From Eledone cirrhosa (lineage: Eukaryota): a DNA stretch of 64,000 nucleotides. Under the pieces are notes generated by a model. It did no database searches and had not been told where the DNA came from. It saw only the letters and a list, made by a program, of their open reading frames with translations. Below, piece by piece: positions 1 through 64,000 of the stretch (position 1 is the stretch's first letter; each line of letters opens with the position of its first letter). A program made the translations under genes and the position numbers. The DNA is taken from positions 184,326,001 to 184,390,000 of the forward strand of contig OZ024740.1 in assembly GCA_964016885.1 (NCBI GenBank), written 5' to 3'.

Positions 1-548
1 CACGCCCTAAGACCCTACACATCATCCAGGCCCTCAAGCCCCACTCTAGATGTACTTTCCCTAACCCAGCCTCCAGACCACACTGTAAATGTTGTTGGTG
101 GTAAGAAGGATATCCAGCTGTAGAAACCAAGCCAGAAACAGTTCTGTATGAGCAAGACAGGTTCATCTGATCTTGCTTGTAGCACAGCGGAATAACTCTT
201 CTAACCCATAATAGTGTGGAAAAATGGATGTGAAACAGTGAAGATAATGATATTGACAAACTACATGCAGCCACACACATATCCAAGAATATCCTCAACT
301 ATGTAAGCATCTATATTTCTTCAAACTATCTCAAAATTATCAACCTGAAATATAATTGCTGTTTATATCAGACAGGAAATGTATGGAAACCTGTGTGTGG
401 GAGGAAGAGAAAGAGAGTGGAGAGAGACTTACAGAGAGAGAAAGGGGAGAAATTAAGAAAGAAAGAAAAAAAAGGGGAGAGAGTGTGTGTAAGAGCAATT
501 ATGTAGACAGACAGACAAACAAAGGAGAGGACTTACTTTTATGAATCA

Positions 549-1449
549 CTAGCAGTGGTACCCGGCGTTGCACGGGATAAGGCGGACCGCCAACAGACCT
601 AATCGTGGAAAAACTGCATGCCTGGACAATATGTAAAGAAAATAAACTGAATACTCTAATGGCTGAATAATCTTTAAGATTTTACTCGATGAAGCAGGAA
701 AAATGCAGGTTTTCAGCTAGGGGATCAAGAAAATGAATTTTTTCTATGTGCATAATATGCCTTGAAATTTCGGGAAAATCAGCTAGACGTAACGCCTCAA
801 AAAAGCCCTAGAATGCTGAAAATATAAAGTTTTTCACCTAATGCGGGCCCTAGGCCATATAAAAGTTGGATTTTCTTTGCTCACGATATGAAGAAGAGAC
901 AGACTAATACATAGTTACAATTTCAAAGAAATCTGTCTGACGTAACGCCTCAAAAAAAAAAAAACTAAAAACCTTAAAAACCGCAGTTTTTCACTTAATG
1001 CCGGCCCTAGGGGATCAAAAAGTTGAATTGTTTATGTGCATAACACTCCCTCAAACATAAGTAATACACATGTAAAGTTTGATAAAAGTAGGTTAGGTAT
1101 TTCTCGAGTTTTAGGGATTCAAACTCACAGACACACACACACAGACAGACATCCTCAGGGAAGTGACGTAATGCAGACAGCTAGACATACAGACAGATAT
1201 TATAAGGGCGCGACGTTATATGTATGTACTATCTAAAAAGAGAAAGACTAAGAATTATAGAGAGATCGCTAAATCGCCTAATGCGGTCCCTGGGGCATTG
1301 AAAATTTGAAATTCCTTTTGCTCAGAACACTCCCTGAAACATAAGTTTTACAAGTGTAAAGTTTGAAAAGAGTCGGTTGGGTGGTTCTCGAGTTTTAGGG
1401 ATTCAAACTCACACACAGACAGACATCCTCAGTTTGATATATATATAGA
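549..1449 (-). mobile_element. Non-autonomous Helitron-like element
   Basis: On the minus strand it starts TC (1449-1448) and ends CTAG (552-549), between host A and T. GC hairpin CCCG..CGGG at 561-576 lies just before the 3' end. (CAGA)n/(CA)n tract near the 5' end; internal sub-repeats near 830/990/1277 and 1072/1356. Confidence 0.75.
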
Positions 1450-2424
1450 TAGTGTTTTTCCTCAAATTATGAATGTATAAAATATTCCCACTTGTTAGTT
1501 TCTAATAGTTAAATTTATTTTGTTAAATCTATTCAATTAGTTACGTTGTGTAGTATATATGTAATTAAGTACTGTATATATTATATTTACTACAGAATAT
1601 CTTTTATTTTCCAGATATATTCTTTGTGATCCTGTTTCTATTTTTGTACTCCTGAACTTTCTTTCTCAGTTTTCATATGATTTATTACAACAAAAATCAA
1701 TATTTATATACCACAAGTAATAACATGACAAACTAAATATGATGGAGAGAGGGATATGTAGCGATATACAAGTTTTAAGAGGGGGTGAGTATGAGAAAAT
1801 ATAGAAGACATAAATAATCCGTAAATATCTGTGTTAGAGAAAAAACAAAAGAGAGAGAGAGTGTTAAATATAAAAGAGAAGGGAAGAAACTAAAAAGATG
1901 AAGATAAAAGGAAGGAGATGGAGATATAATAGAGAATGGAATAAAGGTATTTAGTCAATCATGAGATTAACTTACTATACAAAAGAACCGATATGCAATC
2001 TTATAAGGTAAGGTAAAACATTATACACAATAATAACAATAACAGTAGCATTAGAAGAATAATTAATAAATGTCAATATGTTTTTCTCACTCAGTCAATG
2101 TTTTTTCCTAAATGTATATGATACTTGAAATATTCTTCCATATTTATGGAGGAAATTTGAAAATAGCTCATTTTTCTTATTAATTAAATTATCATTATTA
2201 GTAATTATTAATAGAGTCTCTAAATTGCAAAGATTGCAGTTTGGTGAGATGGAAGCGTTCTGATAGGATTCAGAGTTTCTAAGCTTTATATTTTTCTCTT
2301 TTAAAGACCATATTAGTTTTGATAATGAAGTAGAAATTTGTTTATCTGGATTAGAGAAAGAATGTTTATGGTTGGAAAAGCGAAGTTTAAAGTTCGATGA
2401 AGTTGCACCTATGTAGTTATTTGC

Positions 2425-2790
2425 AGCACAGTTACGTCCCTTTACGGACTGAGTTCAAATCCCGCCGAGGTTAACTTTGCCTTTCATCCTTACGGGGTCG
2501 ATAAAATAAAGTACCAGTAATACACTGGGATAATTGCTGGCCTTGTGTCAAAAGTAGAAACAATTATTATTTGTTTTAAGGGCGGTGGATTGGCAGTATC
2601 GGTAGAGGGTCGGACGCCATGCTTTGCATCATAGAGTTACGGCCTTTTATTATTTGAGTTCAAATTCCGCCGTGGTTAACTTTTCCTTTCATCCTTACTG
2701 GTTCGATAAAATAAAGTACCAGTAATACAATGGAGTCGATTTAATAGGACCCCCCCCCCAATTGCTGGCCTTGTGCCTATATAAGAAACC
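2425..2790 (+). mobile_element. Two adjacent tRNA-derived SINE copies (one partial) inserted in the PLE
   Basis: A-box-like GGATTGGCAGTATCGGTAGA, B-box-like GAGTTCAAAT(C/T)CC, conserved body CCTTTCATCCTTAC..GTCGATAAAATAAAGTACCAG, tail GCTGGCCTTGTG. Same family at 14319, 36298 and 62345. Confidence 0.75.
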
Positions 2791-4250
2791 ATTATTTGTT
2801 TTAATGGTACGTTTATATACTAAATTCTTATCAAGGCAGTTATTTTGCAAAGGGCATTCTGATTTCCTTCTACAGTTACAGTTCAATTCCATGCTATTTC
2901 TATAACCTAAGCTGTTCGTATTATCATTGTTAATATTTCTAAGTGTTCTAATATATGTATTTAAATTATTGTTATTGTTATTCACATTAATTACTGTATT
3001 ATTATTATTATTGTTATCATCGGTAATTATATTTTGGCTAGAATTAAGAATTCTGCTATTAATTATTGCAGTATTCTGCGCCATATTCATAGTTGTTGAG
3101 TAAGAAAGTTTAACTGTGTGTCTATTGAATACTTATGTGATCTCGGGAAACATTTATCTAAGGCTTTAATAAGTAAATGTGCTAAAGGTGTTTTAATAGA
3201 TAAAGACGCTGGTGGGGCATACCAAATAATAGATCTAGTTCTAATTTTTTCGCGGTTTTATTCTCCAAATTGTTATGTTATTTATATTTTTACACTCAGT
3301 TTTATTTGTATTATCTTATTATTATGAATATTGTGTTTATAATTATTATTATTTTTTCTACATATTCAATATTATTTATATATCCTACTTTATGTAACGC
3401 TTCATTATAATATCCAGCTTTACTATTAAAAATGGATTTGTTAGCAAATAATCTGGTTATACATTGTTGAACACTATTGACTGTTGCATTTTCAACATTT
3501 TTAGGATGATTAGAATAAAAACTAACATAATTTAGGTTTTCATTGGGTTTATGGAAGGGGTAATATAGACCTAAGTTTAAATTAAGGGTTACGTCTAAAA
3601 GGTTAACTATTTTACTGTTTTCTACTTACAATTTCATGTAATTTTTAAAGAATTCTATAATTACTTTCTTTACTCTATTTAATTCACTATTACTATGTTT
3701 AACTACAGTAAATAATATGTCATCTCTATATAAACCACCGGTAATCTCCGGCAATTTTCTATTTATCATATTAAGGATGAACATTCCCAGAAGATCGCTA
3801 ACTTGCGCGGAATCGGAAATCCCATAGTAATGACGAAATTCTTCTGCCTATCCGAACGAGTCCAAAAATCATTATTAAAATCAATCAAGGTTCGTCTAGC
3901 CGTTAAAATAATATTAATCTCCTCACTAGATAGATCAGTGTGCTTATATGCGTATGAAAGCGCCTTATTCAAAAGCTTGGGGTTATTGAGGAGTAGTAAC
4001 TCGCTATGTCCATAACACACTCTCTCTCTTTTGTTTTTTCTCTAACACAGATATTTACGGATTATGTATGCCTTCTATATTTTCTCATACTCACCCCCTC
4101 CTAAAACTTGTATATCACTACATATCCCTCTCTCCATTATATTTAGTTTGTCATGTTATTACTTGTGGTATATAAATATTGAGTTTTGTTGTAATAAATC
4201 ACTGCCAAGACTGGAATTCAACCATCAACACAGTTGAGGTATGTCATATA

Positions 4251-4312
4251 TTTTATCTGATGAATACGTACTGAAAAAACAGCACAGTACCTCCGAAATA
4301 AATATAATAAAA
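4251..4312 (+). ncRNA. Hammerhead ribozyme-like motif (type I) in PLE terminal repeat
   Basis: TTTTAT-CTGATGA-stem II (GTACTG..CAGTAC)-GAAA-TAAATA-TA-ATAAAA; the base of stem II is imperfect. Confidence 0.55.
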
Positions 4313-4353
4313 CATATTTTGATTATGTAAATGTCTCATTTATTAATATTATG

Positions 4354-4628
<275 letters not shown>

Positions 4629-4834
4629 TTCGTTTCAGAATTTGTTTAGCAAGATTCTTTATCTGAAATCGTGTGTTGAAACCGATATTGTTATACTTTG
4701 GGACGGTCATGTTGCCAATAAGAAACACACGCACTAGTTGCTTTCACATCAATTTATTATATATTTATAAATTTATAAATTTATAAATTTCTGGTTGGTT
4801 GGTTGGTTCCACAACCAGATAGTTGTTTATATAT

Positions 4835-4879
4835 AGTCATATTTCTTTCATCACACACTATGTGACCTCTTCAGTGACT
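4835..4879 (-). ncRNA. Hammerhead ribozyme motif (inverted copy)
   Basis: Reverse complement: AGTCA-CTGAAGA-GGTCACATAGTGTGTGAT-GAAA-GAAA-TA-TGACT. Confidence 0.6.
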
Positions 4880-6152
4880 GGGATTTCTTTCTTTGTTTCT
4901 GTGCTTCTCCTTTGTTCTGTCCTACGCCATTTTGTTTCTGTGTGTGTGTTGTGTGCTCAGTCTGCACATGCGCCACATCCGGGTGTCTGTGTGTGTTTAT
5001 GTTCATTTATTTATGTGTTTATTTACATGTTACTGGTTGGTTGTTTGTTCTATGTGTGTGTGTGTTTTCATTTTGTCCTTAATTGTAAGTTGTGATGTTG
5101 CTGTTCCACTCATATTTTCTATACTGATTGCGGATTTGGTACGGGTGATGAGAAATGTGTCCCGCATGTGCAACCCCGAAGAACTAGAGAGACACACACA
5201 ACACTTCATCCACCGTATGCAGTTCTCTGGCTACAATCATAGAGATAAAATCAGAGTGTATAGAGGAGCCAGAACCAAATGGGAAAAAATGGTAAATAAT
5301 GACATAAATGGGACCTGCCCCTTGTATAGGAGCAAATTTTGGAATAGAATAGAAAGAACTAGGAACAAGGCTAATAGAATAAACTCATGGTATGATAGCA
5401 ATAAATACCAGAGTGCAATGTTCATCGATACAACCCCTAGTGGTGAATTAGCTTACAAATTTAGAAGGGCCCTAAATAAACATAAACTCAAAATTAAGAT
5501 AGTAGAAAGACCAGGTACCTCCGTAAAAACACTGATTAAGCAAGACATACCGTTTTCAAAGACCCTCATGTATAGATAAGAAATGTATAACCTGTAAAAT
5601 AAGCCCCCATATTAACTGTAAAACTAGAAATGTAGTGTATAGCATAAGATGTACTGAAGGACAATGTAGAGACAAAAATATAGTGTACATAGGTGAGACA
5701 GCTCGTAGTGTAGGGGAACGGATAAATGAACACTGGCGAGACCTTCAAGATAATAAAGAATCATCTGTACTCTACCAACATGCTAAAATAGAACACAAGG
5801 GTAAATTAGAGAACATAGAAATAAAAATAGATTCTACACACAGAAAAGACGCAATGTTTAGACAAATTACAGAGGCAATAAACATAAAATAATTACAACC
5901 AAAATTAAATAGAAAATATAAGTGGAACAGCAACATCACTACTTACAATTAAGGACAAAATGAAAACACACACACACATAGAACAAACAACCAACCAGTA
6001 ACATGTAAATAAACAAATAAATAAATGAACATAAACACACACAGACACCCGGATGTGGCGCATGTGCAGACTGAGCACACAGCACACACACAGAAACAAA
6101 ATGGCGTAGGACAGAACAAAGGAGAAGCAGAGAAACAAAGAAAGGAATCCCC

Positions 6153-6197
6153 AGTCACTGAAGAGGTCACAGAGTGTGTGACGAAAGAACTATGACT
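6153..6197 (+). ncRNA. Hammerhead ribozyme motif (minimal type I)
   Basis: AGTCA-CTGAAGA-G-GTCACA gagtg TGTGAC-GAAA-GAAC-TA-TGACT; stems I and II pair. Confidence 0.7.
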
Positions 6198-6323
6198 ATA
6201 TATAAACAACTATCTGGTTGTGGAACCAACCAAACAACCATAAATTTATAAATATATAATAAATTGAAGTGAAAGCAACTGGTGCGTGAGTTTCTTATTG
6301 GCAACATGACCCTCCCAAAGTAT

Positions 6324-6356
<33 letters not shown>

Positions 6357-6361
<5 letters not shown>

Positions 6362-6737
6362 TAATAAAAATAATGAATAAAAACAAAGAAACAGTTCCTT
6401 ATATTAAAAAATTCATCATTTTACGATCGTTTCTAGGATATATATGTGTGTGTTGATATGTATATCATATAGATCTATGTAAACTTGTTTACAAACCATC
6501 AGAGGGAATATACATACCTACACATATATATGCTGTCTTCAGAAATTATTTCTGAAGACAGCATATATATGTGTAGGTATGTATATTCCCTCTGATAGTT
6601 TGTCAAAAAGTTTACACAGATCTATATGATATACATATCAACACACACATATATATCCTAGAAACGATCGTCAAATGATGAATTTTTTAATATAAGGAAC
6701 TGTTTCTTTGGTTTTATTCATTATTTTTATTAATTTA
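6357..6737. repeat. About 380-bp near-perfect palindrome built from a hammerhead-containing PLE tail
   Basis: Arms of about 190 bp centred near 6547. The right arm reads ATTATTT-CTGAAGA(6552)-about 100-nt stem II-GAAA(6661)-CGATCG-TC-AAATGAT. Confidence 0.85.
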
Positions 6738-6862
6738 TCTTGACTCTGTTTTCCTGTATTTTTCATCTAAAAAAATGTTTGAATACATCTTCTCTTTTCA
6801 TGATATTCGGATTACATTGAGTTCTTCATACGGATTGGACAATACCGTACATTTTGGTACGG

Positions 6863-6967
<105 letters not shown>

Positions 6968-7426
6968 ATTTGACTTTAAATAAAGCATTTAAACTGTCAT
7001 ATCGATCTTTAAACTTACTGGTTGTATCTAATTAAGCAATAGAATTTCCAGTGCCAGTTAGTTATTACAAACATGACTATTAAAATAGTTATCCTAATCA
7101 AACATTAAAATCCATAAACCATAAAAGCTGTCTGTGTACCATTGAGACAATCAGAAATGTTACAATGTACGGTGAGTTTTAATGTTTAAAAAGGATATCC
7201 TTTTTAATATCCTTGTTTCCAATAATTCCATCAGGAACATAAAGACCAAATGTACATATACAACTAAGGATTTTATGTCATCATATATTGTACATATTAA
7301 TATATGAAAATATAGCATCACACTCTCTCTCTCGCTTTCTCTTTCTATCTATCTCACCCTTATACACACACATGTATGTTTGTGTATGTGTATATATGTA
7401 AGAATATGTATATACGTAAGTATAAG

Positions 7427-7733
<307 letters not shown>

Positions 7734-8249
7734 ACGTAAACAGAAATAACAACACAATCAGTATAGTATATGGAAGGAATATATTAGGTTAACGCTTGAA
7801 AAAAGCAGATAGAGGGTGTTGACGTTCCGGACGCTAGTCCTTTATAAGAAGAATGAATGAGAAATAAGATAAATTGAAGGGACGGGCAGGGTGGAATTGG
7901 AAAAAATGTATTTAGATAAAAAATAACAGGTCCATTCATGTTGACAATTCTTATAATTTTGTGTTTCTAAAGTAACACGGTGTGTTTATAGAAACCAAGC
8001 CAAAATCCGCCCTGGGTGAGCTAAACATGGTCCTATGGCCTGTTCTTTTCCCTAAGTGTCAATCCATCCTATCCATGAATGATGGACACTAATCGATGAT
8101 ATTGATGATGTATTTATGTGTGCATATGGAGCGTGTTTGTATATGTATGATATATGCATTTATATGACATATATATGATATATGCCTATGCATGCAAATA
8201 TATATATAATATATATATGTGTGTATGTCACTATCATGATATGTGCATG

Positions 8250-8290
<41 letters not shown>

Positions 8291-8379
8291 ATGTATATTA
8301 TGCTGGTACCACAAAAGACCCAGCCCGCAATGTAAAGTGGACAGATAAAAGACACGGCAGAAAGCACTCAGCACACACT

Positions 8380-8530
8380 CTCAATGTTAGGAAGGGCATC
8401 CAGCCATAGAAAACCATCCAGATACACTCCTGTATGAGCGAGACATGGTCACCAGACCCAACTTGCCTCTAAATGGGACCAACCCCGTCTAACCCATGCC
8501 ATTGTGGAAGATAGACATTAATCGATGATG

Positions 8531-8532
<2 letters not shown>
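8380..8532 (+). mobile_element. SINE 3' part (RTE-like tail ending in (ATG)n)
   Basis: GTTAGGAAGGGCATCCAGCCATAGAAA motif shared with 90-130 and, reverse-complemented, with 63605-63635. Confidence 0.5.
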
Positions 8533-8599
<67 letters not shown>

Positions 8600-8869
8600 T
8601 TGAGAGTAACACTATATTAAGCAAAGAACTCGATAATTGGGAAAGAATAGTGTAGGTATAGTAAATATTTGGTGGCCAACAGCTGAGCTCTTCATGTTTC
8701 AACTGCAAGTGAATAACCATACTTATCCCTCCACTATTGAAACTTAAGCTCAGCTGTCAAGCACTAACGTTTCATTATATATATATCGCAATAATACACA
8801 AGACGAAAATGATAATGACTCAAAAGACAATCCAGCCAGCACCAGATTGATAGTAAGGTAACCCAATTT

Positions 8870-9900
8870 AGGGCTGTTGCACATAATGTTGGGCCACTAA
8901 AAATTAGATGAAATAAAACTATGGGGATACTTGAGGGGAGACGAGTATATGTGTATTGTATAAAAGGTGAGAGACAAGAGTACATCAGCCAGATACTTAT
9001 TGGGGGGAATAAACATAGATATAAGCTATTCTTGGTAGGAAATTATATTGGGGTCACATTTTACCAACTGAAAAGTGTATAGATATAGTAGTTAAGGTAA
9101 TTAGAATAAATCACATAATTAATAACTTCAGAATAAGCATAGGCAATAGAATGACAATTTTTATCTCTACATATTTGTGCACTGTAATTAGGGCTAAGAT
9201 CAAGACCATTTCTGTGAGTACCTCTTATAGACAACTTTAATAATCAAATACAGAGACTTCATTCTGGTCAGTGACTTTATTGGGTATGTTGGGCAGTACC
9301 AAGATGGATACACGTACATTCATAGCAGCTATGGATATAACATGAAACGAAGATTGTCAAGACGCCTAGAATGTTGTAATGCAAATGACCCAACCATTTG
9401 CAATATTAACTTCAAGAAACCAGCAAACCATTTGATCTCCGACCAAACAGGTGAGCAAGGAAGCCAGGCTGATTTCATACTTGTTAGAATATGGGATAGA
9501 CAGGTGATTAAGAACATTAAGTTTTTTTACCAGGCATGGAATGACTGGAAAACTGGGGACAGCAAAGAGCAATATAAATTAGCTAAAAGCAAAACTAGAT
9601 GAGAAGCTTGTATAACATCAAACGAAGCAGAATGCCACAGTGGGGTGTGTTTTTACTGCAACGTGTTAATGTGAATCAGGGTATCGTTGGGGATATTTGT
9701 TCAAAATTTCTCTGGTGGCACACTTAGCCTCACTGATTCTTAAATAACAGAGAACTGGAAAGATGATTACTATGGAAGGATGATGAATGTGGGGAAAGAG
9801 CTGAGGGAAGAGGAAATAGTTCTAGTAGACTCAATAGAAGGGTTTGTTATCAAAATAGACACTTGTGACATCAATGAAGCAAACTGGGAGATGTAAGTTA
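8870..9900 (+). pseudogene. Highly decayed RTE-like LINE fragment (AP endonuclease region)
   Basis: Residual motifs (SDF.GYVG, ICNINFKK..HLI, QADFILVR) with many stops. Confidence 0.4.
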
Positions 9901-9904
9901 GTGA

Positions 9905-10172
9905 AAGGTCCTTTTGGTTATTCCTTCTGCTTCAACTTTCCAACACCCTTCTTAGAATTCTTGCTATTCCTAGCAAGGCTGTTTTCCGCAACAATCTTGT
10001 ACTGATGGTAATTCCTAGCTGTTCAAGCCATGTATCCAATATTCTACAAGCTGCTGCCAGTGTACTAACCACAATCCATACCACTTCAAACGTGTCTGAG
10101 TGATTCTTCTCAATTTCCAGGTTTCTCTCTTCACCTCATGGTATTTCTCAATTTTCTTACTATCCTTCTAAT
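9905..10172 (-). mobile_element. 3' fragment of an R4/Dong-like LINE
   Basis: Minus strand reads ..KTALLGIARILRRVLES*, like the C-termini of the 24239 and 29156 elements. Confidence 0.55.
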
Positions 10173-10173
10173 T

Positions 10174-10213
<40 letters not shown>

Positions 10214-10434
10214 TTTTCTTTATTAACCATAAGGGTTTACATAAAGTAGACATTAAGGACAGTACAGGACTAGACGGTACAAATGGGCATTTCTGCGTGT
10301 AAAAAAGACAGAGGATGTAATAAAATAACAAAGAAAAATTCCCCAATAGGAGGGAGACTTCCGAGGGACATTTGTGGAGAAAGCCCATTAAAAAGCCACA
10401 GTGACCCTGACCACCAGGGCAAGTGCCCTCTCCC

Positions 10435-13400
10435 AGTTTTCCACCTTTAATTTACAGACACATACTCAGAGAAGGCCCATTCATTCGGGCCATAGTTGCT
10501 TCTCTCACCCATCTTTCAACAAAATGCTGGGAAGAGAGCACTTCCCTCTATACCAAGATTTTCCTTTTCAAATGAAATTTGAAAAAGTTAATCAGGGCAT
10601 CACCGAAGAGGTAAGTGCTCGTCTTCAGCCCTTTCAGACGTGTCCACCATACTATCTCTTTCGCCATGGCCACCAGACATATAAAAACTGCCTGCCCTTC
10701 CCGGCTAAAGGAAGAGGGCGGGGCAATCCTCACGATGGACTCAGCTGATAGCTGGATCCGTCCTACACGTGACAGCAGGTGTTCGACATAAACCCACAAG
10801 TCAGAAATGCTCGGACACTGGACGAGTGCGTGCAGGACGGTTTCGTCGCTCTGCGCGCGTCTCTGACATGCCCGGCTGACGACACCTCCATGCCTGTAGA
10901 GTTTATCCCGAACTGGCAAAGCTCCCCGGTAGCATTGCCAGGCCGTGGATTTCTGTAAATTGTCCATAGGCCCATGCCCGAAAGTCCGTCCGAAGTGATT
11001 GGCTAGTTGATTTTCGTCGACGCCTAGAGTTTCTCCAAGTCCGTCATCGCTCTTACCTTCCACTAATCCTCTATAGAACGCCAAGGTGGAGTTTCCACCG
11101 ATCACATTGCCCGATTTGTCGAGGGCTGTGAGCGCCTGAAGACATTCCAGTCTCCAGGCGCTCCCTCTCGGTCTTCGCTTAACCCAGGACTGCAGCTCCG
11201 TCAAGGAAACGAGCTGGAGAAATACGTGTCTAGCAAACAGCGACCACACCTGATCACCGTCGAGGAAGAAGTGGAGATGTCGTAGCCTGAGCGCGTGGCT
11301 GCGCATCATCAGCCACGGCATTCCCAGCCCTCCACGTAGCGGGTGTTGACAGCAGATGGAAATCCTGACCATCGGAGCGCGTCCCTTCCACAAAAAGCGA
11401 AAGAGCAAACACTCCAACGCAGTCAGGCGGGGCTTAGGACAAGGTACGACGGTCAGGCGGTAGCAGATGACAGACGCGATGTACGCGTTAGCCACCTCCG
11501 CTCGACCTTTCAGGGATAGCTTCCTCTCCGCCCATTTCTGGGTGAGAGAAGCCACCCTGCTCGTCACCTCGTCCCAGTTTTTGTACGTCTGGAGGTCCGG
11601 ACCGAACCAGACCCCTAGCAATTTAACCGGTCCGCCCGTCCAGCGACCACTACGCTGTTGGCCGGCATGGACCTGCCTCTCCAGGTGCCGAGCTGCAGGC
11701 CCACTGACTATTCCTGGTTGATCATTGCTCCTGTCCCGCTTCGTATTTTCTTAGTGTAGTGCCGATCGCCTCGATGTGTTTGGCGTTCGACACCACTACG
11801 GTGACATCGTCCGCATATGCTGACACGGATCTTACGCATCCTAGTTCGCGCGGGACGCCCCTCAACGTCTCCAGTTTGTGCAGTATGGCTAGAGAGTCAA
11901 TACGTACAAGAGGGACGAGAGGGGACATCCTTGGCTGACTGAGCGCATGATGTTGAACGGTTCCGAAGGGTGACCGTTCACCCTCACCACAGAGCAGATG
12001 TTGCTGTGCATGGCAGCGATCCAGCCTCTGAAGACGGGCCCAAAGCCAGCCGCCCTCAGGACTGCCGCTAGGTAACGATGGTCGACCCTATCGAAAGCTT
12101 TCGACTGATCTAAATTGATCAAGGACCCACCCGTGCCAGGTGCCCTAGCTACCCTCTCTACGAGGTATCGCATTAGGTGGAGGTTGTCGTGGATGGATCT
12201 GTCGGGAATGGCGCACGTCTGCGCCTCTCCCACCAGACCACCAACGACAAGCGCCAACCTCTTTGCTAGCGCCTTGGCCAAAACCTTGAAATCTGTGTTT
12301 AGCAGAGTTATGGGCCTGAAATGATTTATGTTATCCCCCTTGTTTGGATCCTTTCTCAGCAGTGACACGGCTCCTCGGCTCACAGAGCTGGGAATTCTCC
12401 CGTTCTGTTGCCAGATGCAGTAGACGTCCGCCAAGTGGCCTTCGAACAAGTCTGGAATCTATACGTAAAGTTCATAGGGCAGACCATCCAAACCAGGCAA
12501 TTTACTCCTTATGCAGCCAGTCATTGCCTCCCTTACTTCAGCGGCTGTTATCGGCTTTTCGCAACACTCCGCCTCAGTGGCCGAGAGCCGCGGCAGTCCG
12601 TTGAGGTAGACACTAAAGTCCATTCCTCAACCCGGCCCACCGCTGCCCCCGAACAGCTGAGCGAAGTGTCGCTGAAAAGCTGTATTCAAGACTGTGCTGC
12701 GGTCGTCGAGAGCCGAGGCAGTCCGTAGAGGTATGCACTGAAGTCCATGTCCCGATCCGGGCCGCCGCCGCTCCCGAACAGTTCAGCAAAGTGCTGCTGA
12801 AAAGCTTCACACATCCGCTCCGGTTCGAGCATCACGCACCCGTTTTGGTCAGACAAAGACCGGATCGTGGCTTTGTTGCCACGACGCGCCTCCGCCACTC
12901 GGGCCCATTGAACGGCTTTCGTCCCCTCGTGTCTGAGAGCACGCACCCTAGCTCTGACAACGCAGCATTCGTGCTTTGCATTGAAGAATTGGTCAAGGGC
13001 CAATTTCGCCGCAAGTACGTCGGTCGCGAAGCCTTTGCAAAGCGCCTCGTCTAATTTTCTAACTAATTCTCCCTCTGCTCTAATTTTCTATATTGCTAAA
13101 GCCTTACTAAACCTAATGGACTCTATTCTAATTGCTCTTTTCAGAGCAAACCACCACTTGTTGTTGACGTGTCACCCGTCAACGCCCGCTTAACTAGTTC
13201 GCTAATCCGTTCTCTGTAGGCCTTGCACGCTGGTAAGGACGCGTTTAGCTTCCAGTAGCCGGGTCCTCGTCTATGAAGCCTATCTAAGTCAAGCACACAT
13301 ATCACGAATTTGTGGTCCGTGTAGCTGACTATCTTGAATTGTGGACAGCCTATGCTAGACCTATCTATTTCCCTACAAAATACTCTATCTAGATATGATC

Positions 13401-14001
13401 TGGATGACCCTATGCGATTTTTCCATTTCCACATTGGTACATCCGGGAACTCCAATCGGTACCTCTCAGACAGTTCAAAACGCCTGAGCAGGTTGTTGAG
13501 ACTCTTTCACCCTCCACCCCTATCCAATAATCCCACATAGTGCCAGCGTGCATCTAAGATCCCGTTCCAGTCGCCCACTAACACTAAAGAGCGGGACGTT
13601 CCAAGAAAGGTCTCCAGACGCCGGAAGAAATCAGGCCGCCCTGCTCCTGTCGGGGCATAGACGGCCACTAACCTGAAAGCTTGCTCGTCTCCGCTGGTCA
13701 CGTCCAGCACCACCAACTTACCTTCTGGGTCCAGGAAGATGGCCCGTATGGCAAGATCCAAACCTCTCCGAAAAAGCACAGCAACTCCACCCCCCCCCCC
13801 CCCCGTTCCCGGACGGCTGGGAGATGCGTACACATCGTAGCCGCCGAAGATCGGTGCGAAGGCCCGTGCTACGGAGATTCTGGTCTCGCTGATGGCCACT
13901 ACATCTATGTTTAGTGACCTGAGGTCGTTGAGCAGGTGGCCCTGCTTCCATGACGACCCCAAGCCACGCGCATTTATGCTGCCTATTCTGAGTGAGGTCA
14001 T
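10435..14001 (-). pseudogene. Tx1-like ORF2 (AP endonuclease, reverse transcriptase, C-terminal zinc finger), frameshifted
   Basis: LRIGSINARG, AISET, LVGDWN, YLDRVF, YTDH (APE); FRPITLLNTDFK, LDQSKAFDRVDH, SQGCPLS, AYADD (RT); ETVLHALVQC. Confidence 0.9.
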
Positions 14002-14029
14002 GTTGAAAAGGAGTGGAAAAGATGGGAAA

Positions 14030-16077
14030 GACCACTTACCTTACTTCTCGTAGAGGAAGGACGGTTTTTCCATCCTTTTCACTGCTTGTGGCCTCCTCAG
14101 GAAGGATGTCCTTATAAATCCTCCTGGAGAGTGCTTGTCAGAAATATCCGATGTCTTTGGGGAATTTTTGTTTTAGTGTCATGTACGTTTTCTGTGTGAT
14201 GCGAGTGATTTGTATGTGTGGAGGTGGTGTGAATTTTTGGGTTGTTGTGTAGTCTTTTTCTGTGATGCTGGTGTTGTGTTGCATGTAGTGTAATAATTGG
14301 TTGTTGTTCAAATTTAATTGTTTCTACTTTTTGGCACAAGGCCAGTAATTACCCAGTGCATTACTGGTACTTTATTTTATCGACCCCGTAAGGATGAAAG
14401 GCAAAGTCAACCTCGGCGGGATTTGAACTCAGATCGTAAAGGGACGTAACTATGCTGGAAAGCATGGCGTCCGACCCTCTACTGATGCTGCCAATCCACC
14501 ACCGTTCAAATTTAATGCTGTGTAGTGTGTATCGTTTTGGTTGTTTTGTTTTGTTTGCGTTTGTTGTGGGTTTGTTTCTGTTTCGCATTTTGGTGACTTT
14601 TGTGGTGTAGGTGATGGTGGTGTTGGGGTTAATGTTGGTGATGGTGTTGGTGTTTGGGGTGATGGGGTTGGTGATGCTGGTGTGGATGGTGGTATATCTG
14701 TCCTAACTTTTTTTGTTTGTTAATTTATTTGTTTCCCTCTGTATTTTGTTTTTGGAGGGGGAAGGAAGAGAATTTTTTCTTTTTTGGTTTCTTTTTTGTT
14801 TTCCTGATACCGTTTCCCACTCCTCGTCGTCACAATTTGTCTCCAGTTGTGATAGGCCGGGGAGTGGAAAATCCTCCACAGTCGTTAGTTTTGGTTGTGG
14901 CGTGGTGGATGGTGTAGGCGCTGGTGCTAGTTCTGAAGCGTTGGGTGGTGGTGGTGTTGGTTTTGCTGGTGGTGGTGGTGTTGGTTTTGCTACTGTTGAT
15001 GGGTTTGTTGCTGTTATAGTTGCTTCAGTTGTTGCTACTACAGTTGTTGCTGCCATCTCTGCTACTGGTTGTGTTGATGGTTGAGTCACTGGGGTGGGTA
15101 GGAGAGGTGGCCTCAACATTTTAGCCTGAGGGCAGAAAGCCCTTAGGTGGGTTCCTTCACCACAAACGACACACCTAAGCCTTCTGCCCTCGATAATTAC
15201 GGTGAGGTGGCTGCCGTCAGTGAGGACTATTACCTCTGGGATCTCCTCAATGCTTTTTTGGTCCGCTTGGATCAGGAGCTCCATCCCAGATCCGGACCAG
15301 TTCTCCTGCTTTTCTTTTGCTATTGCTATTATCTTTGTGTTGGCTTCGATGCCGGCGAGGACGGCCGCTATTAGCCAGGGAATTTAGATGGCCGGTGGAA
15401 CGTGGGTCACCCTGATCTTTACGAGTCTCTGGCCACAATAGCTTGGGACGAGTGTGAAGTCGTCACTTCTTAATGGGGCCATGGAGTGTTCTCTAGCCTC
15501 CTCTGGTGTTTCAAAGAACATGTCCACGGGTCCATACTTCTGTCCACGTCTGATGTGGGTTTTTCTTGCCCACACATTTCCCAAAGCTTTTTGGATTTGG
15601 GACTCGGACTCGATGCGATTTTACATTAATTATTCGATACGACACGGTGCATAGGCGCCGATGCTCCATTTTATTAGGGGGGGGGGTGAGGCTGACCCTG
15701 TACCCATCTTTCTTTACCATTTTTTTGGCATTTTTTAATTCCTCCTGAGTTACCGTAAATGCTTCGCACTGGTTTGCTACTCTGGCAAAACTCAGGGTGG
15801 TTTTTTTAATGTCATTGTTCCTGTTGTTGTTATCGTTATTTTTGTTATTATTAATTTTAGTTTCAGTTGTGGTGGTGGTGACGTCAGTGGTGTTCGGTGT
15901 GGATGAGTCCATTTTGGTTGAAAACATTTCGACATCACGAGTTGATTTGTTTTTTCCTTTTGTTTCTGTTGTCGCGGTGGTGGTGGGGGTGGTGGTTGTC
16001 GCGGTGGTGGTGGTGGTGGCGGCTTTAACACCTGCAGTCATTGGTAATGGCGGGAAATTAATGTCTGCCTGAGACAA
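14030..16077 (-). pseudogene. Tx1-like ORF1 (gag-like, zinc knuckle), disrupted
   Basis: IEGRRLRCVVCGEGTHLRAFCP (CX2CX4HX4C); Thr/Pro-rich low-complexity flanks; stops and frameshifts. Confidence 0.8.
14319..14503 (-). mobile_element. Full-length tRNA-derived SINE with 13-bp target-site duplication
   Basis: TSD GTTCAAATTTAAT at 14306-14318 and 14504-14516; nearly identical to the copy at 62345-62520. Confidence 0.85.
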
Positions 16078-16421
16078 ATTTAAAATATTGCTACTGCTTA
16101 TATTTTTTTTGTGTTGGCAAACGTAGTAACATTTACAATGGTGGTGTCAGTGTGAGGTGTTAATTTGTGAGGAAGGCTCTTAGCTGCTTGGTGCAGAGGT
16201 GAATTAGCCATTTTTTTTTTAAAGAAATTTTTTGATAATCATAAATGTTTAAATTTTGGGCACAAGGACCCAATCTTTTTGGGTGTCCTTTTCGGAAAAC
16301 AATGTATGTGCGCTTATATATAGTTAACAATAAAAATTTTCCATAAAAGGCAATTTTTAACAAACGGAAATAACAAACATTTGCGGAGCTCACGATGATA
16401 CGATTTACTACGTAGGTCGCC

Positions 16422-16453
<32 letters not shown>

Positions 16454-16739
16454 TTTCTTTATTGGCCACAAGGGCTGACATAAAAAAAAACATCACAGAC
16501 GGAACAGAACGGTACGATGTGGGTTTTGTGCGTGCAAATATTTTTATTATTTATATAAGAAAAGAAAAAATACATAAAACATATATATATATAAACAATA
16601 AAATGAAAATTGAAACAATGAAAAATTTCCCAATAGGGGGGAACCTCCGAGGGTTACTCGTGGCGAAAACCACACAAAAGACCACGGCCACCCTGACTAC
16701 CGGGGCAAGCGCCCTCTCTCAATTTTTCCATCTCTCAAA

Positions 16740-19700
16740 CTACAGACGTATATTCAGAGTGGTCCCGTTCACTCGGACCATTCTCGCTACATTCACCCAC
16801 CTTTCAACAAACTTGCTAGAAAGCAGCACTTGCCTCTCCACCCTAATTTTCCTCTTAAAGTGAAACTTGAAAAAGTTAATCAGGGATTCGCCGAAGAGGA
16901 AAGTGTTTGTATTTAATCCTTTTAACCTTGTCCACCACACAATCTCTTTCGCCATGGCCACCAGCTAGATGAAAACCGCCTTCCCTTCCTCCTCAAAGGA
17001 AGACGGCGAGACCATCTGCACAATGGACTCAGTCGACAACCGCATCAGTCCTACACGTGACAGCAACTGTTCGACATAGCTCCACAAGTCAGCAATGCTC
17101 GGGTACTGAACGAGTGCGTGCACAACGGTTTCGTCGCTATGCGCGCATCTCGGACAGGCTTGGCTGACGGCACTTCCGTGCCTGTAGAGCTTATCTCGAA
17201 CCGGCAGCGTTCCCCGGTAGCACTGCCAGGCCAGAGATTTTTGGAAGTTCTCCATAGGCTCCGGGCTGACAGTTCTCCGGAAGAGAGCAAGCAGCTGATC
17301 TTCTTCGACGCCCAGGATCTCTCCGAGAACGTCGTCGCTCTTCCCCTCCACTAGTCCTCTATAGAACGCCGAGGTGGATGTTCCACCGATACTGGTGCCC
17401 AACTAGGAGAGGGCAGTGAGCGCCTGGAGACATTCCAGTTTCCAAGCGCTATCCCTCGGTCTTTTTCTGACCCAGGACTGCAGCTCCGTCAAGGAGACGA
17501 GCTGTGGGAAAATGTGCCTGGCGAACGGCGACCACACCCGTTCACCATCAAGGAAGCACCAGAGATGTCGCAGCCTCAGCGCATGTTTGCGCATCATCAG
17601 CCATGGCATGCCCAGTCCTCCACACAACGGGTGTTGACAGCAGATGGATCGTCTGACCATGGGAGCACATCCCTTCCACAAAAAGCGGAAGAGGAGGCGC
17701 TCCATTTTGGTGAGAGTTGGGCTGGAGCAGGGAAGACGGTGAAGCGGTAGCAGATGACGGATGCGATGTACGCATTCGCCACTTCCGCCCGGCCTTTCAG
17801 GGACAGCTTCCTCTCAGCCCATTTCTGGGTGAGGGAGGCCACCCTGCTCGTCACCTCGTTCCAGTTTTTCTCCAACTGGAGGTCCGGTCTGAAACAAACA
17901 CCGAGCAATTTAACCGGTCCGTCCGTCCAACGCCCCACGACGCATGGACTTGCCTCTGAAGGTGCCTAGCTGCAAGCCCACCGACTTTTCCTGGTTTATA
18001 TTTGCTCCTGTCACCGTTTCGTATTCCTTGAGAGCGGTGCCGAGCATCTGGACGTGTCTGGTGCTCGACACCACCACGGTGACTTCGTCAGCGTAAGCCG
18101 AGTCGGATTTCCCGCATCCTAGTTCGCGTGGGACGCCCCTCATTTCCCCCAGTTTGTGCAGTAACGGCTCGAGAGCCAATACGTACAAGAGGGACGAGAG
18201 GGTACAACACTGGCGGACTGAGAGCATGATGCTGAACGGCTGCGACAGCTGACCGTTCACCCTCACAACTAAGCAGATATCGATGTACATTGCTGCGATC
18301 CAATGCCTGAAAACGGGCCCGTAACCGGCTGCCTCGAGGACCGCCGCCAGGTACCGATGGTCGACCCTATCGAATGCTTTGGATTGATCCAAGTTGATCA
18401 GGGCCCCACCCTTGCCAGGTTCCTTAACCACCCTCTCTATGATGTATCGCATGACGTGGAGGTTGTCGTGTATGGATCTGTCCGAGATGGCGCATGTCTG
18501 CGCCTCTCCCACCAGACCCTTGACGACAAGCGCCAACCACGTTGCTAACACCTTGGCCGAAATCTTGAACTCTGGGTTTAGCAGAGTTTTGGGCCTGAAA
18601 TTATCAATAACATCCCCCTTGTTCCGGTCTTTTCTCAGCAGCGCCACTCCTCCCCGGTTCACAAAACTGGGAATGCTCCCGTTCTGCTGCCAGTTGCAGT
18701 AGACGTCTGCCAAGAGGTCACCGAACAAGTCTGGCATAAATGCATAAAGCTCGTAGGGCAGACCATCTAAACCTGGCGATTTACCTATTGTGCAGTTAGC
18801 CATCGCTTCCCGTATTTCACCGGCTGTTATTAGCTTTTCCCAAGACTGTGCTGCGGTCGTCGAGAGCCGAGGCAGTCCGTCGAGGTATGCACTGAAGTCC
18901 ATGTCCCGATCCGGGCCGCCGCCGCTCCCGAACAGTTCAGCAAAGTGCTGCTGAAAAGCTTCACACATCCGCTCCGGTTCGAGCATCACGCACCCGTTTT
19001 GGTCAGACAAAGACCGAATTGTGGCTTTATTGCCACGTGGCGCCTCTGCCACCTGGGCCCATTGGACGGTTTTTGTCCCCTCGTGTTTCAGAGCACGCGC
19101 TCTAGCTCTGACAACGCAGCCTTCGTGTTTTGCGTTGAAGAATTGGTCGAGTGCCAATCTCGCCGCAAGCACGTCGGTTGCGATGCCTGTCCTAAACGCC
19201 TCTTCTAGCTTTCTGACTAGCTCTACCTCTACTCTATTTTCCACCATCACTACTCCTTTGGTAAATCTAATCGACTCTACTTTAATTGCCCTTTTCAGGG
19301 CGAACCACCAACTGTTGTTGACGACCGCTCCCGTCAACGCCCGCTTAGCTAATACGCTAATCCGGTCTCTGTAGGCCTTGCGCGCCGGGAAAGACGCGTT
19401 CAGCTTCCAGTAACCAGGCCCTTGTCTATGAAGTCTATCTATGTCGATCTGACAGATCACAAATTTGTGGTCTGTGTAGTCGACTATTTTAAATTGTGGA
19501 CAACTTATACTAGTCTTATCTAGTTCCCTGCAGAATACCCTATCTAGATACGATCTTGATGACCCGATGCGGTTTGTCCATGTCCACATTGGCACATTCG
19601 TGTGATCCAGTCGATACCTGTCAGACAGTTCAAAACGTTTGAGCAGGTTGGTGAGGCTCTTGCACTCTCCTCCCCTATCCACTAGCCGCACACTATCCCA

Positions 19701-20148
19701 GCGTGCATTCAAGATACCATTCCAGTCGCCCACTAATACTAAAGAGCGGGACGTTCCAAGAAAGGTCTCTAGACGTCTGAAGAAATCTGGCCGTCCTGCC
19801 CCTGTTGGGGCGTAGACGGCTACTAGCCTGAAAGCATTGCCTTCGCTGCCGGTCACGTCCAGCACCACCGACTTAACTTCTGGGTCCAGGAAGATGGCCC
19901 GTATCGCGAGATCCAAGCCTCTCCGAAAAAGGACGGCAAACCCTCCCCCCCGATCCTGGACGGCTGGGAGATGCGTATACATCGTAGCCGCCGAAGATCA
20001 GTGCGAAGGCCCGTATCTCAGAGATTCTCGTTTCACTGATGGCCACCACATCTATGTTTAGTGACCTGAGGTCATTGAGCAGGTGACCCTGCTTCCAAGA
20101 TGACCTCAAGCCACGTGCATTTATACTTCCTATTCTGAGTACAGCCAT
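16740..20148 (-). pseudogene. Tx1-like ORF2 of element B, frameshifted
   Basis: APE motifs, KSPGLDGLPYELY, LDQSKAFDRVDH; catalytic motif reads YADE instead of YADD; CPRC..ETVVHALVQ. Confidence 0.9.
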
Positions 20149-20180
20149 GTTGGATGAGAAATGGGACAAATGAGAAAGGA

Positions 20181-22264
20181 TCACTTACCTTGTTCGTGTG
20201 ATGAAGGGACAGTAGAACCGTCCCTTTCGCTGGTCATGGGTGTTTCCAAGAGGATGTCAGTGTATATCCTCTTGGTAACCGTCCCTCTGAAATCTCCAAA
20301 TGCCTTGGGGAATTTTTGTTTTAAAGGTGTGTATTGTTCTAATGAGATTTCGATGATGCTTAGGTTTGTCGGGAGAGTTCTTGGTGTTGGTGGGGTGTAG
20401 TAATTTTTTTCCGTGATGTCTGTGTGCTGCTTTATATATTTTATGAGTTCTTTTTTTGCTATGTTTATGGCTGTGTACTTTTGGGGGGGAGGGGGGATTT
20501 TGTTGCCGTTTTCTTCTTGTTGCTGTTTGGTGTGTGTGTCTTGTTGTGTTTGCATTGTTGGTGTTTGTGGTGGAATTGCTGCAAGTTTCCTTGCTGCCTT
20601 TACCCCTCTTTGTATGCCTTCGCTTTTGGAGGGTGAATCTAAGTTGTTTTTTGTTTTTTGTTTTTTGTTTTTTGTGGCAGACTGTATGCCACGTCACTCC
20701 CGCCTCAAACTCCATGTCGGATTCTGTGGTGTCTGGGAGGGGTATGTGCTCCACGGCTGTTGGTGGTGGTAGTGGAGCCCTCTTCGGCAATGTTGTTGCT
20801 GGTGTAGCTATTTCAAATGTAGCTATTGGTGTTGCCGCTACTGATGATGTTGCTTTAGTTATCCGTGGCCTTGGTACGGGTGCTACGGACGTTGCCCTCC
20901 TACTTACCGTGGAAGGGGCTTCTTCGTTTGTTGCCTGTCCTGCTCTTGGTAGCAGCGGACTAGGTATTGGAAGGAGAGGGGCCCTCTTCGGTGTCTTCTG
21001 CGGGCAAAAGGCCCTGAGGTGACCTTTCGACCTACAGAGATAACATTTTGTCCGTCTTCCTTCTACACTTATAGGGAGTTGGAGTCCTTTCTCAAAGTCT
21101 ATGTTATCGGGGATAGCCTCGATCCATTTCTGCTCAGTTTGTATAAGCATTTGCATGCCTATACCTGACCAGTTCTCTCTCCCTATTTGTTCTACTTGCA
21201 ACATGGTCGCCCTGTTCTCAATTCCAGCAAGGACAAACGCGGCCAGCCAAGGTATGGGCACGTCGGGTGGGACCTGGGTCACTTTGACCCTCACAATTTT
21301 CTACCCGCAGTAGGAGGGCACCAAGACTAATTCCTTACTCTTTAGGGTTTCCAAAGAGTAAGACTTTGCTTCCTGGGGGGTGGCGAAAAGTACGTCTACT
21401 GTGGCGTACTTTCTGCCTCGGGTGATGTGGGTTTTGCGTGCCCAGACGCACCCCAAGGCCTTTTGGATTTGAGCCTCCGTGGCTCTCTCCACTCGATGTG
21501 CGGTAAGTCACCGTTCGTAGCTGCTGGTCCTTGAAAAAATCGGGTGGCGGTGTCAGGGAAACTCTATTTGCGCTTCTTGTCACCATGGCCCTTGCGACTG
21601 CCATCTCCCCCTCTGTGACTAACACTGTCTCGATATTTCGGGGGACACCTGCAAAAGAAGTGGTCCCTTTTTCAGCAGCACCACTATTGTTACCGCTACT
21701 GGTCATCCTGGTGGTGCTGAGGTCGCTATTACAGGTATCGGTGTCATTGTTGTTGTTTTCGCTGGTACAGTTGTTGGTGTTGTTTTCGTTGATACTGTTG
21801 CTGCTGTTACTGTTATTGTGGCTGTTATTATTATTGTTGTTTTTGTTGATACTGTTCCTACTATTATTGTTGTTGTGGCTGTTGTTATTGTCATTGTTAT
21901 TGTCGTTCTCGACCTTACCGCTGTTATTTTTGTTGTTGTCGTTCTCGACCTTACCGCTGTTATTTTTGTTATTGTCGTTCTCGACCTTACCGCTGTTATT
22001 TTTGTTATTGTCGTTCTCGACTTTACCGCTGTTATTTTTGGTGTTGTTGGTGATGTTGTTGGTGTTATTGCTGGTGTTGTTTGTGTTAGAAATATTTGTT
22101 GATTTTAAATCTGTAACAATCTTTTTTTCCTTTGTAATATTTTCGTTTATATTTACCTCCGCTGGAACGCTGTCTTGTTGATATGCTGATAAAGTCTCCC
22201 TCTCTCTGTGTTGTCTGACAGCGCTCTCTCTCTTGTTTGTGTTATCCATGTTGAAATTTTTCAA
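20181..22264 (-). pseudogene. Tx1-like ORF1 of element B
   Basis: Homologous to the ORF1 of A (WARKTHI, LVPSYCG, EGRR..C..C....HLRAFC); Asn-rich N-terminus with a 39-bp tandem repeat (about 21900-22040). Confidence 0.8.
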
Positions 22265-22493
22265 AAAATGTTTTTACACAAATACGAATACGACACCCCG
22301 TAAAGAGGTGCCGTATTATTTACTAGTGAACCCCTGTATTAGGTGGATCACTTCTTCTAAACTTTTATCAAATTTAAAACTTGAATAAAAGGTTTAGAAC
22401 GGTTGAAAAAGAGGTAAAACGTTGAAAAAGACTGGAGGCGATATGAAGCGTGGCTTCACCAACCAATAATAATAATAATAATAATAATAATTA

Positions 22494-24040
22494 TCCAGTT
22501 GCGATAAGCCGGAGAGTAGAAAATCCTCCACAGGCGTTGGTTTTGGTTGTGGCGTGGTGGATGATGTAGGCGCTGGTGCTAATTCTGGCGCGTTGGGTGT
22601 TGGAGGTGTTGGTTTTGCTAATGTTGCTGGGGTTGTTGCTGTTACAGTTGCTTCTGTTGTTGCTGCTACAGTTGTTGCTGCCATTTCTGCTGCGGGTGGT
22701 GTTGATGGTTGAGTCACTGGAGTGGGTAAGAGAGGTGGCCTCAACATTTTAGCCTGAGAGCAGAAAGCCCTTAGGTGGGTTCCTTCACCACAAACGACAC
22801 ACCTAGGTCTTCTGTCCTCGACGATTACGGTGAGGTGGCTGCCGTCAGTGAGGTCTATTACCTCTGGGATCTATTCAATGCTTTTATGGTCCGCTTGGAT
22901 CAGGAGCTCCATCCCAGATCCGGACCAGTTCTCCTGCTTTTCTTTTGCTATTTCTATTATTTTGGTGTTGGCCTCGATGCCGGCGAGGACGCCAGCCATT
23001 AGCCAGGGAATTTCGATGGCCGGTGGAACGTGGGTCACCCTGATCTTCACAAGTCTCTGGCCACAATATCTTGGGACGAGTGTCAAGTCGTCACTTCTTA
23101 ATGGGGCCATGGAGTGTTCTCTGGTCCCCTGTGGTGTTTAAAAGAACACGTCCACGGTTCCAGACTTCTGCCCACGTCTGATTTGGGGTTTTTTTGCCCA
23201 CACATGTCCCAAAGCTTTTTGGATTTGGGACTCGGATGCCTGTTCCACTCGGCGCGATTTTATGTTAATTGTCGGATAAGACACGGTGCATAGGCGACGT
23301 TGTTCCATTTTATTAGGTGTGGGGGGAGGCAGACCCTGTACCTAATTTTATTTACCATTCATTTGGCTTCTTTTAATTACTCCTGAGTTACCTGGATCGC
23401 TTCGCAAGTTTTTGCTACTCTGGCAAGACTCAGGGTAGTTTTCTTAATTTCATTGTTGCTGTTGTGGTTATCGTTATTTTTGCTATTGTTAATTTTAGTT
23501 TCAGTTGTGGTGGTAGTGGCGTCAGTGGTGTTCGGTGTGGAAGAATTCATTTTGGTTGAATTTATTTCGATATCACGAGTTAATTTTTTTGTTCTGTTGT
23601 CGTTGTGGTGGTGGGGGTGGTGGTTGTCGCGGTGGTGGTGGTGGTGGTGACGGCTTTAACACCTACAGTCATTGGTAATGGCGGGAAATGAACGTCTGCC
23701 TGAGACAAATTAAAAATATTGGTACTGCTTACATTTCCAGTGTTGGCAAACGTAGCAATATTTACAATGGTGGTGTCGGTGTGAGGTGTTAGAGTGTGAG
23801 GAAGGAGTGACTCTGAGACATCCATGATTTTTCAAAGAAAAATGTTTTTTTGATAATTATAAAAAGTTTAAATTTTGGGCTCAAGGCCCCAATATTTTTG
23901 AGTGTCCTTTTCAGAAATCAATGTATGTGCACTTATATACAGTTAACAATAAAAATGTTCCATAATTGGCAATTTTAAACAACTGAAAATAACAAACCTT
24001 TGCGGAGCTCACGATGATATGATTTACTACGTAGGTCGCC
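22494..24040 (-). mobile_element. 5' portion only of a second copy of Tx1-like family A (element C)
   Basis: Same 5' end GGCGACCTACGTAGTAAATC as 16421; collinear with 14842-16421; ends abruptly at (TAA)n 22465-22492. Confidence 0.85.
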
Positions 24041-24054
24041 AATAATAATAATAA

Positions 24055-24134
<80 letters not shown>
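24041..24134. repeat. (TAA)n microsatellite
   Basis: Direct reading. Other (TAA)n tracts at 10175-10211, 16422-16450, 22465-22492, 24743-24787 and 29234-29330. Confidence 0.95.
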
Positions 24135-24135
<1 letters not shown>

Positions 24136-24149
24136 ATACATACATAGGA

Positions 24150-24741
24150 TAATGTGTAAGCATTTTGACCTGCCCCATCAAAAGAATTGGTGGGAGCATC
24201 AACCACCTCCCATACTCTAAAAAGATCACATCTCAATCTTGTGGAACTTTAGCATCCAAACAGACCAAAAAATAGATGCAAACAGACCTGATATAATATT
24301 GAAAGACTTTCAAAAGAGGGTATGCCTGCTAATTGATATGTCTGTTCCAATAGACAAGAATGTATCTATAAAAACATTTGAAAAATTGAGCAAGTATAAG
24401 GACCTGGAGATAGAAATTGGAAAAATGTGGAAATTGAGAACTAAAACAATACCAGTGGTTGTAGGCGCTCTGGGAATGATACCTAAGGGGTATAATGATT
24501 ACTTATCGCAAATCCCAGGAAACCCGCGTATAGGAGAAATACAAAAGATAGTACTAATGGGAACTGCCCATATACAAAGGAAGATTCTCTCAATATAAGT
24601 ACATCACAAGTCTAAACACTAAAGATGCATGTGTGAATATGTATGTTCTTTCTTGAACATGGCGGACCTTGTTGTCTCTTGAGGTCACTGGTTGTGACTT
24701 GGTGATAACTCGTATGAACATAAAGCAAGATAAATGCAACT

Positions 24742-24743
<2 letters not shown>
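24150..24743 (+). mobile_element. 5'-truncated R4/Dong-like LINE (restriction-like endonuclease C-terminus)
   Basis: WNFSIQTD..NRPDIIL..LIDMSVP..KLSKYKDL..PVVVGALG..QKIVLMGTA (PD-(D/E)xK RLE); ends in (TAA)n. Confidence 0.85.
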
Positions 24744-24790
<47 letters not shown>

Positions 24791-25704
24791 TAAGGGAGGA
24801 AAACGCACATGGTGGATATATATCGTTATGGTATCGCTCCCGTAAGTTTTTGATTTTTACTTCTTTAAAACAACTGTGATAGAATAATTCTTATTACAAA
24901 TAAACAATAAGATTACAGTGTTCACGTTCAGCAACCATAACGCATCACTTTACGGTATAGGGCCCCATTATTTAATATTTAATTTTGGATCAGAAATGTT
25001 ATAGTCGAAAAGGAGGAAAATGGCAAAATGGCTAAATAGCTAAATAGCTAAATGGCTAAGTGGACAGACAGAAAAATAATTTCACCACCAACACCACCAC
25101 CACTACCACGCTAAAAACTCTAGTCAAGTTACCTCAACTTCTATTTCTACTTCAACTTCAACACCATCACTACAGTACTACGATCACATCACCACCACCA
25201 CTGCCTCATTATCGCTACCGCCGCTATTCTCTCCCACTACCTCCTGCTAAGTACTACTAGCACAGCACCACCACCACCACCAGCACTGCCTCATTATCAC
25301 TACCGCCGCTATTCTCTCCCACTACCTCCTACTAAGATATGCATCGTAGTGTCCCCACTAAAAGAGGAAGGCATCAAAAGATATAAATAGACTGATTTGA
25401 TGACCCGGTCAAAAATTTCAAAAAAACAAAAATCAAAATCAAAGCAGCACAGGAACAACGAAAAACGTAAAGAAAAGAAAAATGAAAAGAAAAACAGACA
25501 GACAGACCTAGAAGGGAAGGGAAAAACTAAGTCAGACATTCAAACATTACATTACAATGAAACTTATGCTTATTCTTTTTTTTTTTTTTACCTATTTGTT
25601 TATTTGTTTATTTATGTTCGTCTACAGCGTGATAGTGCCACTCAAAAAATACCGGGAGTGATGAAATCGCCGGAGGTGATGAAATCACCGGTGGTTATGT
25701 AACC

Positions 25705-28700
25705 ATACATTCAAAAATCCTCGATAAGAGTGTTTAAATGTCGAACCTAAACAGTTCGAATAACGGTGAAGTGGAGACCGAAATGTCATGTGACAGTCTC
25801 TCACCCGGCAGGTGCCCCCTGGCTCAGCAGCAGGGACCTGGCTGTCAACCAAATACAGCTGGTGTCGGAGGAAGAAGAAGAAGGAAAGAGACCAGAACCA
25901 ACTGGACGAAATAATTGAATAGAACTGTTATGCAATGTTACCTGAAGAGTAACCCCAAGTGGAAAGGCTATGAGAAACGGATGCATAACATCTGGAACTA
26001 GATTGGTCTATTTAAATTAGATGAACAAAAATTGGCCGGGCAGGCTCGGGTAATAAGAACTAATGGGTGGATAAGTGAGCTGGAACTGGAGGAACTGAGC
26101 AGAGAGATTGGGTTGGAAATGGAGAGTGGAGTATGCCAGGCAAAGGAGCCAGTGGGAAATGAAGGTGAAGAGGTTGAGAGAACGGAGGAACCATCCGAAG
26201 CAGACAATGATCTGAATGCTGAAATAAATAATACCTGGAACAAAGATACGGCCATTGAGGAGATGAATGCTGACAGGCTAGGACAAGATTTGGTTGACAT
26301 CCTAAATTTAGTGGTAGATGAATTGAACAATGATAGTGGGAAACCTATGAACCTAAGATTTGTAGACAGGATAAAGTTAAAAGAAACAACAGCTAAGGTA
26401 AACAAAGTCATCTCATACCTTGAGGCGAGGAGCCTTCACCAGTGCAATAATATCCTCAAAGCAACAGCAAATGCGGTGAGGAAATTACTTGGTATAAAAG
26501 CGAGAGGAAACAACAAACAAGAAAGATCATAGCCTTTGTGGAAGAAACGACTGAATGGTCAAATCAGAGAAATGAGAAATGACATTGGAAAGCTTGAGTC
26601 CCTACTGAAGGGGACACTAAAAAACATAGACTCTAAAAATAGACTGGAAATAAAGTACAAAACTAGAAGGAAAAAGCTAAATATTATCATAGAGGAACTG
26701 AAGCAACGCATTTCAGCAAAGAGTGCAACAATTAGGCGATACGAGAGCAGAGTCAGTCAGTATAGACAGAACCGCATGTTTGACAACAACCAGAAGATGC
26801 TCTTTGGACAGCTTGAGGGGAAAGAAAGAGGCAGCGACTTAATCCCTGAGGCGGAACTAACTAAGACATTCTGGAGAGGAATATGGGAGCAGGATGTTAA
26901 ACATAATGACCAGGCAGTGTGGATTGAGACAGTACAAAAGGAGATTAGTGAACAGGCACACCAACAAATTAATTTGAGTTTTACAGTTGAAACTCTTAAG
27001 GTGCAGGCCAAAAAACTAACCAACTGGAAATCACCAGGCCCAGATGGTGTGCAGGGGTATTGGATTAAAAATATAACATCCCTCCACCCGAAACTGAGAA
27101 CCCTGTTCAATGACTGCCTGTGGTCAGGTGAGGTATCAGAGTGCTTGACTAAAGGGACCACAGTTCTGGTAAGGAAAGACCGAATCAAGGTAATGATGTT
27201 ATCAACTATAGACCTATCACATGTCTGTCCGAATGTGGAAACTGTTGACAAGCATTATGTCTGAGGAAATCTACCATCACCCCCACACAAACAACTTGTT
27301 ACCGGACGAACAGAAAGGTTTCCGAAAGAAGTCCCGTGGTACAAAGGACCAGTTACTTATTGATAAGATGGTAATGAGGAATTGCAAGAGGAGACACACT
27401 GCTCTTGCCATGGGATGGATAGACTACAAAAAGGCATTTGATACGGTGCCTCATTCTTGGATCACCAAAAGCCTAGAGATCTTCAAGGTGGCAGATAACA
27501 TCAGACAGTTGTTGGGCAAAAGTATGAAGTCCTGGAAAACAGAGTTAACATCAGCTGGAGAATCCTTAGGAGGCGTGAAGATCAAGAGAGGTATCTTCCA
27601 GGGAGATAGTCTGTCCCCTCTGTTGTTTGTCCTTGCCCTGATGCCCCTGGCCATTATACTGCGAAAAGTGAGAGCAGGATACAAGTTGGGAAAGGGAGAG
27701 CTTACCATCAATCACCTTCTCTTCATGGTCGATCTTAAGCTCTTCGGGAAGAGTGAGAAGGAGTTTGATGTGCTTGTTGACACTGTCCGTATTTTCAGCA
27801 ATGATATATGTATGCAATTTGGTATTAGTAAGTGTGGAGTCCTTGTGATGAAGAGGGGTAAATTGAGCAGAAGCAACGGAATACAGGTACCAACAGGTGA
27901 GATGATAAATGAAATTGACACTGAAGAAGGATACAAGTATTTGGGTGTTCTGGAGGCTGATGACATCAAGAACAACAAAATGAAGGAATTGATAAGATCT
28001 GAATACATTCGGAGAGTAAGGAGCGTATTAAAGTCACATCTGAACAGTAGGAATGCCATAAGTGCAGTAAATTCCCGAGCTGTGTCTATTATTAGGTTCA
28101 GTGCGGGAATTCTGAGATGGAATGTTGCTGAACAAAAAGAAATGGATAGGAAGACTAGGAGCTATTTACTATCTACAACATGTTCCACAAGAGGAGTGAT
28201 ATCGATAGACTCTACTTAAGGAGATCTGAAGGTGGAAGAGGTCTTATCAGCATAGAGGACTGTGTTCAGATAAAGAAAAACAACCTACACAAATACATGA
28301 CTAATAGTAAGGAGCCAATGCTCAGAACTGTACTGAAGGAGAGGAGAATAGACCAGGGGATGTCCAAGGAGGAAATAACAAGGAGAAAGAACAGCCTTCA
28401 TGAAAAATCCCTTCATAGTACCTTCTTTGAGAAAACTGAATTCAGAGATCCACAGACATGGAACTGGTTGAAAAGAGGAGACCTTAAAAAGGCTACAGAA
28501 GGAATGCTAATGGCTGAGCAAGAGCAGGCCCTCAAAACGAAGTGGCTGAGACACCATATTTACAAGGAGGAGGCTAGCCCACTGTGCAGGATCTGTGCAG
28601 AGAGAGAGGAGACTGTGGCTCACATTGTATCCGAGTGTAAAGCCCTACCTCAGACTCACTATAAAGGCTGGAGACATGATGTGATTGTCAAGGTGATCCA

Positions 28701-29233
28701 CTGGCACCTATGCAAAGTAAACAATTTACCACATTCTGAGAAGTCGTATGAGCATAAGCCAGAGTTGGTGATAGAAAACTATCAGGTGAAGGTGCTGTGG
28801 GATTTTAGGATACAGACGGACAAAAACTGGAACAAAATAGACCTGACCTGGTGGTTTTGGACAAGGATAAAAGATCGTGCCTGATTGTGGATGTGGCCTG
28901 CCCATTCGACACGAGAGTGCAAGAGAAGGAGAAGGAGAAAAGTAACCGATACTAGGACTTAAAGTGGGAGGTAAATAGGATTTGGAACTGCCATGAAGTC
29001 AAAGTGGTCCCGATTGTCATAGGCGCACTAGGTACTATCTCAAAAAGTTTCCAGGGATGGTTAAAGAAAATTGGCCCCGTCCCGCTTTTTAGAACGCTTC
29101 AAAAGGCATGCTTGCTGGGAACAGCAAGAACCCTCCGATACGTCCTGAATATCTGAGGCTGCAGGTAGTGGCTTGATATTCATTTCAACAAACTTTCCAG
29201 TTAACTAACATCAATGACTGAGACATAAATAAC
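25705..29233 (+). mobile_element. Near full-length R4/Dong-like non-LTR retrotransposon (RT + CCHC + RLE), disrupted
   Basis: Single broken ORF about 25738-29156: [69 protein letters not shown]; 3' (TAA)n tail. Confidence 0.9.
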
Positions 29234-29258
29234 AATAATAATAATAATAATAATAATA

Positions 29259-29329
<71 letters not shown>

Positions 29330-29844
29330 CAATAATATTTCATCCTTATTATTATATACTACCCAAGTCAATGACATATATTTTAATCGAAACCTTAGCA
29401 GAGCAAGCTATGAATTTAATCCTATTGAGGTTGATGAAATAATAATTTCCTCCCTTAAAATGGAGATCTGAATCTAATAACTCCAACATTTCTCTATTCA
29501 AAAGGAAAGCAGTAATGTGCTATTGAAAAGCATTATTATGTAAGGAAGATTGCAATAGGGCATGGAAGATGTGGTAATTCATATTTGATAGCAGTATGAA
29601 CTGTATCATATTCTTATATATAAAAATATATATGTGCATGTATGTGTGTATGAGTGTATGTATATATATATATATACACACACACACATATAAATATATA
29701 TATATAAATATCATCATTATTTAACATCTGTATGTATAAATGCATCATACGCTTACATAAAATATATTAAATGTGATAATAGTAAATTCATATAACCAGG
29801 CAGTGCTTCAACTAGCTATCTCTTATTTCACTCTTATCTTCATC

Positions 29845-29895
29845 TCAGATACACACACTCACACACATACACATACACACGCAGACGCACACGCG

Positions 29896-29926
<31 letters not shown>

Positions 29927-29994
29927 ACATATATATACACACATATATATATATACAGAGAGAGAGAAAGAGAGAGGGAGGGAGAGAGAGAGGG

Positions 29995-30063
<69 letters not shown>

Positions 30064-30072
30064 GAGAGAGAA
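29845..30072. repeat. Compound (CA)n/(TA)n/(GA)n microsatellite
   Basis: Direct reading. Confidence 0.95.
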
Positions 30073-31061
30073 AGATGCACACAAGCACTCAATTGCATGT
30101 GTATGTGTGTGTATATTTTTTGTGTTGGAGTATACAAACGATCTAGTTATTATAGTTTATTCATTGGTTCTAACCAAAGCTTCTTTCATTCCTAGATCTT
30201 TTGGAGTGACTCATGTAAAATTCAATTTCTTAAGGTGCCACAGAAATCTTACTCATCTGCTTTTTGTCATTAGTCAATTGTAGGCAGATTGGCATAAATT
30301 ATTATATAATAAGATGTTACAAGCTAAGTTTAAAAATCAATTAGCTATTTCGTCAAGTTGCATTCTACATTGTTTATATTTGGAAGGAAGTGTTTAAAAG
30401 ATACTCCCTTTTTTATATATCAGCACTTCTTATCTTCTTTTGAGCATCCCAAATAGTATATCTTCCTTTTGTTATCCATTAACCAAATCTAATGTGTAGT
30501 AATTCGTATTATTGCTGTTTCTGAACTACCTCTCGCTACAAAACCAGAGAGCCTTTATGATTAATAATTGTATTTTACATTCAATTGTCATATGCAGAAT
30601 GTGTAATCAATTGATCTATTCATATGCGTAACGCATGATATTTTCATATGTTCACTAGGCATGGTAATATATAGGTAAAAAGAAAATGTATTGCCATAAC
30701 CTTTTATCATGATGCAATAAGGGTGCATATAGCTAAACGTTTGTCCTACTAAATATAGCAGTTAAATATCCATCAAATTGCATCCTATTTGTTTAATGAG
30801 ATAAAGAACAAATTGGATAACATAAACTAATAATTCTAAACCTTTCTCTACAAAGTGCTCCTTTTATTTAGAATAATTTTCCCACAATACCCTACAATTA
30901 CCACACCACCAGGTAGTTTATACAATAAGAATAACAAGCAACGGAGAGAAATATGTTTTCCTAAGAAAAGAATTAACACAGAATAGCATATGCATATTAT
31001 ATTTAAAATCAAGTACTTGAAATGTTGAGCATAATTCATGACCCTCCAGTTCTACACTTAC

Positions 31062-31121
31062 AGACCCCTGGTAGCTCACAGCTACAAGGTTGGGAGCCAT
31101 GACAAAACATATACTAGTGAC
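31062..31121 (-). CDS. Candidate 60-nt host coding exon (VTSICFVMAPNLVAVSYQGS)
   Basis: Minus strand ..caatatag|60 nt open in phase 0|gtaagt, in non-repetitive DNA; no neighbouring exon found. Confidence 0.2.
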
Positions 31122-31704
31122 CTATATTGATAAATGCATAAAAGACATATATTGACAAAGATATACAAGGTTAGATTAACCATTAAGCAAAATAAGCTTA
31201 TGCTTAGGACATCAAATTCATTCGAATTAAATTAAATTTTCATTCCATAAGTATGTTTTTCTTTGCATACATTGCATACTTTGTATTGTTTAGGGTCTCA
31301 GAAAGACTTAATCTGGTCAAATGTGACAAGGGCCAGATTTACACCTTGGTGGGACTGGGGCACTACAGGTTTTTTGGGGGGTGGGGTGGGAGGTTGCATC
31401 ATAAAACTCCCAATTTTACATATTGAAGGTGGCTTGGTGCAAGTAATTGTAATTGAAAAGTTATACATACAGGTAATAAATTCACAAAAATCTAACCATC
31501 ATCATTTTACATCCACTTACCACACTGGCATGTGATAAACAGGTTGTCACAATCCAGGACCAAACATAGTGGAGTGACCTCACGTAGCTCTTAAATTAAG
31601 TATTTGGCATGGTTTTTATGGCTGAATGTTCTTCCTAAAATAACCTCTGTATATATACATATTCATCCAGAGGAACAGGACTTCCTTCTTAGCCATAATA
31701 AAGA

Positions 31705-32244
<540 letters not shown>

Positions 32245-33586
32245 TTATATATTGACAGACTGGTAGAGAAAGAGAGAAATATAAAGATGAATATGTCCCT
32301 TATTGCAGTGGCAAATTGTCTGCTAACACACAGGAAAACAGATGTATACACAAAAACACAATGTCACAACCATCTGATGTTGCTGATGTAGAAAACCCAT
32401 GATGACTCCAGGTAAGCAAAATCAAATATTTTAATGACAATATTCTTCTAATAACAATCTGATAGTTAAAAAAATTTGATGAATTTTGCCACAGTAAGGA
32501 CATTAAATATATTTTGAGAAAAATATAGTTGTTGTTGTCAAAAGGATAAAGCTTAAAGCCCAACAGCAGGCACAATATATATTGCTATGGCCCCCACTGC
32601 TGTGGTGCCTGCGACACTTGCCCCTTTAATGCAAACTAACATGCTGGAATATGGGCCACACAACCACAACAACAATATCGTCTGTTTATTATTGATTGAT
32701 TCTAGAATTTATGCAGCGAATTGCCCAAGATTAGATCTAGAATTGCCCAAAGATGGTTAGGATTTGCAGGATATTGCTGGAGAAGTAAGTGGGAAGTAAT
32801 ACAAAAGCTACTATTGTAGGAACCAACTCATGGGACATACAATAGAATAATACCTTCTTGAACCTTCATTGATCAACTCTCAGATAATATAAACCTCAGT
32901 AGGGGGCTGTTGCCAGGAGCAATGGAAAATCATGAATTGTGGAGAGACATTGTCAGGAATATTTGACTGTTTTCACAATGGTAATGATTCTATAATTTAT
33001 GTGAATAGTATAACATACTAAATGAAAACCTCCTTGTTACCTCATCAATCCAGATTGCATTCTTGACATAATTATTGCTTTAGCTTGCTGCCTTCATTAG
33101 AAATTCCAATTTATCAAGCTTGCATCTATTGACTTTTGTAAGTAGGATCAAGAAGGATACCCAAGACATTAAGAAGGTTGTGAAACTGAGAAACTAATTA
33201 CACTGCTAAAGTAAAACGTCAATGAATGAAAAGCTGCAGAAATGAATTATTAAAAACCCGTTTGTTGAGCTAGTAGGAAAAAGAATCACTAATTACCAAT
33301 TGTAGCTTACAGCAATCAATAGCAGTTGTACAATTTGGAAAAGTTTCTTATGTTTGAAACAAAATATGTCATTGTAGTTATTTATTTTTCAAATGTTAAT
33401 TTTGTTCGTTTATTTTTGTTTTATTTTTGGTGAAAACGAAGTTGTTACTTGAAACATTGTATCTACTGCATGTCATTATATAATGAATAGATGAATAAAT
33501 AAATAGCAATTGGTTCCTTTAAGCCTGGGGATATCATTATATATATATGCATATATATACATATATGTATATGTATATATATATAT

Positions 33587-33742
33587 AGGAAAAGAGTCAG
33601 GACCCCGCCGGCTGAGCTCCGGCCGTTTCGACAGCTATATCTGAACTAGCTGTCAAAAAGGTTGGAGCTCAGCCGTCAGGGTCCTGACTATTCTCCTATT
33701 ACCCACTCTACTACCCTAAGTATTGAGTACTCTGGTGCGTTA
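33587..33742. mobile_element. Fold-back fragment of the same PLE terminal repeat
   Basis: Imperfect inverted arms around 33641; tail ACCCTAAGTATTGAGTACTCTGGTGCGTTAT is shared with 31835 and 45595. Confidence 0.75.
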
Positions 33743-33743
33743 T

Positions 33744-33801
<58 letters not shown>

Positions 33802-35092
33802 CATATATATATATACATATATATAGATATATATATTTATTATATATAAAGTAATGATTTTATTTATTATATATTATTTACAATTAACGTCTCTTTTGGA
33901 ATAGGGGTGGGGGCGCTGAGTGTATCATGTGGCCATGAGGTGGGGGGGGGGGGGGGCACTAGCTCAAAATATTGAGAACTTCTGGGTTAAAATGTAACTC
34001 TCCATGATATGATTCCCAGTTACATTCTCTACAATAATTGAAAGTGGTTGAGCTGAAGGCTCGCAACCTACTTCCATAGAACCCTTTGCTACTAAAACAG
34101 TTCAAAGTATTTAACTGGCCCTTTATTTTATTAAATCTAGAAGAAGTAAATTGAAATGCAAATATGACCGTAACAGAATTTAAACTCTGAACCTAAAGAG
34201 CCATATTTAAATACCACATGACATTATCTCTACGTTCTAACAATACTGCAATTTCACCTTCCAAAACTTACACTATTAACAAAGAGAAGGAAGAGATAAA
34301 AATTCAACAAAAATAGTAACAGTAAATGTTTCCACACAATGTGTGCCTAAGCATAAATATAAGAGAAAATGTAGATAATCTAACACTGAATCAACCATAT
34401 TTACTAAGTATTCTATTGGGACTTTGTTTCACAAAAAAAAAAAAAAGAATTCGTAACGGTGATAAACAAAGGAAAGAAAAGGAAAGAAGAAAGAAAAGGT
34501 ATATATATTTTATTTGAGTTGTCTTCATTAGCTTTGGACTAACAGATTTACAGCATACAGAGATAGCAAATTTAATCCAGTGAACTTGTAAAAGATTTAA
34601 CTATGCAAGATAGAATCAGTAGAATTTATCACTAGAATGCTGCTGGCATTTATTTATCTACACCAATTGTAGATGAAAAGGAAAACCAACCCAGAACAGG
34701 GTATTATCTAAAATCTTTAAACTCAGGTGAGATGACCAAGTGGATACAAAAATTTCACTTACCACTATTCACAGGTCACGTGTTCAGATCTGATGTAGGT
34801 ATTTACTTGTGATGTTTTAGATAGAATTCCATACTTGTTATTGTCTCAGTTGAGTTATCTTGCTAAGAATCAGTCCTAGATCATTTGTCATTGATATCCA
34901 TAATAAAAGACTTTATGACCCTATAGATAACCACCACTTCTCTCATCTTAGCTCTCATTTAGATGCTTTATTTAGCAGATACCCACACTCCTCTTCCAAC
35001 CTTTATAATTTTCATAAGCAATTGGCTGGGTGATGAAACTTGGCCATTGGTAAGATTCACAACCCTGGAAGGAATTATACTTTGATTGTGAA

Positions 35093-35215
35093 GAGCCAGA
35101 GCAGATATAACTCCAACAATTAATGGATTAGTAGCTGATTTATTGAGGAGGCAAGAGACTTAGTGGTAAGGGTGTTGGACTTGCAATCATAAAATCATCA
35201 GTTGGATTCCTGGAC
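35093..35215 (+). mobile_element. Decayed tRNA-derived SINE head
   Basis: CTTAGTGGTAAGGGTGTTGGACTTGCAATC..GTTGGATTCC, similar to the head of the 63520-63862 element. Confidence 0.45.
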
Positions 35216-35386
35216 AGAGTGTACTAGGGAAATGTTCATGCCTATGACACAATTGAAGTGTCTTCCTGACCCATTGTTTGACAAGTTTTCTATGGTTGGA
35301 TACCTTTCATATCACTAACCTCTTTACAGGGTACACAGGATGCATTTATTATGTAGATCACTTACACTAGAGAGGTTGTCTTGATG

Positions 35387-35449
<63 letters not shown>

Positions 35450-35982
35450 TACGTATATATATGAATACAAACATATAACTTCATATATATGGTTGATAAG
35501 AAAGGCATCTAATTATAGAAACATTGCCAAAGCATTGAAAGGACTTTTCACTTGTGTTAGAGACGTAACAACATCCTAAGTACTGATGCTACAAAAAAAG
35601 GTAACTGACAAACTCTGTAGAATGTAGGAATGCATGTAAATTATGCTGGCTGGCTGGCCAGCATAATTTACCATCTTGACCAATGAGTGACAGTGAATGA
35701 TGCTAAATTATTGGTCACTTCTCCCCACACAATTTAGTATAATATTATTGACAATGATCTATTACTTCTAATAACCTTTGAGGCAACACAAAATAACAAA
35801 TCGGGTGTCTTATAATTCAACAACATTTGGACGTGAGTCTACATGTGAAAACCCATATCTGAGAAGAATTCGAAGCAAACATAATAAAATCATTTCTCGA
35901 GCTGATGGGCAGTGAAACATATGTAATATGTGATTAAATATGCAAATGATGCAACACTGATTCTTTGTTCTCTAATTAAATA

Positions 35983-38868
<2,886 letters not shown>

Positions 38869-38967
38869 ATATGTGCTCTACGGTTCTTATATATTTGATA
38901 TATGTTTATCCTTATCAAGCCCTCTTTGGATTTTAGTCTTCAAATTTATTATTATTACTATATATCT

Positions 38968-39860
38968 CCAGGGAGATACATTGGCTCCCTACATTTTTAT
39001 CATCGTAGTGGACTATTGTATGCGCCTTGCACTAGAGAAACACCAGGACTCTGGCTTTACTGTAGCACCGGCTCAGAGCAGGAGAGTTGGGGCGAAAAAG
39101 GTATCGGATGCTGAATTTTCCGACGACATAGTTTTGGTGACAAATACAGTGAAGGAGGCAGAGGATTTGATGCGGGAAGTTGAGACTGTGTCGATGAGTG
39201 TGGGGCTGAGAATGAATGAGACTAAAACAAAATATCTGGTAGAGAATGTTGAGAAGCCAGAGGGGATCACTAATGTAGGCGGGAAGCCGCTAGAATTGGT
39301 TCAGGGCTTCCTCTATTTGGGAACAAAGATTGGGAATACGGAAGATGATGTGGTTGAGAGGAAGAGCGTGCCGCAGCTTGAGATCGGTGTGGAAGTCTGA
39401 CCTTCGTAGAGACCTGAAAATCCGCCTCTTCATTGCTGTAGTGGAGTCTGTGCTGCTGTATGGGTCTGAGACTTGGACACTGACCAAGAGACTCACTCAG
39501 ATGGTGGATGGGTGATACACGAGAATGCGGAGGATGGCTCTGAACATTAATCAGTATACACTGAGGATGAAAAACTCAGAGCTGTATGGGAGCATCCCAA
39601 ACGTCAGCTCAAAAGTGACACAGAGTAGACTGAGGTTAGCTGGACATGTTCACCGACATCCAGAGTTGACATTGCACTCAGTGCTCCTTTGGGAGACCCT
39701 ACATGGACACACTAGAAGAGGAAAACCAAGGTTAACGTATGTTGATGCCCTAAGGACAGACACTGGTCTGTTGGAGACGCAGGACATGGCAGCGATAATG
39801 AGGGGCAGAGACCGCTGGAGAGAACTCGTCCATGGATCTCGGGAATTTTACCCGCCTTAG
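38968..39860 (+). mobile_element. 5'-truncated RTE-like LINE (RT C-terminal half)
   Basis: LQGDTLAPYIFIIVVDY, FSDDIVL, FLYLG, VESVLLYGSETWTLT, RLRLAGH..RGKPRLTY; ends at (TA)n. Confidence 0.8.
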
Positions 39861-39877
39861 ATATATATATATATATA

Positions 39878-40097
39878 TTAAAATACAAATATTAATAAAA
39901 TAGATGTTCTTTAGATCAATTACATTTTATTAAACATATTTCGGATGTACGACTGTACGTCCTCATCAGACAAAATATAATAATACATGCTATACCCTGA
40001 GATGTTAAATGGTTAAGATTTAATCAAGGTAGTGATTAAACAAAATGTAATTGATCCAAAGAACATCTATTTTATTAATATTTGTATTTTAATATTA
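39878..40097. repeat. Inverted-repeat PLE-tail fragment containing a hammerhead motif (minus, 39924-39976)
   Basis: Arms 39878-39935 and 40040-40097. Reverse complement: ATTTTGT-CTGATGA-GGACGTAC agtc GTACATCC-GAAA-TATGTT-TA-ATAAAAT. Confidence 0.7.
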
Positions 40098-40194
40098 ATA
40101 ACTCTGGAAAATTGTTTATCGTAGAGTGCTTCCAATCTACTGTAAAACTCATTTTTTGACATACTCATTGAATCTTGTTTAACTATTTAATATA

Positions 40195-41907
40195 TTGGAA
40201 TAAATGCTCTGAAATAGCGATATATATGTGAATATAGACATAGAATATTCGAAAATATTCTGTATGTTTATAATAAACATTTTGAAGACCTAATCGCTAT
40301 AGAATAGAATACGTCACGTATTACAATTAGATTCTCGATAAAAGCAAGGGAAGTAATCTACGCGTTTCATTCTCGTTAGAAATCATCAGGACTACATATC
40401 CAGTGCTTTTATCGAGAATGACACAGCTAGAGACTTATAGAATACTTAGCTGTGTACAGGAACTGGTTTGAAAGAGCGGTTGCCGGTCCGGCAGAAATTA
40501 GAAATTGGAATAAATGCTCTGAAATAGCGATATATATGTGAATATAGACATAGAATATTCGAAAATATTCTGTATGTTTATAATAAACATTTTGAAGACC
40601 TAATCGCTATAGAATAGAATACGTCACGTATTACAATTAGATTCTCGATAAAAGCAAGGGAAGTAATCTACGCGTTTCATTCTCGTTAGAAATCATCAGG
40701 ACTACATATCCAGTGCTTTTATCGAGAATGACACAGCTAGAGACTTATAGAATACTTAGCTGTGTACAGGAACTGGTTTGAAAGAGCGGTTGCCGGTCCG
40801 GCAGAAATTAGAAATTGGAATAAATGCTCTGAAATAGCGATATATATGTGAATATAGACATAGAATATTCGAAAATATTCTGTATGTTTATAATAAACAT
40901 TTTGAAGACCTAATCGCTATAGAATAGAATACGTCACGTATTACAATTAGATTCTCGATAAAAGCAAGGGAAGTAATCTACGCGTTTCATTCTCGTTAGA
41001 AATCATCAGGACTACATATCCAGTGCTTTTATCGAGAATGACACAGCTAGAGACTTATAGAATACTTAGCTGTGTACAGGAACTGGTTTGAAAGAGCGGT
41101 TGCCGGTCCGGCAGAAATTAGAAATTGGAATAAATGCTCTGAAATAGCGATATATATGTGAATATAGACATAGAATATTCGAAAATATTCTGTATGTTTA
41201 TAATAAACATTTTGAAGACCTAATCGCTATAGAATAGAATACGTCACGTATTACAATTAGATTCTCGATAAAAGCAAGGGAAGTAATCTACGCGTTTCAT
41301 TCTCGAGAGCATTTATTCCAATTTCTAATTTCTGCCGGACCGGCAACCGCTCTTTCAAACCAGTTCCTGTACACAGCTAAGTATTCTATAAGTCTCTAGC
41401 TGTGTCATTCTCGATAAAAGCACTGGATATGTAGTCCTGATGATTTCTAACGAGAATGAAACGCGTAGATTACTTCCCTTGCTTTTATCGAGAATCTAAT
41501 TGTAATACGTGACGTATTCTATTCTATAGCGATTAGGTCTTCAAAATGTTTATTATAAACATACAGAATATTTTCGAATATTCTATGTCTATATTCACAT
41601 ATATATCGCTATTTCAGAGCATTTATTCCAATTTCTAATTTCTGCCGGACCGGCAACCGCTCTTTCAAACCAGTTCCTGTACACAGCTAAGTATTCTATA
41701 AGTCTCTAGCTGTGTCATTCTCGATAAAAGCACTGGATATGTAGTCCTGATGATTTCTAACGAGAATGAAACGCGTAGATTACTTCCCTTGCTTTTATCG
41801 AGAATCTAATTGTAATACGTGACGTATTCTATTCTATAGCGATTAGGTCTTCAAAATGTTTATTATAAACATACAGAATATTTTCGAATATTCTATGTCT
41901 ATATTCA
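40195..41907. mobile_element. Retrozyme-like tandem array 1 (310-bp unit, one hammerhead per unit)
   Basis: Unit starts at 40195/40505/40815/41125; orientation flips at 41305/41306. About 3.6 antisense + 1.9 sense units, with no differences seen by eye; no ORF of 60 aa or more inside. Confidence 0.9.
41431..41473 (+). ncRNA. Type I minimal hammerhead ribozyme (representative of 12 complete copies)
   Basis: GTAGTC-CTGATGA-T-TTCT aacg AGAA-T-GAAA-CGCG-TA-GATTAC; predicted cleavage after GUA at 41467. Stem I is extended by the 15-bp helix TTCTCGATAAAAGCA/TGCTTTTATCGAGAA. Confidence 0.9.
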
Positions 41908-41997
<90 letters not shown>

Positions 41998-42511
41998 GTA
42001 TGTATATATATATATATATACATATATATGTGTAAATATATATATACATGTGTGTGTGTGGATATATGTAATTATGTGTTTGTAGACATAATGTATGCAA
42101 ATGTGTGTGTTTGTATGTATACAGATATGTATGCATGAGTAGATATATGAACAGATCATTAACTCTGTAATAGGTGGACTTGAATACTACTTACATTATT
42201 CATTATCATCTATGCATTTTCAATGTTAAATTTTGAATCTCACTACCCCAACAACAACAGTATCAGCAACAAAAATGGATTATTTACATTATATCTAAAA
42301 TTTTGCTCCCTTTCAATTAAATTCTTTCAACTAAGCTTAATTGAAAATTCGAAAAATGTTATTGATAACAACTCTCGCTGCAGAAACAATTGATATAAAA
42401 TTTACACCCTGCCACGAACAACAAAAATATATCAAATATGGTTTGTAAAATTAAATTCAGGAGATTGAATACTTCACTATTATTTCTTTTGTTGCTTTTC
42501 ACATTTACACA

Positions 42512-42603
<92 letters not shown>

Positions 42604-42689
42604 TATTTATATATAGATATATAATGTGAAAAGCAACAAAAGAAATATATATATATATATTTATATATTGACAATATAGACCAACCGTC

Positions 42690-42870
42690 CGGTTATGAAA
42701 CCAACCAAACATCGGGAAATTTATAAATTTAATTTATAATAAATTGGAGTGAAAGCAACTGGTGTGTGTGTTTCTTATTGGCAACATGACCCTCCCAAAG
42801 TATAACAATATCGGTTTCAACACACGTTTTCAGATAAAGAATCTTGCTAAACAAACTCAGAAACGAAATA
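42690..42870 (+). mobile_element. Isolated 3' tail of the 4629-6330 PLE family
   Basis: Matches 6225-6330 and the reverse complement of 4629-4810; another tail fragment at 62522-62602 (minus). Confidence 0.75.
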
Positions 42871-42956
42871 TATATATATATATATATATGTGAATGAAGT
42901 AATTCCGTCGGAAAAGTCCTGGAAAAAAGAGTGCTCTATGTAGGTAACATAGCTTA

Positions 42957-43202
42957 ATAGTTATGTAATAAGCAACATAAGGCAATTATTCCATTTACCA
43001 GTGGTTTCTTAAAAGCAAAGAATGTTGCTTTCAATCATCAGAATGAAAAGATCCTTGTCTGTGTATTGAATTTGGATTTTAAAATCCAAATTCAATGAAC
43101 AGACCAGGATTTTTTCATTCTGATGATTGAAAGCAACATTTTTTTGCTTTTAAGCAACCACTGGTAAATGGAATAATTGCCTTATGTTGTTTATTACATA
43201 AC

Positions 43203-43205
<3 letters not shown>
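42957..43205. repeat. Spacerless palindrome of about 250 bp with a hammerhead in each arm
   Basis: Centre at 43080/43081. Minus 42990-43047 is intact: TTCATT-CTGATGA-TTGAAAGCAA..TTGCTTTTAA-GAAA-CCACTGG-TA-AATGGA. The plus copy (43114-43172) has GCAA instead of GAAA. Confidence 0.85.
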
Positions 43206-43236
<31 letters not shown>

Positions 43237-43244
43237 TATATTAT

Positions 43245-45240
43245 AACCAGCAGACTAACGCACAGGATAATTGTAACTGTAGAGCTAATAGAACCTGCCC
43301 TTTAGATAAAAAATGCCTAACCAAGGATATCATATACTCATGCACCGGCACGACTAGCAACTCTTCAGAAACCTATGTAGGCTCCACTTCTAACTGCTTC
43401 AAAATCAGATATAATTCGCACATCCACTCGTTCAAAAAGCACAGCCTAGCCAACTCCGCCTCACTTTCTAGCTACATACACTATCTAAAATCTAAAAATA
43501 AACCATACACACTCAAATGGGAAGTGATAGGCAGCGCGACCTCGTACAAACCACCTAATAAATTTTGTAACCTCTGTATACTAGAGACACACAATATTAT
43601 CTTCTCCAACCGTAACCTACTTAACAAAAAATCTGAGGTGTTTGCAACTTGCCAGCACCGCTTCAGACATTCCTTCCAAAACTTTAAGCCCAATATATAG
43701 CAATGTCGGACTGGAACCTAACACCACATCTAGCATCAAACACGAGAGGCACACCTTATACTACATACCCAACACTAAATGATCTAATATAACACAAACA
43801 ACGACATCCCTCTGGAACCCTTCGCAGGGAGAATACCCATTTATACCTCTACGTCAGGTGTGACAACATCCACCCACTTGAACTGCACTACACCGCTCTA
43901 TAGGTAATTTAAGCATGAATTGATCGGTTTGATAGTGTTGTGCGGAGGAAGCACCTTCCTTAGACAGATGAAAAACGATTTAATCTAGTAACGCTGTTGA
44001 GCAGTAGGACCAGGATGCTGAGCGCAGTGAGTGAATGCATTGCAACTGGCGTGCGGGTTTTACATATATGGATGATCTGGCGGTCAGAGAGGGGTCGTGA
44101 GGACTGCGGATTGACCTCTGGCCGGCCTGGAGATGATTATCTTTCGACATCCAATTTAGGAAGCGATGACCCAGAACTTACCAGAGATCATTGGGTCCTG
44201 AAGCAATCCTGCAATCACCGCGCCTGGTCCTATGAGTAGACTACAACCACAGAGATCATTAATTTAGAATCCTCGCTCATCATCTATAATATCCATTTGT
44301 GGCACCTTACGATGGGGGTTAATCCACCATAATAATATGAACACCTTCAGCATAACTTAATTAAACTACTCTATAGTTAATACACTTTATGCTTTAAAAA
44401 ATTTTTTGGAGGATGCGCATCACCATAGAAATTAGGGTCTATATTGTGACACATTTTAATAGCTAGGTATAGAAACCCCGGAGTTACTTCCCCGCATGCA
44501 TTAACTCCCCTTAGCCACACACACACTTCCGGGTGGTATTCAATGTCGTTTCTCGAAACGTAACAGCCTCCTGTATTGAACTAAAGAACATCAGACTACG
44601 ATTCTCTAACTGGATTGTCAAACGCTCAATATCGAATTGTCGTGGATTATGTGAAGGGCATATAATCGAAAAATACACTCCCCTGACCATGTAAATGTCG
44701 AAGTACATGAAATACTTGACATCCCTTCGCTGTGCATCTCCAATACTTTTAACACTTTTAATGCTTGCACTATTTTTAATGCTTATAACATTTCTCCACC
44801 CACAGACTATATCAATCATATAAAGAATTTGCCAACCTAACACTCTTGTTTACATACCTAAGTGCCTCTACCACACACATCTCTCTGCAACAATATATAA
44901 ACAAGACGCACATACTTGCCACACATATAACATTTGCACTATATAACCGCTTATCTTCATGTTGTATTTTAACCTGTATTTTTGATTTTTGATTGTACCT
45001 CTTAATATGAATGTAATCTCGAAGTTTGTACTGCCACTCTAAATTCTGTAATGAATGTTGACCCACAATATTTGCATATGTATCGGTATGTCTCTTGGCT
45101 GAAAAGGAGGTCATATAACTGTCCATGCATTAATAAATTGCTCCGAAGAATCCAAACCTCGGTTTGGAGGAAACAGCTGTAAGCACAATAATGTTTTGAA
45201 CAGTTCTTTGATTCTTATATTTCATATAACTGCTCTGTAA
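43245..45240 (+). mobile_element. 5'-truncated Penelope-like element (GIY-YIG remnant + long 3' region)
   Basis: 43255-43700 reads CNCRANRTCPLDKKC..IIYSC..TYVGSTS..RYNSH..CNLCILE. A hammerhead-like motif at 45139-45185 reads TGCT-CCGAAGA-stem II-GAAA-CAGCTG-TA-AGCA (U4C change). Confidence 0.75.
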
Positions 45241-45398
45241 ATCATCTGATGTTTTTACATTGAGCTACTTAACTTACTGGTAATAAGGTAGTAATACATT
45301 ACTGCCTACCACTATTTAGGGTGTGTATAAAAAATACTTATAACTGCATAAGGTTTTGTATTTACATAACCATAAATAGTAAAACTAATACTATATGT

Positions 45399-49100
<3,702 letters not shown>

Positions 49101-49102
49101 TG

Positions 49103-49604
<502 letters not shown>

Positions 49605-49620
<16 letters not shown>

Positions 49621-50458
49621 TACATATACATATATAAAATTATAGATATATATATGTTGCAACCGCTCACTTTTAAGCTCTATGAAGAATTAATAAATTA
49701 AATAATCAGAGCAATATATCATAAATCATGTCTTTAGAATTATTAGATAAAATATATACCGTTTCTTCTTCCAATTAGCATAATTAACCATATAAGAAAT
49801 CAATTAGACCAAGCTATAAGAGGAAAGACTCTTATGAAGAAATCTTCGACAAATAACCGAAAGTGGCCTCTTCGCGGTGGCCCCAATATAGTATATTTAT
49901 CCAACATTTCGACAGCATGTAGAAACTGACTAAATATATCATCAACCATACACAATTAGGTGTAAAATTAAACTTAGAAGAAATGTGTACATACCGTAAT
50001 TATATCTCTACCATGGTTTCATCCGTATTTTTAGACATCCAATTAATACGAAAGTCCTGAGTTAGGATTTATCAGGGGACAAACTCAAAATCATACATCT
50101 AGTTTTTCAACCTGAGCCCGCCAAAATTAGATTAAAAAATGGCTAAAAATCGCTATGTCACTGTGGTCAAGCTAGAAAGAATGTGATTGGCTGCTTACGG
50201 CGGGTAGGCTTGTTGCTAGAAAGCGCAGCCAAATATCGCCAGATTTAATCTAAACCCAACGGGAGATTATTAAATATAAAGGTTTACATATACATATATA
50301 AAGTTATAGATATATATCTTGCAACCGGTCACTTTTAAGCTCTATGAAGAATTAATAAATTAAATAATCAGAGCAATATATCATAAATCATGTCTTTAGA
50401 ATGGTTAATTATGCTAATTGGAAGAAGAAACGGTATATATTTTATCTAATAATTCTAA
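49605..50458. repeat. Unclassified repeat with direct (49605-49740 / 50270-50402) and inverted (49737-49790 / 50403-50458) duplications
   Basis: Direct reading; joined directly to the broken 3' end of the neighbouring PLE ORF. Confidence 0.6.
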
Positions 50459-53400
50459 TGTGATGTAGTCTTCGAGCGAAGTGGAGTGCCTTAGTTTTTC
50501 TATTTGTGAAAGAGTGGAGATGTGTTCGAAACCTAATTTTGAACGGGCCGGAGGTAGCCCCTATATAATGTTTAACGCTATTGTGGCTAGTAATAGTGCA
50601 TCTATATATAACCCTATCAGTCATGCAGTATCCTCTAAGGGGGCAGCGTCCTCTGTCGCGGCAGTTGCAATTTCTGTCGCGGTTCCGTCTATTTCCCACG
50701 ATAAGGCTATCATTGTTGCTGCCTACGTTGTTATCTACGCTATCGCAGCTGTCGTTAGCACCATTACAACCCACAGAACGTGGGGTGGTGCGATTGTTAT
50801 TCAGCACGTCATGTCCTGCATGTTCCCCAGTTATTTCGCGGTTATGCTGGTTGCGTCTGCGGATGCCGTTGTCAACACTATTGGATGCTGCCAGGGAGTT
50901 GTTAAGGCCGATATAGTTATTGTCAGCTGTAGGTGCGTCTGTGTCGAGGTGCTGTGTCTTGGTGATCTTACTGTGGTTCGTTGTTCCTATGATGTCTGCT
51001 AGGTTAGGAGTAGTAGTGAAGGATATTTTTATATTGTTCCTGTTAAGAATGTTTCTATATCTATGGTTGGGCGGGAAGTTCTTCTCTAAGGCTTCGAAGA
51101 ACATCCGGGGTATGTTGGAGGCCACACTCCGAGAGTGGGGGGGGGGGGACAATAGGACATTACGGTGGCGATTACGTGTCCTTGTACTTTTGCTACGGGT
51201 GGTTCCATCTAGGTGACCGCTCTTATGTGTGTTAATCCGCAGTCGCCCGTTCGGTGCCCCTTTCACTTTATGCTCGGGTGCACTCTTCCTACCTCTTCCA
51301 TGTTTATGTACACGAAGATGTTGGCTGGAAGGCGTTGGTAGTAGGCCGTCGCCTTTGTTGGTTTGGTAATAGGGGAATAGTTCGAGTAATCTACATTGTT
51401 CACCGTCGCCGTGGTCGTGATCTTTAGTGCGGTTATCTATTCCATTATATCCGATCAACGAGGTCTCCGCGTGATCGGTTATAGGTATGGCTTACTATAA
51501 CGTTCGTTTTATGAGGGGGTGGTTTCTAGAGCTAGCGTTAGGGATGTATGAAATTCCTCGGTTAAAGCCGGCAGCTTATCAAGGCCCTATTGTAGTAATC
51601 TGCCGCTTGGTTGAAGATATCCTCATTGGCGGATAGCCTCGAGATTCTATGTGAGATACTATAGACTATGGAGTTGAGAGTCTTCTTAGGGTGGTTGGAG
51701 GCATAATTAATATAAGAGAGGCACTCTCCAGGCTTATGGTATGGCTTGTATAAGCCCGTACTCAACTCCAGGGTCACGTCCAGGAAGTTGACAACACTGT
51801 GGTTGAGGTCCATAGTTACGGATAGGTCGTATAACTTCAAGAACCTGTGTATATGTTTGTTAAGGTTCTCTATCCTACGGGGGCTATGGTTCCTAACGGT
51901 AAACAGGGCGTCGTCCCTATATATACCTCCTTGTAGGGCCGGTATCTCTTTCCTAAGCTTATGTAGGAGGTATATCCCGACCAGGTCAGTTGCTTGCGCT
52001 GAGTCACTGGACCCCATCGTGACATCGAAGTTATCAGGACGGTTGGTTCTGGTCCAGTGGGAGCCTTCGAACTGGATTATTCTTTCTACGCGCCGCTAGA
52101 ATTATGTCTATTTCTTTTTTAGTGAGGCTAGTGTTAGATCTTGCTAAGATAAGTGCCTTATTTAAGAGTATGAGGGAGATAGAGGAGTAGTAACTATCTA
52201 TATCAAACTGGATGAATTTCAAGGTAGCTTTATCCGGCAACTCGGTGAACCAATTTATGACCTGGTCGGTGTTGCCCTAGAGGCAGACCTTAGCCTTTCT
52301 ATTAAGCTCCAGTAGTACTCTGTCGAGGATCACTTTACTAATCTTACCTATATCTGATGTAGAGGGGCACATTAGTCTAACAGAGGGGCTTTCATTAAAG
52401 TGATATTTGTGATCCTTAAGAGAGAATTTAGGCGTGAGAGGGACGTACGGGTTAGTGTACTTTTCTATTTCTAAGCTGGTGACTATATCCTTCCCTACTC
52501 TATTTATGTCATTTAGGGTACTAGAGGGTGTCTTTTTGTAGTCATTGTGTAGTTCCTTATAGATGATTTTTTTATACTTACTCGCGTCCATCTTGTACAG
52601 CTTTTTGGTTTTGTCGGAGGTGACGAAGATGTGCGGGTCATTCTTGATCTTAGTTATTAGTGTATCAAGGGACGTTAAGAATGGATTGCTGCATTGGTGT
52701 TTCTTTCTGAACTTAATGTTTTTGATCATTTTCAGCAGGTCCTCTTCAAAGGAGTCCAGTAAGGTGTTGTGCGGTGGGTTTCGGTATGTTTTGAAGCCAT
52801 ACCTCTCTTTGGGTTCAGGAAGGTTACGGGTGTTCTCGTCCAGGTGGTAGGCCTTCTATCTGACTCTCCGTATAAACGAATTAGTAGCGTCTATAAGCAG
52901 TTTAAGGTAGGTTTTTCTGCTGGGTAAGGGGATACACTTGAGAGACATGGGTAACGGCTGGTTCTCCAACATAATGGCAAATAAGGTGAGATGCTCTACA
53001 AAAGGAGCACAGTAATACAGTATTTACGTATCAAGAAAGAGAAAAAGGGGGAGGATAGGTGATACATATAGTTATTTGCCAAGTAGCGTATGCCAAAGGT
53101 GCTCGATACTAGTGCCGGCAGTATTAAATATTCGAAGTGTTAATATTTAGTGGGCTAGAGAGTTAGCAGAGCGTAAGTACGTGGGAAAGTAAAAAATCGG
53201 AGAATAGACCGTTAAAACATGTTTATTTAAAACAGCACCTACGTACGTATCGCCCAGTTGGGCTTCTCAAGGGCATAAATAATGAAAAGTGTTCCTTATA
53301 TTGCTCGGAAAGAGATTTTGGGGTTAAATCCACATCAAGGTTCATTGCTCGCAAAAAAAGCTTGTGTTGATTTTGCAGCAGGTCAAGGGAGATAACTCCG

Positions 53401-53985
53401 GCCGGTGTTAGGGCAGTCTTACCCGGACAATATTATTTTTTTTTTTGCCGCATCTGTTTGTCTGAGGCTGGGTCTGGTATGCAAGGATTGTTTCCTGGGT
53501 GTTATTTTGCAGCGCTTGCCCGCCGGGGTGTTAAGACTTGTTGCAGGGAGATCCGGTGTACGGTTTCACTCCTCATCTTTAACCCACCTGAAGAAGGATA
53601 TTTTTAAGCGATGTGTTAAACTTATCGCTGTTTCAGCTTTGTTGTTGATGAGCTCGTGGGGTGCAGTTATGATGTGGTAGAGCTCCATGAGGCAAAGATC
53701 GCATTTCCTCTTGAAGTTGTACGGTGCAGCCCTACCGACAACCTCCCAGTGCGTGGAGAAGCTGATGTTTAAGTCCTTTAGTGATGTGATGTAGTCCGCG
53801 AGCGAACTGAAGTGCCTTAGTTTTCTATTTGTGAAAGAGTGGACTACATCACATCACTAAAGGAATATTTAATACTGCCGGCACTAGTATCGAGCACCTT
53901 TGGCATACGCTACTTGGCAAATAACTATATGTATCACCTATCCTCCCCTTTTTTTCTCTTTCTTGATACGTAAATATTGTATATA
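50459..53985 (-). mobile_element. Near full-length Penelope-like element in partial-tandem (pLTR) arrangement, disrupted
   Basis: ORF from ATG 52972 (SLKCIPLPS..FIRRVR, FDIDSYYSSI, MGSSDSA, GGIYRDD, VIYRC..HYIGATS..RFRTH). Upstream 52975-53845 is the 3' end of a preceding copy (ORF end plus UTR). 53864-53985 is an inverted copy of 53015-53135. Confidence 0.9.
53235..53274 (-). ncRNA. Hammerhead-like motif, U3:A8 variant, in pLTR
   Basis: Reverse complement: GCCC-TTGAGAA-GCCC aact GGGC-GATA-CGTACG-TA-GGTGC. GATA replaces GAAA, so this copy is probably inactive. Confidence 0.55.
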
Positions 53986-54003
53986 TATATATATATATAT
54001 ATA

Positions 54004-56246
54004 TTGGAATAAATGCTCTGAAATAGCGATATATATGTGAATATAGACATAGAATATTCGAAAATATTCTGTATGTTTATAATAAACATTTTGAAGACCT
54101 AATCGCTATAGAATAGAATACGTCACGTATTACAATTAGATTCTCGATAAAAGCAAGGGAAGTAATCTACGCGTTTCATTCTCGTTAGAAATCATCAGGA
54201 CTACATATCCAGTGCTTTTATCGAGAATGACACAGCTAGAGACTTATAGAATACTTAGCTGTGTACAGGAACTGGTTTGAAAGAGCGGTTGCCGGTCCGG
54301 CAGAAATTAGAAATTGGAATAAATGCTCTGAAATAGCGATATATATGTGAATATAGACATAGAATATTCGAAAATATTCTGTATGTTTATAATAAACATT
54401 TTGAAGACCTAATCGCTATAGAATAGAATACGTCACGTATTACAATTAGATTCTCGATAAAAGCAAGGGAAGTAATCTACGCGTTTCATTCTCGTTAGAA
54501 ATCATCAGGACTACATATCCAGTGCTTTTATCGAGAATGACACAGCTAGAGACTTATAGAATACTTAGCTGTGTACAGGAACTGGTTTGAAAGAGCGGTT
54601 GCCGGTCCGGCAGAAATTAGAAATTGGAATAAATGCTCTGAAATAGCGATATATATTATAAACATACAGAATATTTTCGAATATTCTATGTCTATATTCA
54701 CATATATATCGCTATTTCAGAGCATTTATTCCAATTTCTAATTTCTGCCGGACCGGCAACCGCTCTTTCAAACCGGTTCCTGTACACAGCTAAGTATTCT
54801 ATAAGTCTCTAGCTGTGTCATTCTCGATAAAAGCACTGGATATGTAGTCCTGATGATTTCTAACGAGAATGAAACGCGTAGATTACTTCCCTTGCTTTTA
54901 TCGAGAATCTAATTGTAATACGTGACGTATTCTATTCTATAGCGATTAGGTCTTCAAAATGTTTATTATAAACATACAGAATATTTTCGAATATTCTATG
55001 TCTATATTCACATATATATCGCTATTTCAGAGCATTTATTCCAATTTCTAATTTCTGCCGGACCGGCAACCGCTCTTTCAAACCAGTTCCTGTACACAGC
55101 TAAGTATTCTATAAGTCTCTAGCTGTGTCATTCTCGATAAAAGCACTGGATATGTAGTCCTGATGATTTCTAACGAGAATGAAACGCGTAGATTACTTCC
55201 CTTGCTTTTATCGAGAATCTAATTGTAATACGTGACGTATTCTATTCTATAGCGATTAGGTCTTCAAAATGTTTATTATAAACATACAGAATATTTTCGA
55301 ATATTCTATGTCTATATTCACATATATATCGCTATTTCAGAGCATTTATTCCAATTTCTAATTTCTGCCGGACCGGCAACCGCTCTTTCAAACCAGTTCC
55401 TGTACACAGCTAAGTATTCTATAAGTCTCTAGCTGTGTCATTCTCGATAAAAGCACTGGATATGTAGTCCTGATGATTTCTAACGAGAATGAAACGCGTA
55501 GATTACTTCCCTTGCTTTTATCGAGAATCTAATTGTAATACGTGACGTATTCTATTCTATAGCGATTAGGTCTTCAAAATGTTTATTATAAACATACAGA
55601 ATATTTTCGAATATTCTATGTCTATATTCACATATATATCGCTATTTCAGAGCATTTATTCCAATTTCTAATTTCTGCCGGACCGGCAACCGCTCTTTCA
55701 AACCAGTTCCTGTACACAGCTAAGTATTCTATAAGTCTCTAGCTGTGTCATTCTCGATAAAAGCACTGGATATGTAGTCCTGATGATTTCTAACGAGAAT
55801 GAAACGCGTAGATTACTTCCCTTGCTTTTATCGAGAATCTAATTGTAATACGTGACGTATTCTATTCTATAGCGATTAGGTCTTCAAAATGTTTATTATA
55901 AACATACAGAATATTTTCGAATATTCTATGTCTATATTCACATATATATCGCTATTTCAGAGCATTTATTCCAATTTCTAATTTCTGCCGGACCGGCAAC
56001 CGCTCTTTCAAACCAGTTCCTGTACACAGCTAAGTATTCTATAAGTCTCTAGCTGTGTCATTCTCGATAAAAGCACTGGATATGTAGTCCTGATGATTTC
56101 TAACGAGAATGAAACGCGTAGATTACTTCCCTTGCTTTTATCGAGAATCTAATTGTAATACGTGACGTATTCTATTCTATAGCGATTAGGTCTTCAAAAT
56201 GTTTATTATAAACATACAGAATATTTTCGAATATTCTATGTCTATA

Positions 56247-56250
<4 letters not shown>
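54004..56250. mobile_element. Retrozyme-like tandem array 2 (same 310-bp unit)
   Basis: About 2.1 antisense units (54004, 54314, 54624), a flip near 54655, then about 5.1 sense units (hammerheads at 54844, 55154, 55464, 55774, 56084). One substitution seen (54775). (TA)n on both flanks. Confidence 0.9.
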
Positions 56251-56321
<71 letters not shown>

Positions 56322-56322
<1 letters not shown>

Positions 56323-56503
56323 GCAAACATCACGGACGCTCTATCTCAAAATTATTTTTGAAAAGCATTAGATATGCGCAACCGGTAAAACTTAAAACCA
56401 AAACTTAATACTAACCAATACTATTACTAATTATCACTTATTCCTAATTAAACTATTTTTCACTGTGAACAATTTGTCATCATTTTCTATTCCGTTAACC
56501 AAT
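56322..56503. repeat. Dispersed repeat fragment (probable PLE tail)
   Basis: Reverse-complement homolog at 60563-60756, which folds back into a palindrome at 60685-60842. Confidence 0.6.
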
Positions 56504-56530
56504 ATATATATATATATATACGCACATATA

Positions 56531-56617
<87 letters not shown>

Positions 56618-56619
<2 letters not shown>

Positions 56620-57090
56620 TAGAATTAGAGCTCTGAAATAGCAATATATATATGGATGTATATATAATGTATTTTGCAATACACTTTATGCTTAATTAAA
56701 AGCATTTTGAAGACCGTACGCTATTGTTTCAGAGTAGTGACAAATTCACTTACTTTAATCTCAGCAAACAGGGGAGATAAGCCGACAAGGGCCTTGTTTC
56801 GCTTTTGTTGAAGCTTATCAAGGCTAACTACCCCTCCTCTCTACTGAGATTACTGATGTTATATTCTTATAGAATTCTAGTAAATAATCAGGAGCTGATT
56901 ATACAGACCGATTGTTGGTCAGGCAGGAATTAAAAATTAGAATTGGACCTCTGAAATAGCAATATATATATGGATGTATATATAACGGTCTTCAAATATA
57001 TATATGGATGTATATATATATATATATGGATGTATATATACGGTCTTCAAAATGCTTTAAATTAAGCATAAAGTGTATTGCAAAATACAT

Positions 57091-57100
<10 letters not shown>
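56618..57100. mobile_element. Diverged 318-bp retrozyme-like unit with short inverted arm
   Basis: CTCTGAAATAGC recurs at 56631 and 56949; blocks shared with the 310-bp unit. Hammerhead on minus 56779-56826: TAGCC-TTGATAA-GCTT caacaa AAGC-GAAA-CAAGG c CCTTG-TC-GGCTT. 57041-57100 is an inverted copy of about 56657-56717. Confidence 0.8.
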
Positions 57101-57176
<76 letters not shown>

Positions 57177-57226
57177 TATATATACACATATATATATATA
57201 TACACACATATATGTATATATATATT

Positions 57227-57257
<31 letters not shown>

Positions 57258-57261
57258 GTAT

Positions 57262-57353
<92 letters not shown>

Positions 57354-57357
<4 letters not shown>

Positions 57358-57545
57358 TATTGTTATGATTGCTAGATGTATTGTTGCTGTGATTGTTAGA
57401 TGTATTGTTGTTATGATTGCTAGGTGTATTGTTGCTGTGATTCTTAGATGTATTGTTGTTATGATTGCTAGATATATTGTTGCTGTGATTGTTAGATGTA
57501 TTGTTGTTATGATTGCTAGATGTATTGTTGCTGTGATTGTTGTTT
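57354..57545. repeat. 24-bp minisatellite with alternating A/B units
   Basis: TATTGTTGTTATGATTGCTAGATG alternates with TATTGTTGCTGTGATTGTTAGATG, about 8 units. Confidence 0.85.
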
Positions 57546-57929
57546 ACTTCACCGTTATTGTTGTTGTTACTCTTATTTCTACCATTGTGGTTGTTACTTT
57601 TATTGTTTCTTGTTTTTGTTGTGTCTATCATTAATGTTGCTACATGTATTATTTCTATTATTACCACTGTGGTTGTTGTTGTTACCGTTATTACTACTGT
57701 GATCGCTACAGCTGTGTCTGTAGTTAATGTTTCTATTATTATTATTATTATTGTGGTTGTTGTTGTTGTTCTGTCTATCGTTAGTATTATTACCATTATT
57801 ACTATTTCTCACTCTCCTGCTATTGTTATTGTTATGGCTATTACTATTATAGCTGTTATTTCTATACTCAGAGTTATTGTTTATATTACTACTACCGTTA
57901 TTATTGTTGTTGTTGTTGTTTACTTTTGA

Positions 57930-58390
57930 ATTCTAACGTATTTTTGTGAAACACTTTTCCAGCTTCGTTTTGCACTCAATAAGGTTAATCTTTTTGTAGA
58001 TGGCAATTTTTGGTGGTAGCTGCAGGATTTGTTGTTCTTGTTCACTGATTAAAGTGTTCCCATAAATATTTACTGTGTGGTCATTGGTAAATTGTTCCGG
58101 TAGTTTTACATCAGTCATACGGATATTGTTAATGTTATCTGTGTATTTTTGAGAATACTCTATTCTCCTTTCTTGTAGTTTTTTCTTATTCATACATTCT
58201 AATTTCTTATTGAAATGCCTATTGCATTAGATTAGGGCGTATTTCGTTTCACGTCGGATGATGCTCATGAAGTCATCCCTTTCGTTTGGTGTGGTGAGAT
58301 TTTGGACTTCCTTACCGTTAATGCGTTTCTGTCTGTAGAGTTCGTTGACTTTTGTGTATGTTTTACCCATACATTAACATTGATTTTGGT
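57930..58390 (-). pseudogene. Inverted N-terminal PLE ORF fragment
   Basis: ..EQQILQLPPKIAIYKKINLIECKTKLEKCFTKIR resembles the pre-RT region of PLE proteins; abuts the plus-strand RT fragment. Confidence 0.5.
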
Positions 58391-58399
58391 GTGGAAAAA

Positions 58400-60560
58400 T
58401 GTGTTGAGATGATCATTGAGAGTGAGGTGGAGTTCGGCGACGTCGAGACAAACGAACTGGGCCTCCTACTTAGACTTACCTACGACACTGACTACTTAGA
58501 CGGCCATGACCTTAGACGTTTCTGCCCCAGTAGACCCATAAGAGGTAGACCCCCCACCATAACCTCAATGGCTAAAATGACTCCCATGGGAAGGTGGATT
58601 GGGTGGACCAAAGCTATACGGACCCCCAAAACAATGATCAGGTGAGAAAAATGGTCGCACATGCAATAGGGGCTAGTATCAAAACTACCCTAAAGGGCCA
58701 CATATTCAAGTTCAACGAGAAGATCTACACCCAAAATGAGGGAGCAGCCATTGGCGTCAGCATAGCTGGTGATGTTGCCAAACTTTTTATGGTATGGTGG
58801 GTAAGGAGACTTAAAGATCTCCTTAATGAGAGCTCCATAGACCTCATCATGTACTCTCGTTACGTAGACGATATCAATATAGTTATAAGAACATCCCCAC
58901 TGGAGAGCACTAACAAGTTTGATTTAGAACGTAGCACAATCGAAAGCATCCAGCAGATAGCTAATTCCATACACCAGAGTATAACTGTAACTATCGACTA
59001 ACTACCCTTCCAAACACCCTAACAATAGACTACCTGTATTAGAGACGGAACTCTGGTTTAACACTATAGACGAGAGAACCCAAATTCTCCACTCACACTA
59101 TACTAAACCTATGGCCTCCAAATACCTGATACTCAAAAATTCAGCAATGTCCAGTAGTGCTAAGTTTAACATTCGGATCGCAGATTTGGTACGAGTGATG
59201 AAGAATGTGTCCCGCATGTGCGACCCAACAGAAATGGAAAGACACATCCAACACTTCATCAACCGCATGCAGTTCTTTGGCTACAACCAAAGAGACAGAG
59301 TCAGAGTATACGAAGGAGCCATGGAGAAGTATAAGACCCTCATAGAACTGGATATGAAAGGAATTTGCCCATTATACAGGAGCAAATCATGGAATAGCTT
59401 AGATAGGGCTAGACATAAGATAGGGAAAGCCACCTCATGGTACGACAACCAGAGATGCCAGAGTGTCATGTTTGTGGACGCTACCCCTGGAGGGAAATTA
59501 GCTAACCAGTGTAGAAAGGCCCTGAGAAAGACCCACTTAAAGATTAAGGTGGTAGAAAAGCCAGGAACCACCACCAAATCCCTGATCATCAAAACCTACC
59601 CTTTTAAGAAAACCCACTGTACTAATAGGAAATGTATCATATGTAACGTAAACCCCCGGATATACTGTAAAACTAGAAACGTGGTCTATAGCATAAGATG
59701 TACAGAGGGTACTTGCAGAAACATGACAACAACATACATAGGCGAGACAGCTCATAGCATAGGTGAAAGGATAGACTAACACTGGGGGGAACTAAAAGGA
59801 CGAAAAAACGGATAAGTAATATACGAACATGCCAGACAACAAAACGACGGTAACATAGACAACATATAAATTAGAATAATATCTAAATATAGAAATGACC
59901 CAGCAGATAGGCAAATCAGAGAGGCCAGTGAAATAGAACTTAGAAGGCCAAGGCTAAACAGAAAGAATGAATGCAATACCAACAACACCCAAACAAACAA
60001 CACTGACCTAAGAGAAGTATAAATAAATAAATAGATAAATAAATAAATAAATACATACACAAGCACAATAACAACAAACACATATAAACACACACTAGTA
60101 AAGATAGAATACATTAACCAATGCACAGTCACCCAATCACGAACACACATCAAACAAAACACTATACACACACGCAAACGCATGCGCAAAGAAGACAAAA
60201 TAAAATAAACAAATAAATAAATATATAAACAGACTAAATAAAGATGGCGTAGAAAATACAATGTAACAGGAGCAAACAATAGCACCACTAACGATTTTGC
60301 AGATGTGCAACGAAAGAACTTTGATAAACTGTATATATGTGTTTGTGTCTATATTGTATCTGTATTATTTTTGATCGCTGGTCAGTCAATGGCAACATTG
60401 AGGACCGAATAAATAAGATTACCGATATAATAGACACAGAAGCAAAAAGCGAAAACCAACCAAACAGTGAGTGTGTTCTGTTATTAATTCTGGCAATATT
60501 ACACAAATATGACCCTCCCCAAGTATAACGATATTTGTTTCGACACACGATTTCATATTA
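58400..60560 (+). mobile_element. Penelope-like element (RT + Cys-rich linker + GIY-YIG), disrupted
   Basis: FKFNEKIYTQNEGAAIG, YSRYVDDI, CTNRKCIIC..CKTRNVVYSIRC..YIGETA; degenerate hammerhead at 60284-60325 (CTAACGA core). Confidence 0.88.
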
Positions 60561-60842
60561 TATATTGGTAAACGGAATAGAAAATGCTGACAAATTGTTC
60601 ACAGTTGAAAAATGGTTTAATTAGGAATAAAAGAGTATTAGTGATTGTATGGGTTAGTATTCAGTTGTGGTTTTAAGTTTTTAAGTTTTTACCGGTTGCG
60701 CATTTCTAAATGCTTTTCAAAAATAATTTTGAGATAGAGTGTCCGTGCTGTTTGCTCTGCTCTGATCAGAGCAAACAGCACGGACACTCTATCTCAAAAT
60801 TATTTTTGAAAAGCATTTAGAAATGCGCAACCGGTAAAACTT

Positions 60843-62167
60843 CGGAGTAGTGCTTTCATGTTTGTTGAACTTAATGTTCATGGTTGTTTTCATTAAATCT
60901 TGTTCGAAAGCATCGAGGTGAGGGTTTGTAGGTGGGTTTTTACATGATCTAAAACCATATGATTCAGACGAGTGATTGGCGCGTCCTTTATCGAAATTGA
61001 AAGCTTTCCATCGTACACGCCGAATGAAGTTGAATCGAACGACCAGAAATGGTATTATATCGGATCTACCACCACATCGTTTAAATCTCGCTGGTACCGT
61101 CATCGATTCTCAATCAAGCATCCGAATCACCGTTTTGTGACCACGCTCGCCAACAAGATCTGGCAACTCCGTGAACACAACCAACAGTTCACCTTAAAAT
61201 GGGATATACTTTCCAGCGCAAGTGCATATCGGAGTGGATTGAAGTACTGCAGGTTATGTAACCTTGAGCTATTTTACATATTAAAATCCAAAAGCAAACT
61301 ACTTAACGATAGAATTGAACGATCATTATACTGCAACCACAAACTAAAAGCTAAATTCTCTCACTATAAAATAACTTAACATTCGAACCCGTAACTATAA
61401 CACCACTTTCTAGCTAACAACCTTTTCTTCCCCCCACACTATAAGACAATACACTGCTTATCACTATACATGGTAACTCAGTGCAATTCCTAGATTACTA
61501 CTACAAAGCCAAAGTTCACTCGCCACACATACTTTGTCTCTCCCCTCTCTACCTATCTCTCTCTACATCCATTACACACTCTCTCTCTCACCTTTGACCT
61601 ACCTCCCTCTCAACATCTATGAACCTGCCCTCTGGGGCAATAAATAATTCCGACCTTAACTATCAACGCATCTCTCCAAAAGTAACCAGTATAATAAAAC
61701 CCCTACCATAACATTTTGATTAAGATATCTACAAGCCACTCTCTCCTACTTCTCCAACCCCTGCATATCTTTCTTTCTCTCTTCCTCTTCCCTACTTTTC
61801 TCTCTTCCTGTTCTACTCTATCTTCCCCCACTTAAGGGTATTTACATTGTACATTTACCATTCTGCTCTGAGGAAACAGTGGTCACAGCATTGGATATTC
61901 GAGTTCTGCAAGTACTTGTGAATTTGCACGTAGCGGAACTAGGCTGCAGTACCACCGTGGAAACACTTGTAAGCACACGGAATAAATTACCTTTTTATGA
62001 TGTCTACCTGTTATTATTCATTCTTTATATACACTCCGGAATACTGAAGGATCAGGAACTAAGTTTCTTGAGCAATTCTTCCATAACTCGTAGAGTAACA
62101 TCTTACCGTACGTCAACCATATCCAGTGTAGTAATTAACCATCACTACATCTTGGATAATCCTATAC

Positions 62168-62170
<3 letters not shown>
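60843..62170 (+). mobile_element. 5'-truncated Penelope-like element (GIY-YIG end) fused to an inverted N-terminal fragment
   Basis: Plus: WYYIGSTTTSFKSRWYRH..CRLCNLE (to 61379). Minus 60843-61040: FIRRVRWKAF..YGFRS..LDAFEQDL. Confidence 0.8.
61864..61975 (+). ncRNA. Hammerhead ribozyme motif with enlarged stem II
   Basis: TGCT-CTGAGGA-(85 nt closed by GTGGT/ACCAC)-GAAA-CACTTG-TA-AGCA. Confidence 0.6.
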
Positions 62171-62237
<67 letters not shown>

Positions 62238-62273
62238 TATACATATATATATATATATACATATATATATATG

Positions 62274-62323
<50 letters not shown>

Positions 62324-62344
62324 AATATATATATGTATATAAAT

Positions 62345-62520
62345 ATAACTGTTTCTACTTTAGGCACAAGGCCAGCAATTACCCAGTGCATTACTGGTAC
62401 TTTATGTTATCGACCCCGTAAGGATGAAAGGCAAAGTCAACCTCGGCGGGATTTGAACTCAGATCGTAAAGGGACGTAACTATGCTGGAAAGCATGGCGT
62501 CCGACCCTCTACCGATACTG
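62345..62520 (-). mobile_element. tRNA-derived SINE
   Basis: Nearly identical to 14319-14490. Confidence 0.85.
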
Positions 62521-62599
62521 AGAATAAATATAACGGCGACGAATTAGTTTTGCGAGAGTTTTTATATGAAATCGTGTGTCGAAACAAATATTGTTATAC

Positions 62600-62835
62600 T
62601 TGTATATGTATATGTATATAAATATATATATACGTATATAAATATATGTATATAAATATAAATATATGTATATAAATATATATATATGTATATAAATATA
62701 TATATGTATATATATATATATATATATATAAATATATATATTATATATAAATTTATATATATATATGTATATGTATATATATATATGCATATATTTATAT
62801 ATTTATAAATGTATATATATGCATATATATATATA

Positions 62836-62879
<44 letters not shown>

Positions 62880-63099
62880 ATTATATACATGTGTATATGT
62901 ATATTATTTATATATATATATGTATATATATATGTATATATATATGTGTATATATATATATATATACTTTAAGCTAATTTTTTATGTGTAAGTTTTATCT
63001 GTGTATATGTTATTTAACTGTAGTTGCTTGACTGTATAATTTCTAATTAATCCTAATTTTATAAATTTACTTGTTTCTCTTTCAATCTATCTGTCTAGT

Positions 63100-63132
<33 letters not shown>

Positions 63133-63215
63133 TTCTCTCTCTCCCTCTCTCTCTTTATATCTCTCTCTCTATCTCACACACACACATACACGCACACACA
63201 TACCCACACACACTA
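62600..63215. repeat. Degenerate (TA)n, then (TC)n/(CA)n microsatellites
   Basis: Direct reading. Confidence 0.9.
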
Positions 63216-63519
63216 CTATGATTGAAATCTGCTTGTAGATGTCTGAAGCACAATGACTGAAAGTTTAATGTGTAGATATACTATGCACGATGTGAGATCA
63301 ACATTTTTAAACACTATTGGTAAATTGAACAAAACTGTTTCCTTCATTCTGAACATAGTTTCTACCCATAATACCTAAAGAAGTGCAGTAAACTGTGGCC
63401 TGTTGCTCTGTGACTGGAGAGACTAGAATCTAGTGGAGTGATGCTCATGAATAACTGGGACTAAACATACTGTCAATGTGTATTGAATCTCTAGGTCGAC
63501 AGACCACTTTATAATGCTT

Positions 63520-63862
63520 CATCATCATCATCATCATCATCATTTCATTTTACGTCCGCTTTTACCCTGCTTGCAAGGTTGGGACGGGAACTGATTCTGG
63601 CTTGATTTCTACAGCTGGATGCCCTTCCTAACATCAACCTCATTTACAGTGAGTGCTGGGTGCCTTTTTGCCGTGGCACCTCCACGACCACTTTGGAGTG
63701 GAATGATATGGACCGCAGTCCCTATCATCTCATTTCTACAGCTGAGTAAACTGGAGCAACGTGAAATAAAGTGTCTAATTCAAGGAAACAACACATCACC
63801 CGGTCTGAGAATTGAACTCACAACCTTTTGATTGCAAGGCCAATGCTCTAACCACTAAGCCA
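63520..63862 (-). mobile_element. tRNA-derived CORE-type SINE with RTE-like tail and (ATG)n end
   Basis: Reverse complement begins GTGGCTTAGTGGTTAGAGC..GAGTTCAATTC (A/B boxes), then a CORE-like TTTCCTTGAATTAGACACTTTATTTCAC, and ends in (GAT)n. Confidence 0.7.
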
Positions 63863-64000
63863 CCTAAATGTTGTTATTGGTAATGGATCATCTAGGAGTA
63901 TTACCAATGAAACTGTATAACTTCTATTCAGATGAAGATTTATTTCTTGTCTGCTTTGTTTAACCTTATGATATCTGTGCTAAACATTGATTTCAATTAT

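Follow-up and report, generated by a model that had tools for sequence, protein, structure and literature searches.

Head-to-head inverted copies with a tail on one side only, inserted at (TA)n, have already been published for Penelope-like elements (PLEs). In the accounts of D. virilis Penelope (PMC2377424) and A. vaga Pen1-6 (PMC3846280), as far as their descriptions of copies go, the inverted form is already termed the most frequent, and the elements described below resemble these in their 5'-truncated head-to-head inverted copies with one-sided tails, in the combination of partial tandem and inverted pLTR (as in E50), and in TSDs of 8-10 bp, palindromic junctions and Asn-rich ORF inserts. 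The formation of inverted pLTRs and tails and the microsatellite preference of PLEs are named as an open question in the relevant part of PMC8557442. Biochemical data come from the anole Poseidon protein, which is reported to cleave and extend both strands and is predicted to dimerise (PMC11167929). PLEs have also been proposed to mobilise animal retrozymes, a case argued, in the sections concerned, from co-occurrence and phylogeny only (PMC7229834; bioRxiv 10.64898/2026.07.22.740005).

The inverted architecture itself is thus ordinary to specialists; what the window analysed here, a 64-kb stretch of DNA whose host is probably an octopus, yields is a set of countable rules, namely the pairing of a long with a short end, a TAT where the short end stops, and fixed retrozyme termini. 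Long/short pairing, short-end TAT and head-to-head retrozyme arrays with fixed termini were not found in the published descriptions consulted, and the corresponding parts of the D. virilis and A. vaga accounts state neither a long/short rule nor a TAT end motif.

The first-pass annotation had listed ten inverted arm pairs as well as retrozyme arrays, and all ten pairs (by self-BLAST and pairwise alignment) and both 310-bp arrays were recovered where it had placed them (Table 1). Local inverted HSPs numbered 31 in the window, against 0 in every one of 10 block shuffles. A census of the window gave inverted architecture in 16 of 20 PLE-related units, which bears out a majority; the remaining four are simple copies, and "most" is a fairer word than the "nearly every" originally used. 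The 5' ends of these simple copies were scanned for a short inverted remnant, and none was found (p 0.06-0.9). Non-coding PLE scraps are spotted more readily if palindromic, and the non-coding share of the census is biased upward; units detected by protein homology, which bear ORFs, are inverted in 7 of 8 cases. Two further segments, 42478-42651 and 49608-50458, were excluded from the census because they have no ORF, hammerhead or family link.

Table 1. PLE-related units of the window and their inverted arms (identities from pairwise alignment; clade labels and hammerheads are predicted)
Feature	Span	Strand	Arm pair	Arm identity	Description
E2	1678..4350	-	1678-1866/4013-4201	96.3%	Hydra-clade PLE, RT to EN; inverted arm 4013-4201; right arm passes through hammerhead-like pLTR to ~4350
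N5	4629..6327	+	4685-5122/5909-6331	96.7%	Neptune-like PLE covering thumb to EN; arm 4685-5122 inverted; only the minor left arm has a tail (56 nt)
P6357	6359..6862	.	6356-6546/6548-6738	96.9%	Near-perfect palindrome; outward type I hammerhead in either arm
E31800	31800..31984	.	31877-31931/31933-31987	100%	E45-family palindrome; 77-nt tail at left
E32111	32111..32185	.			E45-family tails-outward unit, arms non-overlapping; left end short and right end long; junction microhomology of 4 nt
E33588	33588..33743	.	33585-33637/33647-33699	84.9%	E45-family palindrome; 44-nt partial tail at right; 9-nt spacer continues left (short-ended) arm
G36	36086..38958	+	36080-36899/38237-38870	92.6%, SINE-like repeat and internal duplications included	Hydra-clade PLE, thumb to EN; inverted arms ~630 bp; ~90-nt unpaired extension at right, then RT-coding LINE fragment
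P39875	39879..40186	.	39875-39934/40036-40095	95%	Inverted pLTR unit with hammerhead
R310a	40194..41907	.			Head-to-head 310-bp type I hammerhead retrozyme array, 3.59 + 1.95 units; left end long and right end short
Solo N-family pLTR end	42669..42867	+			Full tail; no inverted arm
P42957	42890..43202	.	42957-43079/43082-43205	94.3%	Near-perfect palindrome; outward hammerhead
G43	43242..45391	+			5'-truncated Hydra-clade PLE: EN, long 3' UTR, hammerhead 45139-45185; (TA)n at both sides, no inverted arm
E45	45561..49103	-	45638-46537/48223-49106	95.5%	Hydra-clade PLE, RT to EN; inverted arm 48223-49103, 883 bp; 77-nt tail on main left arm
E50	50459..53979	-			Near-full Hydra-clade ORF, 3' end lost; 5'-truncated tandem copy upstream (direct pLTR 53015-53133); inverted pLTR 53863-53979
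R310b	54003..56250	.			Retrozyme array, again head-to-head, of 2.10 + 5.15 units; shares both its long and its short terminus with R310a
Solo fragment	56322..56501	.			Related to 60566-60842 arm; TA tract on either side; lacks an inverted partner; PLE status indirect
R2	56620..57090	.			Diverged (67%) 310-bp retrozyme relative, ~1.1 units and 57-bp inverted arm
N58	57358..60554	+			Neptune-like PLE; plus strand holds 58361-60554, from RT motif A to 3' pLTR; before it, 57358 to ~58355 (-), an N-terminal piece of the ORF, inverted and containing an Asn-rich stretch
X60/G60 composite	60566..62170	+	60683-60762/60764-60842	98.7%	Palindrome 60683-60842, then inverted Hydra N-terminal ORF piece 60843-61034 (-); EN, 3' UTR and hammerhead on plus, up to (TA)n
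Solo tail-region fragment	62533..62602	-			N58 family; no inverted arm

On predicted protein features, the coding units fall into two clades, Hydra and a Neptune-like family. A single ORF with a PLE-type RT and a GIY-YIG endonuclease is accompanied by pLTRs (direct and inverted in E50, inverted copies in the 16 units), one-sided tails and hammerheads; RT and EN are colinear on E2, E45, E50 and N58 in tblastn with full-length homologues, while Pfam matches to GIY-YIG and RVT_1 are weak and under the cut-off. Assignment to Naiad was rejected on domain order, EN being C-terminal wherever ORF-bearing units keep both domains. The Hydra-type units agree with the published outline of that clade (PMC8557442, including Hydra-1_Obim from Octopus bimaculoides) in RWK, DKT, the CxCX5C linker, CxxC/CxH around a conserved E and N, C-terminal EN, hammerheads and (TA)n targets. 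DKT is present in E50, with RWK carrying a stop at W; the N-terminal piece of G60 reads RVRWKA, and the remaining Hydra-type copies are without this region. The linker is found in E2, E45, E50 and G43 and is degenerate in G36, and CxxC and CxH are both present in G43 and G60, with one cysteine altered in E45 and in the upstream E50 copy. Compared by description only, the window differs from that account in holding at least six distinct copies or families per 64 kb. N5 and N58 share with the Neptune clade, in the parts of PMC8557442 and PMC3846280 that describe it, a C-terminal GIY-YIG after a CX4CX2C linker (CIDKKCITC in N5 and CTNRKCIIC in N58, in frame, in the interval between thumb and GIY-YIG) and microsatellite targeting. 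In four homologues the RT motif A-B interval is IFD-like in length, at 124-125 aa versus 53 in one Hydra-type homologue; such a length is undescribed for canonical C-terminal-EN clades in those parts, and the family is filed only as Neptune-like.

An Rfam scan at gathering thresholds found no hammerhead in the window, only a weak tRNA-like match, and the hammerhead calls therefore rest on a type I pattern scan and its shuffles (18 matches, against 0-1 per shuffle). Strict matches are predicted in P6357, P39875, P42957, G43 and G60. The N family has a hammerhead core that the strict scan missed, that of the E45 family is degenerate, and the pattern scan found none in E50. The right arm of P39875 begins within 4 nt of its predicted cleavage site, and the 5' end of the solo copy at 42669-42867 coincides with the hammerhead cleavage site predicted there.

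The orientation claimed earlier, with tails outward, was upheld: by ORF strand, hammerhead strand or family homology, 3' ends face outward in 13 of 14 overlapping-arm pairs. The exception, 60683/60842, has no confident orientation, and its right arm ends within the composite, not at (TA)n. The claim of (TA)n targeting stood as well. TA runs of at least 10 nt lie within 20 nt of 22 of 32 outer ends (baseline 2.1%) and runs of at least 6 nt within 20 nt of 29 of 32 (baseline 5.0%), counts that are partly circular since several tail ends were positioned by the TA tract itself; the non-circular figure is (TA)n adjoining 13 of 14 alignment-defined ends, versus a 2% baseline. The left end of E2 lacks the ~150 nt of its right arm and is not at (TA)n; this unit also carries a SINE-like dimer insert at ~2420-2790, and its extension is homologous to the 39879 pLTR (z=11).

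TA tracts in the window contain nests of insertions, which, with the four simple copies, would be expected if two independent opposite insertions had entered one (TA)n hotspot, or if later rearrangement had occurred, visible palindromes then being over-counted. This account also draws on the easier detection of inverted scraps and on arm similarity being uninformative at two E45-family loci. We regard it as most unlikely: the arms meet without an intervening TA tract, adjacent copies invariably belong to one family and face head-to-head, the homology-detected subset is still largely inverted, and R310a is enclosed by a TSD. Arm divergence, offered originally as a test of separate insertion, speaks at two loci. 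The N5 arms differ at 5 of 135 sites, versus 16-18 relative to the solo copy, and the E31800 arms at 0 of 51, versus 5 to E45, with private variants common to both arms; the E33588 arms (8 of 53 differences between them, versus 7-9 to other loci) and the E45 arms (5 versus 5 in the 51-nt core) are no closer to each other than to other loci and are uninformative. The R310a TSD and the private variants shared by arms support a single-event origin of both arms. The near-identity of the R310 arms (1 substitution in 3,962 nt) and of the E31800 arms is also what fold-back (chimeric) long reads would leave in an assembly, but most arms diverge by 1-15%, flanking DNA is unmirrored, one-sided tails sit at family-fixed positions and R310a has its TSD, so that we give an artefact next to no credence.

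A locus was taken as testable where a second copy or a tandem unit bears out its tail. All eight such loci (N5, E31800, E32111, E33588, E45, R310a, R310b and R2) have one long and one short end (P=0.004 if ends are picked independently between two equally used sites). Confirmed tails measure 35-77 nt, against the 30-40 nt given for D. virilis Penelope and A. vaga Pen1-6, and presumed tails reach ~120 nt. The latter comprise, probably, the unpaired ~120-nt right extension of P6357, the ~95-nt right extension of P39875 and the ~65-nt left extension of P42957; in four single-copy families the tail is presumed in this way. Short ends stop at a TAT motif or an alternating TA run of at least 3 nt in 7 of 10 families, scored strictly and with four E45-family loci counted as one family for their common short site (null 0.075-0.167 per site, P=1.3e-4). 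The R310 and R2 short ends reach a TA run of 8-10 nt once a mismatch or gap is bridged, and E2 lacks such a run. A single fixed short site is used, though the surrounding sequence offers 7-19 TAT motifs. In the four single-copy families the TAT may instead represent a very short TSD.

The long/short asymmetry would arise automatically if one target-primed cDNA snapped back at its 3' end, copied itself and joined the other target end at TAT microhomology. The joining step would fall to the host end-joining pathway. The E45, G36, R2, R310a and E50 junctions fit, that of E50 being a true snap-back copy of 24 nt. However, in N5 and E33588 the tail lies on the would-be copy arm, and this tailed arm reaches less far inward, so it is not a fold-back copy of the other; the non-overlapping arms of E32111 and N58 are likewise impossible on this route, the long-ended arm of R310b is shorter than its partner, and one fixed TAT would not be chosen among 7-19. 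N5 and E33588 refute snap-back as a general route, for which we see little chance, and it may hold at single loci. N58 and E32111 resemble L1 twin priming in geometry. In that process microhomology allows the second target end to prime at an internal position, so that a 5' segment comes out inverted; the arms do not overlap, the internal site varies and the route is a minority one. Here, unlike L1, overlap of the arms is usual, the second site does not vary and the route is that of the majority in the window.

The retrozyme arrays show a 310-bp period and 12 hammerhead copies, consecutive in all four arms. R310a is flanked on both sides by an 8-11 nt direct repeat (TSD), the only distinctive repeat in a search of six units, the rest giving TA runs or 5 nt. 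R310a and R310b have two common termini, 35 nt apart, to which the termini of R2 are homologous. In both arrays the arms start at unrelated phases (154 vs 9; 304 vs 255) yet finish at phases 26 and 301, with junction microhomology of 0 nt in R310a and 3 nt in R310b. As in metazoan non-LTR retrozymes (PMC7229834; bioRxiv 10.64898/2026.07.22.740005), the units are non-coding, tandem and of low GC, their 310 nt falling within the 150-450 bp set for that class, with a type I hammerhead per complete unit and a TSD >4 bp in the published outline; unlike them, the arrays run head-to-head, have fixed termini and bear a 35-nt tail of PLE type, and term searches of the main texts of both reports gave no description of inverted arrays or tails. 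The Discussion of the bioRxiv preprint suggests that tandems arise through amplification in place and unequal crossover. Where a retrozyme array carries a PLE tail and a TSD, these form a physical footprint of PLE-type integration and argue against such local growth of R310a and R310b. The common layout suggests that Penelope enzymes also insert ribozyme-bearing repeat arrays. An all-against-all comparison of 17 terminal regions identified no autonomous partner of the retrozyme; strong links were E2-P39875, N5-N58 and R310-R2 only, with two further pairs weak (z 4.4-4.6).

We consider it somewhat probable that dual-end target priming inserted these units, both the Penelope-like elements and the non-autonomous RNAs that rely on their machinery. 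To go by published biochemical work and the biology of the clades, the GIY-YIG nuclease would nick both strands inside a (TA)n tract, and either target 3' end would prime its own cDNA on the element RNA, one at the distal start site and the other 35-77 nt upstream, its TA end pairing with a UAU motif. The two cDNAs would halt independently or at a common barrier and be joined head-to-head through 0-4 nt of microhomology, as seen at the junctions, at times perhaps after a short snap-back. The layout seen is a tails-outward unit whose tail is one-sided. Where the template is a circular or multimeric retrozyme RNA, several unit lengths could be copied per end, giving head-to-head arrays in one event, and failed second priming would leave a simple 5'-truncated copy (4/20). 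Observations in favour of dual-end priming are the long/short pairing at all eight testable loci, the position of the tail in N5 and E33588 on the arm that reaches less far inward, the TA runs at the short ends, the use of one fixed short site, the non-overlapping arms of E32111 and N58, the R310a TSD, the fixed retrozyme termini despite unrelated start phases, and the published activity of Poseidon on both strands. Observations against it are the spacers of at most 9 nt at five centres (P6357, E31800, E33588, P42957 and X60), and the possibility that E32111 is a palindrome whose centre was later lost via its 4-nt microhomology. The evidence is that of one 64-kb window.

The near-spacerless centres and the E50 snap-back copy are what self-priming predicts, and a self-primed hairpin is the alternative we take most seriously while judging it unlikely. 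RNA or cDNA would fold back into an inverted duplex, whose arms the GIY-YIG nuclease would cut at staggered TA-like sites and join to (TA)n, leaving a one-sided tail. Such a hairpin was put forward from palindromic A. vaga junctions (PMC3846280, in the part concerned), and the tail has been attributed to EN-mediated resolution in a passage of PMC8557442; it accounts for the five near-perfect palindromes, the obligate asymmetry, the short-end TAT and a tail on either arm. Against this, retrozyme junctions unite unrelated phases with 0 and 3 nt overlap, N58 unites non-overlapping ORF segments, the published accounts, as far as they go, report no extrachromosomal intermediate, and the purified Poseidon protein uses nicked target DNA for priming, on one strand as on the other (PMC11167929). 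Poseidon PAc also matches the units here in AT-rich cleavage and two RT start sites bounding the tail; it belongs to another clade, its start site is reported as non-homologous to the target, and the relevant part of the account does not address inverted products. Dual-end priming, the route proposed in the first-pass annotation, is thus retained as the best reading and agrees with these in vitro data, though self-priming with endonuclease resolution also fits. Its description as the default route applies to this window (16/20; 7/8 ORF-bearing), and the "unrelated families" are two PLE clades and one retrozyme lineage, no wider.

No credible host exon was found by Pfam among 113 ORFs outside the main coding regions (five sub-threshold matches). 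The segment 4202-4238, considered as a host exon split by E2, is less likely to be one, and aligns with the P39875 pLTR.

PMC5625713 reports hyper-editing and dsRNA potential in octopus as very high, omits octopus from its repeat-level analysis and describes lizard Penelope as heavily edited, which makes a link between paired arms and octopus dsRNA worth testing. Tentatively, and with less confidence than in dual-end priming itself, we propose that the retrozyme arrays were written in one step by a PLE enzyme priming both target ends at two fixed sites and copying circular or multimeric ribozyme RNA both ways; that the same TA:UAU-guided long/short rule may explain in general how inverted pLTRs and tails arise among clades that target (TA)n; and that such units could be a main source of the unusually high dsRNA potential and hyper-editing reported for octopus. 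The paired arms, a potential source of long dsRNA, amount to ~4.1 kb of duplex in 64 kb, and ~13% of the window lies within them.

Inverted arms predominate among the Penelope-like elements (PLEs) of this window. All ten arm pairs listed in the first-pass annotation were recovered, at 85-100% identity, as were both of its head-to-head arrays of 310-bp retrozyme units, and local inverted matches numbered 31 in the window and none in each of 10 shuffled sequences. Further inverted units were found at 32111-32185, in the terminal-repeat (pLTR) pair of the Hydra-clade element E50, in R2 (56620-57090) and in N58, whose protein homologues match the minus strand (58118-57936) with residues 1-59 and the plus strand with residues 327-875. 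Sense orientation was taken from ORFs, type I hammerheads (18 matches in the window versus 0-1 per shuffle) or family homology. The 3' ends point outward, as had been proposed, in 13 of the 14 overlapping-arm pairs; the orientation of 60683/60842 could not be read. The arms of G36, a Hydra-clade unit, carry internal tandem duplications (38435-38719 and 36525-36576; a 143-bp pair and a 12-bp unit) that are unequal between arms.

The suggestion that nearly every insertion is inverted holds for 16 of 20 PLE-related units and fails for four simple ones (Table), in a census that omits two additional inverted structures lacking PLE marks. As palindromic non-coding scraps are easier to detect, the fairer figure is that for units found by protein homology, 7/8 of which are inverted. 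The proposed siting at (TA)n was borne out: a TA run of at least 10 nt lies within 20 nt of 22 of the 32 outer ends (background 2.1%), a run of at least 6 nt within 20 nt of 29 (5.0% of background positions), and 13 of the 14 ends placed by alignment alone adjoin TA runs. The window is AT-rich animal DNA, its 40 (TA)n tracts making up 5% of its length; PLEs occur in nests, and RT-coding non-LTR elements occupy 10.3-28.9 kb and 38.9-39.9 kb. A structure at 42478-42651 has 28-bp inverted arms, a central (TA)n tract and TA at its right end, and no PLE mark was found in it. At 49608-50458 a 133-bp direct repeat and an adjoining 58-bp inverted piece lie directly against the 3' end of E50, which is truncated. 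Neither ORF nor hammerhead was found there, and this could be another non-autonomous PLE-type insertion.

Simple PLE-related units and other repeats in the window
Feature	Position	Strand	Remark
Simple, non-inverted PLE-related units	43242-45391; 42669-42867; 56322-56501; 62533-62602		
SINE-like dispersed repeat, ~150-190 bp	2420-2790; 14310-14510; 36303-36440; 62341-62520		two copies inside PLE insertions
Two related AP-endonuclease/RT non-LTR elements	10327-24073	minus	79-86% identity; near (AAT)n tracts; presumably L1/Tx1-type
Short C-terminal fragment, related-looking, upstream of the broken LINE	24221-24598	plus	inverted arms absent
Broken RT-coding LINE	25998-29200	plus	ends at (AAT)n tract; inverted arms absent
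RT fragment	38965-39860		inverted arms absent
Weak tRNA-like match at Rfam threshold	63801-63864	minus	probably a SINE head

Six units (E2, G36, G43, E45, E50 and G60) carry the Hydra-clade motifs RWK, DKT, CxCX5C and CxxC/CxH around E and N, as defined in section 11 of PMC8557442, according to which nearly all Hydra families target (TA)n; its supplement gives this preference for Hydra-1_Obim of O. bimaculoides. N5 and N58, with a C-terminal GIY-YIG endonuclease (EN), a CX4CX2C linker and a long motif A-B interval, appear from these features to be Neptune-like. In homologues of this family the RT motifs A and B (58361-58760, plus strand) lie 124-125 aa apart, which is IFD-like in length for an element whose EN is C-terminal. 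The only named protein match is an Octopus vulgaris hypothetical protein with 59% identity to the N58 ORF, from which the host is probably an octopus. The 310-bp unit has the sequence features that define a non-LTR retrozyme, with 12 hammerhead copies across the arrays, and R2 is a relative 67% identical to it. Asn-rich in-frame stretches occur in PLE ORFs at 57358-57935, 2880-3080 and 50650-50950, all on the minus strand (28-38% N in the two measured), resembling the N-rich inserts reported for A. vaga Penelope.

The arms of the two retrozyme arrays differ in length (3.59+1.95 units in R310a, 2.10+5.15 in R310b) and in junction phase, and both arrays have their long, tailed ends at phase 26 and their short, tailless ends at phase 301. 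One substitution was found in 3,962 nt of retrozyme arms, and a direct repeat of 8-11 nt, a target-site duplication, is present on both R310a flanks. Where computed, microhomology at the junctions amounts to 0, 3 and 4 nt, and by eye to 1-2 nt in the small E45-family units E31800 and E33588; the E50 junction contains a 24-nt snap-back copy, and centre spacers are at most 9 nt in five units. Between the two N5 arms 5 of 135 sites differ, compared with 16-18 differences to the solo copy, and the E31800 arms are identical, with two private variants in common. Those of E33588 share three private variants yet are not closer by difference count, and comparison of the E45 core is uninformative. Insertion in single events is the best reading, because of the R310a duplication, the lack of TA between arms and the arm variants.

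One long and one short end were present in all eight loci whose element sequence is known from another copy or tandem unit. Tails measure 77, 77 and 44 nt in the E45 family, 56 nt in N5 and 35 nt in both retrozyme arrays; R2 has a homologous tail, and E32111, an E45-family unit with non-overlapping arms, has both end types. Four single-copy units have an unpaired extension reaching the next TA tract, which we infer to be a tail. The ends of E2 are asymmetric, the left one lying away from TA, which may reflect a later deletion. Under strict scoring, the short ends of 7 of 10 families close with alternating TA over 3 nt or more (P=1.3e-4, null 0.15); in R310 and R2 an 8-10-nt TA run is reached across a mismatch or gap, and the E2 short end has no terminal alternating run.

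In both arms, the E45-family pLTR (48994-49095, plus strand; 45650-45750, minus strand) resembles a hammerhead in layout and has a non-canonical core. E31800 and E33588 have their centres immediately 5' of the 3' strand of the putative stem II, which suggests a shared RT stop. The solo N-family copy has its 5' end (42669) at the point where hammerhead cleavage is predicted. In P39875, a hammerhead-bearing inverted pLTR unit, the right arm begins (40036-40040) at most 4 nt from the unit's own predicted site. Ribozyme-cleaved RNA may sometimes serve as template, an idea from which the in vitro Poseidon result differs; most remaining inner ends do not match a predicted cleavage site.

While geometry, end asymmetry, end motif and junctions were read directly, the priming pathway is our reconstruction. 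Purified anole Poseidon cuts AT-rich DNA and extends both strands, its RT starts at two sites bounding the tail, and a dimer is predicted (PMC11167929). We lean towards dual priming, in which both target ends would prime cDNA, one at the distal site and the other at the proximal, and the two cDNAs would then be joined head-to-head. Self-priming followed by nuclease resolution, as published (PMC3846280, PMC8557442), accounts for the perfect palindromes and the end asymmetry, and E32111 could be such a palindrome minus its centre; we consider this route the less likely of the two. Snap-back of one cDNA was rejected as a general route, since in N5 and E33588 the tail sits on the would-be copy arm, and the non-overlapping N58 cannot be produced in this way either. 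Twin priming by L1 elements and snap-back end joining by the host are known processes.

The architecture is real, and for the most part it repeats known biology in new members of these families. The inverted form is called the commonest in D. virilis (PMC2377424) and the head-to-head form in A. vaga (PMC3846280); the inverted form with a one-sided tail and (TA)n bias is described in PMC8557442 and a curation guide (PMC8969392), and hammerhead pairs on opposite strands 100-700 bp apart in PMC4209133. Term searches in the main texts of two retrozyme papers (PMC7229834; bioRxiv 10.64898/2026.07.22.740005) turned up neither inverted arrays nor tails. O. vulgaris has 31 recently active Penelope-like families (PMC13282606), and the available portion of that paper makes no mention of retrozyme or ribozyme. 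Among the titles and abstracts searched, none described retrozyme arrays that are inverted and carry a PLE tail, or twin priming by PLEs; coverage is thin for subscription papers, among them the PLE reviews of 2005-2006, so this silence is weak evidence of absence. The present analysis adds, all from one window, a rule pairing long with short ends, a TAT motif at the short ends and a PLE footprint on the retrozyme arrays.

A Pfam scan of 113 ORFs outside the main coding regions gave no credible host exon. The paired arms would form 4,117 bp of duplex, ~13% of the window. Octopus is reported to show exceptional hyper-editing and dsRNA potential, and lizard Penelope to be heavily edited (PMC5625713), which makes the arms a plausible candidate source of dsRNA.

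What the first reader, a model, noticed from the sequence alone, without database searches (positions are those of the whole stretch)
54004..56250. Second array of the same unit has identical outer ends but a different inversion point
Seen: both arrays begin at (AT)n|TTGGAATAAATGC and end at TCTATATTCA|AT-rich. Both have an antisense arm followed by a sense arm, so both 3' ends face outward. They differ in unit number (3.6+1.9 vs 2.1+5.1) and junction (41305 vs about 54655). The ends lie about 164 and 130 nt downstream of the cleavage site, at AT-rich spots, not at the cleavage site. Inference: these are two independent insertions. Both ends of a cut (TA)n target primed reverse transcription at two fixed internal sites by microhomology, ran through several cleavage sites (rolling on a circular RNA or an uncleaved multimer), and the two cDNAs were joined centrally.
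Basis: partly seen in the sequence, partly recalled or inferred. Interest (0 to 1): 0.88.

Follow-up and report, generated by a model that had tools for sequence, protein, structure and literature searches.

The report
Two-armed Penelope-type ribozyme repeat insertion
This is one of over a thousand recent genomic insertions of a 310-base repeat with a self-cutting-RNA motif, each laid down as two back-to-back arms with one long and one short outer end, and the way both arms share rare mutations suggests that a Penelope-type transposon enzyme likely copied one small circular RNA round and round from both sides of a DNA cut.

Summary
Observation confirmed. Both arrays are head-to-head arms of a 310-nt type I hammerhead unit (non-LTR retrozyme), with outer ends about 130 and 165 nt past the predicted cleavage site, different junctions and unrelated flanks. 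Genome-wide, 91 of 91 complete two-armed arrays pair one short with one long end (62 not selected on both ends). This layout is the published Penelope-like-element (PLE) footprint: inverted 5'-truncated copy, 30-40 bp 'tail' at one end, two internal RT start sites. It is not new. What the data add: arms share one haplotype in 71 of 74 arrays (chance 0.08-0.12); three tested array-wide variants have no long uniform source array in the assembly; array-wide variants are A>G-enriched; inner ends avoid the ribozyme cut; 7 of 9 informative sites show 11-14 nt target duplications. Best reading: dual target-primed reverse transcription on one RNA, most likely a monomer circle. Three or four arrays fit a multimer instead. 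No RNA evidence, no partner PLE found, junction not bridged by outside contigs. This scan reported the same family and idea before on other DNA of this genome.

The parts
54003..54656 (-). Array 2, long-end (tail-plus) arm, 2.11 units; outer 3' end at monomer 163-165
   Evidence: exact match
54654..56250 (+). Array 2, short-end (tail-minus) arm, 5.15 units; outer 3' end at monomer 128-130; one substitution at 54775
54654..54656 (.). Central head-to-head junction, 3-nt overlap (monomer 132 against 84)
55154..55196 (+). One of five sense-arm minimal type I hammerhead motifs (cores start at 54850, 55160, 55470, 55780, 56090; predicted cuts after 54880, 55190, 55500, 55810, 56120); 6-bp stem I, palindromic ACGCGT helix III
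   Evidence: no Rfam hammerhead hit on this unit
54162..54514 (-). Two hammerhead motifs of the antisense arm (cores start at 54508 and 54198 on the minus strand)
53980..54004 (.). Left (TA)n target remnant of array 2
56251..56322 (.). Right (TA)n target remnant of array 2
40194..41305 (-). Array 1, long-end arm, 3.59 units
41306..41907 (+). Array 1, short-end arm, 1.94 units; blunt junction at 41305/41306 (monomer 294 against 149)
40185..40195 (+). Left copy of array 1 target-site duplication (8-11 nt)
41907..41917 (+). Right copy of array 1 target-site duplication

Best explanation
This is a young insertion of a non-coding hammerhead retrozyme with the Penelope-type two-armed footprint, likely made when a PLE endonuclease/reverse transcriptase cut both strands of a (TA)n tract and both DNA ends primed cDNA synthesis on the same RNA molecule, most likely a 310-nt monomer circle. 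Shown from sequence: head-to-head arms; one short (about 125-139) and one long (163-172) outer end per insertion; 11-14 nt target duplications where readable; random inner ends; one haplotype per array across both arms; microhomology or templated inserts at the junction. Inferred: transcription, dimer-type hammerhead cleavage and ligation give monomer circles; a PLE protein, probably a dimer, makes a staggered cut leaving 3' overhangs of about 8-14 nt; one end starts at the short site (helped by pairing of TA DNA with the AU tract), the other about 35 nt further 3'; each RT laps the template until it stops at random (mean 4.9 laps); the two cDNA ends are joined by microhomology-mediated end joining. 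A minority of events use a multimeric template or switch template.
For: 91 of 91 complete two-armed arrays are short+long, none short+short or long+long, among 104 parsed; 62 were not selected on both ends. Target duplication with a non-TA base at 7 of 9 informative sites, permutation mean 0.4, maximum 3. Inner ends even around the circle: chi-square p=0.20; 5 of 176 within 10 nt of the ribozyme cut, 11 expected. Same majority haplotype in both arms in 71 of 74 arrays; 29 haplotypes; chance 0.125, or 0.084 (62 of 65) without arrays picked on the reference ribozyme. Variants are array-wide (136) or single-unit (118), rarely between (13). Genome counts of three array-wide variants: 20 of 22, 18 of 26 and 12 of 19 hits lie in the one array, and no other uniform run as long exists. 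Array-wide substitutions are A>G at 9 of 29 sites against 7 of 119 single-unit ones (Fisher p=6e-4), 8 of the 9 in predicted helices, three on 2-3 haplotype backbones. A linear copy of a typical genomic arm should put about 29 single-unit variants at matching positions in both arms (0.35 per kb over 83 kb); 2 exact cases and one block were seen. Junction overlap of 2 nt or more in 39 of 65 insert-free junctions against 20% in simulated blunt joins; 23 of 88 carry inserts. Same rule in a 69%-identical 318-nt family (11 of 22 loci clear) and in an intact-ORF PLE of this genome (14 of 14 loci with both ends in view). In vitro precedent for both-strand extension and two internal start sites (PMC11167929).
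Against: L069, L082 and L113 carry a variant or haplotype block at the same lap in both arms and not in later laps (L098 off by one lap), which a plain monomer circle cannot give; L060 has arms that differ over four laps. No RNA run is tied to this unit, so cleavage, circularisation and expression are untested. The single motif folds no better than shuffles (z -0.12). PMC11167929 found ribozyme cleavage dispensable, uncleaved RNA the main substrate, and no homology at initiation. The assembly is one haplotype set, so source arrays may be missing. The A>G excess could come from tolerance of G-U pairs rather than editing. The mobilising PLE was not identified. Outside contigs did not bridge the 54655 junction. 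Samples come from the first listed matches on one contig, and most were picked on one or both ends.
Confidence: 0.62

Rival explanations
1. Same dual priming, but the template is an uncleaved linear multimer transcribed from an existing genomic arm; both RTs start in the same or neighbouring unit.
For: Lap-matched variants in both arms of L069, L082, L113; uncleaved RNA is the main substrate in vitro (PMC11167929); arms longer than 21 units exist as possible sources.
Against: About 29 lap-matched variants expected, 2-4 seen; no uniform long source for three tested variants; new variants become array-wide, which needs a one-unit bottleneck; long arms such as L097 are mosaic yet daughters are uniform. 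Probably true for a minority of events.
Confidence: 0.2
2. The template is a cleaved linear monomer that the RT re-reads by jumping from its 5' end back to its own 3' end, giving the same product as a circle without covalent closure.
For: Explains the one-unit bottleneck equally well; a jump to another RNA would explain the L113 switch, whose interval includes the ribozyme cut.
Against: No excess of inner ends (5 against 11 expected) or of single-unit changes (5 against 5 expected) at the cut site, where jumps should fail or add bases; haplotype switches are rare.
Confidence: 0.1
3. Short inverted insertions were expanded and homogenised later at the DNA level (unequal crossover, gene conversion between arms), as proposed for retrozyme tandems in bioRxiv 10.64898/2026.07.22.740005.
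For: A few very long arms show repeated variant patterns (L097, L051, L052); conversion between arms could give the lap-matched variants.
Against: Only 13 intermediate-frequency variants against 136 fixed and 118 single; arrays are nearly mutation-free yet already 2-20 units long in both arms; strand-biased A>G excess among array-wide variants.
Confidence: 0.05
4. The inverted arm arises by self-priming or fold-back (PMC3846280), by L1-type twin priming on one concatemer, or the inversions are assembly chimeras.
For: Palindromic junctions are reported for PLEs (PMC3846280) and three selected autonomous loci here have near-symmetric junctions; outside contigs do not bridge this junction.
Against: Either arm may be longer (long-end arm longer in 51 of 91); junction phases independent (median distance 79.5 nt, 77 expected); equal extents 2 against 1.4 expected; inner ends not enriched at the start sites (29 against 27); unique non-mirrored flanks and target duplications; outside contigs show TA loose ends at monomer 139 and 170.
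Confidence: 0.03

Closest known systems
Metazoan non-LTR retrozymes (Cervera and de la Pena 2020, PMC7229834; Li, Clavereau and Pollet 2026, bioRxiv 10.64898/2026.07.22.740005)
   Same: Tandem units of about 300 nt, low GC, one type I hammerhead each, no ORF, thousands of copies; circular RNA template and PLE mobilisation proposed.
   Different: Those texts do not describe inverted two-armed arrays or a tail ('inverted' 0 hits in the first; 'tail' 0 hits in the second). Circular RNA is shown there and untested here. The 2026 preprint leans to DNA-level tandem expansion.
Canonical insertion structure of EN+ Penelope-like elements (PMC8557442; PMC3846280)
   Same: Inverted 5'-truncated copy at the 5' end, head-to-head, 30-40 bp tail at one end only, target duplications of 8-10 bp, (TA)n targeting in Neptune/Naiad clades.
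   Different: Here the cargo is a non-coding 310-nt unit in multi-lap arms; pairing of one short with one long end is near-absolute; junctions are not palindromic.
PAc (Poseidon, green anole) in vitro mechanism (Frangieh et al. 2024, PMC11167929)
   Same: Both strands cut and extended, AT-rich target, two internal RT start sites that define the tail, predicted dimer.
   Different: No homology at initiation and ribozyme cleavage dispensable there; no test of circles, of one RNA serving both ends, or of one-site-per-end pairing.
L1 twin priming (recalled, not from a call)
   Same: Two target ends prime on one RNA, giving an internal inversion joined by microhomology.
   Different: L1 uses the poly(A) tail plus a variable internal site and the arms do not overlap; here both sites are fixed windows and both arms cover the same sequence many times.

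Membership tests
Non-LTR retrozyme | Tandem units of 150-450 bp, low GC, no coding frame | tested here: met
   310-nt period, GC about 34%; no ORF of 120 aa or more over the arrays
Non-LTR retrozyme | Type I hammerhead motif in every unit | tested here: met
   Core motifs, 6-bp stem I and short palindromic helix III in all 12 complete window units, matching the description in PMC4209133; no array-wide variant hits an invariant core base; Rfam gave no hit on this unit
Non-LTR retrozyme | Self-cleavage activity | not testable with these tools
   Needs in vitro transcription of monomer and dimer
Non-LTR retrozyme | Expressed as linear and circular monomer RNA | not testable with these tools
   No RNA holder listed
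Non-LTR retrozyme | Dispersed copies with target duplications longer than 4 bp | tested here: met
   Over 1000 ends; duplications of 11-14 nt at 7 of 9 informative sites
PLE-type insertion | Inverted 5'-truncated copy, head-to-head | tested here: met
   9 of 10 arrays picked only on the ribozyme; 95 of 104 parsed arrays two-armed
PLE-type insertion | 30-40 bp tail at one end only | tested here: met
   Ends about 35 nt apart, 91 of 91 complete arrays
Autonomous PLE | ORF with RT and GIY-YIG endonuclease | tested here: not met
   Unit is non-coding; it is a passenger
Non-autonomous derivative of a specific PLE | Terminal sequence shared with an intact PLE | tested here: inconclusive
   The one intact family examined has an 80-nt tail; blast of the unit against 30 of its loci hit only stray retrozyme-like inserts in two; other families not examined

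The most novel reading that the evidence does not exclude
Every insertion is one concerted reaction in which a PLE dimer holds a single edited circular RNA, assigns one cut DNA end to each of two fixed start sites and rolls both RTs around the circle, so the genome keeps a lap-by-lap record of circular-RNA retrotransposition; the same rule covers 3.5-kb autonomous PLEs (five near-identical units in one arm), which would explain PLE tandems, inverted repeats and tails by one mechanism.
Probability: 0.5. Interest if true: 0.78.

Novelty: new member of a known kind. Interest (0 to 1): 0.52.

Why it matters
How PLEs make their tandem and inverted insertions is called undefined in PMC8557442, and circular RNA as retrotransposition template was proposed in 2014 and 2020 (PMC4209133, PMC7229834) without direct proof. 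Over a thousand young, nearly mutation-free insertions give genetic evidence that both arms come from one re-read monomer, and a minimal 310-nt substrate with mapped start windows for a direct test. The layout itself is known, so the value is as evidence and test system, not as a new kind of element.

Tried and rejected
DNA search of the own genome with the unit returned nothing because common words are skipped; patterns were used instead. Rfam found no hammerhead on the unit, only AT-repeat noise and a weak HH9 hit (E 0.14) on the related family. No RNA holder listed. Laying four runs on the junction: none of the listed pieces bridges it, the raw-read run laid nothing, and a hole proves nothing; empty-site alleles remain untested. 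A 54-nt PLE piece in the L090 junction looked like a template switch onto PLE RNA but is a perfect copy of DNA about 0.8 kb away in the flank: rejected as evidence of a partner, kept as a templated repair insert. The 272-nt insert of L071 matched nothing held. Neighbouring PLE fragments (42900-47100, 49600-53870) share no terminal sequence with the unit. Pfam and PDB sequence searches did not recognise the intact PLE frame; the Atlas gave look-alikes with GIY-YIG, RVT_1 and HTH_animal families on 18-99% of members, leads only. Strand bias of single-unit changes (T>C 20, A>G 7) is borderline, p=0.054. Segmental duplication of one window array from the other: rejected. Rows dropped: L034, L045, L126 (parser confused by the unit's 16-nt internal inverted repeat) from junction and haplotype counts; 14 more arrays with an arm under one unit from the arm comparison; L060 and L113 from the single-variant counts; five common backbone variants from the A>G test.

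Full report
Observation. The window holds two arrays of one 310-nt unit. Numbered from the predicted hammerhead cut, array 2 is an antisense arm 54003-54656 (2.11 units, outer end at 163-165, inner end 132) and a sense arm 54654-56250 (5.15 units, inner end 84, outer end 128-130) with a 3-nt overlap; array 1 is 3.59 plus 1.94 units with a blunt junction at 294/149. The flanks are unrelated. Array 1 has a target duplication of 8-11 nt. Each unit has a minimal type I hammerhead with a 6-bp stem I and a palindromic helix III, the kind described as needing a dimer to cleave (PMC4209133, passages read). The linear monomer folds better than shuffles (z -3.9); the lone motif does not.

Genome survey. 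The window lies in a 3.0-Gb genome. Exact patterns gave 1030 long ends with TA flank, 1197 short-end matches, some of them internal variant units, and 4033 reference-type ribozymes; only the first 100 places of each, all on contig C1, were listed. I fetched 100 stretches and parsed 104 arrays including the two in the window: 91 complete two-armed arrays, all minus-then-plus and all with one short and one long end; 4 two-armed with one end out of view; 9 with one arm in view, of which 4 are cut by the stretch edge or an N gap and 5 look truly single-armed. By selection: 9 of 10 picked only on the ribozyme, 27 of 31 picked on the long end, 26 of 34 picked on the short end, 27 of 27 from loci picked on both, plus the window pair. 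The 62 complete arrays not picked on both ends are the real test; free choice of site would give half of them mixed. Long ends fall at 163-172 (the mode at 165 is inflated by selection), short ends in or just before the AU tract at about 125-139; 14 of 36 arrays not picked on the short end run into the tract. Target duplications of 11-14 nt, counting bases shared with the element, are readable at 7 of the 9 sites with a non-TA base near the end; permuted pairs give 0.4. A top strand that continues from the duplication as antisense sequence, mirrored on the other side, is what priming from both 3' overhangs predicts (inference).

Inner ends and junctions. The 176 inner ends are evenly spread (p=0.20) and do not collect at the ribozyme cut (5 seen, 11 expected) or at the start sites (29 seen, 27 expected); the two phases are independent and either arm can be longer (51 of 91), with weak length correlation (rho 0.25, p=0.017). 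So the RTs do not run to a fixed template end, and fold-back or L1-type twin priming does not fit. Of 88 junctions 23 have inserts, several copied from nearby sequence, and 39 of the other 65 overlap by 2 nt or more against 20% in simulation: microhomology-mediated joining is inferred.

One template per insertion. In 71 of 74 arrays with both arms over one unit the arms have the same majority haplotype, among 29 haplotypes (chance 0.125; 62 of 65 and 0.084 without reference-picked arrays); 16 variants seen in only one sampled array are fixed in both its arms; the spectrum is 136 array-wide, 118 single-unit and 13 intermediate over 266 kb. I counted three of the 16 genome-wide: 164T has 22 hits, 20 in its array; 216G has 26, 18 in its array and 4 scattered in one long array; 137C has 19, 12 in its array and 4 in a second, shorter two-armed array. 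No uniform source as long as the daughter arm exists in this assembly. Genomic arms carry about 0.35 single-unit substitutions per kb, so copying a linear multimer from a typical arm should leave about 29 lap-matched variants in both arms; this assumes sources are as variable as the sample. Seen: L069 and L082 exactly, L113 as a two-unit block, L098 off by one. These cases count against a pure circle model and suggest multimers or joint template switches in roughly 5% of events. L060 gains A276G after lap 4 in one arm and has it throughout the other, which fits a template changed between laps but is a single case. Following a lead from an earlier scan note, array-wide changes are A>G at 9 of 29 sites against 7 of 119 single-unit changes (p=6e-4), mostly in predicted helices: A-to-I editing of the template or selection for pairing, either acting on the RNA unit.

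Generality. A 318-nt family 69% identical to the unit, with a copy at window 56618-57115, ends at the homologous positions: 11 of 22 loci clearly short+long, 4 single-armed, 7 irregular including two with two short-type ends. An intact-ORF PLE family (3531-nt unit, 784-aa frame with YRDD, GIY-YIG-like and Cys motifs read by eye; Neptune-like by recall) has two ends 80 nt apart, one at each side, in 14 of 14 loci with both ends in view out of 17; 8 of these were picked as inverted pairs. One arm holds four full units differing by 0-1 nt. It is not shown to be the mobiliser of this unit.

Literature. PMC8557442 (passages): inverted 5'-truncated copy, 30-40 bp tail often at one end only, (TA)n bias, mechanism undefined. 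PMC3846280 (passages): head-to-head most frequent, tail, 8-10 bp duplications, self-priming model. PMC11167929 (parts 1-2 of 4): both strands cut and extended, two internal start sites bounding the tail, predicted dimer, ribozyme not needed. PMC7229834 (passages and Discussion) and PMC4209133 (passages): circles proposed as templates for more-than-unit cDNA. bioRxiv 10.64898/2026.07.22.740005 (part 1 of 5, passages, Discussion): retrozymes derive from PLE termini. Searches showed no paper reporting strict end pairing, shared arm haplotypes or editing marks in retrozyme arrays; the older PLE papers of 2001-2008 were not read, and supplementary figures (a life-cycle scheme in PMC7229834, end mapping in PMC11167929) were not seen and may already draw dual priming.

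Earlier scan notes describe the same family and reading at other places in this genome; they are not independent support.

Verdict. Real, ordinary in architecture for PLE-mobilised DNA, and a new member of the non-LTR retrozymes. Its worth is the genetic evidence that both arms of an insertion are copied from one re-read RNA monomer. Dual priming on one RNA: about 0.85. That the RNA is usually a covalent circle: about 0.62.

Noticed in passing
window 56618-57115: Older related retrozyme family (318-nt unit, 69% identical, U3-A8 variant hammerhead core with long helix III), two-armed with ends at homologous positions; 326 pattern matches in the genome.
   Followed up: yes
window 39860-40190: Small inverted element with a different hammerhead motif (core at 39969, minus strand); array 1 sits at its edge, and the same flank sequence borders a related-family insertion in L131.
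   Followed up: partly
window 45600-48235: Copy of a recently active PLE family with many intact 784-aa frames elsewhere; variant hammerhead in its terminal repeat, 80-nt tail.
   Followed up: partly
L199-L200 (G000:C1:437198000-437217000): One PLE arm of about 16 kb with four full 3531-nt units differing by 0-1 nt, opposite a 284-nt arm.
   Followed up: partly
L194, L195, L196: Autonomous PLE insertions whose two arms stop within 13 nt of each other, unlike the retrozyme; may mean both RTs reached the end of one broken linear RNA. Loci were selected for two long arms.
   Followed up: no
window 49650-53870: Decayed PLE on the minus strand with a degenerate hammerhead in its terminal repeat and a 24-nt inverted piece at 53843-53866, directly left of array 2.
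   Followed up: partly
window 42950-43200, 4874 and 6158: Further hammerhead-like motifs in opposite orientations, probably other short two-armed PLE remnants.
   Followed up: no
L097, L051, L209: Arms over 22 units; L097 and L051 show repeated variant patterns, and L209 scattered 216G units, suggesting later DNA-level expansion.
   Followed up: partly
run X4, record 9: A single 340-nt contig (310 plus 30) from another organism label matches the unit, as expected for a uniform tandem or circle; run type unknown.
   Followed up: no
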